Source: Escherichia phage P-GXEC-L2P5. From it: DNA of 64,000 nucleotides. A program made the translations under genes and the position numbers. This document shows positions 1 to 64,000 of the stretch, piece after piece. The stretch lies in sequence record PQ843332.1; one strand, written 5' to 3'. How positions within the stretch are numbered: the first letter of the stretch is position 1; each line of letters begins with the position of its first letter. Below the pieces are notes generated by a model. That model searched no databases and was not told the DNA's origin. It saw only the letters and a list, made by a program, of their open reading frames with translations.

Positions 1-169
1 CGATGTTCTTTTCCACCCAATCGACGGCAACTTCGCTATAGCCGTCATCCAGCCAGCGGGTCGGATGGCGAATCATCCACGCCACCATTAACACGCCTTG
101 CACGCAATGCAGGATAAAGCCCAGCGCACCGAGCAAAAACATCAATAAGATTGCGAATACTTTATTCAT
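1..169 (-). CDS. small membrane protein, 5' part only (start codon 167..169; gene runs off the window start)
   Basis: Equivalent to the complete 80-aa ORF 49625..49867 in unit 2; hydrophobic N-terminus. Confidence 0.4.
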   Translation of the reverse strand, partial: MNKVFAILLMFLLGALGFILHCVQGVLMVAWMIRHPTRWLDDGYSEVAVDWVEKNI

Positions 170-1746
170 TGCTTAAGTCCTCGTCAGTAGCTTCCGACCA
201 CGCAGGGCGCGGGTCGTCGATTGGTGCTAACACCGGTTTGGCAGGTGCGCGCGTGATTTTATCACACAGCTTCGCCCACACTTTCGGTTTTTCGTCCTTC
301 AGTACCTTCTCGGCATCCGTAGGGCTGAGCAATGTTTCTTTGTACATCACATCGCGCTTGATCCGGGCCTTCGTGAAGATTTCAATAACTTCGCTCTCGT
401 CCGCCCACTTACGGATCCCTTCCTTACCGGCAACCATCTTGAGGCCCAGCGATTCGCCATCGCCCGCTCGCTCTCATCCGCCCACTTACGGATCCCTTCC
501 TTACCGGCAACCATCTTGAGGCCCAGCGATTCGCCATCGCCCGCCATTACCGCTTTGAATACCGCGGACTCGATAGCTTTGATGTGCTGGCGCATTGCGT
601 CCAGGCCTTCATAAGCCTTGCGCAGTTCTGCGGCGGTCATAGCGCCGGGGGCCGCTTCTTTCTTGCCACGCTTAGCACGTCGTGCCGCTTTGCGGGCTTC
701 GCGGGCCATATTGCGGTCGTGATTGGCGCATTCTTCCTCTGTCGCAATACTCACGTCGTCGCCCAGGTCTTCGTCTGTTGCCGTTGGTGGGGTCATCGTG
801 TCGATTGCAGCCTTAGCGCGGGCGCTACACTGATCCGCAAATCTGCACCACTGACACGCATCAACGCTCGGTCGGAAGTCGGCACGGGTTAGTCCCTTTT
901 TGCCGCGGGCGTACGCTTCCAGGGCGGCGATAGCACGCTTGGACGCAAACTTCGCGAATATCTCCAGGGCTTCTACCGAAATATCCCACTCCGACGCCCC
1001 GCCGCAATACGGCTGGAAGATAACCAGGCGCACGGTCGTAATGTCGTACATGGTTTTCAGCTTGCGCAGCAGGCCCAGCGCATACAACATAAGCTGTTTG
1101 TTTTCTTTCGCCTCGACCTTATGCCACCCAGTCTTCAGGTCGCCAACAATCAGCATGTACGTACCGTCGGTCTTCTTCATGACCATGACCATATCTGCAG
1201 TACCGAACGTCTTAACCCGGTTGCCGTCGATCTCGTAGTCTGAGTGAAGGACGCGGGTCAGATCGGCGCGCATCTCAAGCTGGACAAACTCTGCCACTTC
1301 GAGGAGCGGTCGCCACCTGAGTGAAGGACGCGGGTCAGATCGGCGCGCATCTCAAGCTGGACAAACTCCGCCACTTCGAGGAGCGGTCGCCAGTGGTCGA
1401 TGTACGCGTCGCACTGTTTCACCATGTCGTCGTTGACCAGTACGCCGCCTTTCGGCGCTTTCGGGTGCGCCTTTACTGGCCCCTTGCCTTCATTCTCGAC
1501 GTAGCACCCTTTGTACGTCTTCGCGGTTATCATCTTCTCACCGGCAATGATGCGGTTGAGCACGACTTCAGATACGGTGTGCATACTCGTACCGTTAATC
1601 GCCGCTTGCCCGGATTCGTTCGGGATATCTTTTTCCACCACCAGGGCGGCGGGGCAACCCATCCATTTTTTAGACCCGGACGGGCCGAGTAATGAATGCT
1701 CCGTGTTGCTACCGGATTGCGTTTTACGTTTTGGTTTAATCGCCAT
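162..1746 (-). CDS. DUF2800-type PD-(D/E)XK nuclease (Cas4/RecB-like); frame broken by tandem duplications 391..544 and about 1240..1392
   Basis: N-terminus LLGPSGSKKWMGCPA, IVGDLKTG...K core, C-terminal CQWCRFADQC cysteine cluster; the intact unit-2 fragment is a single 391-aa ORF. Confidence 0.7.
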
Positions 1747-1822
1747 TATTCCACCCGTGTAAACTGTAATGAGTGTTCTGTATTGCTACCGGATTGCGTT
1801 TTACGTTTTGGTTTAATCGCCA

Positions 1823-2002
1823 TTATTCCACCCGTGTAAACTGGACAATTACATATTTCACATTAGCCTTGCCCGCTTTTTCGCCGCGGCGCTTAACTTC
1901 ATTTTGTGCGTCCGCAAAGCAATTGCTTTCGTTGGTGTTTTCAACAATAAAAGAGCAATGGTCGTCTAATTTGTGGCATGTTGCCAGGACGAAGAATTTC
2001 AT
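1823..2002 (-). CDS. small hypothetical protein (59 aa)
   Basis: Hand-translated MKFFVLATCH...; GGGAGA RBS; TAATG stop/start overlap with the upstream gene; diverged homolog in unit 2. Confidence 0.4.
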   Translation of the reverse strand: MKFFVLATCHKLDDHCSFIVENTNESNCFADAQNEVKRRGEKAGKANVKYVIVQFTRVE

Positions 2003-2253
2003 TATTTTGTCTCCCAGCGGTCAATTGTTCTTGCTTCTGATGCAACGGCGAAGCGAACATATTCCAGATTGGAATCGGCCCAAATATAAAAGTCGGGATT
2101 AGTAAAGGTGGTGCGCTTAATTTGCGCGGGGGTGTTGCGGCGTTTGTCTATTACAGCCACGCGCGACCGAAAATTGCCGATGCGTTCGAATAGCCAATAA
2201 TATGGGCGTTGGTCGCGGGAGTCCACCGCCTCGATTAGCGTGAAGCGTGCCAT
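2002..2253 (-). CDS. hypothetical protein (83 aa)
   Basis: ORF conserved in unit 2 (51623..51874). Confidence 0.55.
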   Translation of the reverse strand: MARFTLIEAVDSRDQRPYYWLFERIGNFRSRVAVIDKRRNTPAQIKRTTFTNPDFYIWADSNLEYVRFAVASEARTIDRWETK

Positions 2254-2301
2254 TGTCTCGTCCTCTAAAAAGAGGCCCGCTAATATGCGGGCCGGATAAT
2301 A

Positions 2302-2427
2302 TTAATCTTCACCGCCGAGTTGTTTATAAACCTCGTCCGGGTCGTCGCCTCTTTCTTCGCAGAAGGCGGTGAATGCCGCCCAATTTTCTGCTATGAAATC
2401 GAGCATGATTCTCATTTCATAGTCCAT
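2302..2427 (-). CDS. small hypothetical protein (41 aa)
   Basis: Hand-translated MDYEMRIMLDFIAENW...; start directly after the upstream stop; conserved in unit 2. Confidence 0.35.
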   Translation of the reverse strand: MDYEMRIMLDFIAENWAAFTAFCEERGDDPDEVYKQLGGED

Positions 2428-2431
2428 GATA

Positions 2432-2950
2432 TTAGTCTTCCAGTTCGAAATAAGTCTCGACGATTTCTTTTAAATCTTTGTGGAAGTCTTCGACGTCGTC
2501 GTCTTCCAGCTTGGCGATTGATTTGATCTCGAACGCTTCCAGCAGGTCGTCAAATTCGTCGTTAGCATCGTCGTCATCACCACCGGCGATAATCGCGGCA
2601 TACTGTTTGATTTCGTCGCGCATCTCTGCCAGCGGATCGGCATCTTTCTTACCTTTGCCTTTCGCCGGTGCTTTTTTAGCCTTAGCCGGTTTTTCGTCTT
2701 CGGCGTCTTCGTCGTCGTCATCTTCTACGACTTCTTTTTTGGCCTTACCCTTCGCCGGTGCTTTTTTAGCTTTAGCCGGTTTTTCGTCTTCGGCTTCATC
2801 GTCGCCATCTTCGACAACTTCTTTTTTGGCCTTAGACGGCTTCTTGTCGTCCTGCTTACCAACGGCAGCGCCAACGGTTTCATAATGCTTAGCGATGACT
2901 TCCAGTGCTACTACGCCGCGAGTGATCAGGTTTACGATTTGCTCAAACAT
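2432..2950 (-). CDS. acidic/lysine-rich repeat protein, first gene of the leftward operon
   Basis: Internal in-frame repeat EVVED(D)..EDEKPAKAKKAPAKGK twice, poly-D/E tracts, GGAG RBS. Confidence 0.6.
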   Translation of the reverse strand: MFEQIVNLITRGVVALEVIAKHYETVGAAVGKQDDKKPSKAKKEVVEDGDDEAEDEKPAKAKKAPAKGKAKKEVVEDDDDEDAEDEKPAKAKKAPAKGKGKKDADPLAEMRDEIKQYAAIIAGGDDDDANDEFDDLLEAFEIKSIAKLEDDDVEDFHKDLKEIVETYFELED

Positions 2951-3264
2951 GGTATATCTCCGATTGGTTAAGTTTAGGTGTCGGCAGTTAACTTCGTCGG
3001 TGGCCTTAACATATTGCCAGGTTGCGCGTTCTCCCGTTCGGGTAGTGGACCTGGTTATATAATCACGGTTGGGAATCCTGACACTTCGATCCGGCCCCTG
3101 CGTTGCCCCTCCTTTCGGGTAGTGGACCTGGTTATATAATCACGGTTGGGAATCCTGACACTTCGATCCGGCCCCTGCGTTGCCCCTCTCCAGTTTGCGT
3201 CCTGCATCCTGTCGACGAGGTGAATGATAGATTGGTTGCAGGATGGGTGTCAACAACTAATTTC

Positions 3265-3298
3265 AAAAAAAAAGCGCCGAGGCAAAATGCGACGGCGC
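3265..3298 (-). terminator. rho-independent terminator on the minus strand inside the control region
   Basis: Stem GCGCCG/CGGCGC with 13-nt loop followed on the minus strand by a 9-10 T run; stem conserved in unit 2. Confidence 0.5.
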
Positions 3299-3369
3299 TA
3301 ACCAATAAGAGACAATGAGACGGGAATTATTATTACACGCGTGCGCGCCCGTTTCAATATCCAAAGGAT

Positions 3370-3398
3370 TTGACACCATGCAGTTTTAGGTGTAGTTT
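3370..3398 (+). promoter_or_regulatory. candidate sigma70-like promoter for the rightward operon
   Basis: Perfect TTGACA at 3370..3375, 17-bp spacer, weak -10 TAGTTT; conserved in unit 2. Confidence 0.35.
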
Positions 3399-3429
3399 CG
3401 TTGGTCATTAACCAACAGGAGACTGAATT

Positions 3430-3759
3430 ATGAATATCAAAGAAGCAATTGAAGTGTTATCTAATGCAATCCGCGGCGAAGCGGGTAAATCCTGGTATTA
3501 CACAAATGCGGTGGATACTCTGTTATTTGAAGTGTCCAGATTATCGCGTGCTGAGAAGGAGCTTACCGCGAAGCTGGAATTGCTCAACGGCACGGCAGCA
3601 AGCAAGCTGCAAAAACACAATGAAGAAATGGAAGAATACAAAAAGCAGGTTATCCGTTTGCGCAATGAGGGAAAGTCATGGGCAATGATCGCCGAGTTGA
3701 CCGGAATTAATCAGAGCACAGTGCGCTCCTGGGTACGCAATAATAAAACTTCAAAGTAA
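3430..3759 (+). CDS. HTH DNA-binding regulator
   Basis: C-terminal GKSWAMIAELTGINQSTVRSWV helix-turn-helix; first gene of the rightward operon. Confidence 0.6.
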   Translation: MNIKEAIEVLSNAIRGEAGKSWYYTNAVDTLLFEVSRLSRAEKELTAKLELLNGTAASKLQKHNEEMEEYKKQVIRLRNEGKSWAMIAELTGINQSTVRSWVRNNKTSK

Positions 3760-3846
3760 GGCAACGGCAATGAGCTTGATTAAATTCGCTGTAACACGAC
3801 CCGCTAAAAAAGGCGAAAAAGCCAGGTTCGAAGTAAGGCAACGGCA

Positions 3847-6111
3847 ATGAGCTTAATTAAATTCGCTGTAACACGACCCGCTAAAAAAGGCGAAAAAGCC
3901 AGGGCGGAAAACTTCCAGATGACTACCGAAGAGTTTTTCGAATTTATCAATGATGCGAAAGAAATCTCCTCGGTGCATATCAACAAAACGGAAGATAAAG
4001 CGGAGTATGCGCGCCGCAAGCGTAAGGCTGATGGGATTGTGGCTTATACCAGTGACGGATTACGCCGCAAGACCAGTGCGGTGGATCGCTCGATCCTGTT
4101 CTTCGATATTGACCGTACCGACACCCGCACCCTGCGCCGCTGCCGTAAGGCGTTCATCGACGCGGGACTGGAACATGTATTTCACACCACAACCGGCGAT
4201 CGCCACCCGCTGAAAGGTGGCACGCGTTGCGCTCGTTTCCTGGTGCTCACTGACAAGCCTGTACCGGCTGAAGACCTGGGCCGCGTCCAGTATGCACTAT
4301 TACACCAACTGGGCCTGTCAGATGTGGACTTCGACGATTGCACGAAAGACACAAACCGCCTTATGTACCTGCCTCACCAGCAATCGGTTGTTAAGTGTCA
4401 CTACGGCAAACGTGCCCGCGTCCGTCGTCTGCTTCGCCTGGCTGATAAGCTGGGAGTGGAAAAAGAGGAAGTACGCCGCGAGCTTACCCATGGCGACGAC
4501 GCAGTGGCAGACGGCATTCTGGACTGGTGCTTCCAGGCCGGATTCGAGGAGTTATCTTCTGGTCGCGGTTATGAAGTGCCGTGCCCGAACGAACATCTGC
4601 ATAGTGGCGAAGGGTCCACCGCTATCATGGTTAAGGATGGCGAGATCCGTTTCAAGTGTATGCACACCGGCAACGAGTGCTGTTCCGAACTGAACAGACA
4701 CCAGCACCTGGCGCTACGTCTTATCGGGATCCCGGACCACCTGAACGTCGAACCGCACAACATGTCACGTAAGCAAATCGCCGCCATCCTCCCAGGACTG
4801 GACGACGAGGAAGTGGAATCGTGCTATGCGCATATCGTTGATGCGGTCGGAGACGGCGACGAGTACGGCGGATGTACGGACGCAGACTTGGACAACGAGC
4901 CGGTTGCACTGTTCAGCAAGCACGACCCGATCATCGAGGGGTTGATTAACTTTAAATCGACCTGGTATCTTGCCGGTGAGTCGAACATCGGTAAGTCGTT
5001 CTATGTGCTGGGGCAAATGGGTGCGGTTGCCGCGGGGATTCCGTTCGGCGGCGCGAAGGTCGTCCAGTCTCATTGCTTCTATTTCGACGCGGAAGGTGGC
5101 GAAGCCTCCAACCAGCGTAAGGAAGCATTGCAGATTAAATATGAGCACGACCTGGACAAGCTGCACATTATCGATCTGCAATCACGCGGCTGGGATATCA
5201 CCAGCAAATCCGGCTTGCGTGAAGTTATCAGCTTCATCAACCGCACCGCTAACGGCGAGCCGGTTGGCCTGGTGGCGTTCGACTCACTCAACCAGACTGT
5301 TGCGCTGCGGTCCGCCGATGCTAAACCGTTCGACGAGAACAACGCCAGCGATATGGGTGAAGTGGTCAAAGCGCTGAAGGCCATTGCGGAAAATACAGGC
5401 GGCAGTGCGGGCGTCATCCACCACCCGGCGAAGGGTGCAAACGGCAGCAGATCTCCCCGTGGGTCCGGCGCGCTGCATGGCGCTGTCGATTCTGCGTTCT
5501 TCCTCGAGCAACCGGACGACAATCAGCCGGGCCAATTGAACCTGTATCACGAAAAGGCGCGTAACGGCATCAAGCAAGCGCCGCGCGGCTTCGTCCTGCT
5601 CAAGTGCAAGGTTAAGGTGGATCTCCGCAAGTCCGAAGCGTTCGAATCACACCAGTCCACCAGCACCGGGCCTGACTTCGGCGACGTGGTTGCCGGTTGG
5701 GACGTCAAGCCAATTGCATCCACGCCACGCGACGAGACTCTTTATCTCGTACCTGTCGCCCTGGCACCGTTCGCCATCGAACAGGCGAAGGCCGCGGGCA
5801 AGGCCGCAGTTAAGGATGAGAACGCCGCAGGACCGCGCAATGAAAAAGAGAAAGTGCTTTATGCGGCACTGGAAAAACTGATGGAAGATAACCCGGACCA
5901 TACCGGATTCAGTAAATCGGCAATTGTCCGCCAGGCGGGATTGGCAAAAGGTGGCACATCGACGAAGGCAATAGACGATATGGTGGAGCGCGGCGTGCTC
6001 GGTTTTTATACAGATCCGCACACCGGGGCCATCTATGGGTCGTCGAATATCGTCATTAAAACGAATATACCCATCACGCTTTCTGCGACCGATGACGATC
6101 TGAAAGATTAA
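3847..6111 (+). CDS. DNA primase/helicase (AEP primase-polymerase domain plus RecA-like P-loop NTPase)
   Basis: LFFDIDRTD and HVFHTTTG primase motifs; Walker A-like GESNIGKSFYVLG; 754 aa; start region duplicated at about 3770/3847. Confidence 0.85.
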   Translation: MSLIKFAVTRPAKKGEKARAENFQMTTEEFFEFINDAKEISSVHINKTEDKAEYARRKRKADGIVAYTSDGLRRKTSAVDRSILFFDIDRTDTRTLRRCRKAFIDAGLEHVFHTTTGDRHPLKGGTRCARFLVLTDKPVPAEDLGRVQYALLHQLGLSDVDFDDCTKDTNRLMYLPHQQSVVKCHYGKRARVRRLLRLADKLGVEKEEVRRELTHGDDAVADGILDWCFQAGFEELSSGRGYEVPCPNEHLHSGEGSTAIMVKDGEIRFKCMHTGNECCSELNRHQHLALRLIGIPDHLNVEPHNMSRKQIAAILPGLDDEEVESCYAHIVDAVGDGDEYGGCTDADLDNEPVALFSKHDPIIEGLINFKSTWYLAGESNIGKSFYVLGQMGAVAAGIPFGGAKVVQSHCFYFDAEGGEASNQRKEALQIKYEHDLDKLHIIDLQSRGWDITSKSGLREVISFINRTANGEPVGLVAFDSLNQTVALRSADAKPFDENNASDMGEVVKALKAIAENTGGSAGVIHHPAKGANGSRSPRGSGALHGAVDSAFFLEQPDDNQPGQLNLYHEKARNGIKQAPRGFVLLKCKVKVDLRKSEAFESHQSTSTGPDFGDVVAGWDVKPIASTPRDETLYLVPVALAPFAIEQAKAAGKAAVKDENAAGPRNEKEKVLYAALEKLMEDNPDHTGFSKSAIVRQAGLAKGGTSTKAIDDMVERGVLGFYTDPHTGAIYGSSNIVIKTNIPITLSATDDDLKD

Positions 6112-6255
6112 ATCCTGCGCGCATTGGTTGCCGGTATGGGAATTCCCATATCGCTAAAAGGTTAAATTTTGCGCGCATTGGTTGCCATTTTGAGTGTTTT
6201 TATCGGGTCGTATTGGTTGCCGTGTAGTGTAAATATAATGAATAGTTATGCAGTT

Positions 6256-6428
6256 TTATTGCATAAAGTAAGCGGGACAGAAAGCGGGACAAACAAGGGG
6301 CGGGACAAAGCGGGACAGCACCCCCGTCCCGCCCCGTATGGCGCGGCCTGGAGAGGAGCGGGACAGGCGGGACAACCCCCAGTCTTTCAGACTAGACGGG
6401 GGTCAGCGGCCCCCCTCGTCTGAGACTG
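6256..6428. repeat. iteron array: six GCGGGACA direct repeats preceded by TGCATAAA, then a GC-rich imperfect hairpin
   Basis: GCGGGACA at 6272, 6284, 6299, 6310, 6358, 6367; inverted repeat cagtctttcagactagacggggg / cccccctcgtctgagactg. Confidence 0.7.
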
Positions 6429-6645
6429 AATAAAATCCGGGGATTGCAAAATACACGGCAGCATGATGCGAAGTGCGGTCGCGGATGAACTAGGCAACCA
6501 ATGCGAGTTGCATTATGCGAAGTGAAAAATGCGGTTTGCAGTCACAGCAGATAGCGATCAACTTTTTCATGCGCGTGATTAATATTGGTTGCGTTCCGCC
6601 TGGCACCTTGCTATATTGGTTGCACCCCAACATGAGGACTGAACA

Positions 6646-6972
6646 ATGAAAGCGATTATCTGGAATTACGCAATGGCTATGGCGGCGGCACAAGAAGCGG
6701 CGGAGTTCGCCGGTGAAGGAGCGGAAGCGGTCGAAAGACTATCGGCAGCGTGGTCCGTTGTTCGCGTCACGCAGCAGGCCATCGCTTGTATGCTGGAGCG
6801 CCGCTTCGACACGATGGCGGAGATCCAGCCACTGGCGAACGCAATCCAGGACTACGCGCTTGCATTTGCCCGTGAGCGCCTTGCGTATCGCTTCGGGATC
6901 GGCGAGACGGCAGTGACAAACGTCGCCCGGATTAAAGCCCAGCGTGAACTATTCGCCCAGCTTGCGAAATAA
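6646..6972 (+). CDS. hypothetical protein (108 aa, alanine-rich helical)
   Basis: ORF conserved in unit 2 (56423..56749). Confidence 0.55.
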   Translation: MKAIIWNYAMAMAAAQEAAEFAGEGAEAVERLSAAWSVVRVTQQAIACMLERRFDTMAEIQPLANAIQDYALAFARERLAYRFGIGETAVTNVARIKAQRELFAQLAK

Positions 6973-7209
6973 GGGGCCAAAATGAGCCGTTGACGCAGAC
7001 TCGCTACTTGCACCAGTTCGCAGCGCAACACGATTTCAGGGTGCGGACTTCCTTGCAACCAATGGGAATACGCAGACACGCTACTTGCACCAGTTCGCAG
7101 CAAAACACGATTTCAGGGTGCGGACTTCCTTGCAACCAATGGGAATTCGTATTACATTACGCCGGAAGCCCGCCGTTGAGCGGGTAGGCAAACACTGGAG
7201 ACTGAGCAA

Positions 7210-7464
7210 ATGACGCCAATGCAAATAACGCTAATGGCAGGGTATTCGCAGGAGTTTATCGACCTCGTATCCTGCTATGACGACTACACCCATTACGGCA
7301 TCGCTACGGTATGCGACGGCGACAACCTTACAGCCGACGAGCTTGATGAGGTCGACGACTACACTACCGAGGAACTTTGCGCGCTGATGTGCGGCGTGCC
7401 TGTATGGGCGAAAGAGTCCCCACTAGCCGCAGACGGCGACAACATGTACAGGTACAGAAAGTAA
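7210..7464 (+). CDS. small protein whose C-terminal ~45 aa mimic the DNA polymerase C-terminus; absent from unit 2
   Basis: DDYTTEELCALMCGVPVWAKESPLAADGDNMYRYRK versus polymerase DDYTTEELCALMCDLPIWAKGFPLAAEGDCMYRYRK. Confidence 0.5.
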   Translation: MTPMQITLMAGYSQEFIDLVSCYDDYTHYGIATVCDGDNLTADELDEVDDYTTEELCALMCGVPVWAKESPLAADGDNMYRYRK

Positions 7465-7536
7465 GATTATGAAAGCATCGATTAGCAAAACATTAAACTT
7501 CCCCGCAGCACGGTTAAACTTTAAGGAGACAGAACA

Positions 7537-8109
7537 ATGAAATTACTATTCCGCCGTAAGCACGATGGCCGTATCCTGAAGCCGATCCAAACCCTGGATT
7601 CCCACGTCCGCTTACAAAACGCGGCTGGCGGTCGGGTGTGGTGGGCAAAGAAATACACGCTGCCGGAAAACTTCGACGTACTAACTCACGATATCGAGCG
7701 CGGCGATGTGCTGCGTGATATTCGCGACGGCGGATTGTGGGTCGTCGAGTATGTCGGCCGTCATGGCCTGCGTATGCAATCCCGCAAGGATGGCGTAGTG
7801 GGTAACATACAGAGGGGTATGACGTACTTTGGGCTAATCAACTACGAGCGAGTGGGGCGCAAGTACAGCCTGCGCGACCGCCAGCCTCATGAGCGCGTTG
7901 AGTTCCGCAAGTCGCAGCCCGCGTATGCCACTTACGACGCGAGCAAAGTGATGGAGCCGATCCGCCAGGCCACGCGTGAGATAGTCAATCGCTTTGATGC
8001 CGTGACGAATGCACAGCGCCAGGCGCGGGAATACGGTGTGGGATTTATCCGTGTCGAACCAGACGGCAGCATGAAGGCCATCGACCCGCGCTCGGTGATT
8101 ATGAAATGA
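7537..8109 (+). CDS. hypothetical protein (190 aa)
   Basis: ORF with GGAGA RBS; conserved in unit 2 (57025..57567). Confidence 0.55.
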   Translation: MKLLFRRKHDGRILKPIQTLDSHVRLQNAAGGRVWWAKKYTLPENFDVLTHDIERGDVLRDIRDGGLWVVEYVGRHGLRMQSRKDGVVGNIQRGMTYFGLINYERVGRKYSLRDRQPHERVEFRKSQPAYATYDASKVMEPIRQATREIVNRFDAVTNAQRQAREYGVGFIRVEPDGSMKAIDPRSVIMK

Positions 8110-8252
8110 GTGCGTCTATCCGTGATATGCTCATGCACAACCGCTTTGAGATAGGCGGTCGGGTGTTTCGCAATTACTTCGTGGCGCGTGCATGGGCGCG
8201 CCATATTGGCAAACCGGAAGGGGCAATTCGATGCTATACGTCTTCGCGGTAG
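8106..8252 (+). CDS. small hypothetical protein (48 aa)
   Basis: ATGA overlap with the upstream stop; conserved in unit 2. Confidence 0.3.
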   Translation: MSASIRDMLMHNRFEIGGRVFRNYFVARAWARHIGKPEGAIRCYTSSR

Positions 8253-8316
8253 TATGTGGCGGTAGTCTGGCGGCCCTGGTGCTGTTGGCGTCGGTTATTA
8301 GTCTGGTTAAATACCT

Positions 8317-8616
8317 ATGGGGCAGATTATGATTCATGATGTGATTTATTGGTTTGGTATGGCCAGCATGTTATGCCTGGTTACGGGAGTGCTGGGCGCA
8401 ATATGGGTATTCCTGGTATGGCCTGCGGTGGAAGCTGCCAGCATTACCCGGATGACATTCGAGATCTACAAGCGCCGTGGAATAACGGAGCACCCGACCA
8501 GGCTTCGGATGTGGTGGCTGTGGTATCGGGATATGATAGGCGGTCGAACATTCGAAGCCGTCCGCTCATCCGGGTGGGAGTGGAAAGGCGTCGGCAAGTT
8601 GTCCGTTTTCGATTAA
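8317..8616 (+). CDS. small membrane protein (lysis-associated candidate)
   Basis: Hydrophobic segment FGMASMLCLVTGVLGAIWVFLVW; identical ORF in unit 2. Confidence 0.45.
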   Translation: MGQIMIHDVIYWFGMASMLCLVTGVLGAIWVFLVWPAVEAASITRMTFEIYKRRGITEHPTRLRMWWLWYRDMIGGRTFEAVRSSGWEWKGVGKLSVFD

Positions 8617-8668
8617 TTATGCAAGCGTGATATAGTCCCAGTGAGCTAAAACTTACTGGGACTTTTTT

Positions 8669-9007
8669 ATGGATAAGCTAAACGAGTGGTTATTCGCCCT
8701 CGCATGTCTGGCTGGCGGCTTCGTAGGCGCACGCATTCATGGCGAGGCTACGAAAGGGCCGCTAAACTTCGTGTTATATATCGTGGTCGGCTTCTTGTGT
8801 GCCGTTTTTGGCGCTCCAGCGATTGCCGAGTGGGCGGGCTTATCTGGTGAGCGCACTGTCGCCGGTTTGGGGTTCGTAACTGCAATCTTCTGGATGCCAA
8901 TAGCCGCCCGGATCAGGGAGACTATTGAGTCGTTCCGACTTCCGGGGGCGCAAAATGATTATCTCCGTCCTGTTGTTTGTTATCATCGGGGCTTCGTCCC
9001 TGTTTAA
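8669..9007 (+). CDS. holin-like membrane protein; C-terminus differs from unit 2 by a 1-nt indel
   Basis: Two or three predicted transmembrane segments; directly upstream of the endolysin. Confidence 0.5.
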   Translation: MDKLNEWLFALACLAGGFVGARIHGEATKGPLNFVLYIVVGFLCAVFGAPAIAEWAGLSGERTVAGLGFVTAIFWMPIAARIRETIESFRLPGAQNDYLRPVVCYHRGFVPV

Positions 9008-9031
9008 CGTGTATGCGCCGGGGGGCGCAAA

Positions 9032-9277
9032 ATGATTATCTCCGTCCTGTTGTTTGTTATCATCGGGGCTTCGTCCCTGTTTAACGTGTATGCGCCGTCC
9101 GTCCGGGATGGCATTTTCGGTCGGGTGCTATATCTGCTAACGGCGATGATCTGCGTTATCGGATTGTTGCAAACAGGAGACGTATCTGACACCACCTGGA
9201 CCGCGTTAATCTGGCTGTTTGCATTGCGCACGCTGCGTAATGCTGTTTTGAATGGGGTAAAACATGCGATTCAGTGA
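9032..9277 (+). CDS. small membrane protein (holin/antiholin candidate)
   Basis: MIISVLLFVIIGASSLF and LLTAMICVIGLL hydrophobic segments; overlaps the endolysin start. Confidence 0.5.
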   Translation: MIISVLLFVIIGASSLFNVYAPSVRDGIFGRVLYLLTAMICVIGLLQTGDVSDTTWTALIWLFALRTLRNAVLNGVKHAIQ

Positions 9278-9755
9278 CAACGGTCTACGATTTACGGCAG
9301 CATGGGAGACGTTTAGCCCGGTGCCGTATTTCGCGACTAAGAAAGAGCAGGCCCGCGGCCTGTACACCTGGGGTTATGGTCACACTGGCACTAACCCGCC
9401 TCGAAGCATTACCCGCGCGGAAGCGCTGGAGCTACTTAAGCGCGATGTGGCGTATGCTGAGGACTGGGTGAACAAATACGCGCATAATAGCATTAACCAG
9501 GCGCAATTCGACGCGCTGGTGGACCTGGTTATCAATGCAGGTCAAGGTCCGATCGTACCGGACCATATTGCCAATGACTTCGACGACGCGGTGCGCTTGG
9601 GCGACTGGGCGAAGGTCCGTGCTACGCTGCCGCAGTTCCGCAAGCAAGGCGGCGAAGTGCTTAAGGGTCTGGTACGCCGTGCAATCGGCAGACAGGCGTT
9701 GTTTGATGGTAAGCAGTGGGACGTTGCCGAACGAATCGGTCGTAACGCTGCATAA
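9264..9755 (+). CDS. endolysin, GH24 lysozyme family
   Basis: GYGHTG and NQAQFDALVDLVINAG motifs typical of lambda R / P22 gp19-type lysozymes. Confidence 0.85.
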   Translation: MRFSDNGLRFTAAWETFSPVPYFATKKEQARGLYTWGYGHTGTNPPRSITRAEALELLKRDVAYAEDWVNKYAHNSINQAQFDALVDLVINAGQGPIVPDHIANDFDDAVRLGDWAKVRATLPQFRKQGGEVLKGLVRRAIGRQALFDGKQWDVAERIGRNAA

Positions 9756-9771
9756 TACGAGGGGACACGAT

Positions 9772-9939
9772 ATGTTAAAAAGTATTCTTGATCATAATGC
9801 GGACGCGCTTGCCGCACTGGCTAAAACCGAAGACCCAGGCGCACGCGCTATCATCGCGGACTCTATCAACCACGCGGGGGTCTTTGATGCGAAGCTGCCA
9901 AGCCCACCACCGCCGGAAGAACCCGGCCCCGCAGCGTAA
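9772..9939 (+). CDS. small hypothetical protein (55 aa, proline-rich C-terminus)
   Basis: GAGGGGA RBS; no cysteine, so not an Rz1-type lipoprotein. Confidence 0.3.
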   Translation: MLKSILDHNADALAALAKTEDPGARAIIADSINHAGVFDAKLPSPPPPEEPGPAA

Positions 9940-9946
9940 ACAATCA

Positions 9947-9971
9947 AGCCCGGATAATACCGGGCTTTTTA
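9947..9971 (+). terminator. rho-independent terminator
   Basis: AGCCCGG-ataata-CCGGGCT followed by TTTTTAT. Confidence 0.75.
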
Positions 9972-9975
9972 TTGC

Positions 9976-10005
9976 TTGACTCGCAACCAACATAGGGGCC
10001 ATACT
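9976..10005 (+). promoter_or_regulatory. candidate sigma70-like promoter overlapping two GCAACCAA motifs
   Basis: TTGACT, 18-bp spacer, CATACT (TATACT in unit 2). Confidence 0.4.
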
Positions 10006-10176
10006 GCAACCAACCAACGAGAGGAGTAATCAAGATGGCACGTAAAGATATTTGGGTATTGGCAATCTGGACCACCGCAGCTTTCATCGGCATGGTTATT
10101 TGCGAATTGATATAGCCCGCCGCCATATGGACCGTGGTATATTGTCCACGGTCAACTAATCAGGAATTAATTAAAT

Positions 10177-11473
10177 ATGCACCCGCAAACTAAAATTACC
10201 GATGAGCAATTGATCACAGAAATTCAGGCAGGGACTACGGTTAAAGAGATTGCGAAGAAATACGGCATTGCACTTCGAAATGTCTATATGCGCAAAGCCC
10301 GCCTGTCGAAAAAGGGGATTGGTCATGGCAATTATGCCGTGATCCGTAAGCGCGTTGCCGATGGCTTTGGGGTTAAGCGCGTATCGGCCCTGGTGCGCGG
10401 TAATGGCGAAGAGGTCATGTCGTGGGTCATCACTGAGCAGGACAAGGAGCGCCAACTCGAAGCTATGCGCGCTGTTGTCGAGGGTATGAACAGCGAAATC
10501 ACACCGGCAGCGCCAGTAAACGCCCCGCCAGTACCGATCCCATGCGCGCTGTTGTCGAGGGTATGAACAGCGAAATCACACCGGCAGCGCCAGTAAAAGC
10601 CCCGCCAGTACCGATCCAGGCGCTAGACTTGCTCAACCTGTACACCGTGTCCGACTTCCACCTGGGTATGCTGGCATGGGGCGAGGAGACTGGCGAAGAT
10701 TGGGATATGGCGATCGCCGAAGACCTGTTCTACCGCTGGTTTGTCGAAGCCTTCGCCCGCGCACCGGACGCAGGCACTGCCGTGATCAATATCCTCGGCG
10801 ATATGGCGCACTTTGATAGCCTTGATGCCGTCACACCGGCAAGCGGTCACGTATTGGACGCCGACACCCGATACCAGAAGTTAGTCCGCTACATGATCCG
10901 CATGGTGCGCAACGTGGTAGACCTGGCGCTGCAAAAACACCACAAAGTCAAACTGCTAATCGTCCAGGGTAATCATGACGAGTCAGGCATGATTTGGCTT
11001 GCTGAGATGTTCAACACGCTGTACGAGAACGAGCCGCGCGTCGATGTGGATACGATGAGTCGGGCATGATTTGGCTTGCTGAGATGTTCAACACGCTGTA
11101 CGAGAACGAGCCGCGCGTCGATGTGGATACGTCCCCGGACGTCTACAAGATGGTGCAGCACGGTAAGACCACACTATTTTTCCACCACGGGCACAAAGCG
11201 CGATTTGACGCTATCGAGCCGGTCATGATTTCGAAATTTCGTGAGGCGTTCGGGTCCAGCCAGTACAGCTATGCGCACGTAGGACACCTGCACCACCAGA
11301 AGATTGTCGAATCGCGCAACATGATTGTTGAACAGCACCGCACGCTTGCCGCGAAGGATGCCTACGCCAGCCGAGGCGGTTGGATGAGCGGACGCAGTGC
11401 AAACGTGATAACCTATAGCGCCAACTACGGCGAAGTAGCGCGCTTAACCATTAGCCCGGAAATGTTGAAATGA
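10177..11473 (+). CDS. HTH domain fused to calcineurin-like metallophosphoesterase; frame broken by duplications near 10490..10600 and 10980..11075
   Basis: N-terminal HTH TVKEIAKKYGIALRNVYMRKARL; phosphoesterase motifs DFHLGM, GDMAHFD, GNHDE, HHGH, GHLHH; reads as one ORF in unit 2 apart from a single duplication. Confidence 0.7.
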
Positions 11474-11715
11474 TCAGACAAGTATTCATGAGCACGCAGG
11501 CCACCCGCCTGAAAGAACTACGCAAGCAACTCGAAGGCTTGCGCCGATTTGAACGAACGGCAGCGGCAGTCGGAATGTCGATGGACGAGAGGATCGAAAT
11601 ACTGTCGCAAATACGCTACACAGAAGGCGCGATAAGAGAAGTACAAAGCATGTTAACCCGATACTACGGGCGCGGATACTATCGCAAATACGCTACACAG
11701 AAGGCGCGATAAGAG
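11470..11715 (+). CDS. small hypothetical protein present only in unit 1
   Basis: ORF with internal artefact duplication; the whole ~290-bp segment is missing from unit 2. Confidence 0.35.
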
Positions 11716-11767
11716 AAGTACAAAGCATGTTAACCCGATACTACGGGCGCGACGTTTAAACCGCGCA

Positions 11768-11793
11768 GCCCCACCGATTTGGTGGGCTTTTTT
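11768..11793 (+). terminator. rho-independent terminator
   Basis: CCCACC-gattt-GGTGGG followed by CTTTTTTGT. Confidence 0.7.
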
Positions 11794-11798
11794 GTGCC

Positions 11799-11807
11799 TG
11801 TTATAAT
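11799..11807 (+). promoter_or_regulatory. extended -10 promoter element upstream of the terminase genes
   Basis: TGtTATAAT perfect extended -10; conserved in unit 2. Confidence 0.45.
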
Positions 11808-11855
11808 CCCCTTAGATGGCAGGGCCGTCTCTTATGTTGCCGATGGTCGGCGCAT

Positions 11856-12428
11856 ATGCACAAAAGGGCTTATATCATGGCAGAAATTAAAGTTAAAGGC
11901 CGTCGCGCTAAACTGGACGGACGAGTAGCAGTTACCCCGCGCCGTAAACCAGGCGAGCAAACCGAGCACACCAATCTCGGACCTGAAATCGAGTACGGAA
12001 AGCGCCGTAAAGGCGGCAAATGTGGACGCCCTACTGACTACCGATCCGTTTACTGCGACCAGCTTCGCCGCTATTTTGCCGACGCCGACGCATGGCAGGT
12101 CAACTACTCCGATAAAGGCGCTGCGCAAGTAATCCCCCGGAACAAAATGCCAACCTTCGGCCGATTTGCCGCTGAAATCGGCGTGGGTGTAGCTTGCTTG
12201 TATCGCTGGGCGCGTGCGCATGAGGAGTTTGCCGAGGCGATGGCGGACGCAATGGAGTTGCAGAAAACTTTCCTGATGGAAGCTGGCGGCGTAACCATCG
12301 CGGCGGGCTTCGCTACGTTCCTGCTTAAAGCAAACCACGGCGTCCGCGACGATGTACCGCTGGATGACGACGAAGATGATAACGGCGACGTAGTTGTCGA
12401 ACCTTCCGGCAAAGGTCAGGGTGAATAA
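11856..12428 (+). CDS. terminase small subunit
   Basis: GRPTDYRSVYCDQLRRYFADA region and acidic C-terminus; immediately upstream of TerL; alternative start 11877. Confidence 0.65.
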   Translation: MHKRAYIMAEIKVKGRRAKLDGRVAVTPRRKPGEQTEHTNLGPEIEYGKRRKGGKCGRPTDYRSVYCDQLRRYFADADAWQVNYSDKGAAQVIPRNKMPTFGRFAAEIGVGVACLYRWARAHEEFAEAMADAMELQKTFLMEAGGVTIAAGFATFLLKANHGVRDDVPLDDDEDDNGDVVVEPSGKGQGE

Positions 12429-13890
12429 TGCGTAACTATGCGGCAGAACACCGCGCACTGGAACGCGCGATCGCAAAGCGTAACCGACCGCCACGCCCGA
12501 CACGCGTTGCGCAGGCCGTCCGCCTTTACCAGCCAGATTGCCTTCCGCACCAGGTCGAACTGCTGCGTGACACGAAGACTAAAATCCTCGGCCTGTGTTC
12601 CGGCTTCGGTGGTGGGAAGTCGTGGGTCGCAGCCCGTAAGGTAATCCAGCTTCTGACACTTAACCCCGGTCATGATGGCATCGTAACAGAACCGACGATT
12701 CCCCTCCTGGTTAAAATCATGTATCCGGAATTGGAAAAGGCATTCGACGAGGCGGGCTTCCGGTGGAAGTTCAATAAGCAGGACAAGATCTATAACGTGC
12801 TTGTGAAAGGCAAATGGACCCGCGTTATCTGTGAGTCAATGGAGAACTATACCCGCCTGATCGGGGTTAATGCCGCGTGGATTGTTGCCGACGAGTTCGA
12901 TACCACGAAGCAAGACGTCGCGCTGGCGGCATATCACAAATTGCTCGGTCGTCTGCGTGCTGGCTTCGTCCGCCAGTTCGTCATCGTGTCAACGCCTGAA
13001 GGCTACCGGGCGATGTATCAAATTTTCGAAGTGGAGAAGGATAGCCAGAAGCGTTTGATCCGGGCGAAGACCACCGATAACCACCACTTACCGGCAGACT
13101 TTATCGACACGCTGCGCAGCCAATACCCGGCTAACCTGATTGATGCGTACTTGAACGGCCTGTTTGTCAACCTTACGTCGGGCGCGGTGTACAAGATGTT
13201 CAACCGGGAGGAGAACGCCAGCACCGAAGAAGTGCAGCCGGAAGACACGCTGATTATCGGCATGGACTTTAACGTCACGAAGATGGCGGCGGTCGTGTAC
13301 GTCAGACGGCAGCGCATCACCGAAAACAAGGAGTTCCGCGACGAGATCCACGCAGTGGATGAATTTGTGGACCTGTTTGATACCCCGGCTATGATTGAGG
13401 CGATCGAGGAGCGCTACCCCGATCATTGTGCTGCCGGTCGTGTTGTCGTTTACCCGGATAGCAGCGGCAAGTCTCGCAAGACTGTTAACGCATCGTCGTC
13501 AGATATCGCACAACTGGAAGACGCGGGCTTCGAGGTGGAATACGACAGTGTTAACCCACCTGTGAAAGACCGATTGATCGCGATGAATACTATGATGTGC
13601 AACTCGAAGGGTGTGCGCCAGTATTTGTTAACCCGCCTGTGAAAGACCGATTGATTGCGATGAATACGATGATGTGCAACTCGAAGGGTGTGCGCCAGTA
13701 TTTTGTCAACCTGGATAAATGCCCTACACTAGCGAAATGTCTGGAACAGCAGGTTTACGACCTGAAGAAAGGCGAGCCGGATAAAACCGCCGGTGTGGAC
13801 CACATGAACGATGCCGCGGGCTATCCAATTGCGCACCTGTTCCCAGTGATTCGCCCAATCGCCGTTGTTCCAACTGTAGACTTCTACTAA
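12428..13890 (+). CDS. terminase large subunit (ATPase plus nuclease); 3' part frame-broken by duplication near 13560..13680
   Basis: Walker A GFGGGKS, Walker B IVADEFD, C-terminal nuclease region VDHMNDAAGYP. Confidence 0.85.
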
Positions 13891-13900
13891 GGAAACGACC

Positions 13901-15652
13901 ATGACCGTTAACGTAGACAACCAGCACCCGCTCTATGCGCGCATCGCGCCAGAGTGGAAAATGATCCGTGACTGCGTAGCAGGGGAGCGCGTGACAACCA
14001 GCACCCGCTCTATGCTCGCATCGCGCCAGAGTGGAAAATGATCCGTGACTGCGTAGCAGGGGAGCGCGCCGTGAAGGCGTGCGGGCCATTATACCTGCCA
14101 CACCCAGCAAGCGGCGACACCACCGACCCTAAATCGCGTGCGCGTTATAAGGCGTATAAGCAGCGCGCCGTCTTCCTGAACGCCACCGCCAGAACCCTTA
14201 ACGCACTGTTAGGCGTGGCCTTCGCGAAGCCGGTGAGTATTGACCTTTCCGGGGCAATGGCTGACCTGATTGATGACGTAGACGGCAGCGGGATGCCACT
14301 GGCGCAACTCCTGCGCGGTGCTATGTCGGAAGTGCTGCAATCAGGCCGTGCGGGCTTTATGGTGGACTACGATCGCCAGGCGCATTTTGATGAACTGGGT
14401 AACGTAGTTCCGCAGACAGCCGCCGAGATGGCGTCACACCGCCCTCTTATCCGCCTGTACACGGCAGAACAGATCATCAACTGGCGGCAGACCAACGGCG
14501 TCGATACGCTAATTGTGCTGAAGGAAACGGACGAAATCAGCACCGAAGACCCGGACGACTTCGCAAACCACGAAGTAACAATCTGGACCGAGCTTCGCAT
14601 GATTAACGGTGCGGCACACGCCCGCCGCTGGTACTACAACGCGGACACGTCCGAGGTGCAAATGGACTTGCCGCGCGGCTTCACCCGAACCGACCTTGTA
14701 CCACTGGTGGATGCTGCCGGTAACGCGCTTACGCAACTACCGTTTTGCTGGTGCGGTGCGGTGGACAACAACGCAACGCCTGACGCCGCTCCGCTGGCGG
14801 ATATCGCATCCATCAACATTAAGCACTACAACGCCGAAGCGGACGTCGCCGAGATTGCGCACATCGTGGGCCAGCCTACCCTAGTTGCGACGGGCTTGAC
14901 CCAATCATGGGCGGACAAGAACCTGAAGGGCGGCATTGCCCTCGGTGCGACTAAGGGCGTTATCCTGGGCCAGAACATGGACGCTAAACTGATCCAGGCG
15001 GAGGAGCGCAACTTGTCTGTTGCACTGTGTGAGCGTCGCGAATTGCAAATGGCTAAACTTGGCGCGGCCCTGGTCGAGAAGGGGACCGCACCTAAGACGG
15101 CAACGGAAGCGGCCTACGATGCGCAGTGGCTAAACTGGGCGCGGCCCTGGTCGAGAAGGGGACCGCACCTAAGACGGCAACTGAAGCGGCCTACGATGCG
15201 CAGACTGATAACAGTATCCTGTCACTGATTGCCGGTAACGTCGAGAAGGCTTTCAACCGTGCGCTGCAAATCGTCCAGCTATTCACGGGCGACACCGCCG
15301 ACCAGCGTGTGACGCTGAATAAGTTCTACACCGAAATCACGGTTGATGCGCAGCTTATGACCGCGATGATGTCGGGTGTGCAGACGGGTACGGTCCGCCT
15401 GGCTGACTTCATCAAGTGGATGATGGCGCAGGGTGTCATCGACGACTCGCAAACCGTCGAGCAGGTGGAAGACGAATTGCGAAATCAGAATCCATTGCCT
15501 CAAATGTCCCCGTTATTGATGACTCGCAAACCGTCGAGCAGGTGGAAGACGAACTGCGAAATCAGAATCCATTGCCTCAAATGTCCCCTGATGCGGTAGA
15601 ATCTACCGAAGAAGACCCGGACAAGGTAGCGGACAATGGCGAAGACAATTAA
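13901..15652 (+). CDS. portal protein; frame broken by three duplications
   Basis: Large ORF directly after TerL and before the head morphogenesis gene; assignment by position and size only. Confidence 0.6.
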
Positions 15653-16816
15653 TCAACATTTGGCGGATCGAATGATTCGCCGTCACATCTTCACCCAGCG
15701 CCTGAGCAATGATCAGGCGCGGAGGGTGCTGGCTATGTGGGAGAAGTTCCGGCCCACTTTACTTGGTAAGCTGACCGAGTTACTTGATGGCAAAAAGTCC
15801 ATGAGCAACAAGGCACTTACCACACTGTTAACCCAAATCGACAAGACCGTCAAAACGGAACTGCGCGCCGAGTTTAAAGTGCTGGCGGAGAGCCTTCAGG
15901 AGTTCGCCGACACCGAGGCTGATTATCTCGCGGACACACTAACGGCAGCGATCCAGCCCGCTGTCGCTGTACCAGCGGTTGAGGTGGTGGGTGTAGTTAC
16001 GGGCGCGCAGATTGCAGCGACTGCAATGAAAAACCCGTTCCAGGGAAACACCATGATGCAATGGCCTGATTCACTTTCCGAGTGGACTAGGACGCAGATC
16101 GGCAATCAGGTGCGCGCTGGATTCATCCAGGGCAAGCCGACGATGGAAATTATCGCGGATGTGAGGCGCGCGCTAGGCGGTCGTAGTGCGCAAGCAATCT
16201 CAAGCGTTGTTAAGTCCGCGGTCAACCACTATGCGGCGACCGCCCGCGAATTAATGGTAAAAGCTAATGACGATATTCTCGAAGGTCGCCAATGGTTGGC
16301 TACATTGGACACGCATACTTCTCCCATGTGCCAGCTACGCGATCGCCTGTTTTATCCGGTTGATGTCAATGGTTATCTACATTGGACACGCATACTTCTC
16401 CCATGTGCCAGCTACGCGATCGCCTGTTTTATCCGGTTGATGTTACTCCCGACACCAAAGGAAAGCGCGGCGGGAAAGTGGTGGCGGGGTCACAATATGG
16501 CGCTGGTCCGGGCAAGCTGCATTATTGCTGCCGTTCGACGGAGACGTGGAAAGTCAAAGGTATGGAAGATTGGCCCAGTGGTAAGCGTCCGGCACTGAAG
16601 GCTGACGCAGGCAGATTGCTGAGTGAGCAGGTCGACGCGCAGACTGATTTCTTCTCATGGGTGCAGCGCCAGCCGCGCCATATTCTGGAGGAATTATATG
16701 GGGTGCAGCGCGCCGATCAGATTATGCGCGGCGTGAAAGTGCCGAAGATGTTCACCGATACTGGCGAACTAATGACTATTGCACAGCTTAAAAACCGGGG
16801 GTTATGGCGTGATTAA
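15636..16816 (+). CDS. head morphogenesis protein (Mu F / SPP1 gp7-like)
   Basis: ATLDTHTSPMCQLRD motif typical of the family; duplication near 16300..16420. Confidence 0.7.
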
Positions 16817-17138
16817 GTATGCAGCGATTGGGCTGGTTATCGGTCTGGTGGTAGGATTCTGGCTAGGTGACTCCTATCGCGCTGGCGTAGTGGCGGAGGC
16901 GGCGCAAGAAGCGCAAGCAGAAGCCCAACGGCAGCAAACTAAAGTTATTGAGCGCTCCGTGCAGGCCGAACAAGCCCGCGACGTAGAATACCGGACTATC
17001 ACGAAAGAGGTTGTTAAATATGTTACGCGCCCTAACCGCCCTGATTGTAGTTTTGATGCTGAGCGCGTGCGGATCAAGCAACGTGCCGTTGATGCCGCTA
17101 ACGGAGTCGGCACTGCGACCGCCGTGCAAGTTCGATAG
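16809..17138 (+). CDS. i-spanin (Rz-like)
   Basis: N-terminal transmembrane segment AAIGLVIGLVVGFWLG then coiled-coil AEAAQEAQAEAQRQQ; GTG start with GGGGG RBS (alternative ATG 16779). Confidence 0.55.
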   Translation: MIKYAAIGLVIGLVVGFWLGDSYRAGVVAEAAQEAQAEAQRQQTKVIERSVQAEQARDVEYRTITKEVVKYVTRPNRPDCSFDAERVRIKQRAVDAANGVGTATAVQVR

Positions 17139-17327
17139 AGCGCGTGCGGATCAAGCAGCGTGCCGTTGATGCCGCTAACGGAGTCGGCACTGCGACCGCC
17201 GTGCAAGTTCGATAACCCGTCCGCGGACCCCGACGAAGATTTGATGATTGACGTGAAAAATATGGAATGCGGGGCGAAGCTGAGGGCGCAGGTCCTGGAG
17301 TTGCAGCAGATAATTCGGGGGCCGTAA
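17020..17327 (+). CDS. o-spanin lipoprotein (Rz1-like) overlapping the i-spanin in the +1 frame; interrupted by duplication 17140..17214
   Basis: Signal peptide with lipobox LSAC|G, proline-rich mature part, AAGAGG RBS. Confidence 0.55.
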
Positions 17328-17342
17328 TGGCCCCCTTTTATT
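17316..17342 (+). terminator. rho-independent terminator
   Basis: GGGGGCC-gtaat-GGCCCCC followed by TTTTATT. Confidence 0.75.
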
Positions 17343-18105
17343 AGCGCGGAATACCGCAGATTTCGTTTAACGTCTTCACGTCCAGTGCCACCGCCGTGGA
17401 CTTCGGCTTGTCCGGGTATGGAATAAACTGTTCCACTTCAGGCCACGCCTTGATCAGCTTCTTATCGGTATTGTGCATATCCAGCACACCGGTAACGGTT
17501 AGTTTGAACGCGTCATACTTAGCTCGCAACTCGCGGCGGGACTTGTCGTTGCGATCCAGGCACTTACAGAAATCATGGTCCGCCGGGTAGTCTACGCGAC
17601 CGCGCGGAAGATATATCGGCAGCGATTTTCCGTCCTCGTCCACTTCGCACACTGAAGCCAGCATAACTTCCTCGTACCCCGGTACGATATCACCGAGATC
17701 GGGAGATAGCTTGTTCATATATTTCTCTTCCCAGTATCCGCGGTGCAGGCGGTATCGGTATCCATCGCCGCTCAATGATACGGTGCGAACATTACCGCCT
17801 GCGTTGATATCGAATCCGGCGCTATAAACGCGGCCGATGCCTTTTGGCCGGTCGGAGTTATAGCTATACGTCGCCTTGTCGGTGTAAACGCTAACGCCAT
17901 ACATCTGCGACTGGTTATCGCGGATTTCTGCGATATATGCGCGTAACTCGGCGAACGTGCGAATGCCTTCCGGCATACAGTCCAGCGTAATGGCGTACGC
18001 CAAGTCGCGAGAGTCCATCATGATGGATTTTGCTTCGGTCGCGATTTCATGGTCGCGCAGGATGTTAGCCAGAATCTGGTTTTTAATGTCTTTCGTCAGT
18101 CTCAT
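17341..18105 (-). CDS. hypothetical protein (254 aa), opposite-strand moron gene
   Basis: ORF 17341..18192 with the likely start at MRLTKDIK (AAGAGG RBS); no recognisable motif. Confidence 0.5.
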   Translation of the reverse strand: MRLTKDIKNQILANILRDHEIATEAKSIMMDSRDLAYAITLDCMPEGIRTFAELRAYIAEIRDNQSQMYGVSVYTDKATYSYNSDRPKGIGRVYSAGFDINAGGNVRTVSLSGDGYRYRLHRGYWEEKYMNKLSPDLGDIVPGYEEVMLASVCEVDEDGKSLPIYLPRGRVDYPADHDFCKCLDRNDKSRRELRAKYDAFKLTVTGVLDMHNTDKKLIKAWPEVEQFIPYPDKPKSTAVALDVKTLNEICGIPR

Positions 18106-18119
18106 TTGTGTGTCCTCTT

Positions 18120-18281
18120 TTAGTGGTTGTATAATTCGCCGCGTGCGTCGGCATCTTCCATTTGGTGTAGTGCGTGTTTCTGGTCCTGGCAAGGAATCCA
18201 GCGTTCCTCTAATTTATGCCAGAAGTAAAACACCCCGTTATCCAGCTTAATCTCGGCAATACCGTTATTGAAAGTTAGCAT
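18120..18281 (-). CDS. small hypothetical protein (53 aa), first gene of the moron unit
   Basis: GAGGG RBS; ATTGGTTGCA tandem motif immediately upstream. Confidence 0.4.
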   Translation of the reverse strand: MLTFNNGIAEIKLDNGVFYFWHKLEERWIPCQDQKHALHQMEDADARGELYNH

Positions 18282-18430
18282 TTTGTTACCCTCATTTGTT
18301 GGTATGCAACCAATATACTGCAACCAATCCACCAATGCAAGCAAATTTTGCGATTATTTTTATCGCTGATAATATTAGAAGCGTGAAGTCGAGCGGGTGG
18401 CCTGCTCTGCCACAATCCCAGGGGGATAGC

Positions 18431-19212
18431 ATGAAACTTACTAAAGCAGAATATGACGCGTTGCCGGAAGGTATGAAGGCGCTTTTTGTTGCCGATGGCG
18501 ACGGGTATAAATCAACGTTCATGACCGCAGAAGAAGTACAGGCGGAAATCAAGGGTCTGAAAGACAACAACGCTAAGCTGGTGAGCGAGAAGAAAGCAGA
18601 AGCTGAACGCCGCGCCGAAGCTGAGCGCCTTGCGAAAGAGAAAGAGGAAGCCGCCGCGCGCAAAAATGGCGACCTCGAAGCGATCGATAAGTCCTGGAAA
18701 GATAAGTTTGCGAAACACGAAGCAGACACATCGGGAAAAATCGAAGCCTACCGCAAGCAGATCCACGACCTAACCATCGGCAGCGCTGCCAAAGACCTGG
18801 CATCGAAGCTATTCGGTAAGAATGCGGGCATCATGCAACGCCACGTAATGGACCGCCTGACGCTGGAAGACGGCGAAGACCGAAGCTGTTCGGTAAGAAT
18901 GCGGGCATCATGCAACGCCACGTAATGGACCGCCTGACGCTGGAAGACGGCGAAGACGGCAGCTTGAAAGTGCGTGTCTTGCAGGATGGCAAACCGTCCG
19001 CGCTGACTATGGAAGAGCTTGAAAAAGAGTTCCGTAATAACGCCGATTTTGCATCCGTCCTGGCTGGCACGCCAGCCGGTGGTGCGCCGAGCAAACCGAC
19101 GCAGGTTGTCGAAGATGTGAAGTCGAAAATCACTATGGGCCATAGCTTCGGTATCACTGACCTTACGAAACAGGCGGGGGATATCATCGCGAAGATGGGC
19201 GACGACGAGTAA
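18431..19212 (+). CDS. scaffolding protein
   Basis: Charged coiled-coil protein (AEAERRAEAERLAKEKEEAAARK) directly upstream of the major capsid gene; duplication near 18815..18960. Confidence 0.6.
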
Positions 19213-19216
19213 GCAG

Positions 19217-19243
19217 ATCGCCCGCGAAAGCGGGCGATTTTGC
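19217..19243 (+). terminator. weak terminator or attenuator
   Basis: ATCGCCCGC-gaaa-GCGGGCGAT with a short T run. Confidence 0.4.
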
Positions 19244-19386
19244 TAGCGCGGAAATCTAAGGTAACATTAACGTCACTGGGCGAATGCTCACAACTCAAAG
19301 GATTTCGATATGTCTTTAACAGTGTTCCAGCGTAAACTCGTTACCGCGGTTACGGGGCGAATGCTCACAACTCAAAGGATTTCGAT

Positions 19387-20641
19387 ATGTCTTTAACAGT
19401 GTTCCAGCGTAAACTCGTCACCGCGGTTACGCAAATGATCCCCGACAACCTGAACGTGTTCAACGCCGCCGCCAATGGCGCTGTTGTTCTCGGTACTGGT
19501 GAAGTGCTGAAGGATGTTATTGAGAAAATGTCCGTAGGCTTGATCGCCAACCTCGTTACCGACCGTAACGCCTACGCCCCTGTCGGCACTCCGGCAACCG
19601 CGAAAGTTCTGGCGCGTATGCTGACCAACTCGGTTAACCTTTCCGCAAAAGTGGGTCCGGTAGCAATCACTAAGGCTATGATGGCTAAGATCGAAACCAA
19701 CCCAACTCAGTTAACCTTTCCGCGAAAGTGGGTCCGGTAGCAATCACTAAGGCTATGATGGCTAAGATCGAAACCAACGTTAACAGCGTTGCGGCTGAGA
19801 TTGCGGCACAGGCTACTCAAGCGATTATGCTGCACTACCTGAAAGCTGGTATCGGCGCAAGTAAAGCGGCGATCGAAAGCAACGCAGCGGCAAAATACAC
19901 CCAACCGGCGCGCGTTGACGGCGTTGGCGGTCGTACCTTCCCGACCCTGTCGAAAGCAACGCAGCGGCAAACTACACCCAACCGGCGCGCGTTGACGGCG
20001 TTGGCGGTCGTACCTTCCCGACCCTGGCAGACTTCCCGCTGGCGGCTTCTAAGTTCGGCGATCAGGCGTCTTTGATTAAGTCCTGGTTTATGGACGGCGT
20101 TACCTGGGCAAACTTCATTGCGTACCAGGCACTCCCTTCCGCTGAACAGGTATTCGCAATTGGCGATCTACAGGTAATGGGTGATGGCCTGGGCCGTCGA
20201 TTCATTATCTCCGATGCCGCTGCCGATTCTATGGGCGCTGGTAACATGCTGGGTCTGGTTCCTGGCGCGGTTGCAGTTACCACCAACGGCCTCGATATGC
20301 TGGCGCAGGAGAAAGGCGGTAACGAGAACATCGAACGCTGGTGGCAGGGCGAGTTCGACTTCAACGTGGCCGTTAAAGGCTACCGTCTGAAGGCGTCCGC
20401 TCGTACCCCGATCGAAGGTGTGCGCTCGTTCAAGCTGGACGATATCACCACTTCCGCTAACTGGGAACTGGACCAGGGCCAGGTAGACAACGCACCGGCA
20501 ACCGTGCAGGATGTTGGCGCTGTGGGGGATGGCGATACTAAAGGCCGTCGTAAGACCCAGGCCGCACAGGCAGTGCCTACCCGCCACATCAAGGAAACGG
20601 CTGGCGTACTGGTTACGCTGACTGCGACTACCGCGTCTTAA
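19387..20641 (+). CDS. major capsid protein; frame broken by duplications
   Basis: About 370 aa once duplications are collapsed; follows scaffold and is followed by a strong terminator; assignment by position. Confidence 0.7.
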
Positions 20642-20658
20642 CGGGCGCAAATCCCAAA

Positions 20659-20685
20659 GGGGCGGGCTTATGCCCGCCTTTTTTA
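20659..20685 (+). terminator. rho-independent terminator
   Basis: GGCGGGC-ttat-GCCCGCC followed by TTTTTTAT. Confidence 0.8.
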
Positions 20686-20699
20686 TAGGAGTGAATACA

Positions 20700-21200
20700 A
20701 TGTATGGCGACCCGCAAACCTTTATTGATTATGCCGCTGCGCGAGGCGTTGAAGTCACGCTGAGCGATGCAACGCGACACCTTACCATCGTTAATGACTT
20801 CCTTAACGGCATCAACTGGATCGGCGAACCGGCGGACCAGACAGGAATAGACGCATGGCCCCGCATCAATTACCCATCGGACGGTAAGCCGGTGCGCGAC
20901 ACGCTAACCGAAGTCGTGGCGGTAGTGCCTGCCAGGCAAATCGTAGACTTTGCATCAATCCCCGTTGCCGTTGAGCAAGCTGTTTACCGGCTGGCGCTGT
21001 TGGTGGCGGACGAGATCGATATTTCTCCGGTCGGCGATGGTAAAGAGACTATCCGCGAAACGGTCGGCCCGATAACGATGGAATATGACCCGGCGTCGAT
21101 TGGTAGCGGGGTGTCGTTCCCGTGGTGGGATGGCTTGTTAGGGCACTGGGTTGATTCTGGCGGCAACGCCGCAGGCAATTTCGACGTATTCAGGGGGTAA
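20700..21200 (+). CDS. putative head-tail connector/adaptor protein
   Basis: ORF 20670..21200 with ATG at 20700; assignment by position. Confidence 0.4.
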   Translation: MYGDPQTFIDYAAARGVEVTLSDATRHLTIVNDFLNGINWIGEPADQTGIDAWPRINYPSDGKPVRDTLTEVVAVVPARQIVDFASIPVAVEQAVYRLALLVADEIDISPVGDGKETIRETVGPITMEYDPASIGSGVSFPWWDGLLGHWVDSGGNAAGNFDVFRG

Positions 21201-21307
21201 TATGAATCCTGCATTACTCGCGGCGATAATCGCCGCCAACACTAAACAGCCGCCGGAACAAGAACCGGAGCCAGAACCAGTACAACCGGCACAGGAGAGC
21301 GAAGAAG

Positions 21308-21661
21308 ATGGCGGGCTTTAATTACGCAGGATTAAAGCGGAAAGTGAATCCGCTGATTAAAAAATTCGGCATGACCGTTACGGTTACGCGTCCGGGATCG
21401 GTTGACCGTGTAGACGGCGACGAAGTGGTAATCCCGCCAACGTCGTTTGACGTCATCGGTCTTCGCGAGGAGTACAAGCCTAGCGAGATCGACGGAACGC
21501 GTATCGTTGCCGGTGATGTGAAGTTTTTATGTCGGGCGGTTGAGCAATTGCGGGTGGGCGACCTTGTTAACCTGAACGGCACTGACTACCGGGTAGTCAA
21601 CCCGAACCCACTGCAACCGGCTGGCACTACCATGCTGTTTCAACTACAGCTAAGGGGCTAA
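21308..21661 (+). CDS. putative head-tail joining protein
   Basis: 117-aa ORF in the head-tail junction block. Confidence 0.4.
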   Translation: MAGFNYAGLKRKVNPLIKKFGMTVTVTRPGSVDRVDGDEVVIPPTSFDVIGLREEYKPSEIDGTRIVAGDVKFLCRAVEQLRVGDLVNLNGTDYRVVNPNPLQPAGTTMLFQLQLRG

Positions 21662-21739
21662 CGTGGCTGAAGTCTACTCATTCGCCGCCACTATTGCTAC
21701 GTACGACCATGCTGTTTCAACTACAGCTAAGGGGATAAC

Positions 21740-22487
21740 GTGGCTGAAGTCTACTCATTCGCCGCCACTATTGCTACGTGGGTGGATAAGACGAAGGAGA
21801 ACAACGATAAGGCGGTGCGGGCGTACGGAATGCAAATACTCGGACGCCTTATTGAGATCTCCCCGGTGGGCGACCCTCGCCGGTGGAAGATTAACAAGGC
21901 CTACGCGCTTGCACGCGAACACGCGAACAAGGTGAACGCCGCGCAGCGCCGCAAGAATGGCGGCAAACTGAAGCGCGGGCAGAAGAAGCACGCCAGTGTG
22001 CTCATCTCATTCAAAACTAAAAACGGCAACGTCACGTTCCGCCAGCGTGGCTGGGCTGCGAAGAATTACACCGGCGGACGCTTCCATTCAAGACTAAAAA
22101 CGGCAACGTCACGTTCCGCCAGCGTGGCTGGGCTGCGAAGAATTACACCGGCGGACGCTTCCGGGGAAACTGGCAGGTTACGTTCGACCGACCGGCGGTC
22201 GGCGCTATTGACCGCGTGGACAAGGCCGGAACGGCAACATTAGCCGCAGGGCGTGAAGTGCTGGCGCATTACGATTCCGGTGAATACGCCGCGTGGACAA
22301 GGCCGGAACGGCAACATTAGCCGCTGGGCGTGAAGTGCTGGCGCATTACGATTCCGGTGAATACGGGTCGATCTGGTTTACTAACAACGTGCCATACGCG
22401 CAGCGACTTGAGTATGGCTGGAGTAAACAAGCGCCCGCGGGGATTGTTCGCGTCGTAGCGGCAGAAATTAATTCGAAGGTGAAATAA
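21740..22487 (+). CDS. putative head closure / tail attachment protein (HK97 gp10-like); frame broken by duplications
   Basis: ORFs 21740..22243 and 22293..22487 are contiguous once duplications are collapsed. Confidence 0.4.
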
Positions 22488-22909
22488 TGAGCAATACCGC
22501 AATCCGCAAAGCGCTTAACAGCGTGGTTGAAGAGTTATCGGCAAGCCTGAGCACAAGCCAGCGTCCGATTAGGGTTAACTGGGAGAACGTGAGCGGCGAC
22601 CACGCAAACGGCAGCGGTGTCTACCTGGAGCCGTACCTGCTACCGGCCCCGACCCAGTTTGTGGGCTTACAGCAGAAGGGTCGGATCTATGCTGGCGTAT
22701 ATCAGGTTGCCGTGGTGTTTCCCGCGGGAACTGGAACACAGTACGCGAGCGAACTGGCGGACGCCATCACTACGTCTGATAAGTGGCTGGCGGTGAAGAT
22801 TTCCGGTGCGTCATTTCAGATTCAGGACGCGCCATACACCAGTTCAGTGATTGAAGACGTTGATCGCGCCCGCATCGTGGTTACAGTACCCTACACCTGT
22901 TGCGCCTGA
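22487..22909 (+). CDS. putative tail completion protein
   Basis: 140-aa ORF immediately upstream of the major tail gene. Confidence 0.4.
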   Translation: MSNTAIRKALNSVVEELSASLSTSQRPIRVNWENVSGDHANGSGVYLEPYLLPAPTQFVGLQQKGRIYAGVYQVAVVFPAGTGTQYASELADAITTSDKWLAVKISGASFQIQDAPYTSSVIEDVDRARIVVTVPYTCCA

Positions 22910-22970
22910 TTTGGCGCTATTCTGCGCGTGCTGTATCATTAAACCGTATATCTAAACAGGAGCGTTCATT

Positions 22971-23850
22971 ATGGGTTATCAACTTCCTAACGGGTCTAGC
23001 GTCCAGATTGGGTCCGTACTGGGCAACGGCATCGCTGTTACGGCAGCTACCAACGCCGCCGCGTCGATCTCCGACCTTACGCAAGGTTGCGTAATTACCT
23101 GCGCGGAGTCTCACGGTCTGGCTGTTGGCGACGTTGTTATGTTCACTAAAACCCCGTGGGTCCGTGCGCTGAACCGCGCGTTCATCGTTGGTAAAGTATC
23201 GGGGAACGACGTTACACTGGCGCGCTTCGATACTCAAGACGCCACCAAATACCCGACCGGTGCTTTCGGCGTAGGCACACCAGGCGAGGTGGTGAAGGTG
23301 TCGAGCTTTATCGACTTCCCGTTTATCACTATACCGGTGCTTTCGGCGTAGGCACACCAGGCGAGGTGGTGAAGGTGTCGAGCTTTATCGACTTCCCGTT
23401 TATCACTAACGTCGCCGTGTCTGGTGGCGACCAGCAGACTACTACCTTCCAGCCGTTGCAGGTGAATACCGCGATTAGTCTGAACACCACGAAAAACCCG
23501 TTGGTCCAGACTTACACCTTCACCCATGACGAAGAAGACCCGATCCGCCCAATCCTGGAAGACCTGGACGACACACAGAAAACCACTGTGATTAAGTTCA
23601 CTAACCCGGCAGCGGCAAGCGGCAAAGGTGAGATCCGCATTTACCCGGCTAAGGTGTCTTTCCGGAAGATTCCATCGGCTGAAGAGCGGCAGCAAGCGGC
23701 AAAGGTGAGATTCGCATTTACCCGGCTAAGGTGTCTTTCCGGAAGATTCCATCGGCTGAAGTAAACAACGTGGAGACGGTGGAGTCCACTCTGACCATGC
23801 AATCCGATATGGTTATTTACCGTAAGGACCTGGTTGAAGCGCTGTCGTAA
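22971..23850 (+). CDS. major tail (tube) protein; frame broken by duplications
   Basis: About 250 aa; followed by a strong terminator and then the chaperone genes. Confidence 0.65.
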
Positions 23851-23878
23851 TTTGGTCGCTTAAATAGCGGGTGTTAAT

Positions 23879-23904
23879 ATGGGGCCAGTACGGCCCCTTT
23901 TTTA
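23879..23904 (+). terminator. rho-independent terminator
   Basis: GGGGCC-agtac-GGCCCC followed by TTTTTTATT. Confidence 0.8.
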
Positions 23905-23919
23905 TTGGAGAATACTACA

Positions 23920-24282
23920 ATGGCAAAAGCACCACTCTTTACACTTGACCCTAAGCCGACCTTTAAGCTGCCGATTGAGATCCCGCGCCCCGGTGAAAAC
24001 GAACCGGGAAAAATGACGTTTACCGTGCGCCACCGCCCGATCGACGAATTTTCGCAAACCATGCAGGACACCGAACGAAAGTTGTCGGAATATGACGACA
24101 ATGACCCGGACGGCTTTAACGTTATGGTCGAGGCCATCATGCACGTCGCAGAAGGCTGGAATCTGCCAGACGAATTTAACGCGGAGAACGTCCGCCGCCT
24201 GGTGGTAAACTATCCGCGCGCGTTCGGGGTGTTCCACACGTCGTACTATCTTGAACTGATGGGATTGCGTGAAAAAAACTAA
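23920..24282 (+). CDS. tail assembly chaperone (G-like)
   Basis: GGAG RBS and ATG at 23920; ends at TAA 24280..24282 just after the slippery heptamer. Confidence 0.65.
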   Translation: MAKAPLFTLDPKPTFKLPIEIPRPGENEPGKMTFTVRHRPIDEFSQTMQDTERKLSEYDDNDPDGFNVMVEAIMHVAEGWNLPDEFNAENVRRLVVNYPRAFGVFHTSYYLELMGLREKN

Positions 24283-24673
24283 TTGAGGCGGCGCGACGCT
24301 TTTATGGCCCGCCGCCTTCGTACTATCTCGAACTGATGGGATTGCGTGAAAAAAACTAATTGAGGCGGCGCGACGCTTTTATGGCCCGCCGCCACCCTCC
24401 GAAGATTTAGCCGCAAGTTTATGGGGTGCGGCCCCCGAAGATGTTTGTCCGCCTGTTGCGCTATGGCCTGACAACGCGAAGGTAGTCGCAGTCTTCACAG
24501 ATTGCTCCACGCAATGGCGCACCGGATTTGGTGGCGCATACGGCATCGACTACGGCGTGCTGGAGTGGTTATTTAAGATGCACGGTGTCGAAAACGAGCA
24601 GCGAGCGTTTAAAGATATCAAGCTAATGGAGCGAATCGCGCTTGATGAAATGGCGCAACAAAACCCCGCATAA
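23920..24673 (+). CDS. tail assembly chaperone frameshift product (GT-like)
   Basis: Hand translation of the -1 frame gives an ~130-aa extension (…KLIEAARRFYGPPPPSEDLAASLWGAAPEDV…) with no stop. Confidence 0.5.
24273..24279 (+). other. -1 programmed frameshift slippery heptamer A_AAA_AAC
   Basis: The -1 frame stays open to a TAA at 24671..24673; the site is repeated at 24350..24356 by an artefact duplication. Confidence 0.55.
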
Positions 24674-25160
24674 TGAAGCGGGACAAGCGGGACGTCCCGT
24701 TTTGTCCCGCCCCTCAAAAACTGCATACTTATTTACTATTATTGCATAAACTAAAAGCGGGACAAGCGGGACGTCCCGATCTGGCACCCCTCTGAAAAGC
24801 GCATACCTATTCAGTTTTACTGCATAAACCAAACGGGACAAAAAGCGGGACAAACAAGGGGCGGGACAAAGCGGGACAGCACCCCCGCCCCGCCAGTGCT
24901 GCCGCGGGGTTTAGCCGATCGGGACAGGCGGGACAAAGCCCAGTCTTTCAGACTAGACGGGGGTCAATGGCCCCCCTCGCGCGGTTTTTAGCCGATCGGG
25001 ACAGGCGGGACAAAGCCCAGTCTTTCAGACTAGACGGGGGTCAATGGCCCCCCTCGTCTGAGACTGAATAAGGTTTGTTTTAAATTCGCTGATACAATGT
25101 TTCAGACTAGACGGGGGTCAATGGCCCCCCTCGTCTGAGACTGAATAAGGTTTGTTTTAA
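24674..25160. repeat. non-coding iteron/hairpin region between the chaperone and tape measure genes
   Basis: agcgggacaagcgggacgtcccg twice (24677..24699, 24756..24778) with 12-bp palindrome CGGGACGTCCCG; GCGGGACA x4 at 24833..24895; GC-rich hairpin repeated; TGCATAAA boxes; AT-rich tract 24720..24760. Confidence 0.7.
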
Positions 25161-25211
25161 ATTCGCTGATACAATGTCAACCGGCAACTGCATAAAAAAG
25201 GGGGCTGCATA

Positions 25212-28008
25212 ATGGCAGATCAAGCAGCAGGCATCACGCTAAAGGCGGATGTCGCACAAATCAGAACGGCGAATACTGTGCTTGATTCATTCGCACAGAA
25301 ATCCGAGAACACAGAAAACAAGGTTAAGAAATTAAACGACACACTCGGCAAATCCAAAAAGGTTACGAGTGACGCCGCGGGTGGAATGGAGAAGCTGGCG
25401 ACTGAATCGCAGCGCGCCGCAGATGGCATGACGAAACAGGAGCGACTTGCCAACAGGTTAGGCATGTCGACCAAAAACCTGGGCTTTGCCTCGCGTAACG
25501 CCGCATTCCAGTTACAGGATATCGCAGTTACGCTTGAGATGGGGATGCCAGTTCACCGCGTCATGCTTCAGCAGTTACCACAGCTTACCGGGGCGTTCGG
25601 TGGATTGGGTAACACGCTGCGTTATGTTGCGGGCTTCCTCGGTCCGGTAGGGATCGGCATTGCAGCACTAACGGCAACGTTAGGCGTAGGAGTGGCGGTT
25701 ACGTCCCGTGCCGAAAACCAGGTCGCAGCGCTTAACAAGACGCTGGCGCTGTCGGGTAACATTTCCGGACTCACTGCAAACCAGATCCTGGTGCTATCCG
25801 AGAACGCCGAGCGCATGGGCGGGTCGTTCCGCAAGACGCGTGACACAATCCAGGCGCTGGCGGCGGCGGGTGTGAAAGCGGGTGGTGACTTCGGCGCACT
25901 GGCGACCGCAAGACGCGTGACACAATCCAGGCGCTGGCGGCGGCGGGTGTGAAAGCGGGTGGTGACTTCGGCGCACTGGGGAAGGTAGTGAATGACTTCG
26001 CGAAGGTGTCCAGCCAGCCGATCGAGGATGTGGTCGCGGCGGTGGCGAAGCTGTCAACCGACCCGGTAGGCGGCTTACGGGCATTGGCGGATAAGTATCA
26101 CGTCGTAAACGAAGCGCAGATCCAGCAGGTGCAGTCACTAGTGACGGCTGGTCGCGAAACCGAAGCGGTGGCGCTGGCTAACAAAACAGCCGCGGCGTCG
26201 TTTACCACTATGACCAACGATATTAAGTCCAACATGGGTACGCTTGAGCGGTCGATGAACGTCGTTACATCGGCAGCTAAATCTATGTGGGACGCCATCC
26301 TGGATGTGGGCCGCGCGCAGTCCTCGAATGAGTCAGAGATGAAAGCGCGTGAATCATTGCAGCGACTGACCACGGCTTACTATGCCGAGATGAAAGCGGT
26401 CAACGCTGCCGGTGGGGTGATGACCGAAGCGCAGAAAGCACGTATTAACATGCTTTATAGCGAAATGGTCGCCCAGGAGAAAGTAGTCGCGTCGCTCACC
26501 CTGCGCAACCGTGCAGAGCGTGACAACGCCAACGCCGCGGAACAATCAGCAAAGGCGAACGAGGAGGCAAACCGCACTGCCCGCGACCGCGCCGCGTTTG
26601 AGAAGGAGTACGCAACCAACGCTAAGCGGCGCGCCGACGAGATCGCCCGCCTCAATTTGCTTAATAAGCGCGGCGTGATTGACGAGAAAGAGCTTGCCGA
26701 GGCGGTGAAGCAGGTAAACGAGCGTTACAAAGACCCCGCCCCGAAGAAGGCCGCCGCTGTTCGAGTCGATGCCGGGCTGAAAATGCTGGAAGTCGCGCGA
26801 AGCGAACTGGCACAGCTTCGTGAGTCTGGAAAGCAGATCGAAGCCAACTCCTCGACGCAGACCCGAACGCAACGCGCTCAAGCGGCCCTAAACAAGCTGA
26901 TCGCGGATAATGAGCAGTTAATCGCAGCAAGCAAAGAAAGAGCACTAACGGCAGCAGAAAAGCAGCAGATGGTCGAATTCGGACGCGTGAAGGAAGTACG
27001 CGAGCAGATCGTCGAAGAAGCCAAATTGCTGGACGCGAAAGAGAAGCAGGTCAAGGCGCACGCGCAGATCGACTCCTTCGTTAAGAACCAGAACGCCGAG
27101 CTAAAAGCCACCGCGGCGGGCTATGCGCTTTCCACTCGCGAAGCGGCTAACCTGCGCGAAGAATTGCAGCTAATTGACCGCCTTAAGCGGGTGGGCGCTA
27201 GTGATACCGATATTGATCTGGCGGTGTCTAAACTGCGCGAAGTGCAGGAAGCACAGACCGGTGCTAACGCCTCACTATGGGATGGATTCAGCCGTGGGCT
27301 TAAGGATAGCGTGGATGAAATGGGTAACGGCTATACGCAGATGACGTCACTCACAAAATTCACGTTCGGCGCTATGCAGGACACGATGAACGAGTTTTTC
27401 GAGACTGGCAAGCTGAACGCAAAGGATATGGTTAAGTCCATCCTGAGCGAATTAATCAAGCTGGCTACCTCGCAGGCGTTCAAGTCCATCGTTAGCGCTT
27501 TCGGTGGCGACGGCGGCAAAAACGGATTGTTCGGCGCTATCTTCTCGGGCCTCACCAAGAATGCGGACGGCGGAGCGTACGTGGCGACGGCGGCAAAAAC
27601 GGATTGTTCGGCGCTATCTTCTCGGGCCTCACTAAGAATGCGGACGGCGGAGCTTACGCAGGGGGCAATCTCGCGGCCTATTCTGGGAAAGTGGTAAGCC
27701 AGCCTACCTTTTTCAGTTATGGCGTCCAGGCGTTCGCTAAGGGCGCAGGATTGATGGGCGAGGCTGGTCCCGAGGCCATCATGCCGCTGAAGCGCGGGCC
27801 GGACGGGAAACTGGGCGTTGCCGCGTCTGGCGCAGGCGGTGGTATGGTCGTGACGACTAACGTTTACACGGGGACCGGTAAAACGGATACCAGTGTCAGC
27901 GGGCCGGATCCCCGTACCGCGCAGGCGTTCGGCAAGCAAATCACCGAGGCGGTGAAGGCCGAGATCGTGAAGGCGACGAAACCGGGTGGTGTACTTTACA
28001 AACGATGA
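25212..28008 (+). CDS. tail tape measure protein; frame broken by duplications
   Basis: About 900 aa, alanine/coiled-coil rich, lambda gpH-like C-terminal region; GGGGG RBS. Confidence 0.85.
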
Positions 28009-28042
28009 TAAAATGGCCCTCACTACAACGTGGGGGCTTTTT

Positions 28043-28719
28043 ATGTCACAAGGTACAATCACACTAACGAAAGGAAGTAAGACCGTCACGGGCGCGGGAA
28101 CGGCGTTCCTTAGCGAGATCGGGAAGGTACTCGTATTCGCCCGCATCGACGGCAACGACTACACCGGCAAAATTGCGGCATTCAACTCGAACACGGTCAT
28201 TACTCTGAAAGATAACTGGGCCGGTCCGACGAAATCCGGTGCGGCATATGAGCTAATCGAAGCACACGACCCGCGATCAAACGAATGGCCCTATTACTGG
28301 CACCGACGAAATCCGGTGCGGCATATGAGCTAATCGAAGCACACGACCCACGGTCAAACGAATGGCCCTATTACTGGCACATGCAATTGCAGGGCGGCGG
28401 CGACGTGCAGTTAGCTTTCCGGTCGGAGGAATTGCAATTCGGTAATGGCTACGGACAGAACATCGCGGACGGACCGAACGCAGAAACGAAACAGTTCCCC
28501 GTGCAATTCGTCGGACTGACTACTGATAAGTGGTGCGACCCTAAACTGGTTTATAACTTTCTGCGCGGTCACTTCGTCAAGCCGTTTGTTGTCACCGCTC
28601 CAGATGGCGAAACAGGTTTATTCGTGGTCGAGCGTTCGAGCTTGTCGTACACTGACAACGGGCACTACACGGCAACTGTGTCCGCCACCCTTAAGACAGC
28701 TATTGGATTCGTAAGATGA
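28043..28719 (+). CDS. minor tail protein (gpM-position)
   Basis: Follows the tape measure gene; N-terminus resembles the tail fiber N-terminus (35730); duplication near 28230..28380. Confidence 0.5.
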
Positions 28720-29504
28720 ATAAACTATATCGCGAGGCGACGCGCTTTGACCCATCGGGACGCGTTCGCCTGATTCACATTGACGCGCAGGACGTGGAGC
28801 CTGGCGACGGCGCGATCGGCGCGGGCCATCACTATTTTCACTACTGCTTTATTCCGCACACTGCCGAGGATATTGCTGCCGCGGGCGGAGACGAGGACAA
28901 GCTAAAGCCCAAATCTATCTTCTTCGGCGGGCAGGAATTCGAATTCTGGCCCTTCGATTTGTCCGGCCTTAACTTCTCCACATCAACGGCAGCAGAACCG
29001 CAGCTAACCATCGTTGATATTGGCGGCATAATCACCCGGCTGTCGCTGAATCACGACCAGCTACTGGGCGCGAAGGTTGAAATAATCGACACGTTTGCGA
29101 AGTTCCTGGATAACGGGTCGGATCCAGACCCGACGCAAAAACGTGTCCAGGAGTATTACATCGACTCACAGGTTGGGCGCAATCCAGGCAAGCAGATCAC
29201 CTTCGCATTATCCTCACCCGCGGATATGGAGGGGCAAGTAGTTCCCCGCCGCCAGATCATGAACATGTGCGAATGGGCGCTCAATGGGAAGTACGCCAGC
29301 GGGGACGGCTGCACGTGGAACCTTGCGAAGCCTGGCATCAAGTATTACGACGAGCGAGGTAATGAAGTCATCGCGATGAACATGGACCGATGCGGCGGCT
29401 GTTTGTCCGACTGTTATCTTCGATTTGGGCAAGGGCTTGCGGACCCTAAAGCGGCGGTGCTGGACTTCGGCGGCTTTCCGGGGTCCAGATTAATTAAGGG
29501 GTAG
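28716..29504 (+). CDS. minor tail protein L-like (Fe-S cluster cysteines)
   Basis: C-terminal CGGCLSDC cysteine cluster as in lambda gpL; gene order M-L-K-I-J. Confidence 0.7.
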   Translation: MNKLYREATRFDPSGRVRLIHIDAQDVEPGDGAIGAGHHYFHYCFIPHTAEDIAAAGGDEDKLKPKSIFFGGQEFEFWPFDLSGLNFSTSTAAEPQLTIVDIGGIITRLSLNHDQLLGAKVEIIDTFAKFLDNGSDPDPTQKRVQEYYIDSQVGRNPGKQITFALSSPADMEGQVVPRRQIMNMCEWALNGKYASGDGCTWNLAKPGIKYYDERGNEVIAMNMDRCGGCLSDCYLRFGQGLADPKAAVLDFGGFPGSRLIKG

Positions 29505-29506
29505 TC

Positions 29507-30247
29507 ATGTTAACGAAGAAGGTTAAAAGCGATATCGCCGCACACGTCGCGGCATGTCTGCCGGAAGAAGCCTGCGGCCTGGTTGTCATGGTGGGCCGCA
29601 AACAAGTTTTTATCCCGTGCGTTAACGTATTCGAAGATCCTACCGGTGCGCGCTCGCGTAAGGACGCGTTTACAATCAGTGATACGGCCTGGATGGATGC
29701 TGAGGATATGGGCGATGTCGTTCGCGTAGTCCACTCACACCCAGGTCAGCGCGAGTTAACCCCGTCATTGGGTGACGTCAACGGCTGCAACGGCAGCGGC
29801 GTCGTCTGGACAATTACCAATGAGTATGGCGACTTTATCGAGATCGACCCGGAAGACCCGCCACTGGTGGGTCGCCGATTTGTTCTCGGAATTACGGATT
29901 GTTATGGCCTCGTTATGGACTGGCATAAAAAGCATGGCGTAAACCTGCCAGACTTCCGCGTACCGTACAACTGGTGGGAGACAGGCGAAAACCTGTATAT
30001 GGACAATTGGTATGGAGCGGGCTTCCGGGAGTGTGCGGAGAATACGCCAGGGGCGATGGTCATCATGCAGATTAGCGCGCCAGTGCCTAACCACGCCGGA
30101 ATCTACCTTCCGGGCAACCAACTACTACACCATATCTACGGCAGCCTGTCGAGCGTGATCCCCTTCCGGGCAGGATTTTTCCGCGACAATGTGGTTAAAT
30201 GGGTACGTCATAAAGACTTACCGTGGGATATCACAGAATGGCAATGA
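29507..30247 (+). CDS. tail assembly protein K-like (MPN/JAB plus NlpC/P60 domains)
   Basis: EACGLV...HSHP (JAB-like) and DCYGLV...HAGIY (NlpC/P60-like Cys/His). Confidence 0.7.
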   Translation: MLTKKVKSDIAAHVAACLPEEACGLVVMVGRKQVFIPCVNVFEDPTGARSRKDAFTISDTAWMDAEDMGDVVRVVHSHPGQRELTPSLGDVNGCNGSGVVWTITNEYGDFIEIDPEDPPLVGRRFVLGITDCYGLVMDWHKKHGVNLPDFRVPYNWWETGENLYMDNWYGAGFRECAENTPGAMVIMQISAPVPNHAGIYLPGNQLLHHIYGSLSSVIPFRAGFFRDNVVKWVRHKDLPWDITEWQ

Positions 30248-30855
30248 CCACATTTAAATTATACGGCGTCTTAGGGCGTCGTTTTGGTAAAGTGCACAAG
30301 CTGGATTGCTTCACCCCGGGCGAAGGTATCACAGGCCTATGCGTGAAGCTGCCTGGCTTACAGGACTTTCTAATGTCGGCCCACCTGGAAAATATTATGT
30401 TCAAGGTGCGCAAAGGCAATCACACAATGACCGGATACGACGAGTTAGGAGAGTTCCACGGCGACCGCGTAGTTACCATCGCACCGGTTATGACCGGCGC
30501 AAAACGCGGACTAGGCCAATTACTGGCGGGCGTAGCCATCGTGGTGGCGTCGTTCTACACCGGCGGGCTTGCTACTGCCGCTTTCGGAGCTTCCGCCGCG
30601 ACCGCTGCCGCTATCGGTACGGCAACGTTTTCGTTCGGGATGTCGATGGCGCTGGGTGGCGTTATGCAATTGCTGTCACCGCAACCGAAAGGATTGCAGA
30701 CACGGCAGGACGTGGATAACAAGGCGTCTTATGCGTTCGGCGGACCGGTAAACACGACCGCGCAAGGTACGGCACTTGGTGTATTATGGGGCGAGCGTGA
30801 GATCGGCGGCGCTATTATTTCCGCCGGAATCGTAACCGAGGACTTGAACGAATGA
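30244..30855 (+). CDS. tail assembly protein I-like
   Basis: ATGA overlap with the K stop; glycine/alanine-rich hydrophobic middle; TGA/ATG overlap with J. Confidence 0.6.
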   Translation: MTTFKLYGVLGRRFGKVHKLDCFTPGEGITGLCVKLPGLQDFLMSAHLENIMFKVRKGNHTMTGYDELGEFHGDRVVTIAPVMTGAKRGLGQLLAGVAIVVASFYTGGLATAAFGASAATAAAIGTATFSFGMSMALGGVMQLLSPQPKGLQTRQDVDNKASYAFGGPVNTTAQGTALGVLWGEREIGGAIISAGIVTEDLNE

Positions 30856-30928
30856 CGATTATCTACGACGTCACAGGCCATAAAGGCGGCGGCGGCAAAG
30901 CCGGAATCGTAACCGAGGACTTGAACGA

Positions 30929-33900
30929 ATGACGATTATCTACGACGTCACAGGCCATAAAGGCGGCGGCGGCAAACAGCACACCCCACAGGAGACGCCG
31001 GACAGCCTGCATTCGCTGGCTAAAATCCGCATCTTGCTCGCACTGGGCGAAGGTGAGTTCGAAGGCATTACCGACCCTAACGAATTACGGCAGCGCGTAT
31101 ACCTGGACGGAACACCGATCCAGAACGCCGACCTGTCAGAAAACTTCCCCGGCGCGCGCGTGGAGTTCCGCCCAGGCACACAGCACCAGGACGTGATCCA
31201 CGGATTTTCAGCGGTGGAAAGTGAGCAATCCGTAGGCGTAAAACTGGAAAACGGCACGCCGTGGGTGCGCCAGATTAACGACACCAGTCTTGACGCCGTG
31301 CGCATTCGAATCGGCATTCCGGCCCTGTACACCAACGAAGACAACGGCGACCTGGTGGGCGGGCGCATCGACTACAAAATCGTTGTGTATACGGACAACG
31401 CTGATCCGCGTGAGTTTACCTTCGCTGCCGTTGGTAAAACAATGTCGCTGTACGAGCGCGACCACCGCATCGAGTTACCGCCGAACGTGAATACCGGCTG
31501 GCGCGTGGAAGTTCACCGCACAACGGCAGATTCCACATCGGCGAAAGTGGTGAACGATATTCAGGTACAGTCCATCACTGAGATTATTGACGCCCGCCTG
31601 CGTTACCCGCTAACCGCGCTGTTGTTTGTGGAGTTCGACGCCAAAGCGTTCCAGAACATCCCGCGCGTGTCCATTAAGTGCAAAGGTCGCAAAGTTCTAA
31701 TACCGAACAACTACGACCCGATCAATCATACCTATGCCGGGTACTGGGACGGCACGTTTAAACGCGCATGGACGGATAACCCTGCGTGGCACTGGTACGA
31801 TATTTGTATTACTGAGCGCTTCGGCCTCGGTCGGTTAAACGCGCATGGACGGATAACCCTGCGTGGCACTGGTATGATATTTGTATTACTGAGCGCTTCG
31901 GCCTCGGTCGCCGGATCAAGCCGCAAATGCTAAACAGATATGCGCTCTACCAGATTGCGAAGCGCTGCGATCAACTGGTCAGCGACGGCAACGGCGGGCA
32001 GGAAATCCGATTTAAGAATGATATGTACATCCAGTCGCAGACCGACGCCTGGACCGTGCTTAAGGATTTAGCCGCCATCTTTGCCGGTATGACCTGGTGG
32101 GGCAACCAGATGTTGAATATTGTAAGCGATCAGCCGGTCGCAGCGGTATCGCACACTATCACCAACGCCTCGGTCATTGATGGTCGATTCGACTACGCGT
32201 CAGGGAGCCAGAAAACTCGGTATTCCACGTTCGCTGTAGCATACGGCAACCCGAAGAACCACTATGAAGATGCCATTGCTACGGGACAGCGTGTCGAACT
32301 GGTACGCCGCCATAAGATTAACCGTCTGGATATAACGGCGATCGGCTGTACGCGTGAGTCAGAAGCGCAACGCCGCGGGCACTGGGCGCTAATCTCCAAC
32401 CAGCTTGACCAGCAAGTTAGCTTTAAGGTTGGCATGGAGGGACTTTTCTTTATTCCGGGTAGTGTAGTCGCGATCGCCGATACAAACATTTCTGGCGGCT
32501 TCGAGACACGCGGCGGTCGCCTGTTGTCAGATCCTGGCACGCGGACTGTGCTGAACACAGACAGCGAAATCACGTTCCGCCCTGGGGATAAATTCCTGGT
32601 ACGCACCGATAGCGGTAATGTGGAGACTCGCGAGATTGCCAGCGTCAACGGCAACAAGGTTACGCTAAAAACCGCACTGGACGCCGACCCGATTCCTGAT
32701 CAGCCGTTTTGCGTCGATGGCAACGATATCCAGTTGCAGAAGTTCCGCATCACCGACCTGGAATATGACGACTCTACCAGCACTTTTTCAGTGCGCGGGA
32801 TCGAATACAACGATAGCAAATATGATGCCGTTGATAATGGCGCTCGCCTTGACCCAGGCATCTTTACGCAAGTTCCTGACGGCGTAATGAAGGGGCCGGA
32901 GTCCGTGACCATTACCCCGTCGCAGATTTCATCGCAAGGCCAGCTAATCACCAACGTGGATATTGTGTTCCCGCCGGTGAAGGATGCCGTTGTTTATGAG
33001 ATCCAGTGGCGACGTACCAGCTTGCAGAATATGGCGGTACAGTGGGGAAACGACTGGGTAAACATCCCCCGCACGGCATCGAACGGCGCGCACATCCCTA
33101 ACGTGTTCTCCGGTAACTACCAAGCGCGCGTCCGCGCGATCGGTATGGGCGAGATTTCATCCCCGTGGGTGTCGTCCGCTATCACGCCGGTGGAAGGTCG
33201 TCTCGGCGGTCTTAACGCGCCTATCATCACCAACGCGATTTCGGGCCTTCACCAAATTTTGTGGAAGTGGAACCACAACAACGCCGCGACGGATATTTCG
33301 TACACCGAGCTTGAAGTTCGCAAGACGGGTGAAACGGAATGGAAATTCCTAACCAACGTCCCATACCCGGGGTCGGAGTATGCGCAAACGTCGCTGGAGT
33401 TCGGCATCTATCAGCAGTTGCGCGCCCGTGTAGCGGATAAAATCGGCAACCTGTCGGACTGGTCGGCCCCGTTTGAAGGGCAGGTGAGCAGCAGTTGCGC
33501 GCCCGTGTCGCGGATAAAATCGGCAACCTGTCGGACTGGTCGGCCCCGTTTGAAGGGCAGGTGAGTGACAATGTTGACGAGTACATGAAGGGGCTGGACG
33601 ACGAGTTCTTGACTTCTGAGGACGGTAAACGCTTCCAGGAAGCGATCGACACCATGCCGCAAGGCATTTATGAGGCTATGCTCACCGACGCACAGCAATT
33701 GTTTAACGCCCGCGCCGAGTACAAGGGGATTTATGCAGAAATCTCGGTCGCGTATAACGTGGCGGCAGATGCCCACCAGGCGGTAGCGCAACTGGAAACG
33801 TTGATCGGTACTCGCCTTGACGATGCGGAAGCGGCAATCCACACGTTGCAGACCGCGCAAAGCACGCACGAGCAAGCGTTCGCCCAGTACCAACAAACTG

Positions 33901-34433
33901 TTGCCGCTAAGTTCGGTCAGCAGTCCGCCGCGATCGAGCAGAAGATGACGTCCTCGTTTAACCACTCCGGTGGTAGCGCCACATACAGCCTTAAGGCGGG
34001 TGTGACGTATAACGGTACTTACTATGATGCGGGTATGCAGCTTTCCGTTGTAACGTCGGGCAGCGCGGTTAAATCTCGTATCGCGTTCAAAGCCGACCAG
34101 TTCTACATCATGCACCCATCTAATGGGTCGCTTTCGTCCGCGTTCATCGTCGACGGAGGACAGGTGTACATCGACACGGCACGAATCAAGAACGCGTCCA
34201 TTAACTTCGCACAGATCACGGACACGCTGCGGTCTAATAACTTCGTTGCGGGGTCGTCAGGGTGGAACCTGCCTAAATCGGGTAACGCGGAATTGAACAA
34301 CGTAACGGTCCGCGGCAACCTGTACGCCACATCGGGTAACTTCGGGTTTTCTGGTGGGACCGTGACGATCGACAAGACAGGCGTAAACGTGCCGTTACCT
34401 GGCGGGGGGAGGGTGAAAGTCGGGACGTGGTAA
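30929..34433 (+). CDS. central tail fiber / host specificity protein J-like; frame broken by duplications
   Basis: About 1150 aa; lambda J-like N-terminal region; last gene of the tail tip module. Confidence 0.8.
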
Positions 34434-34436
34434 ATG

Positions 34437-34460
34437 CGAAGGGGCCATCCGGCCCCTTTT
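34437..34460 (+). terminator. rho-independent terminator between convergent genes
   Basis: GGGGCC-atcc-GGCCCC followed by TTTT. Confidence 0.7.
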
Positions 34461-35434
34461 CAATACATATTCGGGATGACGAGTAGCGGGGTGGGTACGG
34501 CAATATTTTTACCTGGCATCTGGAATTGCTGCCGTGAGTAGTTGCCGATGACGCGGTTTTTAGCGACGCGCACATTATTACCCGCCATGCGTATTCCGTT
34601 CATGCGGACGTGGTTATAGCCCCCGTTGTTCTGAATCAGCGCGCCGGTGTATGAAAGCTGGATCAGGCTGTTTCCTATATTCTGGTCGCCCGTGCCGATG
34701 TTAATCGTGCGGTCATATACGAACGGCTTGTTCACCGTCGAGAACGTGACCTGATTCTGGTTATTTGTCATAGTGATCCCGGCCCCTGGCGTGGGTGGTG
34801 TATTGTTGAATATGACAAGGTCCATGTCCACCGAAGCCGCCACATCGTCGATGCCACCATAGGCCGCGTTGCGGACGATAATACTGCCACCATCGAAGCC
34901 TACTGATACGTTGCCGTCATCCCAGCGGGCGAACGGGACACCGCTAACGGGCAAGGCCATACTACCGTTGACGCGTACTCGCTGTGCGTATCGGCAGGTC
35001 ATTAGCTTAGACACGTTGGATATGGCGGTGAAGTCCGTCGAGTTCTCCACCAGTAAGCCCGCGTTGCGTGAACCAACCGGCAGCACTTCCATTATGACGC
35101 CAGCCCATTGTGGTAAGCCAGAGTACGCGCCATACGCATCCTCCCCGCGCAGGGTGATACCACTATTCCCGTTGCGGGTAACAGACGTAACGTAAAACGG
35201 GTCGGGAATTACCAGGGTCTGGTCGAATACCTCAATCACTTCTACCGGGCGAGTGAGCGCGACGACGACCTGCGACCCCTCCGTAAGCGGGGTGTTAATG
35301 GTTAGCGTCTTGTTGGACTGTGCCCGCTGGTTAAAGCTGGTGCAGTATGCTGGCGCGCGAAGCCCTGCGGTGATCTCCATGCGCGGTCTTCCGTCGTTGT
35401 AGTCGATAAGTATTCCAGCACCCATTATTACCAC
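34460..35434 (-). CDS. hypothetical protein (324 aa, Asn/Gly/Thr-rich), possible fiber-like or receptor-binding protein
   Basis: ORF convergent with J, downstream of the lipoprotein gene; no catalytic motif. Confidence 0.45.
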   Translation of the reverse strand: MVIMGAGILIDYNDGRPRMEITAGLRAPAYCTSFNQRAQSNKTLTINTPLTEGSQVVVALTRPVEVIEVFDQTLVIPDPFYVTSVTRNGNSGITLRGEDAYGAYSGLPQWAGVIMEVLPVGSRNAGLLVENSTDFTAISNVSKLMTCRYAQRVRVNGSMALPVSGVPFARWDDGNVSVGFDGGSIIVRNAAYGGIDDVAASVDMDLVIFNNTPPTPGAGITMTNNQNQVTFSTVNKPFVYDRTINIGTGDQNIGNSLIQLSYTGALIQNNGGYNHVRMNGIRMAGNNVRVAKNRVIGNYSRQQFQMPGKNIAVPTPLLVIPNMY

Positions 35435-35649
35435 TCCCGTGATTTAACTGATACTGTGCCTGAGAAATTGCCGTCGCTATCTGAAGACAGCCCAGTGAAT
35501 CGCATGTCCACATCTCCTGCCGGGACTTTTTGCCCATCAACGTAGCGCAACATGCAGCTACCGTACGCAACCGTAATGCACTCGCCGTTGTTGCGTTCTA
35601 CGGCGCAACCGGATAAAAGAACCGCACAAATCATAATTAAAGTTTTCAT
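35428..35649 (-). CDS. small lipoprotein, candidate superinfection-exclusion factor (Llp/Cor-like)
   Basis: Signal peptide MKTLIMICAVLLSGC with lipobox LSGC, four further Cys, GGGGA RBS. Confidence 0.5.
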   Translation of the reverse strand: MKTLIMICAVLLSGCAVERNNGECITVAYGSCMLRYVDGQKVPAGDVDMRFTGLSSDSDGNFSGTVSVKSREW

Positions 35650-35729
35650 GGTATCATCCCCTATATTTGGTTGAGTTTTAGTATTACACCGCTCAACCAG
35701 GATTGCAACCAATTTAAGAGGATTTAGCT

Positions 35730-37508
35730 ATGGCAGCGGGTACGCTATCCGTAACGAACAATAGCAAGGCTGTAGTAGGGGTCGGCACAACGTTTACCGC
35801 GTTTAAAGCGGGCGACTTCTTAACGCTGGTGGTAGGACAAGTCCCATACACCGTGGCAATCGCGTCCATTGAAAGCGCAACCGCGCTCACGCTGGTACTG
35901 CCGTTCGACGGCCCAACGGCAACCGGCCTTGCGTGGGATGGCGTTAAGCGCGATACCATGTCGCTGGCAACGATGGGCGTTACCGTACAGGCCCAAAAAG
36001 CATTGCGCTTGATGATTGCAGATGAAAACAACTGGCGTGCAATCTTCGGCGATGCTGAAGAAATCACAGTCACGCTCCCGAACGGGCAAGTTATGCAGGG
36101 TATGTCGTGGGGCTACCTGTCGTCTTTGCTGAAGGAAGTAGACCCCGTTGAGATGCGCAACCTGCAACAACAAGCCGCCGCATCGGAAGCAGCCGCGCAA
36201 GGATTCCGTAACGAGGCGGAAGGCTTCAAGAACGACGCCAACACCATCAAGACGCAGACCAGCCAACTTAAGGCAGATACGCAGGCTATCAAGGACCAAA
36301 CGAATCAGATCAAGACTGACACTGGCGTTATTCGTGATGAAGCCAATACCGCGAAGGAGGACGCGCAATCTGCCCGCACTGCCGCGCAAGGATTTCGCAA
36401 TGAGGCTGAACAATTCGCTAATAGTGTTAACCCGGAAAACCTACTTGCGAAGGCCAACAACTTAAGTGATGTTGCGGATGTGGCTGTGGCGCGCGAAAAC
36501 ATTGGCGTAGACCGCCTAACGCAAAACATAACCAGCGGCGAAACACAAATCAGGACTGCGGCGAAGAATAAATGGATCTTCGTTAAGGAAAATGGCGACT
36601 GGGGCGGGTGGGATAATGCCAACAATAAAGCCATGCCGCTGCCGATTGCATTCGGTGGTACGGGGCGCGGCGATAACGTCGCCGAGTTCCGCCAATTCAA
36701 ATCAAACGGCGACACCCAAGATGGGTTAATCATTACGCAGAACGGGTCTGGATTTGGTGGTGTATGCTGGGGGGATTCCGCCAATAAAGTACGCTGGCGC
36801 ATGGGGATTAACGACGCCGCGGGTAATTTTAAGTTGCACTCATATGACGCGTCGGGCGCGTACCGCGATACCTTTATGGAGATCTCTGGATCGGGGATAA
36901 GCGGCATGGTGTGTCATCGAGATATCATGGTCCGCCCAACAGAGACAGTTCCAGTGTTGTCTTTCGTCCTAAACAACGGAAAAGCTACCGTCCCGGCTGG
37001 TAACGTCCGCACGATGTGGGATACGGTTAACATCAATAGTAATATAATCTATAAATATTTTGAGAAGGGAGACGGCACTGGCTTCACAGTCAACTGGCCC
37101 TCATCTGGTGGTGTTATTGCCCTCCAGGGTACATCAGGAAGGGACTTTAAGAAAGATATTACCGACGCGGACGTTACAGAAGCGGTTGCACGCATTGAAC
37201 AAATGCGCATGGTGCGCTACGTGTATAAGGACGATGTGCAGGAGCGCGTCCGCTTCGGCATCATTGCCGAGGAAGCAGAAGAGATTGCGCCTCAATACAT
37301 CAAACACCGTGAGGAGACGTACGATGTGGAGGTGGACCCCGAGACTAACGCCATCGTCGGGGGTAAGACGCGCGACCGTCCGTCGGTAGACGTTAACCCT
37401 ATCGTGATGGACTTGATGGGGTGCGCACAATATGCGATCGCTGAGTGTAAACGCCTGGCGGCGGAAGTGGAGGATTTGAAAGCCGAGATCGCGGCGTTGA
37501 AGAAATAA
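35730..37508 (+). CDS. side tail fiber with C-terminal S74 intramolecular chaperone domain
   Basis: Central coiled-coil repeats (AQGFRNEAE twice); C-terminal RFGIIAEEAEEIAPQY resembles the S74 chaperone signature. Confidence 0.75.
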   Translation: MAAGTLSVTNNSKAVVGVGTTFTAFKAGDFLTLVVGQVPYTVAIASIESATALTLVLPFDGPTATGLAWDGVKRDTMSLATMGVTVQAQKALRLMIADENNWRAIFGDAEEITVTLPNGQVMQGMSWGYLSSLLKEVDPVEMRNLQQQAAASEAAAQGFRNEAEGFKNDANTIKTQTSQLKADTQAIKDQTNQIKTDTGVIRDEANTAKEDAQSARTAAQGFRNEAEQFANSVNPENLLAKANNLSDVADVAVARENIGVDRLTQNITSGETQIRTAAKNKWIFVKENGDWGGWDNANNKAMPLPIAFGGTGRGDNVAEFRQFKSNGDTQDGLIITQNGSGFGGVCWGDSANKVRWRMGINDAAGNFKLHSYDASGAYRDTFMEISGSGISGMVCHRDIMVRPTETVPVLSFVLNNGKATVPAGNVRTMWDTVNINSNIIYKYFEKGDGTGFTVNWPSSGGVIALQGTSGRDFKKDITDADVTEAVARIEQMRMVRYVYKDDVQERVRFGIIAEEAEEIAPQYIKHREETYDVEVDPETNAIVGGKTRDRPSVDVNPIVMDLMGCAQYAIAECKRLAAEVEDLKAEIAALKK

Positions 37509-37512
37509 ATAG

Positions 37513-37536
37513 AAGGGGCCATGCGGCCCCTTTTTT
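37513..37536 (+). terminator. rho-independent terminator between convergent genes
   Basis: GGGGCC-atgc-GGCCCC followed by TTTTTT. Confidence 0.8.
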
Positions 37537-38187
37537 AGTTTGAGTTTTCCCAGTCCATTTTGCGCCGCACCAGATGGCTTTCGTAATATTCCTTGCCCTC
37601 AACTTCCACTAAGGGCCAATCGTTAACAATCACGTACGGTTCCGCAATATCCTCAATCACGCCGTGCGCGCTTTGCGGCCCTAACGACACGCCCACCAGG
37701 ATAACACCGGCAACACGACGGGCAAGATACTCACGAGCGCAGCGCGCCTCTACCAGTCCGCGACGGATGCCGCTGGTGGCCTTAACTTCGTAGGTCCATA
37801 CGGCATCGATCACATGCTCGCGGAAGTCGGGACCGGACTTCACCTTGCGCTTGCCGACCATGATGATATCGCCGCGACGGCATCGATCACATGCTCGCGG
37901 AAGTCGGGACCGGACTTCACCTTGCGCTTGCCGACCATGATGATATCGCCGCGGTCAATGGTATTGGCGCTAAACAGGCCGGTACGCATGAGCAAGCCTT
38001 GAGGAATACAACTGCGCCCTCCTGCCTGCCCTTCAAGATACATGCCTGCAAACATCTCGCCCAGCACACCGACCAGTCGGCTTTGCTTGCACGCGTCAGA
38101 CTTTAAGCGCCACTGGTCAAACTCGATGCTTGCTATCATTGCCGCCAGGTGGAATTGTTTACCGGATATTTCATATTCGCCGTACAT
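37535..38187 (-). CDS. hypothetical protein, possible PD-(D/E)XK-like nuclease; frame broken by duplication
   Basis: ORFs 37840..38187 and 37535..37861 are contiguous when collapsed; weak ID...EVK motif. Confidence 0.35.
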
Positions 38188-38229
38188 CGTGTGGTCCTCA
38201 TTGATGCGGGCCGAAGCCCTCGATTAGAA

Positions 38230-38947
38230 TTATTTCAGTGCGCCAGTCACCAGTGTTTTTTCCATGTTGCGGAAATCTTCCGGCGTCATGAGGATTTTCG
38301 ATCCGTCCTCGCCAGTGAGCACGACCATAGGCTGGACGTCCTGATCTGCGATGCCAAAATTAGCGGCTTTAACAGTCTTGCCCACAGATGAAGAAGGATG
38401 CCGCGTCCCGGCGGAGGCGATGGGCCGGCCTTTGAGGCTGTCGAATTGTGCTGCCGTTGTATCGATCTGAATCTCGTCATGTACGGTCATGTAAGACTCG
38501 CCCAGCAGGGCGGCATACCGAATTGTGCTGCCGTTGTATCGATCTGAATCTCGTCATGTACGGTCATGTAAGACTCGCCCAGCAGGGCGGCATACGCCAC
38601 CAGATCCACGATGTTATCTTCCTGGTGCTTACGGTGCTGGCGCACCAGCTTCAGGCAGATCAGGAAGGTCCAGGCTTCTTGCTCTGTAAGTTATCTTCCT
38701 GGTGCTTACGGTGCTGGCGCACCAGCTTCAGGCAGATCAGGAAGGTCCAGGCTTCTTGCTCGGACAGGTCGCGACCGGTAATCGCGTTAAACACGGCCGC
38801 GATTTGTTTAGCGCTGCGTTCTTCTTTCGCGTTGTCATAGCCGTTTTCTTTCCCGCGCTGTTCCATAGTGGTGGCGGCGTTTTTGCAGTATTCGTATGCT
38901 TTCACAGTATTACCCTTTTTAGTGAAGGGGCGGTATTGCCCCGACAC
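38230..38947 (-). CDS. hypothetical protein; frame broken by two duplications
   Basis: ORFs 38660..38947 and 38230..38490; GCAACCAA palindrome just upstream. Confidence 0.4.
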
Positions 38948-38997
38948 GTTTACTATAGTGCAACCAACCTATTGGTTGCAAGTGAATTTTGCAACGT

Positions 38998-39516
38998 TTA
39001 TTGCGTAAATTTTCGGGACCAAATCACCACACGCCCGACGAATTGCCGCGATGTTCTTCTCGCAATCTTCAATGATGACCAGTTCAGACACGTCCGCGTA
39101 GCAGACCATTTTGAACACGGCGCACGCTTTAAACTCAGGCGGCGTTCAATGATGACCAGTTCAGACACGTCCGCGTAGCAGACCATTTTGAACACGGCGC
39201 ACGCCTTAAACTCTGGCGGCGGGGTGTCGTCCAGCATGTGGCGCATAAACAACCGGCCTACGGGGAAGACCTCCAATTGCTCGGCGGTGGTGTCCCAGCA
39301 TTCTCGCTGCCGGTTGGTCAGATATGCGATCTCGAAGCCTTGCTCTTTATACATGCGCAGTAGCGGCAGCATATCCATGTTCAGGTCTTCGCGGACGTGC
39401 GCCTTGTGCCACTTCGCCCAAAAGGTGGATTTAGTTTTTATCCCCGGCACCAGGTCGGCGCGCGCATCGCTTGATCCATTAATAACGCCATCCAGGTCAC
39501 AAATCAGTAATTTCAT
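38998..39516 (-). CDS. HAD-superfamily phosphatase-like protein
   Basis: N-terminal MKLLICDLDGVI (HAD motif I DxDG). Confidence 0.5.
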   Translation of the reverse strand: MKLLICDLDGVINGSSDARADLVPGIKTKSTFWAKWHKAHVREDLNMDMLPLLRMYKEQGFEIAYLTNRQRECWDTTAEQLEVFPVGRLFMRHMLDDTPPPEFKACAVFKMVCYADVSELVIIERRLSLKRAPCSKWSATRTCLNWSSLKIARRTSRQFVGRVVIWSRKFTQ

Positions 39517-39606
39517 TTCAATTCCTCAATCAAATTTGCACGAACAATTGATCCATTAATAACGCCATCCAGATCACAAATCAGTAATTTCATTTCAATT
39601 CCTCAA

Positions 39607-39816
39607 TCAAATTTGCACGAACACTACGGGCGGAAAACGTGTCACACACACAAGATGACAGCGGGCAGTCATTACAAGCCAGCCAGTAAGGTCCATGCCC
39701 AGGATGTGTTCCGGACGTGACACACGACGCACTTTGTTCTCCCTCGGGTTTATTTGGTAGCGTTTAACAATTTCGTCCACGACGCGCATACTGCGATCAA
39801 CGACTAAGATATTCAA
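39607..39816 (-). CDS. small hypothetical protein (69 aa)
   Basis: ORF only. Confidence 0.3.
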   Translation of the reverse strand: MNILVVDRSMRVVDEIVKRYQINPRENKVRRVSRPEHILGMDLTGWLVMTARCHLVCVTRFPPVVFVQI

Positions 39817-39882
39817 GGAGTTCTCCTTCGCTCATTATTTCAATTTGTGCGCTGCCGGTGGGCGGCGCTTCGTCAAAGATTA

Positions 39883-40436
39883 TCAATTGCTGGCACTTGT
39901 TATTGCTCGGCCCGTTTCAATTTGTGCGCTGCCGGTGGGCGGCGCTTCGTCAAAGATTATCAATTGCTGGCACTTGTTATTGCTCGGCCCGACTTCGCCG
40001 GTTACAGCATGTATGAATCGGATCCGCCAGTCCAGAAGAATTATCAGGTTTGCAGTCTTCCGGGCCAGCTTCGCCCACTTCGTCGACGTGTCCTGATTCA
40101 GTAGCATGACGGTCCGGCGTCCGTGCGCCGCGCACTCGACCCACGGCAGCGGATCGGAATACGGCGGGTTGCACCACTTCCACCCTTTCAACTCTGACCA
40201 GTCCGCATCGAGCGCGCTGTGCTCTGCCGTGAAGTAACGCGGTAGCAGGTGGTTGGCATCGCTCGCCGCCATGTCATAACGGAATCTGTACTTCCGGCGC
40301 AGCGGTTTAAATAAAGCTGGCGGCGTGCGCCAGCTATCTTTTTGCTCACTCTTCTGCATGATCGGTACTTCCGGCGCAGCGGTTTAAATAAAGCTGGCGG
40401 AGTGCGCCAGCTATCTTTTTGCTCACTCTTCTGCAT
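39883..40436 (-). CDS. DNA N6-adenine methyltransferase (phage Dam family); frame broken by duplications
   Basis: MQKSEQKDSWRTPPALF N-terminus, DMAAS, NPPY catalytic motif. Confidence 0.75.
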
Positions 40437-40887
40437 GGTCTGTGTCTATCGCATAAAGTGGAGTCTTACCACCTTTATTGATGACGCGCTGCACGCGCTT
40501 TGCTTCTTCGACACTAAGCGGGCGCGCGTTATGGTAGATGCTGCCGTTTGTAGGGTTGCGCCACGCCATGAGCACAAGGTCTTTACGGTCGATCTTCGTT
40601 GTGCGACCTTTTGGGCGCACGTACTCCTCGGCACGTTTGCAATGCTCGCGCAAACCTTCGGCAGTGATGCGGTTTAGTGCAACGCTGGTTGTGTATCCGG
40701 TGCGCTGCATAATCCCCATCAATTCGAAAAGCAGTTCGAAACGCTCCTCTAGCTCCTGGCGCACTTTCTTCTCTCCTTCATATAGCGCCTGGTTGGTGTC
40801 AGCCACCGCGTTCGCACGTTCGGCCTGTTCGCGGGCTTCGAGGCATTGCGCGGCCCAGTAATTTTTCTCTTCTTGTAAAATTTTCAT
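40423..40887 (-). CDS. hypothetical protein (154 aa)
   Basis: ORF; tandem ATTGGTTGCAT motif upstream. Confidence 0.5.
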   Translation of the reverse strand: MKILQEEKNYWAAQCLEAREQAERANAVADTNQALYEGEKKVRQELEERFELLFELMGIMQRTGYTTSVALNRITAEGLREHCKRAEEYVRPKGRTTKIDRKDLVLMAWRNPTNGSIYHNARPLSVEEAKRVQRVINKGGKTPLYAIDTDHAEE

Positions 40888-40968
40888 CGTGTCGTCTCCG
40901 GGTATTAAAAAGGGCGTCCAAACCGGACACCCTCAATATAATGCAACCAATCTAATTATGCAACCAAT

Positions 40969-41292
40969 TTACGAATAAAAATTTGGGTCGCGTGCAACGT
41001 CTACCAGATACAGATTGCTGATTCGGTTGCCGTAGTGGCCTGGTGTTCGCTGGCGGCACACAACGGCGTAGCCTGGAGGAATTGTATTGCCGGTCGCGAT
41101 AATCCACGCCACGCGTGCGCCAGACAGCGTCTTTCCGTTGCATTCGATACGTGTTCCGCCGTCGGCAGTATTGATGTTGCCAATCTTGCAGCCGGTGGAC
41201 TTCAGACGAATGACGCCGGTTTTGCTGTCGTAGGAGAATAACTGGTTAGTCATTGCGACCGAAAAGTCGATGGCTTCGAATGTCGTATTCAT
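40969..41292 (-). CDS. HNH-like endonuclease, possibly degenerate
   Basis: NGK...ARVAWI...GN..SNL pattern of phage HNH proteins but no clear His/Cys metal ligands. Confidence 0.4.
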   Translation of the reverse strand: MNTTFEAIDFSVAMTNQLFSYDSKTGVIRLKSTGCKIGNINTADGGTRIECNGKTLSGARVAWIIATGNTIPPGYAVVCRQRTPGHYGNRISNLYLVDVARDPNFYS

Positions 41293-42138
41293 TTTAAATT
41301 TTCCTCGTTAACCGCTATCGCGAAGCCGCGCGGAGTGAGCGACCGGATTAATTTTGTGCGGGCTGATTTGCCTCCGAGGCGACTATACTGCTTCGAGTAC
41401 CCTTTTTCAACGAAAACAGGTTTCTTCTCTGGCATACGGAAGCCGTTGCCGGTCCATAAGCAGGTCAGCTTCGGATATGAATCGCGGGCGTTGATGTATT
41501 CTTCTCTGGCATACGGAAGCCGTTGCCGGTCCATAAGCAGGTCAGCTTCGGATATGAATCGCGGGCGTTGATGTATTCCGGGAAGAGCGGGTGTACGTCA
41601 TCATCCGGCAGATATCCCCCATACTCCCACGGGTCGAATGAGTGATCCGGTTTGCGCCACTGTGTGGAAAGCACACTGCGCGGATTCTCAATCATATACG
41701 GCACTTCGAAGAAGTCACCCAGGTAAGCGGCGATCTTCGCGGTGCGCACCGCCTTAAGCTGAAAGGCTGGGTCTTTTGCACGCCGAAGAAGTCACCCAGG
41801 TAAGCGGCGATCTTCGCGGTGCGCACCGCCTTAAGCTGAAAGGCTGGGTCTTTTGCACGCTTGCGCGGGAAAGCTGGCGCACCGCTCACTGCCAGATCCG
41901 TGCACGGAGGAAACGCATAGATGATATCTGGCGTACCGAAATCGCCATTCATCGCACGGTCTACAAAGTCCAGATCGATAAACTCATTGCGATAGCGGAT
42001 TCCGCGACCATAAATCCGGTAGTCAAGGTACGACCCGTGATCGGCTTCGGAGTAGTTGAAGCAATAACACTTATGCCCCATCTCGGCAGCACGCTCAATC
42101 ATCAAGCCGCTGCCGTCAAACAATGACCAGATTATCAT
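41289..42138 (-). CDS. DNA cytosine-5 methyltransferase-like protein; frame broken by duplications
   Basis: LFDGSG (motif I), FPPCTD (PC motif), ENP (ENV-like motif). Confidence 0.6.
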
Positions 42139-42211
42139 TTATAACACTTATGCCCCATCTCGGCAGCACGCTCAATCATCAAGCCGCTGCCGTCAAACAA
42201 TGACCAGATTA

Positions 42212-43942
42212 TCATTTGCGCGCCTTTTTAGCTTTCATGTATTCCATCAAGTCGTCCTGTATATCTCGCTTACTGTCGCGACGCTCGGCGACCAGTTCGT
42301 CTAGTGTTCCGCGCGCCTGGATAATGTAGACGAATACCGGTCGAGGGTGTCCGGCCTGCATCTGGCGAACCGGCCCGATACGTTCAACGATCTGCGAAAA
42401 GTGCTCAAAGTTCCAGGTATCGGAGAAGATTGCCAGGTGATGACCGCCGTCCTGCAAGTTAAGGCCGTGGCCCGCCGATGCCGGGTGTGCAAACATGATG
42501 GGGATCTCGCCCCTGTTCCACGCTTCCATATCCTTATTGCCCTGCTTACCCTTACCCAACGCGACGCCGTGCGGAAATTTCTTCTTAAGACGTGCCAGGT
42601 CATGCTTATACTGATACGCAACGAGCAACGGCGCGCCGTTCAACTCCTCCACGATACTTTCCAGTGCGTCCAGCTTCGCGTCGTGAATCTTCACCCACTC
42701 GTCGGTCCGTTCGCCGTCTTCGTCCACCTTATACACAGCGCCGGAAGCAAGCTGAAGGCACTTAATTGTCTTCGATGCCGCGTTCGCCGCTTCCACTGTT
42801 CCGCTTTCCAGTTCGGCAAATAGCTCGCTTTCAAACTGGTCGTAAATCTTGCGGGCTTTCTTCGGCAGGTCCACAACAACCGGCGTATAGATTGGCTTGT
42901 CGCACCCGAAGTATTCAGCCGCGTCAACGGTGAGGGATACATCTGACAGACGTTGTTGTATCTCTTTCTCGGAGTTCTTTAGCGGAGCGTGCTGCATAGT
43001 GAAGCTGCCAGGCTTAACAGGCTTGCTAATGAACCAGCGGTCGGTGAATGCCTTATAGCTACTACCGAGGCGTTCACCACCGTCGACGAACCACGTCTGA
43101 CCCCATAAGTCTTTCAAGCCGTTTGGTGCGGGTGTGCCGGTCAAGTTAATCCAGCGCTTGACGTGCTTATGTGCAATCGCCGCCAGTGCGCGTGCGCGCT
43201 TACTGCCCTGCTTGCTTCGATAGCCTTTCAGCTTAGTCGATTCATCGGCAACAACGACCGTAAAGGGCCACGCATCGCCGTAATAGTCGACCAGCCACTC
43301 AACCACATCGTAGTTAACACAAACCACGTTAGCGTCGCTCTCAAGCGCCGCAATACGGTCCTTCTCCGGCCCGGTGCCGTCTACAACCAGCAGGGATGAG
43401 AACCGCCATTTCTCCTGCTCCGGGGGCCATGTACCTGACGCAACACGCAGCGGGGCCAGCACCAGTACGCGGTCCTCATGATGGGACAGGACGCCAGTCT
43501 GGAACATTTTATTCAGCGCCCACATTGTCGCGCCGGTTTTACCCGATCCCATTGTCGCCCAGATATTACATCGCTTATGCTTGAGGATGAACGCGGTTAT
43601 CAACTTCTGATATTCGCGGCGTCGGAATCGTGCCATATCTTTATTCCGCCTTTTTCCAGACTTCGGTTTCACTGTTCCAGTTCCTTTTTGTAGCGTCGTA
43701 GTTGGTGGCGTGTCCGATGTGGACGCCTTTTTCCAGACTTCGGTTTCACTGTTCCAGTTCCTTTTTGTGGCGTCGTAGTTGGTGGCGTGTCCGATGTGGA
43801 CACCAGTAGCCCGGAAGCTCTTAAATTTTTGCCAGCACACCGTCAACGGCAGCGGGTCATTCATGCCAGCAATAAACCACACGCGATCGCCCGGTTTGCA
43901 TTCGCCCAGCTTGGTGAGTCGGTAATGTTCTTTCATCGTCAT
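42212..43942 (-). CDS. SF2 helicase (SNF2/DEAD-like)
   Basis: Walker A ATMGSGKT, DExx box VVADEST, C-terminal helicase domain; ATG 43942 with GGGAG RBS; duplications in the N-terminal extension. Confidence 0.8.
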   Translation of the reverse strand: MTMKEHYRLTKLGECKPGDRVWFIAGMNDPLPLTVCWQKFKSFRATGVHIGHATNYDATKRNWNSETEVWKKASTSDTPPTTTLQKGTGTVKPKSGKRRNKDMARFRRREYQKLITAFILKHKRCNIWATMGSGKTGATMWALNKMFQTGVLSHHEDRVLVLAPLRVASGTWPPEQEKWRFSSLLVVDGTGPEKDRIAALESDANVVCVNYDVVEWLVDYYGDAWPFTVVVADESTKLKGYRSKQGSKRARALAAIAHKHVKRWINLTGTPAPNGLKDLWGQTWFVDGGERLGSSYKAFTDRWFISKPVKPGSFTMQHAPLKNSEKEIQQRLSDVSLTVDAAEYFGCDKPIYTPVVVDLPKKARKIYDQFESELFAELESGTVEAANAASKTIKCLQLASGAVYKVDEDGERTDEWVKIHDAKLDALESIVEELNGAPLLVAYQYKHDLARLKKKFPHGVALGKGKQGNKDMEAWNRGEIPIMFAHPASAGHGLNLQDGGHHLAIFSDTWNFEHFSQIVERIGPVRQMQAGHPRPVFVYIIQARGTLDELVAERRDSKRDIQDDLMEYMKAKKARK

Positions 43943-44056
43943 GTCTCCCAAAAATGGCGGGACAAGCCCGCCGTATTAATTATTTTTGCTCTGCGCCGGT
44001 AATGTTCTTTCATCGTCATGTCTCCCAAAAATGGCGGGACAAGCCCGCCGTATTAA

Positions 44057-44230
44057 TTATTTTTGTTCTGCACGGTAGCGGCGCTGCCGTTCGCGCTCTT
44101 TCTTATTGCGGCACGATTTGCACTCTGCCCGATACCCGTCTGGACTGCGCGCAGTCTTACCGGTGTATTTGTGGAACTGGGATAGCGGCTTTACACAGCC
44201 GCAATTACTACAACGTTTTTCTTCAATCAT
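44057..44230 (-). CDS. small zinc-ribbon-like protein
   Basis: CSNCGC...CKSC cysteine pairs; ORF 44057..44365 with likely start at MIEEKR. Confidence 0.4.
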   Translation of the reverse strand: MIEEKRCSNCGCVKPLSQFHKYTGKTARSPDGYRAECKSCRNKKERERQRRYRAEQK

Positions 44231-44270
44231 CTCTAAAATCCTCGATATGGCTAACCGGCACACTATACCG

Positions 44271-44549
44271 CTATGCGACCAATTCAGCAACCAATAAATC
44301 GCAGTCGGATATGTTGTCGATAACGCGAACGTCAGCACCGCGGCGGGCCATTCGCTCATGTTCACGTACCTGGTGCGGCTTCGGTTTTCCTCCGGGGCGC
44401 TTCACTTCGACGAACACTATTTTGCCGTTGATGATAATAATCAGGTCGGGCGCACCCGCGCGCCCCTCCCATGCCAGTTTTCGGCAGAAGCCGCCAACCT
44501 CTTTCACCCGTCGCATCAGGTGGCTTTGAATCTTGCCTTCTGGTGTCAT
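44271..44549 (-). CDS. VRR-NUC domain nuclease
   Basis: GAPDLIIIINGKIVFVEVKRPGGK PD-(D/E)XK core; ATGA overlap with the HNH stop. Confidence 0.6.
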   Translation of the reverse strand: MTPEGKIQSHLMRRVKEVGGFCRKLAWEGRAGAPDLIIIINGKIVFVEVKRPGGKPKPHQVREHERMARRGADVRVIDNISDCDLLVAELVA

Positions 44550-45148
44550 TGTCGGCTTTTCCTTACGGCCGCGATGGCCGGTCCGATAAACTTCTTCATT
44601 TCGTCCGGGGTAAACCGGTCCCCGCGGGCTATGTTGCACTCTACGCAGCACGGCACGCAGTTATCTTTCGTATGGCCTACTGCGTTGTCGAGTCGGTCCG
44701 CGCCATTGTCGCCGGTGAATCCGCAGTATGCGCATGGTTGAGAAGTAAGGCGTAGCACGTCCTCGGTGGTTAGGTCGGTGGTTAGCCCCTTCCTTTCGTC
44801 CGCCTTACGGTACTGAAAGAGCTTATAGTAAGCTCGGATCTCTGGTGTCCGGTGGTTGTACTCACGGCGGGACTTATTAGAGCACGACCTGCATTCTTTA
44901 CGAATGTGTGACTGGCTTGCCCGGTTTCCGGGCCGGAAGTTTTCCGGCGTAAGCGGCTTGCGTTCCCCGCACTGACGGCACGTTACGATCTCCCCGGTAT
45001 ACTCTCGCCATACTTCGCGCGGCGGCGCTCCTCTTTCCTTATCACGTCTCTCTTTCTTATACGCCGCCATGCATTTGGCACACCACGACTGACCCTTGTT
45101 GAAAGCGGACTCATCTTTATCCGTATTACAACGCCCACAATGTTTCAT
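44546..45148 (-). CDS. HNH endonuclease (zinc-finger rich)
   Basis: CAYCGFTGDNGADRLDN...GHTKDNCVPCCVECNIAR HNH core, several CxxC pairs, GGGGGG RBS. Confidence 0.7.
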   Translation of the reverse strand: MKHCGRCNTDKDESAFNKGQSWCAKCMAAYKKERRDKERGAPPREVWREYTGEIVTCRQCGERKPLTPENFRPGNRASQSHIRKECRSCSNKSRREYNHRTPEIRAYYKLFQYRKADERKGLTTDLTTEDVLRLTSQPCAYCGFTGDNGADRLDNAVGHTKDNCVPCCVECNIARGDRFTPDEMKKFIGPAIAAVRKSRQ

Positions 45149-45214
45149 ATACCCCCCGAAAAAGAAAACGCCAGACAATATTGCCTGACGTTTCCGCTAA
45201 AAGCAACATTTCCG

Positions 45215-48200
45215 CTACTTGCGGTATCGATACATACAATCGCCCTCTGCGGCAAGTGGGAAGCCTTTCGCCCAAATCGGCAGGTCGCACATCAGCGCGC
45301 AAAGTTCCTCGGTCGTGTAGTCGTCAGTGTCCGGCACTTCGGTGATCAATTCATCGTGCACTGACAGGACGATTTCATAGCCCGCAGCTTCAACGCCAGG
45401 CATGGACCACGCGAGAATATCGCGACACAACGCTTGCACGATGTTCTCCGTAAGTTTGCCGCCGTAGGTGTACTGGAATCCCCACTGGCGCGTCGTCTGA
45501 TTCTCGCCCTGATATTTGATGCGGGTACTGGTGCGCTTCTTGCCGGTGTCTTCGTCGATCTCGGTCGTGACAGACAGTGCGATGCCGGGGTAGCTCATGA
45601 TGCGCCCCGACGGCAACTCAATTTTTAACCACCACCCCGCGGCGTTCGGGTCGTCGCGCTCCTCGTCAAAGGTTGGGTCGTGCTTCGCCTTCGTACGGAC
45701 AATCTTGAGCGCTTTTCTACCGTCCGGGCGAACGTTCGCACCAGCCCAGTATGCTTTGCCCGGATTGCGGATTGCACACAACACCGCGTCCTCAAGCTCG
45801 GCCCAAAAGGCTACCGTCTTCGGGTGAGCCTCACGCCACATACGTTTGATCGCGTCACAAGTAAGCCATACGTTTTTCGGCAGTATGTAAGTCGGGCGCT
45901 CGTCCTTCTTGCCCGGCTTCGGTGGGCGTTTCGCTTCGTTAATGCGGGCGTACTCATAACCGCGCTTCGCCGCCGCCCAAATGTGATCCGGGAACGTGCC
46001 TTTCATCACGTCCGCCATAGTGTAAAGGTCGAGTCCCAGGTTTTTAGCGAACTGCAAGAACGCCGCGACGCCGCCACCATAGCCCAGGCCAAGCTCGCAG
46101 TTATGCGCCACCAGAAAACCAGACTTAGACGCAATAAGGAACCGGTTTCCGTCTTCCACATCAATCAGGTCGTAAACCGGCTCGCAATAGGTTAACTTCC
46201 CGTTCCAGTTCAGCAATGCGGGTAAGGGCTTCATCGTACTTTCTCTGAAGCTCGGGCACGCTGCGCCGGTTACGGCAGTTTTCCGAACGGCTGACAAACC
46301 GAAGGTTTCCAGGCTCATAGTTGCCGTCTGTATCGATCCGGTCCATTTCGAAGTCGGGATTATCCCAGCCGTCCAGCGTTTGAACGTAGAGAAGAAACGA
46401 CCTTTTATCTCTCTTCCATTCGTCACATACGGCAATCCCACGACTGCCGTAGTTTTTATACCCTTTGGCGCGGGGGTTTGTCGTTCGTGATATTGCCGCT
46501 GACAGCCGGTTGAGCAGCCGCGTTCTGTGCGCATCGTCTGGCATTGCGTCATCGTAGCAAAAATACTGTTTACGATACCGCTTTGTCGCTTCAATTGCGC
46601 AGAGGTTGCATTGGGATGTTTTACCCCTTCGGACGTTGTCATACCCGACGCGTCCTGGCATCGCTCCGCAATCACATTGGGCCAGCAGTTGTCTGTGCCC
46701 CTGTCGTTTTGGTAATTCGCGCAGGATAACCAGGCGTCCATACCTCTCGCCAGGGCGCGGGCCATCGTGCACCTGTCTGAAACGAGTTGCCTTGCCTCCT
46801 TCCATGAATGCGTCAAGATTTTGTGGTCTTCTGTCATCAAGACCCCGTCCACGTCTATCACTGGTTTCCACCCCATAAGGTGCGCGCCTTGTGTACTCAC
46901 CCATTTTTCGCCGTTCCATACTTTATCCGTTGATGTTACGGCCATAATATCCTTGAACCCGCCATTGGTCAATACTTGGGTATGGCGGTGCAAGCAAGCC
47001 TTACCGATCTGGCGTAAGTCCTTGCGGTTAGCTTTAATGTAATCCGGGTCCAGGCCGAACATTTTACCGGCAGTCTCGCAATAAATATCGCGACCGGCCT
47101 TAAACACCATTAACGCGGTTTTCTCGCCAGCGACCCAGGCAAGGCCGCGCCCTTCCACGTTGGAGTAGTCCGCGACGACAAACTTCTTGCCCTTAGCCGG
47201 AATGATGCACCCGCGAACGGTCGAGGCGGTTAGCTTCGATATGTCATACGCCCAGTGCGCTGTCCCGCGTAACAGGGAGTTGATGCCGTTGGTGAGCATG
47301 TGCGACCGAACCCAAAACGAGACGTCGCTTTCACCCTCGCGGCGTTTAATCTTCCCTTCGTGGTCGTCGCTGTACTCGCCACGCGCCAGGTTTTGAGGTT
47401 GAAAGCCTTTACCGGCCCAGCGTAGCGTGCGCTTTGCCCCACCATACTGAAGACACCCACGGCGGCGACCATCTGCGGATAAGCCGTTAACTAGCGGATT
47501 GTACTTAGTCGATGCCGTTGATGACGCTCCGAGGCGCATTTCTATAAGCGCTTTGCCTTCGTCGGGGAAGTCCGGGTCTTCAAGCAGGTCGTTAAGTGTG
47601 GATTTCTGCGCGTTGTGGATTGTGAACGCCGGGGCGATATCACGCAGGATTGGCAGGAAGTCATTGCCTGTCAGTTTACCACCAAATCGCTCCCAGGCTT
47701 CTTCCTTCAATTCTTCCTTATGCGCCTGCACCGCTTTGATCGCGGCGTTCGCCAGGTCAACGTCGACGTAGAAGCCGCGGTCGTTAATCAACTGGTCGAT
47801 GAGCAGGATTTCATCTTCCTTAGGCGAGTTTCCCCAGTCCGGTATGCGCCAGTAGACTTCACGCATTGCGATAATATCCAGCGCGGCATAGCGCAGAAAT
47901 TTGGCCCATTCTTCCGGGTGAGTCTCGCGAGTGTAGCGGCGGATTTTGTAGGTCTTAGGGGTAGGCTTACAGAATCGGTTAATCAGCGCCTTGCCTGCCT
48001 TATCCTTCGCGTGCTCTGCGTCAACGCCCAGAACCTGGCACTGCATATCGAGGCTACCGGGCAGCGCGTGGCGAAAGGCCATAATCATAGTGTCTTCGAT
48101 CTGGCTTACCGGCAGGTCAATACCCCACTTCTCGCGGATAACCAGGCGGTCAAACAGGAGGCCGTTAGCCATCACTATTTTAGCCTTCTTGCGGGATACC

Positions 48201-48403
48201 CGGCGGAGCGCCTTGCGCAGTTCACGCGGCATTGTGGGGGATTCAGTGGCATCCCATGTCTGCACGCGGCCCTCGTCTATGGCGTAGGTGCAAATCATAA
48301 TCTCTGTGGTTGGGTGCTCCGCGTAGGCGTACGCCCCAACTTTCTTCAGGTCCACCCCGCTAAATGTCTCGGTGTCGAGAAACAGGCGTTCGAAGTCTTT
48401 CAT
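45215..48403 (-). CDS. DNA polymerase, family A, with 3'-5' exonuclease domain and an intein inserted in motif B
   Basis: Exo LDTET; motif A DYSNVEGR; motif B split as RQIGK | intein | ELGLGYGGG; motif C VHDE; continuous 1062-aa ORF. Confidence 0.85.
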   Translation of the reverse strand: MKDFERLFLDTETFSGVDLKKVGAYAYAEHPTTEIMICTYAIDEGRVQTWDATESPTMPRELRKALRRVSRKKAKIVMANGLLFDRLVIREKWGIDLPVSQIEDTMIMAFRHALPGSLDMQCQVLGVDAEHAKDKAGKALINRFCKPTPKTYKIRRYTRETHPEEWAKFLRYAALDIIAMREVYWRIPDWGNSPKEDEILLIDQLINDRGFYVDVDLANAAIKAVQAHKEELKEEAWERFGGKLTGNDFLPILRDIAPAFTIHNAQKSTLNDLLEDPDFPDEGKALIEMRLGASSTASTKYNPLVNGLSADGRRRGCLQYGGAKRTLRWAGKGFQPQNLARGEYSDDHEGKIKRREGESDVSFWVRSHMLTNGINSLLRGTAHWAYDISKLTASTVRGCIIPAKGKKFVVADYSNVEGRGLAWVAGEKTALMVFKAGRDIYCETAGKMFGLDPDYIKANRKDLRQIGKACLHRHTQVLTNGGFKDIMAVTSTDKVWNGEKWVSTQGAHLMGWKPVIDVDGVLMTEDHKILTHSWKEARQLVSDRCTMARALARGMDAWLSCANYQNDRGTDNCWPNVIAERCQDASGMTTSEGVKHPNATSAQLKRQSGIVNSIFATMTQCQTMRTERGCSTGCQRQYHERQTPAPKGIKTTAVVGLPYVTNGREIKGRFFSTFKRWTAGIIPTSKWTGSIQTATMSLETFGLSAVRKTAVTGAACPSFRESTMKPLPALLNWNGKLTYCEPVYDLIDVEDGNRFLIASKSGFLVAHNCELGLGYGGGVAAFLQFAKNLGLDLYTMADVMKGTFPDHIWAAAKRGYEYARINEAKRPPKPGKKDERPTYILPKNVWLTCDAIKRMWREAHPKTVAFWAELEDAVLCAIRNPGKAYWAGANVRPDGRKALKIVRTKAKHDPTFDEERDDPNAAGWWLKIELPSGRIMSYPGIALSVTTEIDEDTGKKRTSTRIKYQGENQTTRQWGFQYTYGGKLTENIVQALCRDILAWSMPGVEAAGYEIVLSVHDELITEVPDTDDYTTEELCALMCDLPIWAKGFPLAAEGDCMYRYRK
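46100..46996 (-). mobile_element. intein (Hint domain) within the DNA polymerase
   Basis: Block A CLHRHTQVLTNGGFKDI, block B LMTEDHKILT, block F/G PVYDLIDVEDGNRFLIASKSGFLVAHN followed by Cys. Confidence 0.75.
46161..46919 (-). CDS. HNH homing endonuclease domain encoded inside the intein in a different frame from the polymerase
   Basis: GERYGRLVIL...CDCG...SQCNLC zinc region, GYKNYGSRGIAVCDEW, DRIDTDGNYEPGNLRFVSRSENCRNRR. Confidence 0.6.
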   Translation of the reverse strand: MERRKMGEYTRRAPYGVETSDRRGRGLDDRRPQNLDAFMEGGKATRFRQVHDGPRPGERYGRLVILRELPKRQGHRQLLAQCDCGAMPGRVGYDNVRRGKTSQCNLCAIEATKRYRKQYFCYDDAMPDDAHRTRLLNRLSAAISRTTNPRAKGYKNYGSRGIAVCDEWKRDKRSFLLYVQTLDGWDNPDFEMDRIDTDGNYEPGNLRFVSRSENCRNRRSVPELQRKYDEALTRIAELEREVNLLRAGLRPD

Positions 48404-48570
48404 TGCTTTATCCTCACTACGGCGTCAGCGCTGCCGATCATGGAGAAGATGCCGTCGGACAGGGCGATCTCTTCGCCGTTGTTGCGAATCTCGGCAACTG
48501 TGAAATATTCCCCCAGTAGCTTGGACCATACTTGCATTCCGACTTTTACTTCGCTGGCTTTAATACGCAT
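48400..48570 (-). CDS. small hypothetical protein (56 aa) overlapping the polymerase start
   Basis: Hand-translated MRIKASEVKVGMQVW...; ATGA overlap with the polymerase ATG. Confidence 0.3.
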   Translation of the reverse strand: MRIKASEVKVGMQVWSKLLGEYFTVAEIRNNGEEIALSDGIFSMIGSADAVVRIKQ

Positions 48571-48583
48571 TTTTCATTGTCCT

Positions 48584-48609
48584 GTTAAAAAGCCCGCATT
48601 AAGCGGGCT
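48584..48609 (-). terminator. rho-independent terminator on the minus strand
   Basis: AAGCCCGC-ttaat-GCGGGCTT followed by a T run on the minus strand; copied again at about 48663 by an artefact duplication. Confidence 0.6.
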
Positions 48610-48782
48610 TGAATAGTGGGCTTTGCCCTTAACGGCGGCGACGGTTACGTGGTGCTTCGTCTTAAAAAGCCCGCATTAAGCGGGCTTGAATAGTGGGCTT
48701 TGCCCTTAACGGCGGCGACGTTTACGTGGTGCTTCGTCTTCGTCGTCGTCCATTAAGCGGGCTTGAATAGTGGGCTTTGCCC

Positions 48783-49478
48783 TTAACGGCGGCGACGTTT
48801 ACGTGGCGCTTCGTCTTCGTCGTCGTCTTCGTCATCGTCATCACGACGTTTTGACTTTTTGGACTTACGCGGGCTTTCATCTTCGTCATCGTCGCCCAGG
48901 TCTTCGTCGGAACATGAAGACCCGCCACCGCCGAAGGCTTCGCCGTCATCACGGAAGCGCATACCCAGCAGACCACAGCCTAAGCCTTTGCCGTTGGTAT
49001 TGTTCCAGGCCCAAATATCTAAGGAAACGTTGCAATAGCAACCGGAATAGATTTCCTTCCCTTCGATTTCGTCGCCGTCGATGGTCAGACCCTGCTCCGT
49101 CTGCTTCTCGCCTTCGGAAGTCTGGATGATCGGCTGTTTGAACGATTTGGCGTTGATGTACAACATGCCTTCGAATTCTTCGGTTACTTCGTCGCGCTCG
49201 TCACCGTCGCGAACTGCGCATTCCTTAGAATCCTGGGCGTAGTGGCGGTCCATCCACTTATCGGCATTCTTCTCGGATTTCAGCTTGTCGGTGAGCACTG
49301 CGCGCGCTGCCGCTTCCACTTTGTCCACCTGCGGATCTTCTTTATCAAGAAGAATCACGGCGCGGTATGCCGGTTTTTGTCCATCCTGTTTAGGGGTATC
49401 ACGTTCCCAAATTTTAAGGAAACATACACGCACATTTTTCAGGTTGACTTTAGCCATTTTCCAATTCCTCATTTTCAC
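48783..49478 (-). CDS. DUF2815-type SSB-like protein
   Basis: N-terminus MAKVNLKNVRVCF; acidic C-terminal tail; adjacent to DUF2800 and the polymerase. Confidence 0.7.
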   Translation of the reverse strand: MKMRNWKMAKVNLKNVRVCFLKIWERDTPKQDGQKPAYRAVILLDKEDPQVDKVEAAARAVLTDKLKSEKNADKWMDRHYAQDSKECAVRDGDERDEVTEEFEGMLYINAKSFKQPIIQTSEGEKQTEQGLTIDGDEIEGKEIYSGCYCNVSLDIWAWNNTNGKGLGCGLLGMRFRDDGEAFGGGGSSCSDEDLGDDDEDESPRKSKKSKRRDDDDEDDDEDEAPRKRRRR

Positions 49479-49624
49479 ATGTATCGGGGTTATTGGAAGC
49501 CACCCCGTTCGGCTTGGTTGCTAATTTACTCCATTTTCCAATTCCTCATTTTCACATGTATCGGGGTTATTGGAAGCCACCCCGTTCGGCTTGGTTGCTA
49601 ATTTACTTGGTTGCGCCTGAGCGG

Positions 49625-49867
49625 TCAAGCATTTTCATTAAAAAGATTTCGGGTAACGTAGTTGGTCGCGTTCTCGATCCAGCTTAACGGCGGGCGGTTG
49701 ATGTTCTTCTCCACCCAATCGACGGCAGCTTCGCTATAGCCGTCATCCAGCCAGCGGGTCGGATGTCTAATCATCCATGCCACCATTAACACGCCTTGCA
49801 CACAATGCAGGATAAAGCCCAGCGCGCCGATAACAAACATCAATAAGATTGCGAATACTTTATTCAT
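49625..49867 (-). CDS. small membrane protein (80 aa)
   Basis: Hydrophobic N-terminus MNKVFAILLMFVIGALGFIL; same gene as the partial ORF at 1..169. Confidence 0.45.
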   Translation of the reverse strand: MNKVFAILLMFVIGALGFILHCVQGVLMVAWMIRHPTRWLDDGYSEAAVDWVEKNINRPPLSWIENATNYVTRNLFNENA

Positions 49868-51367
49868 TGCTTAAGTCCTCGTCAGTAGCTACAGACCACG
49901 CAGGGCGCGGGTCGTCGATGGGTGCTAATACCGGTTTAGCTGGTGCGCGCGTGATTTTATCACACAGCTTCGCCCATACTTTCGGCTTCTCGTCCTTCAA
50001 TACCTTCTCGGCATCAGTAGGGCTGAGTAATGTTTCTTTGTACATCACATCGCGCTTGATCCGGGCCTTCGTGAAGATTTCAATCACTTCGCTTTCGTCC
50101 GCCCACTTGCGAATCCCTTCCTTACCTGCAACCATCTTGAGGCCCAGCGATTCGCCGTCGCCCGCCATCACAGCCTTGAATACCGCGGACTCGATAGCCT
50201 TGATGTGCTGGCGCATTGCGTCCAGGCCTTCATAAGCCTTGCGCAGTTCCGCGGCGGTCATAGCGCCGGGGGCCGCTTCTTTCTTGCCACGCTTCGCACG
50301 TCGTGCCGCTTTGCGGGCTTCGCGGGCCATATTGCGGTCGTGATTGGCGCATTCTTCCTCTGTCGCAATACTCACGTCGTCGCCCAGGTCTTCGTCTGTT
50401 GCCGTTGGTGGGGTCATCGTGCCGATTGCAGCCTTAGCGCGGGCGCTACACTGATCCGCAAATCTGCACCACTGACACGCATCAACGCTCGGTCGGAAGT
50501 CGGCGCGGGTGAGTCCCTTTTTTCCGCGGGAGTACGCTTCCAGGGCGGCGATAGCACGCTTGGACGCAAACTTAGCGAATATCTCCAGGGCTTCTACCGA
50601 AATATCCCACTCCGACGCCCCGCCGCAATACGGCTGGAAGATAACAAGGCGCACGGTTGTAATGTCGTACATAGTTTTCAGCTTGCGCAGCAAGCCCAGC
50701 GCATACAACATAAGCTGTTTGTTTTCTTTCGCCTCGACCTTATGCCGCCCCGTCTTCAGGTCGCCAACAATCAGCATGTACGTGCCGTCGGTCTTCTTCA
50801 TGACCATGACCATATCGGCAGTACCGAACGTCTTAACCCGGTTGCCGTCGATCTCGAAGCCTGAGTGAAGGACGCGGGTCAGATCGGCGCGCATCTCAAG
50901 CTGAACAAACTCCGCCACTTCGAGGAGCGGTCGCCAGTGGTCGATGTACGCGTCGCACTGTTTCACCATGTCGTCGTTGACCAATACGCCGCCTTTCGGT
51001 GCTTTAGGGTGTGCCTTTCGATGTACGCGTCGCACTGTTTCACCATGTCGTCGTTGACCAGTACGCCGCCTTTCGGTGCTTTCGGGTGGGCCTTTACCGG
51101 CCCCTTACCTTCGTTCTCTACGTAGCACCCTTTGTACGTCTTAGCGGTTATCAGCTTCTCCCCGGCAATGATGCGGTTTAGCACCACTTCAGATACGGTG
51201 TGCATACTCGTACCGTTAATCGCCGCTTGCCCGGATTCGTTCGGGATATCTTTTTCCACCACCAGGGCGGCGGGACACCCCATCCATTTTTTAGCACCGG
51301 ATGGGCCAAGTAATGAGTGTTCTGTATTGCTACCGGATTGCGTTTTACGTTTTGGTTTAATCGCCAT
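49860..51367 (-). CDS. unit 2: DUF2800-type nuclease; frame broken by duplication near 50950..51070
   Basis: ORFs 49860..51035 and 50963..51367 with the same motifs as 162..1746. Confidence 0.7.
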
Positions 51368-51443
51368 TATTCCACCCGTGTAAACTGGACAATTACATAT
51401 TTCACATTACCGGATTGCGTTTTACGTTTTGGTTTAATCGCCA

Positions 51444-51623
51444 TTATTCCACCCGTGTAAACTGGACAATTACATATTTCACATTCGCCAAGCCCGCTTT
51501 TTCGACACGGCTGCGCACTTCATGCTGCGCATCGGTCCAGCACATCGAGGCGTCCTTGTTAACAACAAGAAAAGAGAAATGGTCGTTTAATTCGTGGCAA
51601 GTTGCCAGCACGAAAAATTTCAT
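51444..51623 (-). CDS. unit 2: small hypothetical protein (diverged homolog of 1823..2002)
   Basis: Hand-translated MKFFVLATCHELNDH... Confidence 0.35.
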   Translation of the reverse strand: MKFFVLATCHELNDHFSFLVVNKDASMCWTDAQHEVRSRVEKAGLANVKYVIVQFTRVE

Positions 51624-51874
51624 TATTTTGTCTCCCAGCGGTCAATTGTTTTTGCTTCGGATGCAACGGCGAAGCGAACATATTCCAGATTGGAGTCAGC
51701 CCAAATATAAAAATCGGGGTTAGTAAAGGTGGTGCGCTTAATTTGCGCGGGGGTGTTGCGGCGTTTATCTATTACGGCAACGCGGGATTGAAAGCTGCCG
51801 ATGCGTTCGAATAGCCAATAGTACGGGCGCTGGTCGCGGGAATCCACCGCCTCGATTAGCGTGAATCGTGCCAT
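51623..51874 (-). CDS. unit 2: hypothetical protein (homolog of 2002..2253)
   Basis: ORF, 83 aa. Confidence 0.55.
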   Translation of the reverse strand: MARFTLIEAVDSRDQRPYYWLFERIGSFQSRVAVIDKRRNTPAQIKRTTFTNPDFYIWADSNLEYVRFAVASEAKTIDRWETK

Positions 51875-51922
51875 TGTCTCGTCCTCTAAAAAGAGGCCCG
51901 CTAATATGCGGGCCGGATAATA

Positions 51923-52048
51923 TTAATCTTCACCGCCGAGTTGTTTATAAACCTCGTCCGGGTCGTCGCCTCTTTCTTCGCAGAAGGCGGTGAATGCCGC
52001 CCAATTTTCTGCTATGAAATCGAGCATGATTCTCATTTCATAGTCCAT
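51923..52048 (-). CDS. unit 2: small hypothetical protein (homolog of 2302..2427)
   Basis: Same start/stop arrangement as unit 1. Confidence 0.3.
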   Translation of the reverse strand: MDYEMRIMLDFIAENWAAFTAFCEERGDDPDEVYKQLGGED

Positions 52049-52052
52049 GATA

Positions 52053-52644
52053 TTAATCTTCCAGTTCGAAATAAGTTTCGACGATTTCTTTTAGCTCTTT
52101 GTGGAAGTCTTCGACGTCGTCATCTTCCAGCTTAGCGATTGATTTGATCTCGAACGATTCCAGAAGGTCGTCGAATTCGTCGTTCGCATCGTCGTCATCG
52201 CCACCGGCGATAATCGCGGCATACTGTTTGATTTCGTCGCGCATCTCCGCCAGCGGATCGGCATCTTTCTTACCTTTGCCTTTCGCCGGTGCTTTCTTAG
52301 ACTTAGCCGGTTTTTCGTCTTCGGCATCGGCATCGTCGTCGTCATCTTCTACGACTTCTTTTTTGGCCTTACCTTTCGCCGGTGCTTTTTTGGTTTTCGC
52401 CGGTGCTTCGTCTTCAGCGTCGTCATCTTCTACGACTTCTTTTTTTTACCTTTCGCCGGTGCTTTTTTGGTTTTCGCCGGGGCTTCGTCTTCAGCGTCGT
52501 CATCTTCTACGACTTCTTTTTTGGCCTTAGACGGCTTCTTGTCTTCCTGTTTACCAACGGCAGCGCCAACGGTTTCATAATGCTTAGCGATGATTTCCAG
52601 TGCTACTACGCCGCGAGTGATCAGGTTTACGATTTGCTCAAACA
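52053..52644 (-). CDS. unit 2: acidic/lysine-rich repeat protein; frame broken by duplication near 52370..52500
   Basis: ORFs 52053..52244 and 52430..52873 share the KPAKAKKAPAKGK repeats. Confidence 0.5.
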
Positions 52645-53123
52645 TGGTATATCTCCGATTGGTTAAGTTTAGGTGTCGACCATTAACTTCGTCGGTGGCC
52701 TTAACATAGTGCCAGGTTACGCGTTCTCCCTTTCGGGTAGTGGACCTGGTTATATAATCACGGTTGGGAATCCTGACACTTCGATCCGGCCCCTGCGTTG
52801 CCCCTCTCCAGTTTGCGTCCTGCATCCTGTCGACGAGGTGAATATTAGATTGGTTGCAGAAGGGAGTCAACAACTAATTTCAAAAAAAAAGCGCCGAAGC
52901 AAAATGCGACGGCGCTAACCAATAAGAGACAATGAGACGGGAGTATTATTACACGCGTGCGCGCCCGTTTCAATATTCCAAAGGAGTTGACACCACCAAT
53001 AAGAGACAATGAGACGGGAGTATTATTACACGCGTGCGCGCCCGTTTCAATATCCCAAAGGAGTTGACACCCTGCGGTTTTAGGTGTAGTTTCATTGGTC
53101 ATTAACCAACCGGAGACAGAATA

Positions 53124-53453
53124 ATGAATATCAACGACGCAATCGAAATGCTAACGAAGACTGTCTGCAGTGAGACTAGCCGGTCCTGGGCGTATACCGA
53201 TGCCGTGGGGGCGGTGCTATTTGAAATCGAACGTCTGCGACTTACCGAAAAAGAATTGCGCGCCAGGCTGGAATTACTCAACGGTACGGCAGCCAGCAAG
53301 CTGCAAAAGCACAATGAAGAAATGGAAGAATACAAAAAACAGGTTATCCGTCTACGTGAGGAAGGTAAATCCTGGGCTATGATCGCCGAGCTAACCGGAA
53401 TCAACCAGAGCACCGTGCGCTCCTGGGTACGCAATAATAAAACTTCGAAGTAA
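53124..53453 (+). CDS. unit 2: HTH regulator (diverged N-terminus, conserved C-terminal HTH)
   Basis: 109-aa ORF homologous to 3430..3759. Confidence 0.6.
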   Translation: MNINDAIEMLTKTVCSETSRSWAYTDAVGAVLFEIERLRLTEKELRARLELLNGTAASKLQKHNEEMEEYKKQVIRLREEGKSWAMIAELTGINQSTVRSWVRNNKTSK

Positions 53454-53463
53454 GGCAACGGCA

Positions 53464-55959
53464 ATGAGCTTAATTAAATTCGCTGTAACACGACCCGCTA
53501 AAAAAGGCGAAAAAGCCAGGGCGGAAAACTTCCAGATGACCACCGATGAATTTTTCGAATTTATCAATGATGCGAAAGAAATCGCGAAAAAGCCAGGGCG
53601 GAAAACTTCCAGATGACCACCGATGAATTTTTCGAATTTATCAATGACGCGAAAGAAATATCATCGGTGCATATCAACAAGACCGAGGATAAAGCGGAGT
53701 ATGCGCGCCGCAAGCGTAAGGCCGATGGCATCGTAGCGTATACCAGTGACGGCTTACGCCGCAAGACCAGCGCGGTGGACCGCTCGATCCTGTTCTTTGA
53801 TATTGACCGCACCGACACTCGCACCTTACGCCGCTGCCGTAAGGCGTTCATTGACGCGGGTCTGGAACACGTATTCCACACAACCACCGGCGACCGCCAC
53901 CCGCTTAAAGGCGGCACGCGTTGCGCTCGCTTCCTGGTACTCACTGATAAGCCGGTCCCGGCTGAAGACCTGGGCCGTGTCCAGTATGCGCTATTACATC
54001 AACTTGGTCTGTCGGATGTGGACTTCGACGATTGCACGAAAGACACAAACCGCCTGATGTACCTGCCGCACCAGCAATCGGTTATTAAGTGCCACTACGG
54101 CAAACGTGCCCGCGTCCGTCGTCTGCTTCGCCTGGCGGATACGCTTGGCGTGGAGAAGGAAGAAGTACGCCGCGAGCTTACCCAGGGCGACGACGCAGTG
54201 GCGGACGGGATTCTGGACTGGTGCTTCCAGGCAGGATTCGAGGAGTTATCTTCCGGTCGCGGTTATGAAGTGCCGTGCCCGAACGAACATCTGCACAGCG
54301 GCGAAGGGTCGACGGCTATCATGGTCAAGGATGGCGAGATCCGTTTCAAGTGTATGCACACCGGCAACGAGTGTTGCTCTGAGCTGAACAGACACCAGCA
54401 CCTGGCGCTACGTCTTATCGGGATACCGGACCACCTGAACGTCGAGCCGCACAACATGTCACGTAAGCAAATCGCCGCCATCCTCCCAGGGCTGGACGAC
54501 GAGGAAGTCGAATCCTTATATGAACATATTGTTGATGCGGTTGGCGACGGCGAAGAATACGGCGTGTGCACCGATGCGGATCTGGATAACGAGCCGGTCG
54601 CACTGTTGTTGATGCAGTTGGCGACGGCGAAGAATACGGCGTGTGCACCGATGCGGATCTGGATAACGAGCCGGTCGCACTATTCAGTAAGCACGACCCG
54701 ATCATCGAAGGCCTGGTCAACTTCAAATCGACCTGGTACATGGCTGGCGAGTCGAACATCGGTAAATCGTTCTACGTGCTGGGCCAAATGGGCGCGGTTG
54801 CCGCGGGGATTCCGTTCGGCGGTGCGAAGGTCGTCCAGTCTCATTGCTTCTATTTCGACGCGGAAGGTGGCGAAGCCTCCAACCAGCGTAAGGAAGCATT
54901 GCAGATCAAATATGAGCACGACCTGGACAAGCTGCACATTATTGACCTGCAATCACGCGGCTGGGATATCACCAGCAAATCAGGCTTGCGTGAAGTTATC
55001 AGCTTCATCAACCGCACCGCTAACGGCGAGCCGGTTGGCCTGGTGGCGTTCGACTCACTCAACCAGACTGTTGCGCTGCGGTCCGCCGATGCAAAACCGT
55101 TCGACGAGAACAACGCCAGCGATATGGGCGAAGTGGTCAAAGCGCTGAAGGCCATTGCGGAAAATACAGGCGGCAGTGCGGGCGTCATCCACCACCCGGC
55201 GAAAGGTGCAAACGGCCGCAGATCTCCCCGTGGGTCCGGCGCGCTGCATGGTGCTGTCGATTCTGCGTTCTTCCTGGAGCAACCGGACGACAACCAGCCA
55301 GGTCAATTGAACCTGTATCACGAAAAGGCACGTAACGGCATCAAGCAAGCGCCGCGCGGCTTCGTCCTGCTCAAGTGCAAGGTTAAGGTGGATCTCCGCA
55401 AGTCCGAAGCGTTCGAAGCCCACCAGTCCACCAGCACCGGGCCAGACTTCGGCGATGTGGTTGCCGGTTGGGACGTCAAACCAATTGCGTCCACCCCGCG
55501 CGACGAGACTCTATACCTCGTACCGGTAGCCCTGGCACCGTTCGCGATAGAACAGGCGAAGGCGGCGGGCAAAGCCGCAGTTAAGGAAGAGAACACCGCC
55601 GGTCCGCGCAACGAAAAAGAGAAAGTGCTTTATGCGGCCCTGGAAAAACTGATGGCAGATAACCCTGACCATACTGGATTCAGTAAATCGGCAATTGTAC
55701 GCCAGGCGGGACTCGCTAAGGGTGGCACTTCGACGAAGGCAATAGACGATATGGTCGAGCGCGGCGTGATTGGTTTCTATACAGATCCGCACACCGGGGC
55801 CATATATGGGTCGTCGAATTTAGTCATCAAATCTGATATCCCCTGATTGGTTTCTATACAGACCCGCACACCGGGGCCATATATGGGTCGTCGAATTTAG
55901 TCATCAAATCGGAGATCCCCATAACGCTTTCGGCGACCGATGACGACCTGAAAGACTAA
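53464..55959 (+). CDS. unit 2: DNA primase/helicase; frame broken by duplications
   Basis: ORFs 53613..55148 and 54641..55846 homologous to 3847..6111. Confidence 0.8.
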
Positions 55960-56030
55960 ATCCTATTTTGAGTGTTTTTAGCTGGTCGCATTGGTTGCCG
56001 TGCAGTATAAATATAGTGAATAGTTATGCA

Positions 56031-56210
56031 ATAAAACTGCATAAAGTAAGCGGGACAAAAAGCGGGACAAACTTGGGGCGGGACAAAGCGGGACAGCACC
56101 CCCGTCCCGCCCCGGATGACGCGGCCTGGAGAGGAGCGGGACAGGCGGGACAACTCCCAGTCTTTCAGACTAGACGGGGGTCAGCGGCCCCCCTCGTCTG
56201 AGACTGCATA
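56031..56210. repeat. unit 2: GCGGGACA iteron array plus GC-rich hairpin
   Basis: Same TGCATAAA / GCGGGACA / hairpin architecture as 6256..6428. Confidence 0.7.
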
Positions 56211-56422
56211 AAATCCGGGATTGCAAAATACACGGCAGCACATTGGAAATCGCGGTCGTCGATGAACTGGGCAACCAATGCGAGTTGCAGAATGTGGTGT
56301 GAAAAATGCAGTTTGCAGTCACAGCTGATAGCGATCAACTTTTTCATGCGCATGATTAATATTGGTTGCATTCATGCCAGCACCCTGCTAGATTGGTTGC
56401 ACACCAACATGAGGGCTGAACA

Positions 56423-56749
56423 ATGAAAGCGATTATCTGGAATTACGCAATGGCTATGGCGAAGGCACAAGAAGCGGCGGAGTTCGCCGGGGAGGGGGCG
56501 GAAGCAGTAGAGAGACTATCGGCAGCGTGGTCCGTTGTTCGCGTCACGCAGCAGGCCATCGCCTGTATGCTTGAGCGCCGCTTCGACACGATGGCGGAGA
56601 TCCAGCCGTTGGCGAACGCTATCCAGGACTACGCGCTTGCATTTGCCCGTGAACGCCTGGCGTATCGCTTCGGGATCGGAGAGACGGCAGTGACAAACGT
56701 TGCCCGGATTAAAGCCCAGCGTGAGCTATTCGCCCAGCTTGCGAAATAA
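56423..56749 (+). CDS. unit 2: hypothetical protein (homolog of 6646..6972)
   Basis: ORF, 108 aa. Confidence 0.55.
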   Translation: MKAIIWNYAMAMAKAQEAAEFAGEGAEAVERLSAAWSVVRVTQQAIACMLERRFDTMAEIQPLANAIQDYALAFARERLAYRFGIGETAVTNVARIKAQRELFAQLAK

Positions 56750-57024
56750 GAGGCCAAAATGACCCGTAGACGCGCAAAACAGCTTTCGTGGCATATCCCC
56801 CTGCATTGCATACGAATATGGGCTAAGAATGCGAATGCGGGGGACTCTGTGTACTGGTGCTATCGCGACGACGTTAAGCCGTTGACGCAGACTCGCTACT
56901 TGCACCAGTTCGCCGCGCAACATGATTTCTATGTGCGGACCTCCTTGCAACCAATGGGGATCCGTATTACATTACGCCGGAAGCCCGCAGTCGAGCGGGT
57001 AGGCAAACACTGGAGACTGAGCAA

Positions 57025-57567
57025 ATGAAATTACTATTCCGCCGAAAATCAGATGGCCGCATTCTTAAGCCAATACAGACCCTTGACACCCATGTGCGAC
57101 TTCACCACGCCGCAAGCGATCGTGTCTGGTGGGCGAATAAGGCAAAGCTGCCGGAGAAATACGAAATCCTCACGCATGATATTGAGCGCGGCGATGTGCT
57201 GCGTGATATTCGCGACGGGCAATTGTGGGTCGTTGAGCACACCAGCCAGCACGGCTTGCGTATGCAAACCCGCAAGGGCGGAGTAGTGGGTAACATACAG
57301 AGGGTTATGACGTACTTCGGGCTAATCCACTACGAGCGCGTGGGGCGCAAATACTGCCTGCGCAACCGCCAGCCTCATGAGCGCGCAACCTACGACTCCC
57401 ACCAGGTGCAAGCGAAGATGGGCCGCGCCGTACACCAAATCGTCAATCGCTTTGATGCCGTGACGAACGCACAACGCCATGCGCAGGAATACGGTGTTGG
57501 ATTCATCCAGGTGGAACGAGACGGCAGCATGAAAGCCATCGACCCGCGCTCGGTGATTCTGAAATGA
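57025..57567 (+). CDS. unit 2: hypothetical protein (homolog of 7537..8109)
   Basis: ORF, 180 aa. Confidence 0.55.
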   Translation: MKLLFRRKSDGRILKPIQTLDTHVRLHHAASDRVWWANKAKLPEKYEILTHDIERGDVLRDIRDGQLWVVEHTSQHGLRMQTRKGGVVGNIQRVMTYFGLIHYERVGRKYCLRNRQPHERATYDSHQVQAKMGRAVHQIVNRFDAVTNAQRHAQEYGVGFIQVERDGSMKAIDPRSVILK

Positions 57568-57710
57568 GTGCGACGATCCGTGATATGCTTCAGCACAACC
57601 GCTTTGAGATAGGCGGTCGGGTGTTTCGCAATTACTTCGTGGCGCGTGCATGGGCGCGCCATATTGGCAAACCGGAAGGGGCAATTCGATGCTATACGTC
57701 TTCGCGGTAG
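57564..57710 (+). CDS. unit 2: small hypothetical protein (homolog of 8106..8252)
   Basis: ATGA overlap conserved. Confidence 0.3.
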   Translation: MSATIRDMLQHNRFEIGGRVFRNYFVARAWARHIGKPEGAIRCYTSSR

Positions 57711-57774
57711 TATGTGGCGGTAGTCTGGCGGCCCTGGTGCTGTTGGCGTCGGTTATTAGTCTGGTTAAATACCT

Positions 57775-58074
57775 ATGGGGCAGATTATGATTCATGATGT
57801 GATTTATTGGTTTGGTATGGCCAGCATGTTATGCCTGGTTACGGGAGTGCTGGGCGCAATATGGGTATTCCTGGTATGGCCTGCGGTGGAAGCTGCCAGC
57901 ATTACCCGGATGACATTCGAGATCTACAAGCGCCGTGGAATAACGGAGCACCCGACCAGGCTTCGGATGTGGTGGCTGTGGTATCGGGATATGATAGGCG
58001 GTCGAACATTCGAAGCCGTCCGCTCATCCGGGTGGGAGTGGAAAGGCGTCGGCAAGTTGTCCGTTTTCGATTAA
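57775..58074 (+). CDS. unit 2: small membrane protein
   Basis: Identical in protein sequence to 8317..8616. Confidence 0.45.
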   Translation: MGQIMIHDVIYWFGMASMLCLVTGVLGAIWVFLVWPAVEAASITRMTFEIYKRRGITEHPTRLRMWWLWYRDMIGGRTFEAVRSSGWEWKGVGKLSVFD

Positions 58075-58203
58075 TTATGCAAGCGTGATATAGTCCCAGT
58101 GAGCTCGGGTGGGAGTGGAAAGGCGTCGGCAAGTGGTCCGTTTTCGATTAATTATGCAAGCGTGATATAGTCCCAGTGAGCTAAAACTTACTGGGACTTT
58201 TTT

Positions 58204-58494
58204 ATGGATAAGCTAAACGAGTGGCTATTCGCCCTGGCATGTCTGGCGGGTGGCTTCGTAGGCGCACGCATTCATGGTGAGGCTACGAAGGGGCCGCTAA
58301 ACTTCGTTTTGTATGTTGTAGTTGGCTTCCTGTGTGCCATATTTGGCGCACCGGCTATTGCCGAGTGGGCTGGTTTGTCGGGTGAGCGCACTGTCGCCGG
58401 TTTGGGCTTCGTAACTGCGATCTTCTGGATGCCAATCGCCGACCGGATCAGGGAGACTATTGCGTCGTTCCGACTTCCGGGGGGCGCAAAATGA
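58204..58494 (+). CDS. unit 2: holin-like membrane protein
   Basis: 96-aa ORF ending with ATGA overlap into the next gene. Confidence 0.5.
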   Translation: MDKLNEWLFALACLAGGFVGARIHGEATKGPLNFVLYVVVGFLCAIFGAPAIAEWAGLSGERTVAGLGFVTAIFWMPIADRIRETIASFRLPGGAK

Positions 58495-58736
58495 TTATCT
58501 CCGTCCTGTTGTTTGTTATCATCGGGGCTTCGTCCCTGTTTAACGTGTATGCGCCGTCCGTCCGGGATGGCATTTTCGGTCGGGTGCTGTATCTGTTAAC
58601 GGCAATGGTCTGTATTATCGGATTGTTGCAAACAGGAGACGTATCGGATACCACCTGGACCGCGTTAATCTGGCTGTTTGCATTGCGCACCCTGCGTAAT
58701 GCTGTTTTAAATGGGGTAAAACATGCGATTCAGTGA
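58491..58736 (+). CDS. unit 2: small membrane protein
   Basis: Homolog of 9032..9277. Confidence 0.5.
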   Translation: MIISVLLFVIIGASSLFNVYAPSVRDGIFGRVLYLLTAMVCIIGLLQTGDVSDTTWTALIWLFALRTLRNAVLNGVKHAIQ

Positions 58737-58799
58737 TAACGGTCTTCTGGCTGTTTGCATTGCGCACCCTGCGTAATGCTGTTTTGAATGGGGTAAAAC

Positions 58800-59445
58800 A
58801 TGCGATTCAGTGATAACGGTCTACGATTTACGGCAGCCTGGGAGGCTTTCAGCCCGGTGCCGTATTTCGCGACCAAGAAAGAGCAGGCCCGCGGCCTGTA
58901 CACCTGGGGCTATGGTCACAGGCTTTCAGCCCGGTGCCGTATTTCGCGACCAAGAAAGAGCAGGCCCGCGGCCTGTACACCTGGGGTTATGGTCATACCG
59001 GCACTAATCCGCCTCGAAGCATTACCCGCGAGGAAGCGCTGGCACTGCTCAAGCGCGATGTGGCGTATGCTGAGGACTGGGTTAACAAATACGCACATCC
59101 GAGCATTAACCAGGCGCAATTCGACGCGCTGGTGGACCTGGTAATCAACGCCGGTCCGGGTCCGATCGTACCGGATGACGTCGCGAATGATTTCGATGAT
59201 GCGGTGTGGTGGACCTGGTAATCAACGCCGGTCCTGGTCCGATCGTACCGGATGACGTCGCGAATGATTTCGATGATGCGGTACGGTTGGGCGACTGGGC
59301 GAAGGTCCGTGCTACGCTGCCGCAGTTCCGCAAGCAAGGCGGCGAAGTGCTTAAGGGTCTGGTACGCCGTGCAATCGGCAGACAGGCGTTGTTTGATGGT
59401 AAGCAGTGGGACGTTGCCGAACGAATCGGTCGTAACGCTGCATAA
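58800..59445 (+). CDS. unit 2: GH24 endolysin; frame broken by duplications
   Basis: ORFs 58934..59221 and 59206..59445 carry the GYGHTG and NQAQFDALVDLVINAG motifs. Confidence 0.75.
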
Positions 59446-59461
59446 TACGAGGTAACACAGT

Positions 59462-59629
59462 ATGTTAAAAAGTATTCTTGATCATAATGCGGACGCGCTT
59501 GCTGCACTGGCTAAAACCGAAGATCCGGGCGCTCGCGCTATCATCGCGGACTCTATAAACCACGCTGGGGTCTTCGATGCGAAGCTGCCTAGCCCACCAC
59601 CGCAGGAGGAATCTGGTCCTGCAGCGTAA
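59462..59629 (+). CDS. unit 2: small hypothetical protein (homolog of 9772..9939)
   Basis: ATG 59462; same proline-rich C-terminus. Confidence 0.3.
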   Translation: MLKSILDHNADALAALAKTEDPGARAIIADSINHAGVFDAKLPSPPPQEESGPAA

Positions 59630-59943
59630 ACAATCAAGCCCGGGGGGTCTTCGATGCGAAGCTGCCAAGCCCACCACCGCAGGAGGAATCTGGTCCTGCA
59701 GCGTAAACAATCAAGCCCGGAATTAACCGGGCTTTTTATTGCTTGACTTGCAACCAACATAGACTCTATACTGCGACCAATCAACGAGAGGAGTAATCAA
59801 GATGGCACGTAAAGATATTTGGGTATTAGCGATCTGGACCACCACGGCTTTTATCGACATGGTTATTTGCGAATTGATATAGCCCGCCGCCATACGGACC
59901 GTGGTATATTGTCCGCGGTCCACTAATCAGGAATTAATTAAAT

Positions 59944-61163
59944 ATGCACCCGCAAACTAAAATTACCGATGAGCAATTGATCGCAGAAATTCAGGAAGGG
60001 ACTACAGTTAAAGAGATTGCGAAGAAGTACGGCATCGCACTTCGAAATGTCTATATGCGCAAAGCCCGCCTGTCTAAAAAGGGGATTGGTCACGGCAATG
60101 ATGCAGTGATCCGTAAGCGCGTTGCCGATGGTTTTGGTGTTAAGCGCGTATCGGCCCTGGTACGCGGCAATGGCGAAGAGGTCATGTCGTGGGTCATCAC
60201 TGAGCAGGACAAAGAGCGCCAACTCGAAGCCATGCGCGCTGTTGCAATGGCGAAGAGGTCATGTCGTGGGTCATCACTGAGCAGGACAAGGAGCGCCAAC
60301 TCGAAGCCATGCGCGCTGTTGTCGAGGGTATGAACAGCGAAATCACACCGGCAGCGCCCGTAAACGCCACGCCAGTCCCGATTCAGGCGCTCGACTTGCT
60401 CAACCTGTACACAGTGTCCGACTTCCACCTGGGTATGCTGGCGTGGGGCGAGGAGACTGGCGAAGACTGGGATATGGCGATTGCTGAAGACCTGTTCTAC
60501 CGCTGGTTTGTCGAAGCCTTCGCCCGCGCACCGGACGCAGGAACTGCCGTTATCAATATCCTCGGGGATATGGCCCACTTTGATAGCCTTGATGCCGTCA
60601 CACCGGCAAGCGGTCACGTACTGGACGCCGACACACGATACCAGAAGTTGGTCCGCTATATGATTCGCATGGTGCGCAACGTGGTTGACCTGGCGCTGCA
60701 AAAACACCACAAAGTAAAACTGCTAATCGTCCAGGGTAATCATGACGAGTCGGGCATGATTTGGCTTGCTGAGATGTTCAATACCCTGTATGAGAACGAG
60801 CCGCGCGTCGATGTGGACACGTCCCCGGACGTCTACAAAATGGTGCAGCACGGTAAGACCACGCTATTTTTCCACCACGGGCACAAAGCGCGATTCGATG
60901 TTATCGAGCAGGTTATGATCGCTAAATTCAGACAGGCGTTCGGGGCGAGCGAATACAGCTACGCGCACGTAGGCCATTTGCACCACCAGAAGATTGTTGA
61001 ATCCCGCAACATGATTGTCGAACAGCACAGGACGCTCGCAGCGAAAGACGCCTACGCCAGTCGTGGCGGCTGGATGAGCGGTCGCAGCGCAAACGTCATC
61101 ACCTATAGCGCCAACTACGGAGAAGTAGCGCGCTTAACCATTAGCCCGGAAATGTTGAAGTAA
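59944..61163 (+). CDS. unit 2: HTH-metallophosphoesterase fusion; one duplication near 60170..60290
   Basis: ORFs 59944..60333 and 60261..61163 are contiguous when collapsed; all phosphoesterase motifs present. Confidence 0.7.
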
Positions 61164-61349
61164 CGGCGACCCGTAACCAGCCCAGCCTGCCGATTTGGTG
61201 GGCTTTTTTGTGCCTGTTATAATCCCCGTTAGATGGCAGGGCCGTCTCCTATGTTGCCGATGGCTGCCGATTTGGTGGGCTTTTTTGTGCCTGTTATAAT
61301 CCCCCTTAGATGGCAGGGCCGTCTCCTATGTTGCCGATGGTCGGCGCAT

Positions 61350-61922
61350 ATGAACAAAAGGGCATATATCATGGCAGAAATCAAAGTTAAGGGCCGACGC
61401 GCCAAACTGGACGGACGAGTAGCAGTTACCCCGCGCCGTAAACCAGGCGAGCAAACCGAGCATACCAATCTCGGACCTGAAATCGAGTACGGAAAGCGCC
61501 GTAAAGGCGGCAAATGTGGACGCCCTACGGACTACCGATCCGTTTACTGCGACCAGCTTCGCCGCTATTTTGCCGACGCCGACGCCTGGCAGGTCAACTA
61601 CTCCGATAAAGGCGCTGCGCAAGTAATCCCCCGCAACAAAATGCCAACCTTTGGTCGATTTGCCGCGGAAATCGGTGTGGGCGTAGCTTGCCTGTATCGC
61701 TGGGCGCGCGCACATGAGGAGTTCGCCGAGGCGATGGCGGATGCTATGGAGTTGCAGAAAACTTTCCTGATGGAAGCTGGTGGCGTAACCATCGCGGCGG
61801 GCTTCGCTACGTTCCTGCTTAAAGCAAACCACGGCGTCCGCGACGATGTACCGCTGGACGACGACGAAGATGATAACGGCGACGTCGTTGTGGAACCTAC
61901 CGGCAAAGGTCAGGGTGATTAA
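61350..61922 (+). CDS. unit 2: terminase small subunit
   Basis: Homolog of 11856..12428; N-terminal MNKRAYIMAEIK conserved. Confidence 0.65.
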   Translation: MNKRAYIMAEIKVKGRRAKLDGRVAVTPRRKPGEQTEHTNLGPEIEYGKRRKGGKCGRPTDYRSVYCDQLRRYFADADAWQVNYSDKGAAQVIPRNKMPTFGRFAAEIGVGVACLYRWARAHEEFAEAMADAMELQKTFLMEAGGVTIAAGFATFLLKANHGVRDDVPLDDDEDDNGDVVVEPTGKGQGD

Positions 61923-63384
61923 TGCGTAACTATGCGGCAGAACACCGCGCACTGGAACGCGCGATCGCAAAGCGCAACCGACCACCACGCCCCACACGCG
62001 TTGCGCAGGCTGTGCGTCTTTACCAGCCAGATTGCCTTCCTCACCAGGTTGAACTACTGCGCGACACGAAGACTAAAATCCTCGGCCTGTGTTCCGGCTT
62101 CGGCGGTGGCAAGTCATGGGTTGCCGCACGTAAGGTCATCCAGCTTCTGACACTTAACCCTGGTTATGACGGCATCGTGACCGAACCGACTATTCCACTC
62201 CTGGTCAAAATCATGTACCCGGAACTGGAGAAGGCATTCGACGAGGCTGGCTTACGGTGGAAGTTCAATAAGCAGGACAAGATCTACAACGTGCTGGTGA
62301 AAGGCAAATGGACTCGCGTTATCTGTGAGTCAATGGAGAACTATACCCGCCTGATCGGGGTCAACGCCGCGTGGATTGTTGCCGACGAGTTCGACACCAC
62401 GAAACAAGACGTCGCAATGGCGGCATACCACAAATTGCTCGGTCGTCTGCGTGCGGGCTTCGTCCGCCAGTTTGTCATCGTGTCCACGCCGGAAGGCTAC
62501 CGGGCGATGTATCAAATATTCGAGGTGGAGAAGGGTAGCCAGAAGCGCCTGATCCGGGCGAAGACCACGGACAACCACCATTTACCGGCAGACTTTATCG
62601 ACACGCTGCGCAGTCAGTACCCGGCTAACCTGATTGATGCGTACCTGAACGGCCTGTTTGTTAACCTTACGTCGGGCGCGGTGTACAAGATGTTCAACCG
62701 CGAGGAGAACGCCAGCACCGAAGAAGTGCAGCCGGACGACACGCTGATTATCGGTATGGACTTTAACGTCACGAAAATGGCGGCGGTTGTGTATGTCAGA
62801 CGGCAGCGCATCACCGAGAACAAGGAGTTCCGCGACGAGATCCACGCAGTGGATGAATTTGTGGACCTGTTTGACACCCCGGCTATGATTGAGGCGATCG
62901 AGGAGCGCTACCCGGAACATTGTGCCGCCGGTAGGGTCGTCGTTTACCCGGATAGCAGCGGCAAATCCCGCAAGACGGTCAACGCGTCGTCGTCCGATAT
63001 CGCACAACTGGAAGACGCGGGCTTCGAGGTGGAGTATGACAGCGTTAACCCGCCTGTGAAAGACCGATTGATCGCGATGAATACGATGATGTGCAACTCG
63101 AAGGGCGTGCGCCAGTATTTGTTAACCCGCCTGTGAAAGACCGATTGATTGCGATGAATACGATGATGTGCAACTCGAAGGGCGTGCGCCAGTATTTTGT
63201 CAACCTGGATAAATGCCCTACACTAGCGAAATGTCTGGAACAGCAGGTTTACGACCTGAAGAAAGGCGAGCCGGATAAAACCGCCGGGGTGGACCACATG
63301 AACGATGCCGCGGGCTACCCTATTGCGCACTTGTTCCCTGTGATTCGTCCGATCGCCGTTGTTCCAACTGTAGACTTCTACTAA
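61922..63384 (+). CDS. unit 2: terminase large subunit; frame broken by duplication near 63050..63180
   Basis: Walker A GFGGGKS, Walker B IVADEFD. Confidence 0.85.
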
Positions 63385-63395
63385 GGAAACCGACC

Positions 63396-64000
63396 ATGAC
63401 CGTTAACGTTGACAACCAGCACCCGCTCTATGCGCGCATAGCGCCAGAGTGGAAAATGATCCGTGACTGCGTAGCAGGGGAGCGCGCCGTGAAGGCGTGC
63501 GGGCCATTGTACCTGCCACACCCCGCAAGCGGGGACACCACCGACCCGAAATCACGGGCACGCTATAAGGCATATAAGCAACGCGCTGTCTTCCTGAACG
63601 CCACCGCCCGCACACTGAATGCGCTGTTAGGTGTCGCCTTCGCCAAACCGGTGAGTATGGACCTTTCCGGGGCAATGGCTGACCTGATTGATGACGTAGA
63701 CGGCAGCGGGATGCCACTGGCGCAACTACTGCGCGGCGCTATGTCGGAAGTGCTGCAATCAGGCCGTGCCGGTTTTATGGTGGACTACGACCGCCAGGCG
63801 CATTTTGACGAACTGGGTAACGTAGTGCCGCAGACCGCCGCTGAAATGGCGGCACACCGCCCGCTTATCCGCCTGTATACGGCTGAACAGATCATCAACT
63901 GGCGGCGCAGACCGCCGCTGAAATGGCAGCACACCGCCCGCTTATCCGCCTGTATACGGCTGAACAGATCATCAACTGGCGGCAGACCCACGGGGTAGAC
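63396..64000 (+). CDS. unit 2: portal protein, 5' part (runs off the window end)
   Basis: Homolog of the 13901 start; duplication near 63830..63960. Confidence 0.55.

Follow-up and report, generated by a model that had tools for sequence, protein, structure and literature searches.

The window, i.e. the whole 64,000-nt stretch of DNA analysed here, consists of some 66 pieces joined in a chain, 77 to 4,667 nt long, derived from at least five to eight phage genomes, the five main sources each being a separately published isolate. It was probably produced in silico, through an assembler-like stitching of published Dhillonvirus genomes in which the 77-nt overlaps between neighbouring pieces were retained, and it is almost certainly some form of stitching artefact without biological origin, if the mixed-sample and constructed origins discussed below are counted as well. 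Judged from sequence comparison, all of its content is Dhillonvirus, with the gene order of that genus, since it aligns syntenically with the members SO-1, EP23, YD-2008.s, slur05 and Envy at 98.8-99.9% identity (SO-1, EP23 and YD-2008.s are ICTV-named species in the record taxonomy). What looks like a second, diverged copy of the genome is not a biological feature.

Tandem duplications of exactly 77 bp occur at 64 sites throughout the window, together with a degenerate 65th. A scan of periods from 60 to 99 places all 64 arrays at 77 and none at the 38 other periods, bar one natural 90-bp repeat, a contrast far above chance expectation, and TRF, run independently, reports 64 period-77 arrays, one of them with three copies. 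At every one of the 58 evaluable junctions the flanks overlap in reference coordinates by exactly 77 nt; each duplication is a join between pieces that overlap by that amount. The duplicated segments share one length, which equals a usual assembler k, 77 being a standard de Bruijn k-mer size, and we know of no biological mechanism that would yield a constant 77-nt duplication at 64 sites. None of the junction-spanning 78-mers is present in 10 related genomes, and a junction 40-mer has no match in three public contig collections. The two copies are exact in only 13 of the 64 pairs, the rest showing 1-4 mismatches.

Individual joins illustrate the range of situations (Table 1). The 77-mer duplicated at 25,023-25,176 is common to Envy, SO-1, SSL-2009a and YD-2008.s, is among the only four boundary 77-mers with a branch in the graph of pool genomes described below, and marks the point where the polarity of the error-rich or "dirty" piece ends (see below) reverses. 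In the triple copy, the first two copies agree at 76/77 positions and the second and third at 67/77, the middle piece being a bare 77-mer. At 49454..49607 both flanks lie on EP23, where they overlap by 77 nt at 33,195-33,271.

The joins frameshift terminase, portal, capsid, tape-measure and tail genes, and deleting one copy per junction (collapsing) restores them. Of 221 reference ORFs, 94 are recovered to ≥95% of full length before this step and 175 after it, and random 77-nt deletions, used as a control, give no ORF lengthening. The lap is thereby reduced to 45,925 nt, a size typical of the genus, whose members have 43.5-45.3 kb. The terminase, portal, tape-measure and J-like tail tip ORFs reach 49-87% of their reference length before collapse and 100% after it. 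The terminase ORF (12428..13642) is cut to 404 aa against about 461 aa by a junction corresponding to slur05 26,884-26,960, within gp32 (26,696..28,081), which leaves 87% of the 462-aa reference ORF. A portal-sized ORF (513 aa, 74% before collapse) is interrupted at slur05 25,537-25,613 and 25,229-25,305, within gp31 (25,165..26,685), and the tape-measure ORF (894 aa, 62%) by a single join. The J-like ORF (1133 aa, 49%) is split into ORFs of 334, 545 and 312 aa at SO-1 17,835-17,911 and 19,415-19,491, within gp22. Frameshifting duplications in essential genes are found on both laps, a lap being one passage through the shared gene map.

Source tracing against about 160 deposited Dhillonvirus relatives assigns each block to one published isolate at 99.4-99.9% identity, with the next-best record at 90-97%, and piece cores are usually 100% identical to the source records. 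Lap 1 runs from slur05 through Envy to SO-1, i.e. with two changes of source. The slur05 pieces align end to end at 98.4-99.9%, their interiors mostly with 0 mismatches and their mismatches located within ~130 nt of the piece start, and the collapsed segment 1-14,504 is 99.53% identical to slur05. The Envy/Sloth pieces give 99.1-99.8% one by one. The SO-1 block contains exact internal patches of slur05, EK99P-1, YD-2008.s, SSL-2009a, JL1 and EP23; against SO-1 the identity is 98.8% in 21 BLAST pieces, in which 20,001 window bases correspond to 18,635 reference bases. Pieces from the EP23 block match EP23 at 98.2-99.9% (for example 99.7% at 55,844-58,105, where the next-best record has 90.3%), and collapsed unit 2 as a whole at 98.26%. 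In the last block, 61,264-63,120 is 99.9% identical to YD-2008.s and 96.5% to the next-best record. Pieces with an apparently poor match resolve into exact mosaics of the same genome pool, as seen at 33,489-37,876 and in the first piece of the YD-2008.s block, which is a mosaic of SSL-2009a, EP23 and YD-2008.s (painting of 60,100-61,500).

Table 1. Source blocks and selected 77-bp joins in the window.
Feature	Position	Strand	Details
Escherichia phage slur05/slur06 block		1..22288		23 pieces; minus strand of slur05 record; "unit 1" of the sequence-only reading
Escherichia phage Envy/Sloth block	22289..24979		Four pieces; 99.4% to Envy/Sloth, next best 96.9%
Sodalis phage SO-1 block	25100..48661		19 pieces; SO-1 plus strand; main source
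Shigella phage EP23 block	48662..60243		EP23 plus strand; contains the lap boundary (~49,699) and the start of "unit 2"
Escherichia phage YD-2008.s block	60244..64000		YD-2008.s minus strand
Join in large terminase gene	13549..13702	+	Copies 13,549-13,625 and 13,626-13,702
Two joins in portal gene	15050..15588	+	Joins at 15,126 and 15,511
Perfect 77-bp duplicate	25023..25176		25,023-25,099 = 25,100-25,176; source shifts to SO-1; 77/77 identity
Join in tape-measure gene	27504..27657	+	SO-1 13,813-13,889, within gp17 (11,598..14,240)
Join example	30,899/30,900		Junction-spanning sequence ...AAAGGCGGCGGCGGCAAA joined to GCCGGAATCGTAACCGAGGA
Two joins in J-like tail tip gene	31755..33565	+	Joins at 31,831 and 33,488
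Triple 77-bp copy	48585..48817		Two joins (48,661, 48,738); TRF period 77, 3.0 copies
Perfect 77-bp duplicate near lap boundary	49454..49607		77/77; ordinary join within continuous EP23

The window had been described, in a sequence-only reading, as 1.29 tandem genome units of which the second is a diverged variant, with 1..14300 parallel to 49699..64000. The parallel is real: 2..14,504 is collinear with 49,700..63,999 in about 20 BLAST blocks of 87-96% identity, and the two units, once freed of duplications and aligned globally, are 92.45% identical (12,947 columns; 756 gap columns). The picture of one unit followed by its variant, which overlooks the 77-bp duplications as the dominant feature, is replaced by the chain of pieces, and divergence does not start at the unit boundary, lap 1 being already chimeric. 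Deposited slur05 and EP23 are 92.01% identical over the corresponding region; the divergence between the units is thus that between these two phages, and the second copy consists of other published phages. Of the refuting case named in that reading, an artefactual second unit with errors in place of real divergence, one half holds: the divergence is real sequence, but is taken from other phages. The two genes reported as missing from unit 2 (7214-7524 and 11,470-11,748) indeed lack a counterpart there, are 100% slur05 and are poorly matched or absent in the source genomes of unit 2. The difference in holin length is likewise confirmed (112 aa at 8669..9007, 96 aa at 58204..58494), in agreement with the deposited annotation (slur05 gp39, 339 nt; EP23p52, 291 nt). 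Some of the supposed indels and changed termini are due to the 77-bp duplications instead, as for the ORF at 11470..11712, which crosses the junction at 11,674.

That the window is a physical molecule, i.e. a replication concatemer or tandem related (pro)phages whose second unit diverged by recombination, is scarcely conceivable. Its gene order does recur after about one genome length, and concatemers do arise in phage DNA replication. The CheckV text likewise mentions replication concatemers (PMC8116208). However, a natural concatemer should indeed, as argued earlier, be made of identical units, and neither a concatemer nor terminal redundancy agrees with units that differ by 7.5% plus 756 gap columns and that each match different published phages, with lap 1 alone a chimera of three. 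The same reading would also have to accommodate 65 frameshifting duplications in essential genes of both laps, with a length fixed at 77 nt in 64 of them and no biological mechanism known to us. The lap boundary, moreover, shows neither a break nor non-phage DNA, 48,739-51,017 being continuous EP23 sequence. Tandem prophages, which had also been proposed, are excluded by this boundary, by the alignment of all pieces to Dhillonvirus phages and by the frameshifting duplications in every lap; the annotation tables of the source records contain no integrase.

The artefact was most likely made in silico, and we infer that its input was the deposited records themselves, through simulated reads or direct graph construction, and not a real sample. 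Two observations point in this direction, namely the piece cores 100% identical to six or more isolates that come from unrelated laboratories and are all early references, and the error-prone piece end, which tracks the orientation of the deposited record. Closely related Dhillonvirus genomes would have been pooled and assembled, or a graph of such a pool walked, and the resulting pieces (contigs or graph paths) would have been output consecutively with the 77-nt overlap between neighbours untrimmed. The shared circular gene map and identical stretches of at least 77 nt would let the chain pass beyond one genome length onto the path of another genome, giving slur05, Envy and SO-1 as lap 1 and EP23 and YD-2008.s as 0.29 of lap 2.

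The duplications, overlaps and gene disruption would be explained equally well if the starting material had been a real mixed community or a pooled lysate of several Dhillonvirus strains, from which short reads were assembled at k=77 into a fragmented strain graph and its pieces chained with overlaps untrimmed. Sewage and faeces commonly contain Dhillonviruses, of which over 150 records from a wide range of sources have been deposited. We nevertheless consider this origin unlikely. It would have to supply kilobase-long cores 100% identical to six or more independently obtained isolates, from which other deposited relatives stand well apart, and a later-deposited genome is never the best source. 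The isolates in question include slur05 and were otherwise obtained from a tsetse symbiont in the UK (SO-1), on Shigella (EP23), from goat faeces in Malaysia (YD-2008.s), from human bladder (Envy) and from Korea (EK99P-1). That near-clonal relatives of six or more Dhillonviruses from three continents co-occurred in one real sample and were chained by the assembler is very improbable; if true, it would imply a remarkably wide clonal dispersal and coexistence, and the 77-bp joins would still be artefacts. The proposal of a chimeric assembly of two co-occurring strains was right in kind, as was that of a constructed sequence, the chimera being borne out and the two strains giving way to at least five main published sources.

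The distribution of errors within pieces bears on the same question. Departures from the source crowd at one piece end (129 there and 7 at the other, with about 1,200 polymorphic sites each). Read in the direction of the deposited record, this end is 3' in 48 of 52 informative pieces. A seed-extension model fits the polarity nearly as well (45:7 against 48:4), and by source count the orientation argument for an in-silico origin amounts to only about 1/16. Substitutions present in no pool genome number 40, and could together with the patchwork ends be minor variants of a real sample, but 33 of them lie within 130 nt of piece ends, whereas natural variation would be evenly spread. Within the dirty ends the sequence changes genome 139 times over shared stretches that fall short of 77 nt (0-68 nt), and at several internal source switches the genomes agree exactly over 77-92 nt.

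The preferred assembler-like stitching cannot have been of the simplest form. Genuine edges of a k=77 graph have the same 77-mer in common; with only 13 of 64 copy pairs exact, the window did not arise by simply concatenating raw graph edges, and some further step or tolerance played a part. In a k=77 graph of 10 pool genomes, a set that may differ from the true input, 4 of 64 boundary 77-mers are branching, against a background of 1.1%, an enrichment that is far from a rule, and 27 piece-start and 16 piece-end 77-mers do not occur in that pool. Short switches, novel substitutions and few branch points together indicate something other than a simple k=77 walk through precisely this set of records; stages at lower k, errors in reads, polishing or additional inputs must have contributed.

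Some of these features would come naturally to a deliberate test sequence, made by excising corresponding segments of aligned reference genomes with a constant 77-nt overlap and adding some noise in imitation of a misassembly: the overlap is positional, being exactly 77 nt even where the copies differ, as expected for coordinate-based cutting, piece boundaries are not graph branch points, the polarity tracks record orientation, and none of the public collections searched contains the sequence. This origin is quite unlikely, given that the duplication-free internal source switches and multi-genome patchwork ends look like assembler by-products, that the piece lengths resemble the contigs of a tangled graph, and that nothing positively points to a designer.

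The value of these results is in quality control only, there being no biological finding in the tandem-unit structure of the window. A record of this kind would inflate genome size, introduce some 65 spurious frameshifts along with truncated "novel" proteins, and imply recombination or tandem duplication that never occurred. With its second lap only 92% identical to the first, it would escape exact k-mer multiplicity tests for concatenated genomes; a simple search for tandem duplications that recur many times at a single length matching an assembler k (55, 77, 99, 127) would detect it.

Among known artefacts, repeats of 55, 77 and 99 bp correspond to assembler k-mer lengths, at which direct-repeat lengths pile up (CheckV, PMC8116208). 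The de Bruijn overlap artefacts of 55, 77, 99 or 127 bp at the ends of circular contigs resemble the duplications described here in having a standard k as repeat length, in being foreign to the true genome and in the restoration of genes upon removal. They occur once, at contig termini, whereas the window has 65 internal joins, most of them with 1-4 mismatches between copies. IMG/VR contigs in which a genome is repeated 2.0-6.8x are regarded as probable assembly artefacts (CheckV, PMC8116208). The window shares with such concatemer contigs a size above genome length (64,000 nt against the 45,925-nt lap) and a repeated gene order, but there the same genome is repeated, while here the laps are 92.45% identical and trace to different phages; with a longest exact match of 100 nt between laps, few long exact k-mers are common to them and a k-mer-frequency test would barely flag the window. 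In inter-strain chimeric contigs from mixed populations the switches also fall in conserved stretches common to the strains; the "strains" of the window are, in contrast, distinct published species of one genus, apparently derived from databases, and the chimera exceeds one genome length. With the genus Dhillonvirus itself (HK578-like siphoviruses of Enterobacteria, including SO-1, EP23, HK578, JL1 and SSL-2009a) the window shares gene order and lap length, but no single member equals it, and it is not the genome of any one phage.

Scanning every period from 60 to 99 yielded 64 tandem duplications of period 77 in the window, each composed of two adjoining copies of exactly 77 nt and, at the other periods, no tandem duplication save one natural 90-bp repeat. 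The copies are identical in 13 of the 64 pairs and differ at 1-4 sites in the remaining ones. Tandem Repeats Finder independently reported 64 arrays of period 77, of which 63 have about 2.0 copies; the remaining one (48,585-48,817) has 3.0, which gives a 65th, degenerate join at 48,738. We call join the boundary marked by each duplication, placed at the final base of the first copy (see Table), and piece the stretch between joins. The sequence-only reading had described two collinear genome units, which is correct, and missed these duplications; a self-comparison of the window displays dozens of adjoining repeats of about 77 nt along its whole length.

The window is a Dhillonvirus sequence (HK578-like siphovirus, ~45 kb), in which every piece matches a reference genome end to end, usually with zero mismatches in the piece interiors, and successive blocks follow different published phages. 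Among deposited phages, SO-1 illustrates the pattern, as 18,635 of its bases are matched by 20,001 window bases in 21 separate alignments. The flanks of a join overlap by exactly 77 nt on one reference in all 58 placeable cases; seven further joins fell outside this score, as BLAST clipped their mismatched terminal bases. All junction-spanning 78-mers are missing from the pool of ten related Dhillonvirus genomes, one junction-spanning 40-mer had no match in viral, metagenome and genome contig collections, and two junction-spanning ORFs had none in an exact-protein index.

Since 77 is not a multiple of three, each intragenic join shifts the reading frame. Joins hit genes for an exonuclease, the helicase-primase boundary, holin, DNA-repair exonuclease, large terminase, portal (three), head morphogenesis, scaffold, major capsid (two or three), tail completion, tape measure, minor tail, J-like tail tip (two), methyltransferases and others. 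When one 77-nt copy per join is removed (collapsing), the reference ORFs kept within one window ORF at 95% length or more increase from 94 to 175 of 221, and recovery of the terminase, portal, tape-measure and J-like ORFs rises from 49-87% to 100%, whereas control 77-nt deletions at 64 random places did not lengthen ORFs. The collapsed first lap measures 45,925 nt, versus 43.5-45.3 kb across genus members. The duplications are thus joins between overlapping pieces and not biology.

Positions and characteristics of joins, source blocks and other features of the window
Feature	Position (strand)	Source or remark	Identity to source	Runner-up record
Joins 1-13	467, 1315, 1765, 3110, 3826, 7069, 9020, 10539, 11053, 11674, 13625, 13991, 15126			
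Joins 14-26	15511, 16366, 17137, 18880, 19354, 19701, 19949, 21702, 22084, 22288, 23331, 23684, 24315			
Joins 27-39	24979, 25099, 25905, 27580, 28302, 30899, 31831, 33488, 37876, 38518, 38686, 39144, 39546			
Joins 40-52	39914, 40360, 41498, 41783, 42140, 43723, 43994, 48661, 48738, 49530, 51017, 51407, 52445			
Joins 53-65	52994, 53582, 54603, 55843, 58105, 58745, 58918, 59205, 59643, 60243, 61263, 63120, 63905			
Source block	1-22,288	slur05/slur06 (Escherichia phage)	99.4% over 1-14,500	92.9%
Source block	22,289-24,979	Envy/Sloth (Escherichia phage)	99.4%	96.9%
Source block	25,100-48,661	SO-1 (Sodalis phage)	98.8%	93.6%
Source block	48,662-60,243	EP23 (Shigella phage)	99.7% for 55,844-58,105	90.3%
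Source block	60,244-64,000	YD-2008.s (Escherichia phage)	99.9% for 61,264-63,120	96.5%
Intra-piece source switches without 77-nt duplication	17138-18880	EK99P-1/slur05	segments exact	
Intra-piece source switches without 77-nt duplication	33489-37876	Envy/slur05/EK99P-1/SO-1	segments exact	
DNA polymerase ORF, 1062 aa, uninterrupted	45215-48403 (-)	counterpart of SO-1 gp38 / EP23p36		
ORF of 252 aa embedded in the polymerase ORF	46161-46919 (-, other frame)	no Pfam match		
Natural period-90 tandem repeat	2661-2834	2 copies, 90% match; inside minus-strand ORF 2432..2950		
Period-90 repeat homologue, unit 2	52264-52530	overlaps an artefactual 77-nt join		
Natural repeat-rich non-coding regions	24676-24841, 6247-6418, 56036-56196	direct, inverted and palindromic repeats		
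Inverted similarity	7354-7463 vs 45216-45325	110 nt, 82% identity		

The parallelism of the two units holds: 2..14,504 is collinear with 49,700..63,999, the alignment falling into some 20 blocks that are 87-96% identical. Unit 1 comes from slur05 and unit 2 from EP23, then YD-2008.s; once collapsed they share 92.45% identity, against 92.01% for deposited slur05 and EP23 over the same region. The two genes said to be missing from unit 2 (7210..7464 and 11470..11712) are indeed slur05 sequence lacking there in the unit 2 sources, and the holin difference, put down to a 1-nt indel, is a length difference that already separates the slur05 and EP23 annotations. Proposing a chimeric assembly of two co-occurring strains or a constructed sequence was right as to kind and wrong in its detail.

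Two long pieces that match at 97% turn out to be coarse mosaics, having 0 mismatches in each 100-200 nt window, ordered Envy/SO-1, slur05, EK99P-1, SO-1 and EK99P-1, slur05, EK99P-1, slur05, respectively; a third mosaic piece runs SSL-2009a, EP23, YD-2008.s, EP23, YD-2008.s. A new strain behind the two 97% pieces is ruled out by these exact mosaics of pool genomes, which also lead us to reject, for long pieces, the idea that poor matches arise from gaps in the reference pool; among deposited phages, nothing matched the long poorly matching pieces or the divergent piece ends better than the pool. Several intra-piece switches span exact shared stretches of 77-100 nt, and overlaps of 69-76 nt are absent among the switches. 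As the intra-piece switches carry no duplication, the contigs used as pieces must have been chimeric before they were chained, which makes the 77-nt joins the product of a separate, second step.

Departures from the source concentrate at one end of each piece, the dirty end, the other being perfect (129 versus 7 departures, over about 1,200 polymorphic sites each). Read along the deposited record, the dirty end lies on the 3' side in 48 of the 52 informative pieces. A model in which the chain grows outward from a seed at 25,023-25,176 (~25.1 kb) fits 45:7, versus 48:4 for record orientation, the two models being told apart by three YD-2008.s pieces only; given five main sources, agreement with record orientation would arise by coincidence with a chance of about 1 in 16. 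Dirty ends have a patchwork make-up, passing from one genome to another over shared stretches shorter than 77 nt (139 events), and two 40-mers from them had no match in viral or metagenome contigs. They are not a per-site pool majority consensus, as the window switches at only 37% of the sites where the source holds the minority allele. Forty substitutions occur in no pool genome, 33 of them within 130 nt of a piece end; their transition/transversion ratio (18:22, versus 306:256 for known alleles) does not discriminate random error. The first 128 nt show five departures from slur05 (9, 11, 12, 68 and 128), resembling the dirty starts of all other slur05 pieces, hence a piece probably starts at the first base of the window, where the whole record may start as well.

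Some natural features lie beside the joins. The polymerase ORF exceeds the 763-aa polymerase of slur05 and JL1 by ~300 aa; the SO-1 record describes the insert as a group I intron carrying an HNH endonuclease ORF, and the long frame is nonetheless open through it, Pfam recognizing only a DNA_pol_A fragment (residues 393-469). The repeat-rich regions bear the SO-1 annotations 'region A' and 'region B'; region A contains a tandem repeat of period 79, and its identity to region B is ~86% in each lap. The inverted similarity links the end of the small slur05-specific gene 7210..7464 with the 3' end of the polymerase gene, and this similarity is also present inside the slur05 record.

As to mechanism, the evidence most favours a k=77 assembly or graph traversal over a pool of related genomes, whose pieces would have been concatenated with their overlaps kept. 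CheckV lists 77 among the k-mer lengths over-represented in contig-end repeats, ascribed to assemblers, and considers contigs that carry a genome 2.0-6.8 times over to be probable artefacts of assembly (PMC8116208). The pool genomes have a circular gene map in common, and many stretches of at least 77 nt are identical among them, so a chain avoiding sequence re-use can run beyond one genome length onto the path of another genome, which would account for the '1.29 units'. As a complete model, a pure k=77 graph walk over deposited genomes is rejected on account of few branching boundaries (4 of 64 boundary 77-mers in the pool graph, versus a 1.1% background), 64 internal gaps in 78-mer coverage and the sub-77 switches. 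The misfits to a plain walk, i.e. non-identical overlap copies, non-branching boundaries, patchwork ends, non-majority alleles and novel substitutions, suggest that contig ends were chimeric or carried errors owing to lower-k stages, read errors or polishing, and that chaining tolerated mismatches or was position-based.

Concerning the input, record metadata place the isolation of SO-1 in the tsetse symbiont Sodalis (United Kingdom), EP23 on Shigella sonnei, YD-2008.s in goat faeces (Malaysia), slur05 on E. coli, Envy in human bladder microbiota and EK99P-1 in South Korea. About 160 Dhillonvirus records are present in the phage collection, and still the best source of each block is an early reference, with the runner-up 3-10% away. 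A real mixed sample as input is unlikely, as it would have to contain six or more independently obtained isolates at kilobase-scale 100% identity, whose co-occurrence in one natural sample is very unlikely; this improbability points to deposited sequences as input (e.g. simulated reads or a graph from records). A real read set contains no information on record orientation, so the polarity of the dirty ends points, more weakly, the same way, and the departure of the chain from EP23 at 43,823 of its 44,077-nt linear record is suggestive only. An in-silico, assembler-like origin is hence quite probable, while deliberate construction, which the sequence-only reading also offered, seems rather improbable. 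It is practically certain that the window belongs to one of these three kinds of non-biological stitching artefact.

The window is not a biological feature. A natural recombinant, a natural concatemer and tandem prophages are ruled out, since the duplications keep a constant length of 77 nt at 65 sites, essential genes are disrupted in both laps, each block traces to a different published phage, and the lap boundary is free of non-phage DNA. Many fixed-length, assembler-like tandem duplications would make a cheap screen, exposing such records where exact k-mer multiplicity fails. Three known artefact types are united here, retained k-mer overlaps, a contig longer than one genome and inter-strain chimerism. 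In their textbook forms, however, retained overlaps are identical copies and multi-copy contigs repeat identical genomes; neither is the case in the window, which is therefore an unusual specimen of known artefacts.

Follow-up and report, generated by a model that had tools for sequence, protein, structure and literature searches.

The tandem duplications that run through the window (the whole 64,000-nt stretch of DNA analysed) are best explained as part of no phage genome and as a product of how the sequence was put together: very probably, pieces that overlap by a fixed k = 77 were joined untrimmed. A preliminary description had reported tandem duplications throughout, and both TRF and an independent period scan bear this out, giving 65 two-copy events whose period is exactly 77 nt in 65/65. 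The arrays returned by TRF number about 65; they have a period of 77, 2.0 copies and 94-100% matches. The independent scan, run over every period between 10 and 399, gave 77 alone, apart from trivial periods of <=17 and from 154 at places where two events overlap; in the range 18-399 the window had a match at no other period. All eleven example locations given earlier were present within a few bases (e.g. 391-467/468-544, 1239-1392, 3750-3903, 17061-17214 and 63829-63982), but the repeated segment is always 77 nt rather than 60-80 bp, and the paired copies differ at 0-4 positions rather than 0-2 (0 in 11 pairs, 1 in 23, 2 in 23, 3 in 5 and 4 in 3). Start-to-start distances range from 90 to 4,665 nt and average 991 nt. 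Chance cannot be the source of these events: the ten Dhillonvirus genomes used as references, some 443 kb together, contain zero period-77 duplications, compared with 65 here. From about 49.7 kb the window makes a second, non-identical pass (unit 2) over the genome region of 1-14.3 kb (unit 1), and the two units are different genomes. The duplications below, each of 77 + 77 nt and assigned to no strand, rest on TRF and the exact list of 65 events.

391..544, 1 mismatch; one copy only in slur06
1239..1392, 2 mismatches; unit-2/other-strain alleles in copy 2
1689..1842, 4 mismatches, 3 apart; copy 2 identical to EP23-like unit 2
3034..3187, 1 mismatch
3750..3903, 2 mismatches; copy 2 an exact EP23 77-mer
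6993..7146, 3 mismatches
8944..9097, copies identical; branch vertex in the reference k = 77 graph
10463..10616, 2 mismatches
10977..11130, 2 mismatches
11598..11751, 2 mismatches
13549..13702, 3 mismatches; same site as 63044
13915..14068, 2 mismatches
15050..15203, 2 mismatches
15435..15588, 4 mismatches; copy 2 an exact HK578 77-mer
16290..16443, 2 mismatches
17061..17214, 1 mismatch
18804..18957, 1 mismatch
19278..19431, 1 mismatch
19625..19778, 2 mismatches
19873..20026, 1 mismatch
21626..21779, 2 mismatches
22008..22161, 1 mismatch
22212..22365, 1 mismatch; changeover from slur05-like to Envy-like
23255..23408, 1 mismatch
23608..23761, 4 mismatches
24239..24392, 2 mismatches
24903..25056, 2 mismatches; overlaps the 25023 event, 120-nt piece
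25023..25176, copies identical; changeover to SO-1-like sequence
25829..25982, 1 mismatch
27504..27657, 2 mismatches; copy 1 a YD-2008.s 77-mer, copy 2 an SO-1 77-mer
28226..28379, 2 mismatches
30823..30976, copies identical
31755..31908, 2 mismatches
33412..33565, 1 mismatch
37800..37953, copies identical; branch vertex (2,2) in the reference graph
38442..38595, copies identical
38610..38763, 3 mismatches, two of them at an ambiguous boundary
39068..39221, 2 mismatches
39470..39623, 2 mismatches
39838..39991, copies identical
40284..40437, 2 mismatches
41422..41575, copies identical
41707..41860, copies identical
42064..42217, copies identical
43647..43800, 1 mismatch
43918..44071, 2 mismatches
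48585..48738, 1 mismatch; overlaps the 48674 event, 89-nt piece, '3 copies' in TRF
48674..48827, 1 mismatch; changeover to EP23-like sequence
49454..49607, copies identical
50941..51094, 3 mismatches
51331..51484, copies identical; final 77-mer common to units 1 and 2 before divergence
52369..52522, 1 mismatch; within a natural period-90 repeat region
52918..53071, 1 mismatch
53506..53659, 2 mismatches
54527..54680, 2 mismatches; helicase-primase gene frameshifted
55767..55920, 3 mismatches
58029..58182, 1 mismatch
58669..58822, 1 mismatch
58842..58995, 2 mismatches
59129..59282, 2 mismatches
59567..59720, 1 mismatch
60167..60320, 1 mismatch
61187..61340, 1 mismatch; changeover from EP23-like to YD-2008.s-like
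63044..63197, 1 mismatch; terminase large subunit truncated; same site as 13549
63829..63982, 1 mismatch

Each duplication site is single-copy in every reference genome. When the window was compared by BLAST with slur06 and SO-1, the alignment was interrupted at every junction and the reference coordinate went back by 77; roughly 170 related records in which the duplications were looked for contained none, their alignments fragmenting at these sites. Since 77 is not a multiple of 3, a junction inside a gene shifts the reading frame, and the genes hit include those for terminase, portal, tape measure protein, tail fibre and a PD-(D/E)XK nuclease, as well as one copy of the helicase-primase gene. 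Homologues of the helicase-primase product split at 54604 are all 747-756 aa long, and for the out-of-frame tail that this junction creates no counterpart covering the tail was found among 5.8 billion proteins. Removing 77 nt per site leaves 58,995 nt that are colinear with the references in long unbroken blocks. The earlier claim that otherwise intact genes are split was upheld by the same operation: reference ORFs of >=150 aa covered over >=95% of their length by one ORF rose from 52/137 to 105/137, coverage by a single ORF rose from 0.47 to 1.00 for the tail fibre and from 0.62 to 1.00 for the tape measure protein, and portal and terminase were made whole again. The duplications need collapsing prior to gene calling, as the preliminary description had assumed, and doing so restores both colinearity and full-length ORFs.

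The underlying DNA belongs to Dhillonvirus (HK578-like E. coli siphophages), and the window is a chimera to which at least five genomes contribute over 1.3 genome lengths. The published genomes that it matches near-exactly are slur05/06, Envy, SO-1, EP23 and YD-2008.s, in the following blocks (no strand assigned).

1..22288, Escherichia phage slur05/slur06, about 99.5% once collapsed; many piece bodies 100%
22289..25022, Escherichia phage Envy/Sloth, about 99.6% identity
25023..48661, mostly Sodalis phage SO-1-like, pieces 96.7-100%
48662..61263, Shigella phage EP23-like, 97-99.9%
61264..64000, Escherichia phage YD-2008.s, about 99.5% identity

The SO-1-like block also includes stretches from YD-2008.s, SSL-2009a and JL1-like genomes. 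The five backbone genomes are early published isolates whose laboratories, hosts and countries differ (the sources being human bladder for Envy, a tsetse symbiont for SO-1 and goat faeces in Malaysia for YD-2008.s, with EP23 on Shigella), and the next-best database genomes are far more distant. Whereas 96.7% of non-junction 31-mers are present in one or more of the ten published genomes, this holds for just 30/5,005 of the 78-mers that span a junction; in the collapsed sequence only 30 positions out of about 59,000 (0.05%) carry a base absent from all ten references. In shift tests, changes of segment-wise identity had no significant tie to the junctions, which counts against an assembler origin of the pieces. 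The lengths of missing 31-mer runs point to dozens of haplotype switches inside pieces, between variants <31 nt apart, which a k = 77 graph built from just these ten genomes could not produce.

The differences between paired copies are mostly alleles of other reference strains, although some bases are error-like. Within each piece they are concentrated towards one end, in roughly its last 100 nt, while the adjoining piece bears the alleles of the locally dominant genome; the deviating copy often carries the allele common to all other genomes, and novel error-like bases are, by our own rough estimate from counts, ~10-fold commoner in it. Foreign alleles extend up to about 30 nt past the 77-nt overlap into the piece body, linked alleles change together (e.g. 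the four sites in the duplication at 1689), and pairs with mismatching copies still overlap by exactly 77. Oriented as in the deposited reference record, pieces in all five blocks deviate without exception at their 3' end; the asymmetry is 21:0 in the slur05 block. Such consistency is not expected of a strand-symmetric assembler working on real paired reads. The allelic origin of most copy differences, the constant length and its match to a common assembler k are new relative to the preliminary description.

How might such a sequence arise? A mixture of closely related Dhillonvirus genomes would yield pieces that are arranged in genome order over about 1.3 genome lengths, each beginning exactly 77 nt before the end of the preceding one, and the common 77 nt would be written twice. 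A de Bruijn-graph assembler would break its contigs or edges at sequence common to relatives or at strain variation, and the constant overlap left between neighbours would equal its largest k; 77 is the highest k that SPAdes uses by default for reads of ~150 nt. We infer that a k = 77 de Bruijn assembler probably made the pieces, that a path or scaffold output was written without trimming the overlaps, and that a pool of these genomes, possibly simulated, was the input. An extra step is needed, because strict de Bruijn overlaps match exactly but 54/65 pairs have 1-4 mismatches; low-confidence piece ends, the gluing of homologous vertices, or polishing are candidates. Searches turned up no reads, graph, contig name or source record, which also weighs against this account. 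It was demonstrated that the length is constant, that all relatives have a single copy, that collapsing recovers colinearity and ORFs, that the window is a mosaic of several genomes, and where the mismatching alleles come from; the verdict of an artefact does not depend on the specific k = 77 assembler mechanism.

Polishing could also be made to carry the whole explanation of the mismatches, if the overlaps were once identical k-mers and reads from a mixture of strains were later used for polishing or mismatch correction, altering bases in one copy. The 11 pairs that remain identical would fit this, as would the origin of the differing bases, which are real alleles found in other strains. The run of foreign alleles into the piece bodies and the joint switching of linked sites speak against it, however, and an asymmetry that is one-sided over whole blocks is not expected from mapping to two equivalent copies; we consider this account quite improbable. 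An in-silico construction, deliberate or incidental, that used no conventional assembler and took tiles overlapping by 77 nt in alignment coordinates, is unlikely too, if the least so of the alternatives. Here deposited GenBank/RefSeq Dhillonvirus records would have been stitched directly, or reads simulated from them, and the product may have been meant as a test construct or been written by a custom graph-walk script. The varied provenance of the five backbone isolates together with the distance to the next-best genomes, the scarcity of bases outside the ten references, the way in which the deviating end tracks deposited-record orientation, an overlap of exactly 77 despite mismatching copies, as if defined by coordinates, and the failure to find the window in any of the collections that could be searched all favour it. 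On the other hand, the novel error-like bases massed at piece ends resemble read-derived tips and not copied records, the lengths of the pieces are irregular, and branch vertices of the graph are enriched among the junction 77-mers. This account also overlaps with untrimmed assembly, since simulated reads put through an assembler fit both, and either way the duplications are non-biological.

That no natural process made the pattern, and that construction or assembly error did, had been proposed before, and the fixed 77 nt, the single-copy relatives and the five-genome chimera agree with this. Phages replicate via concatemers, and genuine tandem duplications in the phage DNA might arise, for example, when replication slips or when a mixed infection gives rise to a real recombinant concatemer. 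Nothing speaks for them except that they stand in the sequence text. An identical length in 65/65 is given by no slippage or recombination process, the loss of terminase, portal, tape measure and other genes to a repeat that is not a multiple of 3 would be lethal, the alleles in the two copies belong to different strains, and units 1 and 2 come from different genomes. Fixed length, gene disruption, absence in relatives and strain alleles effectively refute this idea, which we regard as wildly improbable.

For the favoured reading, untrimmed assembly overlaps, the window can be described as a chain of 66 pieces of 89-4,667 nt, with none below 78 nt. Using the ten references as a proxy, branch vertices of a k = 77 graph made up 6/48 and 9/46 of the junction 77-mers against a background of 1.1%. 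Two observations count against this reading: the majority of junction 77-mers are not branch vertices in this graph, and reference polymorphism just outside the unit was only weakly raised (0.31 at +77 vs 0.21 background). Finally, the junctions mostly fall at different places in units 1 and 2, as had been stated earlier, but 6/16 unit-2 sites lie <=100 nt from a unit-1 site, and the duplications at 13549 and 63044 occupy the same site.

A self-comparison of the window over all shifts between 10 and 399 gave near-perfect matches at a shift of 77 alone; the exceptions are a shift of 154, which marks overlapping pairs of events, and trivial low-complexity matches at shifts up to 17. Tandem Repeats Finder (TRF), run on the whole window, reported about 65 arrays of period 77 (2.0 copies, 94-100% matches), and exact delimitation gave 65 events, or junctions, with a period of exactly 77 in 65 of 65. 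A self-comparison of this kind had been proposed in the preliminary description; it confirms the duplications, and every example listed there is present. The tandem repetition reported there thus stands, but the length of 60-80 bp does not, since it is always 77. The copies abut without a gap and the window contains no N. Eleven pairs are identical, 23 carry one mismatch, 23 two, 5 three and 3 four, so that 54 of 65 pairs are imperfect (1-4 mismatches each). Measured from start to start the events are spaced by 90-4,665 nt (mean 991), and the shortest of the pieces between junctions measures 89 nt, none being shorter than 78 nt. In ten related reference genomes (~443 kb) the same scan found zero period-77 events, compared with 65 in the window; chance is excluded as their source. 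The junction pairs at 24980-25099 and 48662-48750 are only 120 and 89 nt apart, and because these pieces are so short the duplications there overlap. At 48585-48817 TRF gives "3 copies".

BLAST alignments to slur06 and SO-1 are interrupted at every junction, where the reference coordinate goes back by exactly 77: window 1-467 corresponds to slur06 24871-25337, and window 468-1315 to slur06 25261-26108. The duplications were absent from all database alignments. Deletion of one copy per duplication at all 65 sites (5,005 nt out, 58,995 nt left; "collapse" below) yields long unbroken reference alignments, e.g. 1-16,885 to slur06 at 99.5%, and a sequence colinear with slur06, SO-1, EP23, Envy and YD-2008.s, whose unit of ~45.9 kb, as we estimate from alignment coordinates, is of normal Dhillonvirus size. 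As 77 = 3 x 25 + 2, each junction inside a gene shifts the reading frame. When 137 reference ORFs of at least 150 aa from slur06, SO-1 and EP23 were used as a test set, 52 were covered to at least 95% by one ORF in the window and 105 in the collapsed sequence, and coverage of four genes rose to 1.00:

Coverage of individual proteins by a single ORF in the window and after collapse
Tail fibre, 1,116 aa: 0.47 in the window, 1.00 collapsed
Tape measure protein, 880 aa: 0.62 in the window, 1.00 collapsed
Portal: 0.72 in the window, 1.00 collapsed
Terminase: 0.87 in the window, 1.00 collapsed

A 511-aa ORF at 53613-55148 consists of 330 genuine N-terminal residues of the helicase-primase followed by an out-of-frame tail of 181 aa. 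In a search of 5.8 billion proteins no match extended over more than 65% of it, the genuine part, and its homologues are all intact (747-756 aa).

We conclude that the 65 duplications are not a biological feature. The preliminary description had read them as construction or assembly error, and this is borne out by their constant length and by two general marks of an assembly artefact: they are missing from independent assemblies of near-identical genomes, and their removal mends both colinearity and reading frames. Collapse at the 65 sites is needed before gene calling, and it gives back normal Dhillonvirus genes.

The underlying DNA is that of a Dhillonvirus, an HK578-like siphophage of E. 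coli, with colinear nucleotide similarity over the whole genome to type members (HK578, SO-1, EP23 and others). Although Dhillonvirus genomes are colinear with the collapsed window, no single published genome matches throughout; instead, the main reference changes from block to block. For each junction we also scored which copy is closer to the main reference of its block.

Blocks of the window, with identity, orientation of the reference in the window and junction score (copy 1 closer : copy 2 closer)
1-22,288: slur05/slur06, many piece bodies 100%; slur05 orientation -; 21 : 0, copy 1 having 0 mismatches to slur05 and copy 2 having 41
22,289-25,022: Envy/Sloth, 99.6%; Envy orientation -; 4 : 1
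25,023-48,661: mainly SO-1, pieces 96.7-100%; orientation +; 3 : 5, with 11 ties
48,662-61,263: EP23, 97-99.9%; orientation +; 1 : 8
61,264-64,000: YD-2008.s, 99.5%; orientation -; 3 : 0

Short stretches match SSL-2009a, JL1, HK578 and EK99P-1. The window spans ~1.3 genome lengths, and from ~49.7 kb it passes a second time over the region of 1-14.3 kb in another strain (79-97% identity); this second pass (unit 2) resembles EP23 and YD-2008.s, not slur05. The window is therefore chimeric, combining at least five Dhillonvirus genomes that resemble published ones, and is a mosaic rather than an isolate. In k-mer and base comparisons with ten published genomes, 96.7% of non-junction 31-mers and 90.5% of non-junction 78-mers were matched in one genome or more, but only 30 of the 5,005 junction-spanning 78-mers were. 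Only 30 of ~59,000 positions (0.05%) hold a base that all ten lack, which suggests that the input was those very genomes, possibly as simulated data. Differences between slur05 and slur06 were rejected as the cause of the breaks, there being only 4 differing positions in the window. Gene calls, protein predictions, repeat analyses and strain-novelty claims made on the uncollapsed window are corrupted, because it combines 65 frameshifting false duplications with a chimera of at least five genomes and more than one genome length. Even after collapse the sequence is still a multi-genome mosaic longer than one genome and is not to be treated as a genome.

Mismatches between copies, at 96 sites in all, are non-random: for most sites each base is the allele of a different reference genome. 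Several mismatches are linked and 3 nt apart; in event 1689, for instance, four transitions give copy 2 the same sequence as the EP23-like strain of unit 2. The deviating copy often carries the allele common to all other genomes, and its partner the private allele of the dominant local genome. Random in-silico mutation of an inserted copy was rejected because the differing bases are natural alleles that are often linked at intervals of 3 nt. About 18 bases of deviating copies are absent from every reference, transitions being about as frequent as transversions, and from the counts we estimate that novel bases are roughly ten-fold enriched there over the rest of the window. By our tally from the copy alignments, 41 of the 96 mismatches crowd one edge of the unit, at offsets 0-10, and foreign alleles extend up to ~30 nt past the overlap; together these imply that every piece is of low confidence over roughly 100 nt at one of its ends. 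When pieces are oriented as in the deposited record, the end that deviates is the 3' end in all five blocks.

The constant length, the lack of pieces below 78 nt and the mosaic of related genomes point to untrimmed overlaps of fixed k: pieces overlapping by k = 77 would have been output without trimming. There is good support for an artefact in which overlapping pieces were joined, and a SPAdes-type graph with k = 77 can reasonably be inferred as the probable origin. Other candidates considered are SPAdes gap closing and scaffolding, MEGAHIT, IDBA-UD, COBRA, Phables, PenguiN, seed-and-extend assemblers and generation by a language model; we put forward no single program as the source. Assembler k is odd, typically 55, 77, 99 or 127, and a constant tandem period equal to one of these values offers a cheap automatic artefact flag; the SPAdes default top k for reads of ~150 nt is 77. 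All 65 overlaps have the one length expected of untrimmed k-mer overlaps, and the shortest piece exceeds the minimum of k + 1. Exact de Bruijn overlaps would give identical copies, as seen in only 11 of 65 pairs, so the imperfect pairs require an additional process beyond exact k-mer overlap. A proxy graph built from the ten references at k = 77 lends this model partial support: branch vertices make up 6 of 48 and 9 of 46 junction 77-mers, compared with 1.1% of all window 77-mers; the majority of junction 77-mers are non-branching in this graph, whose genomes are perhaps not the true strain set. Polymorphism directly outside the unit is only weakly raised, with a weak peak at +77 where sharp flanking ones were looked for. 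Changes of identity to SO-1 or slur06 at the junctions were not significant by chi-square against circular shifts, and a local-contrast test of identity at junctions gave 107/2,000 in the SO-1 block and no signal with slur06. Some haplotype switches within pieces fall between variants less than 31 nt apart, and the coincidence of sites between unit 1 (the first pass) and unit 2 is marginal (P ~0.06). Altogether, imperfect overlaps, a non-branching majority of junction 77-mers, weak polymorphism, identity shifts untied to junctions and within-piece switches count against the simplest k = 77 model.

Polishing of originally identical copies is unlikely as the sole source of the mismatches: the one-sided pattern by block is beyond its reach, and it does not account for foreign alleles past the overlap. 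We cannot explain the 3'-end deviation by a strand-symmetric assembler fed real paired reads; it hints at a directional or in-silico process, perhaps one-strand simulated reads with error-prone 3' tails. The window may instead have been constructed directly in silico from deposited records, an equally non-biological origin. All the backbone genomes belong to isolates that were published early and come from unrelated hosts and laboratories, and such construction fits both the low share of novel bases and a deviating end whose orientation tracks the deposited records. It also fits the finding of the window in no collection searched: a junction-specific 40-mer was not found in viral, genome or metagenome contig collections, nor a 65-mer with two private bases in viral or metagenome collections; bases 1-8000 had no match in E. 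coli genome or plasmid collections; and no record was found for two window-specific proteins. A 180-aa protein of the window was traced to the EP23 record only.

Genuine tandem duplications, formed by slippage or unequal recombination, are effectively excluded. Variable lengths would be expected of them rather than a constant one, the frameshifts in essential genes would be lethal, ten references and the database alignments lack them, and the copies bear alleles of different strains. A phage concatemer or direct terminal repeat was rejected, unit 2 being 79-97% identical to unit 1 and matching EP23 and YD-2008.s rather than slur05. It is extremely improbable that the string corresponds to physical DNA in which the duplications, or the multi-strain structure of 1.3 units, would exist in vitro, be it a recombinant hetero-concatemer of co-infecting Dhillonviruses or designed fragments with 77-nt homology arms.

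Among known phenomena, the maxK end overlap of de Bruijn assemblers (SPAdes, metaSPAdes, MEGAHIT) comes nearest to these duplications. Phage contigs from SPAdes may carry 77-bp identical ends (PMC9409062), and de Bruijn assemblers break at sequence common to genomes and at within-population variation, leaving maxK end overlaps (COBRA paper, PMC10914622). The duplications likewise have the constant length of a usual k (77) and lie at sequence common to related genomes, the single copy giving the correct genome; but maxK overlaps are exact and occupy the two ends of separate contigs, whereas those of the window are internal, tandem, 65 in one sequence and imperfect in 54 of 65 cases. False "heterotype" duplications, in which alternative haplotypes are retained adjacent to each other, show an enrichment of erroneous k-mers (Ko et al. 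2022, PMC9516828). Here too the copies are alternative alleles of one locus and create false gene structures and frameshifts, but heterotype duplications are kilobases long, variable and usually separated by gaps (PMC9516828), whereas in the window they are always 77 nt and abut without any N. Finally, the window resembles chimeric or concatemeric viral contigs from mixed-strain assemblies in exceeding one genome length and in changing path between related genomes; concatemer artefacts usually consist of one genome repeated, whereas the second pass of the window follows another strain.

Several other features were seen in the window. At 2661-2834 and 52337-52522, in apparently coding sequence, lies a tandem repeat of period ~90 whose copies match imperfectly (90%, with indels); since the slur06 alignment runs unbroken through it, it appears natural and separate from the 77-nt artefacts. 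Its unit-2 occurrence also holds an artefact junction at 52369. The intergenic regions 6247-6433 and 24808-24979 (also 56038-56211) are ~86% alike, and TRF reports a period-79 array at 24676-24841. The two regions correspond to "repeat region A/B" of Sodalis phage SO-1, for which the SO-1 record gives direct, inverted and palindromic repeats. The record of Campylobacter phage A144 (MG065648.1, 35 kb, unannotated) is 95.6% identical to window 22366-24979, and single Acinetobacter and Salmonella phage records also match this coliphage genus; these records may be mislabelled or contaminant. Three features belong to the DNA polymerase I region:

45215-48403 (-): DNA polymerase I ORF, 1,062 aa compared with 763 aa in slur06
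Within this ORF: in-frame insertion of ~300 aa, no Pfam match
46161-46919 (-): internal ORF

For this region the SO-1 record lists a polymerase "containing a type I self-splicing intron" and, embedded there, the ORF gp39; the EP23 record gives one protein of 1,062 aa.

Follow-up and report, generated by a model that had tools for sequence, protein, structure and literature searches.

Why should a strong transcription terminator stand between two diverging gene arms of a phage genome, on the strand for which no gene lies upstream? This question is raised by positions 2951-3429 of the window, the whole 64,000-nucleotide stretch from Escherichia phage P-GXEC-L2P5 analysed here. The first-pass annotation of this DNA had seen there a divergent control region with a minus-strand terminator, which would end a short, possibly antisense, leftward RNA or act as an insulator ahead of the leftward operon. 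Our comparative analysis indicates that the locus probably encodes a small RNA of about 56 bases with a real terminator and, adjacent to it, a folded leader of 159 bases (Table 1).

By blastn, 194 GenBank phage records match positions 2400-3900, nearly all of them Dhillonvirus coliphages, and Escherichia phage slur05 is 99.7% identical to the window there. The window amounts to about 1.3 passes of a Dhillonvirus genome of about 44 kb, and the two related passes that it contains (units 1 and 2) lie about 49.6 kb apart and are 86-97% identical; the comparison of the units confirms that region 2951-3429 is conserved in unit 2. Its size had been put at about 480 bp, which does not hold: a 77-bp duplication lies inside, and without it the interval measures 402 bp, the length found in slur05. 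Across the window, Tandem Repeats Finder detected about 65 tandem duplications of two copies each, every one with a period of exactly 77 bp, distributed evenly over coding and non-coding sequence alike. They are missing from slur05 and jat, the blastn alignments to which step back by 77 nt at every junction. The duplication in the intergenic region of unit 1 is exact (3037-3111 = 3114-3188) and must be regarded as an assembly artefact, because it shares its period with all the others; the most plausible origin of them all is the joining of assembly-graph segments (k=77) with their overlaps left untrimmed. Once the duplications are taken out, the 49.6-kb spacing of the units shrinks to a genome of about 44 kb, the usual size for a Dhillonvirus. 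These artefacts bear on every other finding made on this 64-kb window.

The region is indeed a point of divergence between two genes, as had been proposed, and the homologous intergenic region of slur05 is the sole divergence point of that genome. The arm that runs leftward there (the minus strand of the window) extends from gp47 to gp58 and on from gp01 to gp09, encoding an exonuclease, a Gp2.5-like SSB, DNA polymerase, helicase, methyltransferases and ligase, while the rightward arm comprises gp46 and the helicase-primase, lysis, packaging, head and tail genes. A Pfam match was sought for the 172-aa product of the first leftward gene and none was found; this gene also holds a real in-frame repeat of 90 nt. 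The 109-aa protein on the right is a candidate regulator; other annotations label it "transposase" or "Gam". Rightward of the P-right -35 element HK578-type phages carry other sequence, this right-hand gene being replaced along with it, and everything to the left is kept.

Table 1. Genes, predicted regulatory elements and assembly artefacts of the divergent region (unit 1) and of its second copy (unit 2); positions are those of the window.
Feature	Position	Strand	Remarks
First gene of the leftward (replication/recombination) arm	2432..2950	-	172 aa, acidic/lysine-rich; slur05 gp47, phrog_3127
Left-gene translation-initiation region TAACCAATCGGAGA	2957..2970	-	TAACCAAYNRGAGA 14-mer (one of three); Shine-Dalgarno GGAGA
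Structured 5' leader of the leftward transcript, unit 1	2981..3216	-	True length 159 nt; broken by the 77-bp artefact
77-bp artefactual tandem duplication, unit 1	3037-3113 (copy 1), 3114-3190 (copy 2)		Carries duplicated TTATATAAT; absent from real phage genomes
P-left, sigma-70-like promoter	3253-3224	-	TTGACA-18-TATCAT, 11/12 matches; predicted start near 3217
Intrinsic terminator	3265..3299	-	7-bp GC-rich stem, 2x2 internal loop, 3-bp apical stem, U9
Predicted small RNA, about 56 nt	3266..3322	-	5'-(C)GUCUCAUUGUCUCUUAUUGGUUA, then hairpin and U-tail
Candidate small-RNA promoter	3357-3329	-	TTGAAA-17-AATAAT, 10/12 matches plus TGn (extended -10)
P-right, predicted promoter	3370-3398	+	TTGACA-17-TAGTTT; read directly from the sequence; conserved; HK578 equivalent annotated
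Palindrome GTTGGT-N5-ACCAAC, inverted AACCAA pair	3400..3416	+	Over the predicted P-right start site; operator-like
Right-hand first gene	3430..3759	+	109 aa; C-terminal helix-turn-helix (HTH_23 / Sigma70_r4_2)
Intact structured leader, unit 2	52676..52834	-	Covariance model R1, 95.7 bits
77-bp artefactual duplication, unit 2	52918-53071		Spans small-RNA body, small-RNA promoter and P-right -35

The strong terminator that had been placed at 3265..3298 stands up well to sequence analysis. Read on the minus strand it is AGCGCCG-UC-GCA-UUU-UGC-CU-CGGCGCU followed by U9, with G-C pairs at six of the seven positions of the outer stem; viewed on the plus strand, A9 (3265-3273) precedes the GCGCCG..CGGCGC hairpin (3274-3298), so that a U-tract lies beside the hairpin on the minus strand only. 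The predicted fold has an energy of -16.7 kcal/mol against a mean of -10.3 for shuffled sequences (z = -3.1; none of the 200 shuffles is as stable). Our promoter/terminator scan did not list this hairpin, because its apical part exceeds the loop limit of the tool. Comparison of 43 loci from GenBank, IMG/VR and metagenomes revealed five sequence variants, four of which differ only in the 2x2 internal loop. In the remaining variant (loci L005 and L039) the outer stem changes from GCGCCG/CGGCGC to UCCCCG/CGGGGA, i.e. by two compensatory pairs, and an A-U pair of the apical stem becomes a G-U wobble. The A/U run is always at least 7 long, ranging from 7 to 13 by a strict regular-expression count over the 43 loci. 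That the hairpin is a selected, functional RNA structure of the intrinsic-terminator type is thus well supported by the comparison. The whole arm to the right, from 3430 to about 37500 (about 34 kb), lies on the plus strand, with no minus-strand gene upstream of the terminator; hence any transcript that it ends must originate no more than about 130 bp away.

A consensus scan of the region found two sigma-70-like sites, both leftward, which correspond to P-left and to the candidate small-RNA promoter; the chance rate of promoter-like hexamer pairs with at least 9 of 12 matches is about 1.8 per 1.5 kb. The spacer of the latter promoter is a 15-nt alternating pyrimidine-purine tract, and in L005 the spacer is 15 nt long. 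P-right was not flagged by the scan, its -10 element matching the consensus at only 3 of 6 positions; it contains the perfect TTGACA that had been pointed out earlier, on the plus strand at 3370-3375, and is arranged back-to-back with the small-RNA promoter, with 12 bp between the two -35 hexamers. P-right would drive the HTH gene, the helicase-primase gene and the remainder of the rightward arm. The GenBank record of HK578, an independent annotation, carries the same three promoters at homologous positions, which means that they are not new as predictions, and annotates neither an RNA nor a terminator in this region. The control of the leftward operon had been thought to begin at 2950; the predicted start of the P-left transcript lies instead well upstream, so that the 159-nt leader would come first.

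From a start about 7 nt past the -10 element (3321-3322) to an end in the U-run (about 3266), the predicted small RNA has a length of about 56 nt, and its 5' part of about 25 nt is unpaired in the predicted fold. We measured pairwise diversity in 14 phage loci, gathered by homology to the 109-aa protein and hence unbiased for this DNA. It is 0.000 in the 24-nt body of the small RNA, with one 1-nt deletion in one phage, 0.041 in the terminator, 0.045 in the small-RNA promoter, 0.090 in P-left and 0.13-0.18 in the first 60 codons of the flanking genes; the 24-nt body is therefore the most conserved stretch of the locus. Such an invariant body fits the seed region of a regulatory RNA, and it could also fit a DNA site. 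A metagenome scan with an 18-mer gave 24 matches, about half of them by chance and one an Illumina adapter chimera. A small RNA of about 56 nt is the best reading of these sequence data, because there is a real terminator, no minus-strand gene upstream of it, a promoter about 30 bp upstream and a 24-nt body free of substitutions. Of the earlier proposal, a short leftward RNA starting between 3300 and 3430 is retained as a sequence prediction, to which this promoter and the terminator fit, and the "antisense" label is dropped: no plus-strand promoter was found upstream of 3266-3322, and neither a conserved plus-strand ORF or gene nor a convincing plus-strand promoter overlaps this interval.

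The ATTGGTT motifs of the earlier description are genuine. AACCAAT/ATTGGTT occurs three times in the region and 31 times in the window, a four-fold excess over the 7.8 sites expected (0 of 100 shuffles reach 31). It belongs to a longer motif, GCAACCAAY, with 28 sites against 1.6 expected (about 18-fold), found genome-wide, in both orientations and mostly in non-coding gaps. The densest cluster, six copies of the GCAACCAAT box at 6123-6623, falls in a 535-bp gap after the helicase-primase gene, and one full box (3231-3239) lies inside the P-left spacer. GCAACCAAY resembles an operator or iteron that a DNA-binding protein would recognise, and the adjacent 109-aa HTH protein is a putative candidate for its binder.

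The second RNA of the locus lies between P-left and the left gene, as a block of about 150 bp that is near-identical wherever present among Dhillonviruses and is precisely absent from 4 of 14 of them, with a 13-nt hairpin in its place. Beyond the genus, BLAST located it in Jilinvirus Arya, IME279, KA2-1 and Bas97, in Warwickvirus JK16, swan01, tunus and others, in Changchunvirus PHB17, and also in BUCT618 and others, unannotated throughout. In these relatives it sits in a gap within a gene run on the strand equivalent to the minus strand of the window, and the ORFs that follow it in five lineages are mutually unrelated, for which reason we rejected the idea of a gene-specific autoregulatory target. 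The core of the leader was detected in just one of 185,579 bacterial species genomes, on a mis-binned phage-like contig, which argues against a prophage reservoir.

As a plain MAFFT alignment failed to bring the variable helices into register, the structure that RNAalifold obtained from it was poor; it was replaced by a structure derived by hand, a covariance model (R1) built from the Arya lineage alone, and re-alignment. In the predicted architecture the two extremities of the RNA pair to form a terminal helix P1; P2 is a small hairpin whose loop carries CAGGA, P3 is long-range and invariant, and the helices b/b', P4 and P5 are nested, P5 mostly with a GNRA cap. Besides these six helices there is a core of about 60 nt that is invariant and either unpaired or non-covarying. 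Model R1 finds full-length matches in every lineage, five in all (93-210 bits), and two partial matches in unit 1 (2991-3111 and 3113-3205), split by the artefact. In the alignment 95.0% of the cells are paired, compared to 22-37% if the partners are slid by 1-3 columns, and two-sided changes occur in 20 of the 34 pairs, the fitting of this alignment to our own structure inflating the former value and not the latter. For P1, b, P4 and P5 such two-sided changes can also be read from the raw sequences, and the covariation score was reached by none of 500 shuffles. G-U pairs arise only if the minus strand is taken as the RNA. Helix P1 begins, at its 5' end, just where transcription from P-left is predicted to start, and the BUCT618 copy of the leader is preceded, at a distance of 8 nt, by a TTGACA-16-TATAGT promoter; upstream of the Arya and JK16 leaders only a -10-like element is recognisable. 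Judged by its covariation, its position on the transcribed strand and its fixed placement relative to the promoter, the element is, on these comparative grounds, a structured cis-acting 5' leader RNA. Rfam 15 contains no match to it or to the small RNA: in the window region, whose leader copy the artefact splits, scores reach 13-22 bits at best, with gathering scores of 39-72, and a scan of the intact copies in five phages gave no matches at E <= 1. The literal leader sequence was not found in the literature searched. The leader is the more novel object of this locus than the small RNA.

This structure also disposes of a possible promoter element. The conserved TTATATAAT box is a real sequence, which forms the 5' side of helix b in Dhillonvirus leaders, and in other genera it is replaced by GGCCGA or GGCCAG, with the partner strand changing to match. 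Its apparent repetition in unit 1, however, is one box doubled by the 77-bp artefact, and its reading as a TATA box was mistaken: no plus-strand promoter is called there, and we rejected it as a sigma-70 -10 box. The use of ATTGGTTGCA as a -35 element was rejected as well, as it fails at most sites.

Several other explanations of the terminator and its surroundings were weighed. We regard it as unlikely that the terminator is an insulator only, which stops stray or divergent transcription from occluding P-left and leaves the short transcript as a functionless by-product. The insulator idea put forward in the first-pass annotation fits the geometry, since P-left follows directly downstream, its -35 element 11 bp from the terminator; in Arya and BUCT618 the module of promoter and leader likewise stands just after a terminator, there of the preceding, upstream operon; and neither a genome-wide duplex scan nor the 58 translation-initiation regions of slur05 yielded a convincing phage target for the small RNA. 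However, the complete invariance of the 24-nt body is not required of a pure insulator, and a strong, conserved promoter that makes only waste would be unparsimonious; besides, an insulating role and a function of the small RNA are not mutually exclusive. It is also quite improbable that 3299-3360 is a protein-binding or replication-origin sequence at the DNA level, with the hairpin incidental to it or a part of it. Such an element could account for the conservation of this block, and conservation alone cannot separate it from a promoter plus an RNA, because all of 3217-3360 is highly conserved. The block holds an AACCAAT box, an AT-rich run and an alternating GC tract, near the helicase-primase operon; the HTH protein and the helicase-primase are encoded immediately to the right, and the wide, mostly intergenic occurrence of AACCAAT and GCAACCAAY in both orientations points in the same direction. 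Yet compensatory changes that keep a hairpin with a U-run on one strand only are the signature of an RNA terminator, and the six-copy GCAACCAAT cluster is a better candidate for an origin.

A more specific proposal, that the small RNA, in the fashion of P22 Sar or P1 c4, represses translation of the two flanking first genes by pairing with their ribosome-binding regions, has poor prospects in our judgement. Exact copies of the TAACCAAYNRGAGA 14-mer occur three times per unit within 460 bp (at 2957, 3299 and 3409; the expectation is 2.5 even with two mismatches allowed), one at the ribosome-binding site of each flanking gene and the third opposite the small RNA, which is therefore partly complementary to both of these sites. 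The predicted duplexes with the two regions (-18.0 and -17.2 kcal/mol, or -18.0 and -17.7 kcal/mol in the ranking of translation-initiation regions) cover the Shine-Dalgarno sequences and place the two sites at roughly the 1st percentile among genomic windows, but in the genome-wide scan many random windows pair better, and the flanking sites rank only 3rd-5th of the 58 slur05 translation-initiation regions. Moreover, the Shine-Dalgarno complementarity is lost in many Dhillonviruses, with the small RNA invariant in phages that have a UGAGGGC ribosome-binding site, and HK578-type phages keep the small RNA despite an unrelated right-hand gene and leader. Given this absence of specificity and of co-variation with ribosome-binding-site variants, we rejected the small RNA as an anti-ribosome-binding-site regulator of gp46/gp47. 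Hardly credible, finally, is a plus-strand mini-ORF (ATG at 3315, 24 codons) as the functional unit: the ATG does follow a ribosome-binding-site-like TAACCAATAAGAGA, but it stands only 2 nt from the Shine-Dalgarno-like motif and has no plus-strand promoter upstream, and 1-nt indels shift the frame between close relatives, with lengths of 19-24 codons; the mini-ORF was rejected on account of these frame-shifting indels.

The reading that we prefer, with a probability of roughly 0.5, is an early divergent control region in which two back-to-back promoters, a small RNA of about 56 nt, an insulating terminator and P-left with its 159-nt leader are combined. Its sigma-70 small-RNA promoter, adjacent to P-right, would drive an RNA whose unpaired, invariant 5' portion of about 25 nt is followed by the Rho-independent terminator, which would both end this RNA and shield P-left; the transcript from P-left would then open with the folded leader before the first leftward gene is reached. 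The analysis shows the sequence anatomy, the conservation, the compensatory changes of the terminator and the covariation of the leader; we infer that the three promoters are active, that they give rise to a short RNA which accumulates and may act in trans, and that the terminator also insulates P-left.

Divergent early control regions that combine a phage small RNA with an insulating terminator are a known class of locus, and one of the closest known systems is OOP RNA of phage lambda. OOP is a 77-nt RNA, transcribed from promoter pO as far as terminator tO and situated beside the replication genes in the early control region, and it overlaps the 3' end of cII, which makes it a true cis-antisense RNA. 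The likeness lies in a short leftward transcript with a sigma-70 promoter of its own and a strong intrinsic terminator beside replication genes, which is predicted here, and in its transcription against the rightward early operon. In contrast to OOP, there is no plus-strand transcript known to overlap the small RNA, and the two share no sequence or Rfam similarity; Dhillonviruses, unlike lambda, are virulent and make no lysogeny decision. Sar RNA of P22 and the c4 RNA of P1 and P7 resemble the small RNA in their small size and in a single-stranded region similar to the complement of a ribosome-binding site, but the complementarity found here to the flanking genes is partial, unspecific and unconserved, and Sar is made within the leader of its target whereas the Dhillonvirus RNA is not.

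The leader invites comparison with other systems. The put RNAs of HK022 are cis-acting antiterminators of about 70 nt with two stem-loops, located just downstream of PL and PR. Like them, the leader is a folded RNA at or near the start of a strong early promoter, preceding a long operon, and a portable module placed before unrelated first genes. With 159 nt and six helices it nevertheless departs from the put architecture, it has no sequence relationship to put, and, unlike put, it is naturally missing from some Dhillonviruses. CsrB, one of the CsrB/RsmZ-type RNAs that titrate CsrA, carries about 18-22 GGA sites, with the repeat CAGGA(U/C/A)G. The P2 loop of the leader displays CAGGAUG, CAAGGAUUG or CAGGACG, which resemble the CsrB repeat, and a second UCAGGAUUCC and GGAGAGG are invariant; in contrast to CsrB, there are only 2-3 GGA sites in the leader, and the remaining fold is without counterpart. 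The put-like position and portability and the GGA motifs similar to CsrA sites are leads, suggested by analogy.

Phages of the genus Dhillonvirus and related groups are frequent both in phage-therapy work and in the BASEL collection, and a search of the literature by genus, phage name and literal sequence returned no transcript map for Dhillonvirus. A small RNA and a covarying leader without an Rfam match, both beside early promoters, are concrete and cheap targets of study, and the phages that naturally lack the leader are ready controls for early expression in a virulent siphophage without an RNA polymerase of its own. Tentatively, and with some doubt, the leader could represent an undescribed class of phage RNA, a portable module close to promoters that is spread over at least four genera and acts as a factor-independent antiterminator, a switch that senses a ligand or host factor, or a decoy (e.g. 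for CsrA), with the RNA of about 56 nt as a second new regulator. If this is true, a region of 400 bp would encode two non-coding RNAs that control the early development of virulent enterobacterial siphophages.

The window proved to run about 1.3 times through a Dhillonvirus genome of ~44 kb that was assembled as a circle (compared parts 1-49600 and 49600-64000). The first pass, unit 1, is 99.6-99.9% identical to phage slur05; the second, unit 2, exhibits only 84-96% identity to slur05 or to phage jat. The two units derive from different strains, and the window thus represents an assembly path that is chimeric for strains rather than a tandem repeat of biological origin.

Genes and spacers alike contain tandem duplications of two copies each, about 65 in all, whose period is always exactly 77 bp; none of them is present in slur05 or jat. 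In several of them the copies differ by 1-2 bases, and they are probably untrimmed assembly overlaps (k=77), against which any repeat, frameshift or 'duplicated motif' reported for this window needs to be re-checked. They partly inflate the copy number of a hairpin-containing unit (…CAGACTAGACGGGGGTCAATGGCCCCCCTCGTCTGAGACTG…), whose copies resemble terminators on the plus strand that recur at the ends of several operons. The 90-nt in-frame tandem repeat in the gene for a 172-aa acidic/lysine-rich protein is real and not an artefact; phage HK578 possesses one copy fewer (protein of 143 aa).

Coordinates of the features found in the window
Feature	Positions	Remark
77-bp duplications (examples)	391-544, 1240-1392, 3037-3188, 3750-3903, ... 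63829-63983	whole window
90-nt tandem repeat	2661-2834	in frame
Leader RNA	2981-3216; 52676-52834	first split by 77-bp artefact, second intact
Alternating tract	3333-3347	15 nt
CAGACTAGACGGGGGTCAATGGCCCCCCTCGTCTGAGACTG hairpin unit	6341-6433, 24902-25148, 56119-56211	
GCAACCAAY sites	3231-3239, 6123-6623 (6 copies), 9983-10014, 18306-18328, 35705, 38960-38979, 40943-40968, 44287	plus unit-2 equivalents

The covarying, 159-nt leader RNA predicted at the 5' part of the leftward transcript (minus strand) has no match in Rfam 15. It is common to Dhillonvirus, Jilinvirus, Warwickvirus, Changchunvirus and BUCT618-like phages (loci L042-L045 and L050-L065), and is naturally missing from the Dhillonviruses L005, L008, L011 and L014. 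A full-length copy (189.7 bits) is present in L065 (QFQS01000013.1), a 42.8-kb contig that bears the label of a Cereibacter sphaeroides MAG; this contig probably belongs to a Jilinvirus-like phage and was wrongly binned into the bacterial MAG. The metagenomic contig L024 (OQVL01056812.1) carries Illumina adapter sequence AGATCGGAAGAGCGTCGTGTAGGGAAAGAGTGT inserted in a Dhillonvirus intergenic region, and its public record is therefore chimeric.

In the candidate promoter of the small RNA, the spacer consists of a tract, TACACGCGTGCGCGC, with perfect pyrimidine-purine alternation, potentially Z-DNA-prone or supercoiling-sensitive. Against an expectation of 1.6 sites, the 9-mer GCAACCAAY occurs at 28; it is found in either orientation and lies for the most part between genes. 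It is a candidate operator or iteron, and its cluster 3' of the gene for the helicase-primase could indicate where the replication origin lies.

Follow-up and report, generated by a model that had tools for sequence, protein, structure and literature searches.

Array B, a cluster of short direct repeats lying 3' of the primase-helicase gene of a Dhillonvirus, is probably an iteron-type replication origin of that primase-helicase or, at minimum, its cognate binding array. The searchable literature describes no origin for Dhillonvirus, HK578, SO-1, 16-3 or this primase-helicase family and yielded no experiment on binding or origin activity by any member of the family, and the motif string itself gave chance matches only in the literature (for example, primers).

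The window, that is, the whole stretch of 64,000 nucleotides that was analysed (Escherichia phage P-GXEC-L2P5, PQ843332.1), belongs to Dhillonvirus, the HK578/SO-1-like virulent siphophages of E. coli, with phage slur05 as the top match (98.6%). It is a mis-joined assembly of a real genome of about 44 kb. Specifically, self-comparison revealed about 70 tandem duplications of 75–85 bp each (nominally 77 bp) across the entire window, together with a recurrence of the first 14.5 kb from position 49700 ('unit 2') at 90–92% identity, which is the pattern expected if an assembly-graph walk kept 77-mer overlaps while crossing two strain variants. Because this 90–92% identical variant was reached through the assembly-graph walk, unit 2 represents a second strain's copy of one locus and not a within-genome repeat. 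The recurrence of the same architecture in unit 2, which had been pointed out from the sequence alone, thus stands as far as the copy itself is concerned (56050–56206 is real) but not as an independent recurrence, being an assembly artefact or a strain variant. Phage slur05 (NC_028901, 43.9 kb, genus Dhillonvirus) served as the artefact-free reference. The GC-skew profile merely tracks gene orientation and was not used for origin placement. In window coordinates, the features considered are the following:

3847–6111, plus strand: primase-helicase gene, the proposed initiator (754 aa), with a RecA-type, RepA-like core at aa 357–531 (Pfam AAA_25, E = 4.9e-20).
5842–6057, plus strand: predicted C-terminal winged-helix domain (about aa 666–737), the proposed iteron reader.
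6230–6271, unstranded: A+T tract (81% A+T) directly 5' of the iterons, with the palindrome TTATGCA-N7-TGCATAA at 6246–6266.
6272–6317, plus strand: iterons 1–4, with GCGGGACA at 6272, 6284, 6300 and 6310.
6297–6335, unstranded: hairpin 1, in which GGGGCGGGAC (6297–6306) pairs with GTCCCGCCCC (6326–6335) through 10-bp arms.
6358–6374, plus strand: iterons 5–6, arranged as GCGGGACA-g-GCGGGACA.
6380–6428, unstranded: hairpin 2, a 49-nt G+C-rich imperfect palindrome at the end of array B.
24676–25177, plus strand: array A, between the tail-chaperone genes and the tape-measure gene, inflated here by 77-bp artefact duplications.
56008–56206, plus strand: array B of the second strain variant (unit 2), with A+T tract, six iterons (56050–56152) and both hairpins.

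Array B (6230–6428) is located in the 534 bp that separate the primase-helicase gene from the following co-directional gene, which begins at 6646. In 5' to 3' order, the gap contains three ATTGGTTGC motifs, a TATAAT-like element, the A+T tract, iterons 1–4, an inverted copy, iterons 5–6 and hairpin 2, so that a 7–8-nt motif occurs six times in direct orientation and once inverted, with the first iteron 160 bp past the primase-helicase stop codon. The three ATTGGTTGC motifs at the 5' end of the gap are a separate motif family, and the TATAAT-like element was read by eye and left uncalled by the promoter scan. Six exact copies of GCGGGACA lie on the plus strand (6272, 6284, 6300, 6310, 6358 and 6367, spanning 6272–6374), so that the repeats and hairpins described 3' of the primase-helicase gene by the sequence-only reading are borne out by coordinates and counts. 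The motif does not reach a similar density in coding or shuffled DNA: the window holds 24 exact copies of GCGGGACA compared with 2.81 ± 1.56 expected from 100 dinucleotide-preserving shuffles (shuffle maximum 8), and in slur05 all 12 exact 8-mers fall within two non-coding arrays, with 0 in coding sequence. The second arm of hairpin 1 (GTCCCGCCCC) is the inverted iteron copy, the loop of this hairpin contains iteron 4, and its 7-bp core, folded as DNA, reaches -8 kcal/mol (z = -4.1). The segment 6356–6433, which includes hairpin 2, is 93.6% identical to 24994–25071 in array A. The A+T tract at 6230–6271 is a candidate DNA-unwinding element, judging from its composition and position.

The same anatomy lends itself to a transcriptional explanation. 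Under it, the early (replication) operon would be terminated or attenuated at the hairpins, while a regulator, which might be the primase-helicase in the role of autoregulator or roadblock, would occupy the repeats; the early-to-middle boundary would be set at array B, tail genes would be modulated at array A, and replication would start at neither. Both arrays share the orientation of transcription and have co-directional genes on either side, the annotators of phage CS16 marked a terminator on hairpin 1, promoter-like -10 elements and operator-like ATTGGTTGC motifs flank array B, and weak promoter-like TGCATA-N17-CATAAT/CATAAA pairs can be picked out by eye in array A. However, a T run follows neither hairpin of array B, so that neither qualifies as a Rho-independent terminator, and scans for sigma-70 promoters and intrinsic terminators made no call inside 6112–6645. 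Together with the distribution of the arrays across phages described below, this makes a module devoted to transcription control unlikely.

Within Dhillonvirus, copy number and spacing of the iterons are kept while the sequence around them drifts. A set of 27 unique array copies (16 of array B and 11 of array A) from about 15 genomes was compared, and six CGGGACA heptamers at a spacing of 12, 16, 10, 48 and 8/9 were found in 13 of the 16 array-B and 10 of the 11 array-A sequences, with spacer sequences and hairpin loops varying across the 27 copies. Copies and spacing were counted here in place of a column-wise iteron-versus-spacer test, which a 1-nt indel in the stretch separating iterons 5 and 6 had made unusable. 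Two array sites per record are the rule, and virtually every one of the 158 matching Dhillonvirus records has both array A and array B. Among strains, the A+T palindrome has its 7-nt loop in either orientation (GTTTTAT in unit 1; ATAAAAC in unit 2 and many strains), which is a DNA-level signature. Hairpin 2, compared in 13 unique Dhillonvirus copies, has an essentially invariant stem and a hypervariable 9-nt loop, and a G+C-rich hairpin past the last iteron is also found in Cornellvirus, phage 16-3 and IMG/VR relatives.

These observations bear on whether the array might act as a structured non-coding RNA, such as a GGA-repeat protein-sponge or an antitermination or processing element. The region does fold better as RNA than its shuffles (z = -2.3), and the transcribed strand carries all six repeats in Dhillonvirus. 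Yet no Rfam family reaches threshold: across the slur05 genome, Rfam 15 gives no gathering-threshold match, and 6050–6700 yields chance-level miRNA/snoRNA matches only. Compensatory change in hairpin 2 was seen in 0 of 18 pairs among the 13 unique copies, a count that fails to favour an RNA, even though covariation on this hairpin says nothing either way because the stem is invariant. Moreover, relatives bear the motif on both strands and within coding sequence, and the palindrome loop carries its signature at the level of DNA. An RNA element is thus highly improbable.

The true form of array A is found in slur05 (16936–17243), where two palindromic modules, each composed of two direct and two inverted iterons, are followed by an 86%-identical copy of array B, the two arrays being 16.8 kb apart. 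In its repeat annotations, the GenBank record of Sodalis phage SO-1 distinguishes a 'region A' and a 'region B' of direct, inverted and palindromic repeats that are mutually similar. Cornellvirus FSL SP-031, the one outgroup genome examined, has no second array, and array A is, by this comparison, a Dhillonvirus-specific second copy. The inverted element near 43964–43985, by contrast, had been put forward as a related member of the motif family and does not belong to it. It is a terminator-like hairpin (43954–43974) that counts as an intrinsic terminator on either strand; on the strand of the gene, a T run comes after it, and the assembly artefact has duplicated the hairpin, which contains the 8-mer only because the 8-mer falls within the GGCGGG stem and the ACAAG loop.

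The evidence that ties the repeats to replication comes from phages unrelated to Dhillonvirus. A motif-first scan of IMG/VR, based on two nearby copies of GCGGGACA, returned at least 120 loci. Among the matches listed, 58 loci carry 5–16 copies of CGGGACA/TGTCCCG within 300 bp, and almost all of these 58 are without DNA similarity to slur05, with a G+C content ranging from 0.5 to 0.7. ORFs up to 3.5 kb from the 58 listed arrays were compared with the slur05 proteome and, a few Dhillonvirus contigs aside, the primase-helicase was the only recurrent match (21 loci; 27 after clustering), although the IMG/VR counts overstate the number of independent cases because many loci are near-duplicates. 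Wherever a helicase-domain match could be mapped among the listed loci, the array follows it 3' at a distance of a few hundred bp, mostly in the same orientation. At 15 further listed loci, the array is located inside a gene of 235–357 aa matching O-like/DnaD-like replication-initiator PHROGs, in which CGGGACA translates as SGT / RDK linker peptides. Profile-profile comparison (hhalign) detected no homology between the N-terminal domain of the O-like initiators and the C-terminus of the primase-helicase (probability 0.3%), and profiles of both domains searched against PDB sequences produced only marginal GntR/FadR-like matches, for the O-like domain. Since the O-like initiators use the same heptamer without detectable homology, motif identity alone cannot identify the binder.

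To counter ascertainment bias, 80 loci (79 usable) were picked solely for encoding a protein similar to a distant member of the family, in a motif-blind search seeded with a narrow family alignment. In 32 of the 79 loci, CGGGACA is present at least four times in the 700 bp that follow the gene, and the density of this heptamer was 4.35 per kb 3' of the gene versus 0.13 per kb in the remainder of these loci. The other loci mostly carry a different repeated heptamer at this place (among them CCGGACA in up to 16 copies, CGTGACA, TGGGACA, GGTAACA, CGTACCA, CATCACA and GATCACA). Whatever its sequence, the most frequent 7-mer of the 600-bp stretch after the gene occurs a median of 8 times, versus 3 in control windows, and at least 6 times in 55 of 75 loci versus 3 of 606 controls. 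Here, too, near-duplicates are numerous, and not every locus counts as a separate case.

Across phages, then, the array tracks a replication protein and not an operon boundary, it also sits within O-like initiator genes, in which a terminator would do harm, and iterons of relatives are found in both orientations, all of which count against the transcriptional explanation. A transcription boundary may be a second role of array B, but it leaves unexplained the family-wide linkage to the replication protein and the arrays inside initiator genes. The same distribution weighs on a packaging function. The sequence-only reading had taken the motif family to indicate a sequence-specific binding protein or a replication or packaging signal; sites for a sequence-specific protein remain, with a replication signal as the best reading, while packaging is not supported, with the arrays far from the terminase genes and tracking the replication gene. 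As a pac or cos site for terminase, the array would fit the repeated short motifs typical of small-terminase binding sites, and several GenBank records have been opened into linear form about 100 bp past array B. The terminase genes, however, start from 11856 onward, about 5.4 kb downstream, and a terminase homologue lies near only 2 loci among the matches listed, compared with the recurrent primase-helicase. Headful packaging has been predicted to be oriented at the small-terminase gene (PMC9022532), and the published Dhillonvirus cos site, ATCTTAAGGG (PMC10673088), is near neither array. We regard a packaging site as extremely improbable.

Relatives in which the heptamer has changed provide a view of what changes with it. 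Full-length homologues of the primase-helicase share 43–98% identity; they called for the full-length query, a database query limited to the C-terminal 155 aa having given a single fragment. In relatives, the array begins 0–30 bp past the stop codon. In Cornellvirus FSL SP-031 (protein 44% identical), the motif is GGGGAGA, with six direct copies and one inverted copy directly past the stop codon, and 7 of the 9 genomic GGGGAGA copies are within the array; this phage shares the A+T tract (gaatagttatgca), the inverted-copy hairpin and the closing G+C hairpin. Another relative (49% identical protein) has CTCGCAA, and L232 (67% identical protein) has GTGGCAA at positions homologous to array-B iterons 1–4, with homologous flanks, whereas L233 (68% identical protein) retains GCGGGACA. 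Rhizobium phage 16-3 carries at least 12 full GCGTGACA copies plus variants from the stop codon of p101 onward, and its array ends with a hairpin flanked by inverted copies. A+T tracts lie between opposed iterons in some relatives, such as phage 16-3 and L089. A concerted change of all copies with a preserved architecture is the behaviour that would be expected of cognate iterons.

The contrast between L232 and L233 also speaks to the proteins that had been suggested as binders from the sequence alone. The repeats could in principle be operators of the small HTH regulator (3430–3759), which has clear HTH and sigma-70 region-4 signatures and whose gene precedes the primase-helicase gene in Dhillonvirus-like relatives and Cornellvirus, a parallel to orf56 preceding orf904 in pRN1 (PMC4234260). 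Yet its DNA-binding half is identical in L232 and L233 despite the change from GCGGGACA to GTGGCAA, and no homologue of this protein was found near CGGGACA arrays in unrelated contigs among the matches listed. The ATTGGTTGC motif (15 copies versus 0.47 expected, mostly intergenic) is kept in both L232 and L233 and fits the HTH protein better; from this pattern, the HTH protein more plausibly pairs with ATTGGTTGC instead. We consider it very unlikely that the HTH regulator reads the iterons. The HTH-phosphoesterase, the other suggested binder, can be set aside as well, since no homologue of it turned up beside such arrays among the matches listed from other phages.

The evidence points to the primase-helicase itself as the most likely binder of the repeats. 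The protein matches PHROG 3228 ('replicative helicase-primase'), with primase PHROGs on aa 16–177; no Toprim domain was detected, and no solved structure was matched by sequence. Family alignments show that the N-terminal primase modules are swapped while a C-terminal segment is common, with the consensus WRxxFY...RKAFxRA...L....W. Modelled from 26 homologues, the C-terminal 100 aa form three helices and a beta wing (pLDDT 76), and the best Foldseek matches of this model are winged-helix domains, with weak E-values of 0.07–0.7. In relatives with other iterons, the C-terminus is 26–30% identical compared with 63–69% for the helicase core, and the N-terminal domain is also only 35% identical. 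At matched helicase identity, C-termini are more alike in pairs that share an iteron (0.35 vs 0.27; 0.77 vs 0.51), a modest difference between non-independent pairs. The putative DNA-contacting helices read FSKSAILKQAG..KGGTNTT in L233 and FSRRAILNAAG..AGGSSTK in L232. Counting against this protein segment as the reader, the Dhillonvirus recognition helix TSTKAIDDMVERG is unlike the KKAFxRA helix of distant relatives that share CGGGACA. From the modelled fold and these comparisons, we infer that the C-terminal winged helix reads the iterons, through a link that is correlative.

A mechanism consistent with these observations would proceed as follows. The C-terminal winged helix would read the CGGGACA heptamers, six direct at fixed spacing and one inverted, and the docked protomers would nucleate the hexameric RecA-type helicase at array B. 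The 81% A+T tract, the extruded palindromes or both may give the single-stranded DNA for self-loading, after which the N-terminal primase domain would prime and phage DNA polymerase I would extend. Array A may be a second origin or a cis partner comparable to P4 crr.

More broadly, and more tentatively, we suggest that array B could belong to a large class of phage replicons that has so far gone undescribed. In this class, a self-loading RecA-type (RepA-like) primase-helicase would carry its own C-terminal winged-helix origin reader, and heptamer iterons with a closing palindrome would lie directly 3' of its own gene. Such a class, for which our confidence falls somewhat short of even, would span Dhillonvirus, Cornellvirus (subfamily Guernseyvirinae), rhizobiophage 16-3 and hundreds of uncultivated phage contigs, with specificity re-set by concerted change of iteron and winged helix. 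To this scheme, Dhillonviruses would add a bipartite P4-like origin whose second half would be a copy inserted midway in the tail operon.

The interest of the system lies mainly in the breadth of the family, in its natural series of iteron specificities and in the odd conserved second array in the tail operon. If confirmed, the model would provide a defined origin and initiator for Dhillonviruses and, by extension, for Guernseyvirinae and many uncultivated phages, and it would extend the logic of the initiator-helicase with its own reader, embodied in AAA+ and superfamily-3 proteins (SaPI Rep, P4 alpha, pRN1, viral large T antigen and E1), to a RecA-type helicase. Uses would then include the engineering of widely used E. 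coli and Salmonella phages, phage-derived replicons and the interpretation of defence systems that sense replication proteins. The natural series of iterons and winged helices (CGGGACA, GTGGCAA, GGGGAGA, CTCGCAA, CGTGACA and others) offers material on the evolution of DNA-recognition specificity.

Among known systems, SaPI Rep and PriRep would be the closest functional parallels, by analogy of arrangement. The C-terminal winged helix of SaPI Rep reads 6–12 iterons directly past the rep ORF, and SaPI Reps, which are AAA+ (MCM-like) ATPases, use an A+T-rich region between opposed iteron sets and are self-loading, with no separate loader, the primase being fused in PriRep5 (PMC9371898). Similarly, the array B iterons (six direct and one inverted) lie 3' of the helicase ORF near an A+T-rich tract. 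By contrast, the A+T tract of array B is 5' of the direct iterons and not between sets, there is one inverted copy only and G+C-rich palindromes follow; in addition, the phage core is AAA_25 RecA-type, not AAA+, with no sequence homology detected.

Replication of P4 depends on two cis elements, ori and crr, which are several kb apart, with crr just 3' of the alpha gene, and the P4 iteron is TGTTCACC. The Dhillonvirus arrays A and B resemble ori and crr in being two separated elements with the same iteron. In the passages of PMC4234260 that cite Ziegelin & Lanka 1995 and Yeo 2002, P4 alpha is described as combining primase, helicase and a C-terminal winged-helix reader of octamer repeats in one polypeptide. 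Alpha is, however, a Toprim primase with a superfamily-3 helicase, unlike the phage protein with its AAA_25 core and undetected Toprim. In ORF904 of pRN1, a primase, a superfamily-3 helicase and a winged helix are likewise joined, a small regulator gene lies upstream, and the origin, 3' of the gene, requires a long stem-loop and has no iterons (PMC4234260). The conserved hairpins of Dhillonviruses 3' of the replication gene resemble this stem-loop, and a small HTH gene likewise lies upstream, but their array has iterons and the stem-loops are unrelated in sequence.

As with lambda O, whose origin is located within the O gene, direct iterons would be read by the initiator of the same locus, and the 15 listed IMG/VR arrays inside O-like/DnaD-like genes extend this likeness; conversely, the Dhillonvirus array is intergenic and the proposed initiator is the helicase itself. 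The RepA-like AAA_25 helicase fold family and an origin with iterons are shared with RSF1010. There, a separate initiator, RepC, binds the iterons, whereas the Dhillonvirus helicase polypeptide appears to bear its own origin reader. Membership in the SaPI, P4 and pRN1 families thus fails on the class of the ATPase (AAA+ or superfamily-3 versus RecA-type), and the Dhillonvirus system is therefore best described as one that would work alike with different parts.

The entire window is dotted with some 70 tandem duplications, each 75-85 bp long (mostly 77 bp); many of them break or frameshift genes, including the tape-measure gene. A second copy, 90-92% identical, begins at 49700. Taken together, these features point to an assembly artefact rather than to real biology, and specifically to k = 77 overlaps having been kept and to a graph walk passing through two strains.

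391-467/468-544: duplication pair (example)
3750-3826/3827-3903: duplication pair (example)
24903-25100/24980-25177: duplication pair (example)
43920-43994/43997-44071: duplication pair (example)
53613-55148 and 54641-55846: two pieces of the unit-2 primase-helicase gene, broken by a duplication
43954-43974 and 44031-44051: bidirectional terminator-like hairpin GGCGGG-acaag-CCCGCC
6246-6266 (unit 1) and 56024-56044 (unit 2): palindrome TTATGCA-N7-TGCATAA
24676-25177 (slur05, 16862-17560): array A, a non-coding iteron region of about 400 bp
6123, 6177, 6212, 6494 (minus strand), 6584 and 6615: copies of ATTGGTTGC

The hairpin owes its two copies to the same 77-bp artefact. It is followed by ATTTTT on the minus strand, which is that of the DNA helicase gene lying directly downstream. 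The sequence-only reading had placed it in the iteron family, an assignment we reject, as it is terminator-like and unrelated to the iterons. In the A+T-rich palindrome, the 7-nt loop reads GTTTTAT or ATAAAAC according to strain, both across the Dhillonvirus loci from IMG/VR (L017-L145) and between the two units of the window itself; the two orientations resemble the outcome of inverting the loop within a hairpin or cruciform.

Array A lies within the tail operon, with the tail-chaperone genes on one side and the tape-measure gene on the other. The genus Dhillonvirus keeps it throughout, whereas Cornellvirus FSL SP-031, a related phage, lacks it. In array A, both upstream modules are four-iteron palindromes, each followed by a promoter-like pair (TGCATA-N17-CATAAT/CATAAA, read by eye).

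A second motif, ATTGGTTGC, is over-represented in the reference genome slur05, with 15 copies against 0.47 expected (2205, 2222, 3880, 6822, 22821, 22834, 33061, 33501-34001, 36808 and 43649). Most copies are located in intergenic gaps, and some overlap, by eye, the -35 position of TATAAT-like elements. Both the motif and the DNA-binding half of the small HTH (sigma-70 region-4-like) protein encoded at 3430-3759 are kept in relatives with differing iterons, and this joint retention suggests that the two may form a transcription-control pair.

Alignment of primase-helicases from the IMG/VR loci reveals a helicase core and a C-terminal winged-helix-like segment common to family members, together with N-terminal primase modules that vary, some looking, by eye, AEP-like and others Toprim/zinc-finger-like (L024, L102 and L070). 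This combination indicates probable domain shuffling around a constant unit of helicase and proposed origin reader. Among the IMG/VR matches listed, CGGGACA arrays also lie inside O-like or DnaD-like replication-initiator genes in 15 loci (L028, L032, L037, L049, L054, L055, L057, L059, L069, L076, L077, L084, L087, L104 and L117), where all copies are co-oriented and encode SGT/RDK-rich linkers. No homology could be detected between the primase-helicase C-terminus and the DNA-binding domain of these initiators. One heptamer is common to the two unrelated initiator types, a sharing to which search ascertainment may contribute.

Two cultured phages have the Dhillonvirus array architecture with different iterons, neither array being annotated in its record:

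2743-3116, Rhizobium phage 16-3 (NC_011103): at least 12 full GCGTGACA copies, besides variants
13756-13907, Salmonella phage FSL SP-031 (KC139518): seven copies of GGGGAGA

In each phage the primase-helicase homologue's stop codon marks the start of the array, and a G+C-rich hairpin closes it.

What the first reader, a model, noticed from the sequence alone, without database searches (positions are those of the whole stretch)
7201..7500. Small ORF mimicking the DNA polymerase C-terminus, present only in unit 1
The 84-aa ORF 7210..7464 ends with ~35 residues nearly identical to the polymerase C-terminus, with a ~35-nt near-identical nucleotide stretch, although the polymerase lies ~38 kb away on the other strand. 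Unit 2 lacks the whole ~290-bp segment. It could be a relic of recombination or homing, or a competitive fragment of the polymerase C-terminal region.
Basis: seen in the sequence. Interest (0 to 1): 0.6.

Follow-up and report, generated by a model that had tools for sequence, protein, structure and literature searches.

The report
Accessory phage ORF carrying polymerase-tail copy
A small non-essential gene of an E. coli Dhillonvirus phage has picked up a roughly 125-135-bp copy of the end of the phage's DNA polymerase gene; it is a real but ordinary product of sloppy recombination, with little sign that the copied piece does anything.

Summary
ORF 7210..7464 (84 aa) ends in 37 codons copied from the 3' end of the family-A DNA polymerase gene (110 nt, 82% identical, inverted; BLASTP 30/41, E=4e-19).

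The ORF is not an assembly error. The segment is 100% identical to cultured Dhillonviruses slur05 and slur06, and at least six further variants exist.

It is a chimera. Residues 1-47 belong to a small, hypervariable accessory family (phrog_15977, unknown function), found in 46 of about 158 Dhillonvirus records. From 7354 to 7477 (possibly 7487) the sequence copies the polymerase tail, its stop codon, a 4-nt spacer and the first codons of the gene downstream of the polymerase. The unit transferred was therefore DNA, not a protein domain. The left junction sits on a 6-nt microhomology (CGACGA).

Constraint on the copied tail is relaxed: pN/pS is 0.67, against 0.08 for the same codons in polymerases. 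AlphaFold confidence is poor (pLDDT 45). The fused form is rare (3 isolates).

The best reading is a templated insertion by illegitimate recombination into a dispensable, deletion-prone gene slot, with the tail a largely unconstrained passenger. A competitive polymerase fragment is unsupported.

The window itself is a strain-mixing assembly walk with about 65 untrimmed 77-nt overlaps, so "unit 1" and "unit 2" are different strains.

The parts
7186..7209 (+). Conserved upstream anchor and ribosome-binding region (GGCAAACACTGGAGACTGAGCAA) shared by all Dhillonvirus versions of this slot, whether filled or empty
   Evidence: The 18-nt core GGCAAACACTGGAGACTG (7187-7204) is invariant in alignments A1 and A3. 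It was used as the search anchor. The remaining bases vary in one sequence.
7210..7464 (+). Chimeric 84-aa ORF (slur05 gp43 / slur06_00040; annotated 'hypothetical protein'; its homologue in Lzu_P1 is mis-annotated 'DNA polymerase I')
7210..7352 (+). 5' half: resident small accessory gene, family phrog_15977 (unknown function). Conserved core G[FY]SQ..[IV].L..C..(D)Y...GIATVCDGD. Hypervariable between phages.
   Evidence: phrog_15977 E=6e-17 over residues 4-48. Homologues without the tail occur in 46 records. Mean 74% nt identity among fused variants. pN/pS 0.43.
7353..7358 (+). Left junction: 6-nt microhomology CGACGA shared by the resident gene (BEK2-2 type ...GAGATCGACGAA...) and the polymerase (...ACCGACGACTAC...)
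   Evidence: Alignments
7354..7464 (+). Polymerase-derived coding tail: last 36 polymerase codons plus the stop (DDYTTEELCALMC..P.WAK..PLAA.GD.MYRYRK*)
   Evidence: phrog_7766 'DNA polymerase' positions 145-185 of 186, E=2e-9.
7465..7487 (+). Polymerase-locus-derived non-coding spacer GATT plus the first codons (ATGAAAGCA, certain to 7477; weaker similarity to AGCA at 7484-7487) of the 63-aa phrog_1222 gene that follows the polymerase in HNH-less phages
   Evidence: (hits reaching query position 273-286)
7469..7540 (+). Mini-ORF of 23 codons opened by the captured start codon. It ends in an ATGA overlap with the start of the next gene. Open in all six fused variants examined, including one with an in-frame 3-nt indel. 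Possible translational coupling (inference).
7497..7536 (+). Remnant of the resident locus: the 3' end of the 69-aa BEK2-2-type ORF, now non-coding, plus the ribosome-binding site GGAGAC of the next gene. Second arm of the short repeat across which the whole ORF is missing in unit 2, EP23 and SO-1.
7537..8109 (+). Downstream gene (190 aa, phrog_10243, unknown function), conserved in all versions of the locus
45215..45325 (-). 3' end of the family-A DNA polymerase gene in the window (paralogue of the tail). Here it is the HNH-linked, synonymously recoded allele.
44546..45178 (-). Free-standing HNH/EndoVII-like endonuclease gene located about 36 nt downstream of the polymerase stop codon, occupying the place of the 63-aa gene
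   Evidence: phrog_1035 E=4e-43. Same arrangement in SO-1 gp37 and SM_S22 CDS0042.
57001..57030 (+). Empty version of the slot in unit 2 (EP23-like strain)
6993..7146 (.). Artefactual 77-nt tandem duplication (join of two assembly segments) just upstream of the ORF. Absent from slur05/06.

Best explanation
The 84-aa ORF is a natural chimeric gene in a dispensable, hypervariable 'moron' slot of Dhillonviruses, between the primase-helicase region and the phrog_10243 gene. An ancestral small accessory gene (phrog_15977 family, probably a longer BEK2-2-like form) acquired a 125-135-bp templated insertion. The insertion was copied from the junction between the phage's own-type DNA polymerase gene and its downstream gene, in a polymerase locus that carried the 63-aa gene and no HNH. 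It arose by illegitimate, microhomology-mediated recombination or template switching: the left join lies in CGACGA and the right join near ATGAAAGCA/AGCA. The insert happened to be in frame, so the accessory protein now ends in the last 36 residues of the polymerase. The captured ribosome-binding site and ATG of the neighbour gene open a 23-codon mini-ORF that restores coupling to the next gene. The capture happened once. The tail then split into two alleles and was shuffled by homologous recombination onto several old N-terminal alleles. In most lineages the region was lost again by deletion between short GGAGAC repeats, giving the 44-50-aa short forms and the empty sites such as unit 2. The tail is translated but is essentially an unconstrained passenger; whatever function exists lies in the N-terminal core. 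Shown: the anatomy, distribution, single origin and relaxed constraint. Inferred: the recombination mechanism, the polarity of the deletions and the lack of function.
For: The segment 7205-7540 is 100% identical to isolates slur05 and slur06. The two halves have different homologues: positions 1-145 match 'hypothetical protein' at the same locus in other phages, and positions 149-286 match polymerase 3' ends plus their downstream gene. Two PHROG families match the two halves. The copy includes the stop codon, the GATT spacer and ATGAAAGCA of the phrog_1222 gene. All fused variants share the same right junction and 3' flank, which indicates one event. pS among fused variants is 0.47 in the N-terminal half but 0.15 in the tail, so the tail is younger than the N-terminal alleles it sits on. 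pN/pS is 0.08 for polymerase tails and 0.67 for ORF tails. The tail diverges as fast as the adjacent non-coding flank (89% against 92.5% identity). The slot holds at least six alternative contents, including nothing. The fused form is rare: 4 of about 158 records, only slur05 in IMG/VR and none in JGI metagenomes. There is no Pfam hit, and AlphaFold gives pLDDT 45. The tail is no closer to the polymerase of its own genome than to other polymerases, so there is no ongoing gene conversion.
Against: No variant among eight has a frameshift or stop in the tail, and indels near the junction and in the mini-ORF are all multiples of three. However, those indels lie in 9-nt or codon-phased repeats, and broken variants would be classified as other forms. 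The two type-B tails differ by 4 synonymous and 4 non-synonymous changes (my count from the alignment). This hints at some constraint, but the counts are too few to test. The tail has persisted long enough to diverge about 20% and to occur on four N-terminal backgrounds, which is unexpected for useless DNA in a size-limited phage genome. The right junction is not sharply defined, and no extant recipient allele matches the sequence 7488-7510 well.
Confidence: 0.62

Rival explanations
1. The fused protein is functional because of the tail. The polymerase-derived C-terminus either gives the accessory domain a structural element, for example the CxxxC at C57/C61 replacing the CxxC of the 69-aa form as metal ligands. 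Or it acts as a mimic or decoy that binds whatever recognises the polymerase C-terminal region, such as a replisome partner, a folding intermediate of the polymerase, or a host defence sensor.
For: The tail stays in frame in eight diverged variants carrying two tail alleles, and the blocks EELCA.MC, P.WAKG and RYRK are conserved. The tail has been recombined onto at least four N-terminal allele types. The two type-B tails show 4 synonymous and 4 non-synonymous changes (my count). The Dhillonvirus polymerase is known to be sensed by a defence system, Borvo (bioRxiv 10.1101/2022.08.27.505566).
Against: pN/pS is 0.67, against 0.08 in the polymerase. The form is rare and easily lost. Borvo escape mutations map to the proofreading cleft, not the C-terminus. 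In family-A polymerases the residues after motif C (SVHDE) form part of the palm and are not a flexible docking peptide (established knowledge of Klenow and T7 gp5 structures). AlphaFold finds no confident fold. One Cys of the CxxxC is Arg in Lzu_P1. The transferred unit includes non-coding DNA, so it was not selected as a domain at the time of capture.
Confidence: 0.22
2. The feature is selected or generated at the DNA level in connection with homing. The copied stretch is an ectopic copy of the HNH-less homing site at the polymerase 3' end. It would be either a by-product of endonuclease-induced break repair, or a second target, decoy or repair template that influences homing of the free-standing HNH gene found after the polymerase in SO-1, SM_S22 and the window.
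For: The copy spans 111 nt upstream and at least 13 nt downstream of the exact point where the HNH cassette begins in HNH-positive phages. All three HNH-positive genomes share a recoded last ~10 polymerase codons even though their upstream polymerase sequences differ, as expected for a co-conversion or immunity tract of a mobile endonuclease. The ectopic copy keeps the HNH-less version of that sequence.
Against: No endonuclease gene lies in or beside the small-ORF slot in any of the ten fused-form loci and records examined. The fused form occurs in HNH-less phages (slur06, Lzu_P1). Break repair normally copies donor sequence into the broken site, so a cut at the polymerase would not create a copy elsewhere. 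The cleavage site of this HNH is unknown. The co-occurrence of HNH and fused ORF in 'unit 1' is an assembly artefact.
Confidence: 0.1
3. The ORF or its similarity to the polymerase is an assembly chimera.
For: The window is demonstrably an artefactual walk: about 65 tandem 77-nt duplications, and a switch of strain identity at about 22.3 kb and 49.5 kb.
Against: The whole ORF with its flanks lies inside one segment (7070-9020). It is 100% identical to two independently sequenced isolates. It recurs with the same architecture in Lzu_P1 and in six independent ENA/Logan assemblies.
Confidence: 0.02

Closest known systems
Phage genome mosaicism by illegitimate recombination at short homologies, and 'moron' slots (the Hendrix/Hatfull model; from general knowledge, not re-read here)
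   Same: A small dispensable gene sits between conserved genes. Many alternative contents occur at one slot, including none. The novel joint lies at a 6-nt microhomology, and loss occurs by deletion between short repeats.
   Different: The inserted DNA comes from an essential gene of the same type of genome rather than from foreign DNA. It happens to be in frame, so a recognisable polymerase peptide is expressed on an unrelated protein.
Free-standing homing endonucleases with co-conversion of flanking markers (for example T4 mobE/segG-type intronless homing; PMC2790892 surfaced, only its abstract seen)
   Same: An HNH gene sits about 36 nt after the stop of a conserved essential gene. It is sporadically distributed and is linked to a recoded flank. 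The copied stretch spans that site.
   Different: The small ORF locus carries no endonuclease, and nothing shows that the copy was made by or for homing.
Split or fragmented polymerase genes (phrog_7766; 'fractured genes', PMC2677866 surfaced, abstract only; P0018 and P0019)
   Same: They are separate ORFs that end in the same polymerase C-terminal sequence.
   Different: Those fragments are 92-186 aa, include motif C (VHDE) and complement an N-terminal polymerase fragment. Here only the 36-41 residues after motif C are present, fused to an unrelated domain, while an intact polymerase is also present.
Polymerase C-terminal peptides that compete for a processivity factor
   Different: Those are family-B polymerases whose extreme C-terminus is a flexible docking motif. 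In family-A enzymes the homologous stretch is part of the palm. No partner, no sequence constraint and no confident fold were found here.

Membership tests
DNA polymerase family A (PF00476), as the Lzu_P1 homologue is annotated | Significant match to the family profile and presence of catalytic motifs A, B and C | tested here: not met
   No Pfam hit for the 84-aa ORF. BLASTP similarity covers only the 41 residues after motif C. The N-terminal half has unrelated homologues.
phrog_15977 small accessory proteins of Dhillonviruses (function unknown) | Profile match over the ~47-residue core, and the same genomic slot | tested here: met
   E=6e-17, residues 4-48 against profile positions 1-45 of 47. 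Same flanks in all loci.
Homing-endonuclease cassette or relic | Endonuclease gene (HNH, GIY-YIG, LAGLIDADG and others), or its remnant, at or next to the site | tested here: not met
   The neighbours are phrog_9839 and phrog_10243 (unknown function, no nuclease match). No extra ORF was called between the small ORF and its neighbours in the fused-form loci.
Homing-endonuclease cassette or relic | The copied sequence contains the endonuclease's cleavage or recognition site | not testable with these tools
   Only indirect evidence is available: the copy spans the HNH insertion point, and HNH-positive phages share a recoded flank. A cleavage assay is needed.
Split polymerase C-terminal subunit (phrog_7766 type) | Contains motif C and the preceding palm/fingers elements, and the genome lacks an intact polymerase | tested here: not met
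   The match is limited to profile positions 145-185 of 186. slur06 and Lzu_P1 encode an intact 763-aa polymerase.
Assembly artefact | Absent from independently sequenced genomes, or spanning an assembly join | tested here: not met
   100% identity to slur05/06. The joins lie at 6993-7146 and 8944-9097, outside the ORF.

The most novel reading that the evidence does not exclude
The polymerase-tail module is a selected, translated mimic. By displaying the polymerase's C-terminal helix-strand on an accessory domain, the phage would titrate or blind a factor that recognises the polymerase, such as a host immune sensor or a replisome or folding partner. Alternatively, the ectopic intact copy of the HNH homing site would act as a decoy or repair template that lets HNH-less phages resist invasion by the endonuclease gene.
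Probability: 0.1. Interest if true: 0.65.

Novelty: new member of a known kind. Interest (0 to 1): 0.25.

Why it matters
This is a clean, datable example of how phage accessory genes are built. An ectopic, microhomology-mediated copy of an essential-gene junction was fused in frame, then shuffled among alleles and repeatedly deleted. It explains a misleading 'DNA polymerase I' annotation of a 78-aa protein in Lzu_P1. If the tail proved functional, it would be a rare case of a phage using a fragment of its own polymerase as a mimic. If the homing link proved real, it would show ectopic copies of homing sites arising in phage genomes. As it stands, the feature is a minor evolutionary curiosity. 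The practical lesson is that the window is a chimeric assembly walk, so features linked across it should not be assumed to share a genome.

Tried and rejected
1. Whole ORF derived from the last ~84 polymerase residues ('AGY...VHDE' against 'AGYS...CYDD'): rejected. BLASTP and DNA alignments show no similarity upstream of CGACGAC, and the N-terminal half exists without the tail in 46 records.

2. Structure route: AlphaFold2 on a 10-sequence alignment gave pLDDT 45 and pTM 0.30, so no fold search was attempted.

3. PDB sequence search with the polymerase C-terminal 295 aa gave no useful hit. The statement that the tail is part of the palm therefore rests on motif C and general knowledge of family-A polymerases.

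4. Link to known Dhillonvirus defence interactions: Borvo senses the polymerase, but escape sites lie in the exonuclease cleft. The anti-Tmn gene ORF35 of SM_S22 appears, by CDS numbering, to be CDS0035 at 25.9-26.4 kb, a different locus (the equation of ORF35 with CDS0035 is my inference).

5. Search for more fused loci with the diagnostic right junction: only slur05 in IMG/VR and none in JGI metagenomes.

6. Promoter and terminator scan of 6000-8400: no more sites than in shuffled sequence, and none within the ORF or its insert.

7. Concerted evolution or flip-flop inversion between the two inverted copies: rejected. The tails are not closer to the polymerase of their own genome, and all fetched genomes are colinear.

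8. Assembly chimera as the origin of the ORF: rejected.

Full report
**What the window is**

The region around the finding is Dhillonvirus DNA (HK578-like E. coli siphophages). Window 6400-8200 matches 157 phage records, and window 7205-7540 is 100% identical to the cultured phages slur05 and slur06.

The window as a whole is not a faithful genome.
- Tandem Repeats Finder reports about 65 duplications of exactly 77 nt, 2.0 copies each, every 0.3-1.7 kb. None occur in the corresponding EP23 and slur05 loci.
- blastn of the window against slur06 shows consecutive segments whose subject coordinates overlap by 76-77 nt.
- Identity to slur06 is 97.4-100% (mostly above 99%) for window 1-22288. It is mostly 86-97% (down to 79% in one segment) for 22289-49530, where the polymerase region is SO-1-like. 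It is mostly 90-96% (84-85% in two segments) from 49531 onward, where the small-ORF slot is EP23-like.

The window is therefore a walk through a mixed-strain assembly with untrimmed 77-nt joins. This explains the 49.7-kb 'unit' length against real genomes of 44-45 kb. It also means that the small ORF and the intein- and HNH-bearing polymerase of 'unit 1' probably come from different phages. The nearest joins (6993-7146 and 8944-9097) lie outside the ORF.

**The observation**

ORF 7210..7464 (84 aa) is present.
- Its last 41 residues align with the last 41 of the polymerase ORF 45215..48403(-) at 30/41 identity, E=4e-19.
- The DNA forms a 110-nt inverted repeat at 82%.
- In the real genome slur06, both copies coexist: ORF 31618..31872(+) and polA 21407..23698(-), about 10 kb apart and differing at 17 of 111 nt.
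- Unit 2 lacks the ORF through a clean 327-bp difference bounded by GGAGACTGAGCAAATGA and GGAGACAGAACAATGA.

**Anatomy**

The ORF is a chimera. blastn splits it into two parts.
- Query positions 1-145 match a 'hypothetical protein' at the same locus in other Dhillonviruses, at 77-88% identity.
- Query positions 149-273/286 match the polymerase 3' end plus the gene downstream of it, at up to 88%.

PHROGs agrees. Residues 4-48 match phrog_15977 (unknown function, E=6e-17). Residues 44-84 match the end of phrog_7766 'DNA polymerase'. Pfam finds nothing.

The N-terminal family exists in several forms:
- a 44-50-aa short form (bov11C2, SM_S22);
- a 69-aa Cys/His-rich form (BEK2-2, UAE_MI-01);
- a frameshifted form (P0020);
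- the polymerase-tailed form.

Other phages have unrelated ORFs, or nothing, in the same slot. Of about 158 Dhillonvirus records, 46 carry the N-terminal half. Only 4 records (slur05 twice, slur06, Lzu_P1) carry the fused form.

Further fused variants come from ENA and Logan assemblies (P0002, P0003, P0005, P0006, P0014). IMG/VR has only slur05, and the JGI metagenomes have none.

**What was copied**

Aligned with polymerase loci that lack the downstream HNH (rolling, JLBYU37, slur06), the similarity starts at GACGACTAC (7354). It runs through the polymerase stop codon (7462-7464), the 4-nt spacer GATT and ATGAAAGCA, which are the first codons of the 63-aa phrog_1222 gene. It then fades by AGCA at 7484-7487.

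The transferred unit was therefore a 125-135-bp piece of DNA spanning an intergenic junction, not a protein domain.

The left join lies in a 6-nt microhomology, CGACGA, shared by the BEK2-2-type resident sequence and the polymerase. After the insert, the locus resumes with the 3' end of the BEK2-2-type ORF, now non-coding, and the ribosome-binding site of the next gene.

The captured ATG opens a 23-24-codon mini-ORF (7469..7540). It ends in an ATGA overlap with the phrog_10243 gene and is open in all six variants examined, including one with a 3-nt indel. Coupling to the next gene is an inference.

**History**

All fused variants share the same right junction and 3' flank, which indicates one capture.
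- Synonymous divergence among fused variants is 0.47 in the N-terminal half but only 0.15 in the tail.
- The tail occurs on at least four N-terminal allele types.
- The tail has two alleles: A, DVPVWAKG.PLAAEGDNMYRYRK; and B, PPVWAKGL.PAFCGG.MNRYRK.

The tail therefore spread onto older N-terminal alleles by homologous recombination.

Divergence of ORF tails from polymerase tails (pS 0.33-0.64) is as large as divergence among polymerases. No sampled polymerase is more than 88% identical to the tail, so the capture is old.

The short forms end in EETEQ*, which corresponds to the KETEQ* end of the mini-ORF. This fits deletion between GGAGAC repeats. The empty sites fit deletion between the two ribosome-binding-site/start repeats. 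The polarity of these deletions is inferred.

**Selection**

| Region compared | pN/pS | Source |
|---|---|---|
| Same 36 codons in polymerases | 0.08 | |
| ORF tails | 0.67 (0.66 without P0006) | |
| N-terminal half | 0.43 | |

The tail is no better conserved than the adjacent non-coding flank: 89% against 92.5% mean identity.

Against pure neutrality:
- no stop or frameshift occurs in eight variants;
- all indels are multiples of three;
- the two type-B tails differ by 4 synonymous and 4 non-synonymous changes (my count from the alignment).

These counts are small. The indels lie in codon-phased repeats, and disrupted copies would be counted as other forms.

AlphaFold2 gives pLDDT 45.

**The homing angle**

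In the window, SO-1 and SM_S22, an HNH/EndoVII-like gene (44546..45178; phrog_1035, E=4e-43) lies about 36 nt downstream of the polymerase stop, in place of the 63-aa gene.

All three phages share the same recoded last ~10 polymerase codons (GGCGATTGTATGTATCGATACCGCAAGTAG), although their upstream polymerase sequences differ. This pattern is expected for a mobile endonuclease with a co-converted or immunising flank.

The ectopic copy spans that very point and keeps the HNH-less version of the sequence. That is suggestive. However, no nuclease gene lies at the small-ORF slot, and the fused form occurs in HNH-less phages. The apparent co-occurrence in 'unit 1' is an assembly artefact.

**Comparison with what is known**

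The phenomenon matches phage mosaicism by illegitimate recombination in a moron slot.
- It is not a polymerase: it has no motifs A-C.
- It is not a split-polymerase subunit. P0018 and P0019 show what those look like: 92-176 aa, with VHDE.
- It is not a homing cassette.

The competitor-peptide idea has precedents in family-B polymerases, whose extreme C-terminus docks a clamp. In family-A enzymes the stretch after motif C belongs to the palm (general knowledge).

A defence system that senses the Dhillonvirus polymerase, Borvo, is escaped by mutations in the exonuclease cleft, not the C-terminus.

I found no paper describing this ORF. The records call it 'hypothetical protein', or wrongly 'DNA polymerase I'.

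**Verdict**

The recombination-relic reading is right, and the competitive-fragment reading is unsupported. It is a new example of a known kind of event and of low to moderate interest.

Noticed in passing
whole window; e.g. 391-544, 6993-7146, 8944-9097, 48585-48817: About 65 tandem duplications of exactly 77 nt (2.0 copies, 92-100% identical) occur every 0.3-1.7 kb and are absent from reference Dhillonvirus genomes. Strain identity relative to slur06 switches at about 22.3 kb and 49.5 kb. The window looks like an assembly-graph walk with untrimmed k=77 joins across mixed strains. The duplicated copies are not always identical, which a pure de Bruijn overlap would not give.
   Followed up: partly
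window 45215-48403 (-), inner ORF 46161-46919 (-): The polymerase ORF is 1062 aa, against 763 aa in slur06. The extra ~300 codons read through in the polymerase frame and carry intein signatures (start C-LHRHTQVLTNGGF, end FLVAHN|C, inserted in motif B after RQIGKA). A 252-aa ORF, annotated HNH endonuclease in SO-1 (gp39), lies inside it in another frame. SO-1 annotates the insert as a group I intron, while Pubbukkers annotates an intein. It looks like an intein with an out-of-frame homing endonuclease.
   Followed up: no
window 44546-45240 (-); L026 (SO-1), L028 (SM_S22): A free-standing HNH/EndoVII-like gene replaces the 63-aa phrog_1222 gene just downstream of the polymerase stop. HNH-positive phages share a synonymously recoded last ~10 polymerase codons irrespective of their upstream polymerase lineage, which looks like a co-conversion or immunity tract. 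The slot after the polymerase has three states: the 63-aa gene, nothing (the polymerase stop overlapping the VRR-NUC start, as in EP23 and Lzu_P1), or HNH.
   Followed up: partly
window 6187-6441, 24748-25148, 55965-56219: A repeated intergenic element of about 190-255 nt is present at two loci per genome. It has GCGGGACA boxes and a strong GC hairpin (AGACGGGGGTCA..GGCCCCCCTCGTCT), with inverted copies of the box region (6296-6332 against 24678-24714). It is possibly a terminator or regulatory module.
   Followed up: no
window 7186-7540 and loci L005-L015: The slot between the conserved GGCAAACACTGGAGACTG ribosome-binding region and the phrog_10243 gene holds at least six unrelated or alternative small ORFs in different Dhillonviruses. 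The N-terminal half of the phrog_15977 gene is far more divergent (mean 74% nt identity) than its flanks. It is a recombination and diversification hotspot of unknown function.
   Followed up: partly
L001/L019 (Lzu_P1) 1633-1869 of PQ295795.1: The 78-aa homologue of the ORF is annotated 'DNA polymerase I' in GenBank and UniRef. This over-annotation is caused by the 37-residue polymerase tail.
   Followed up: yes
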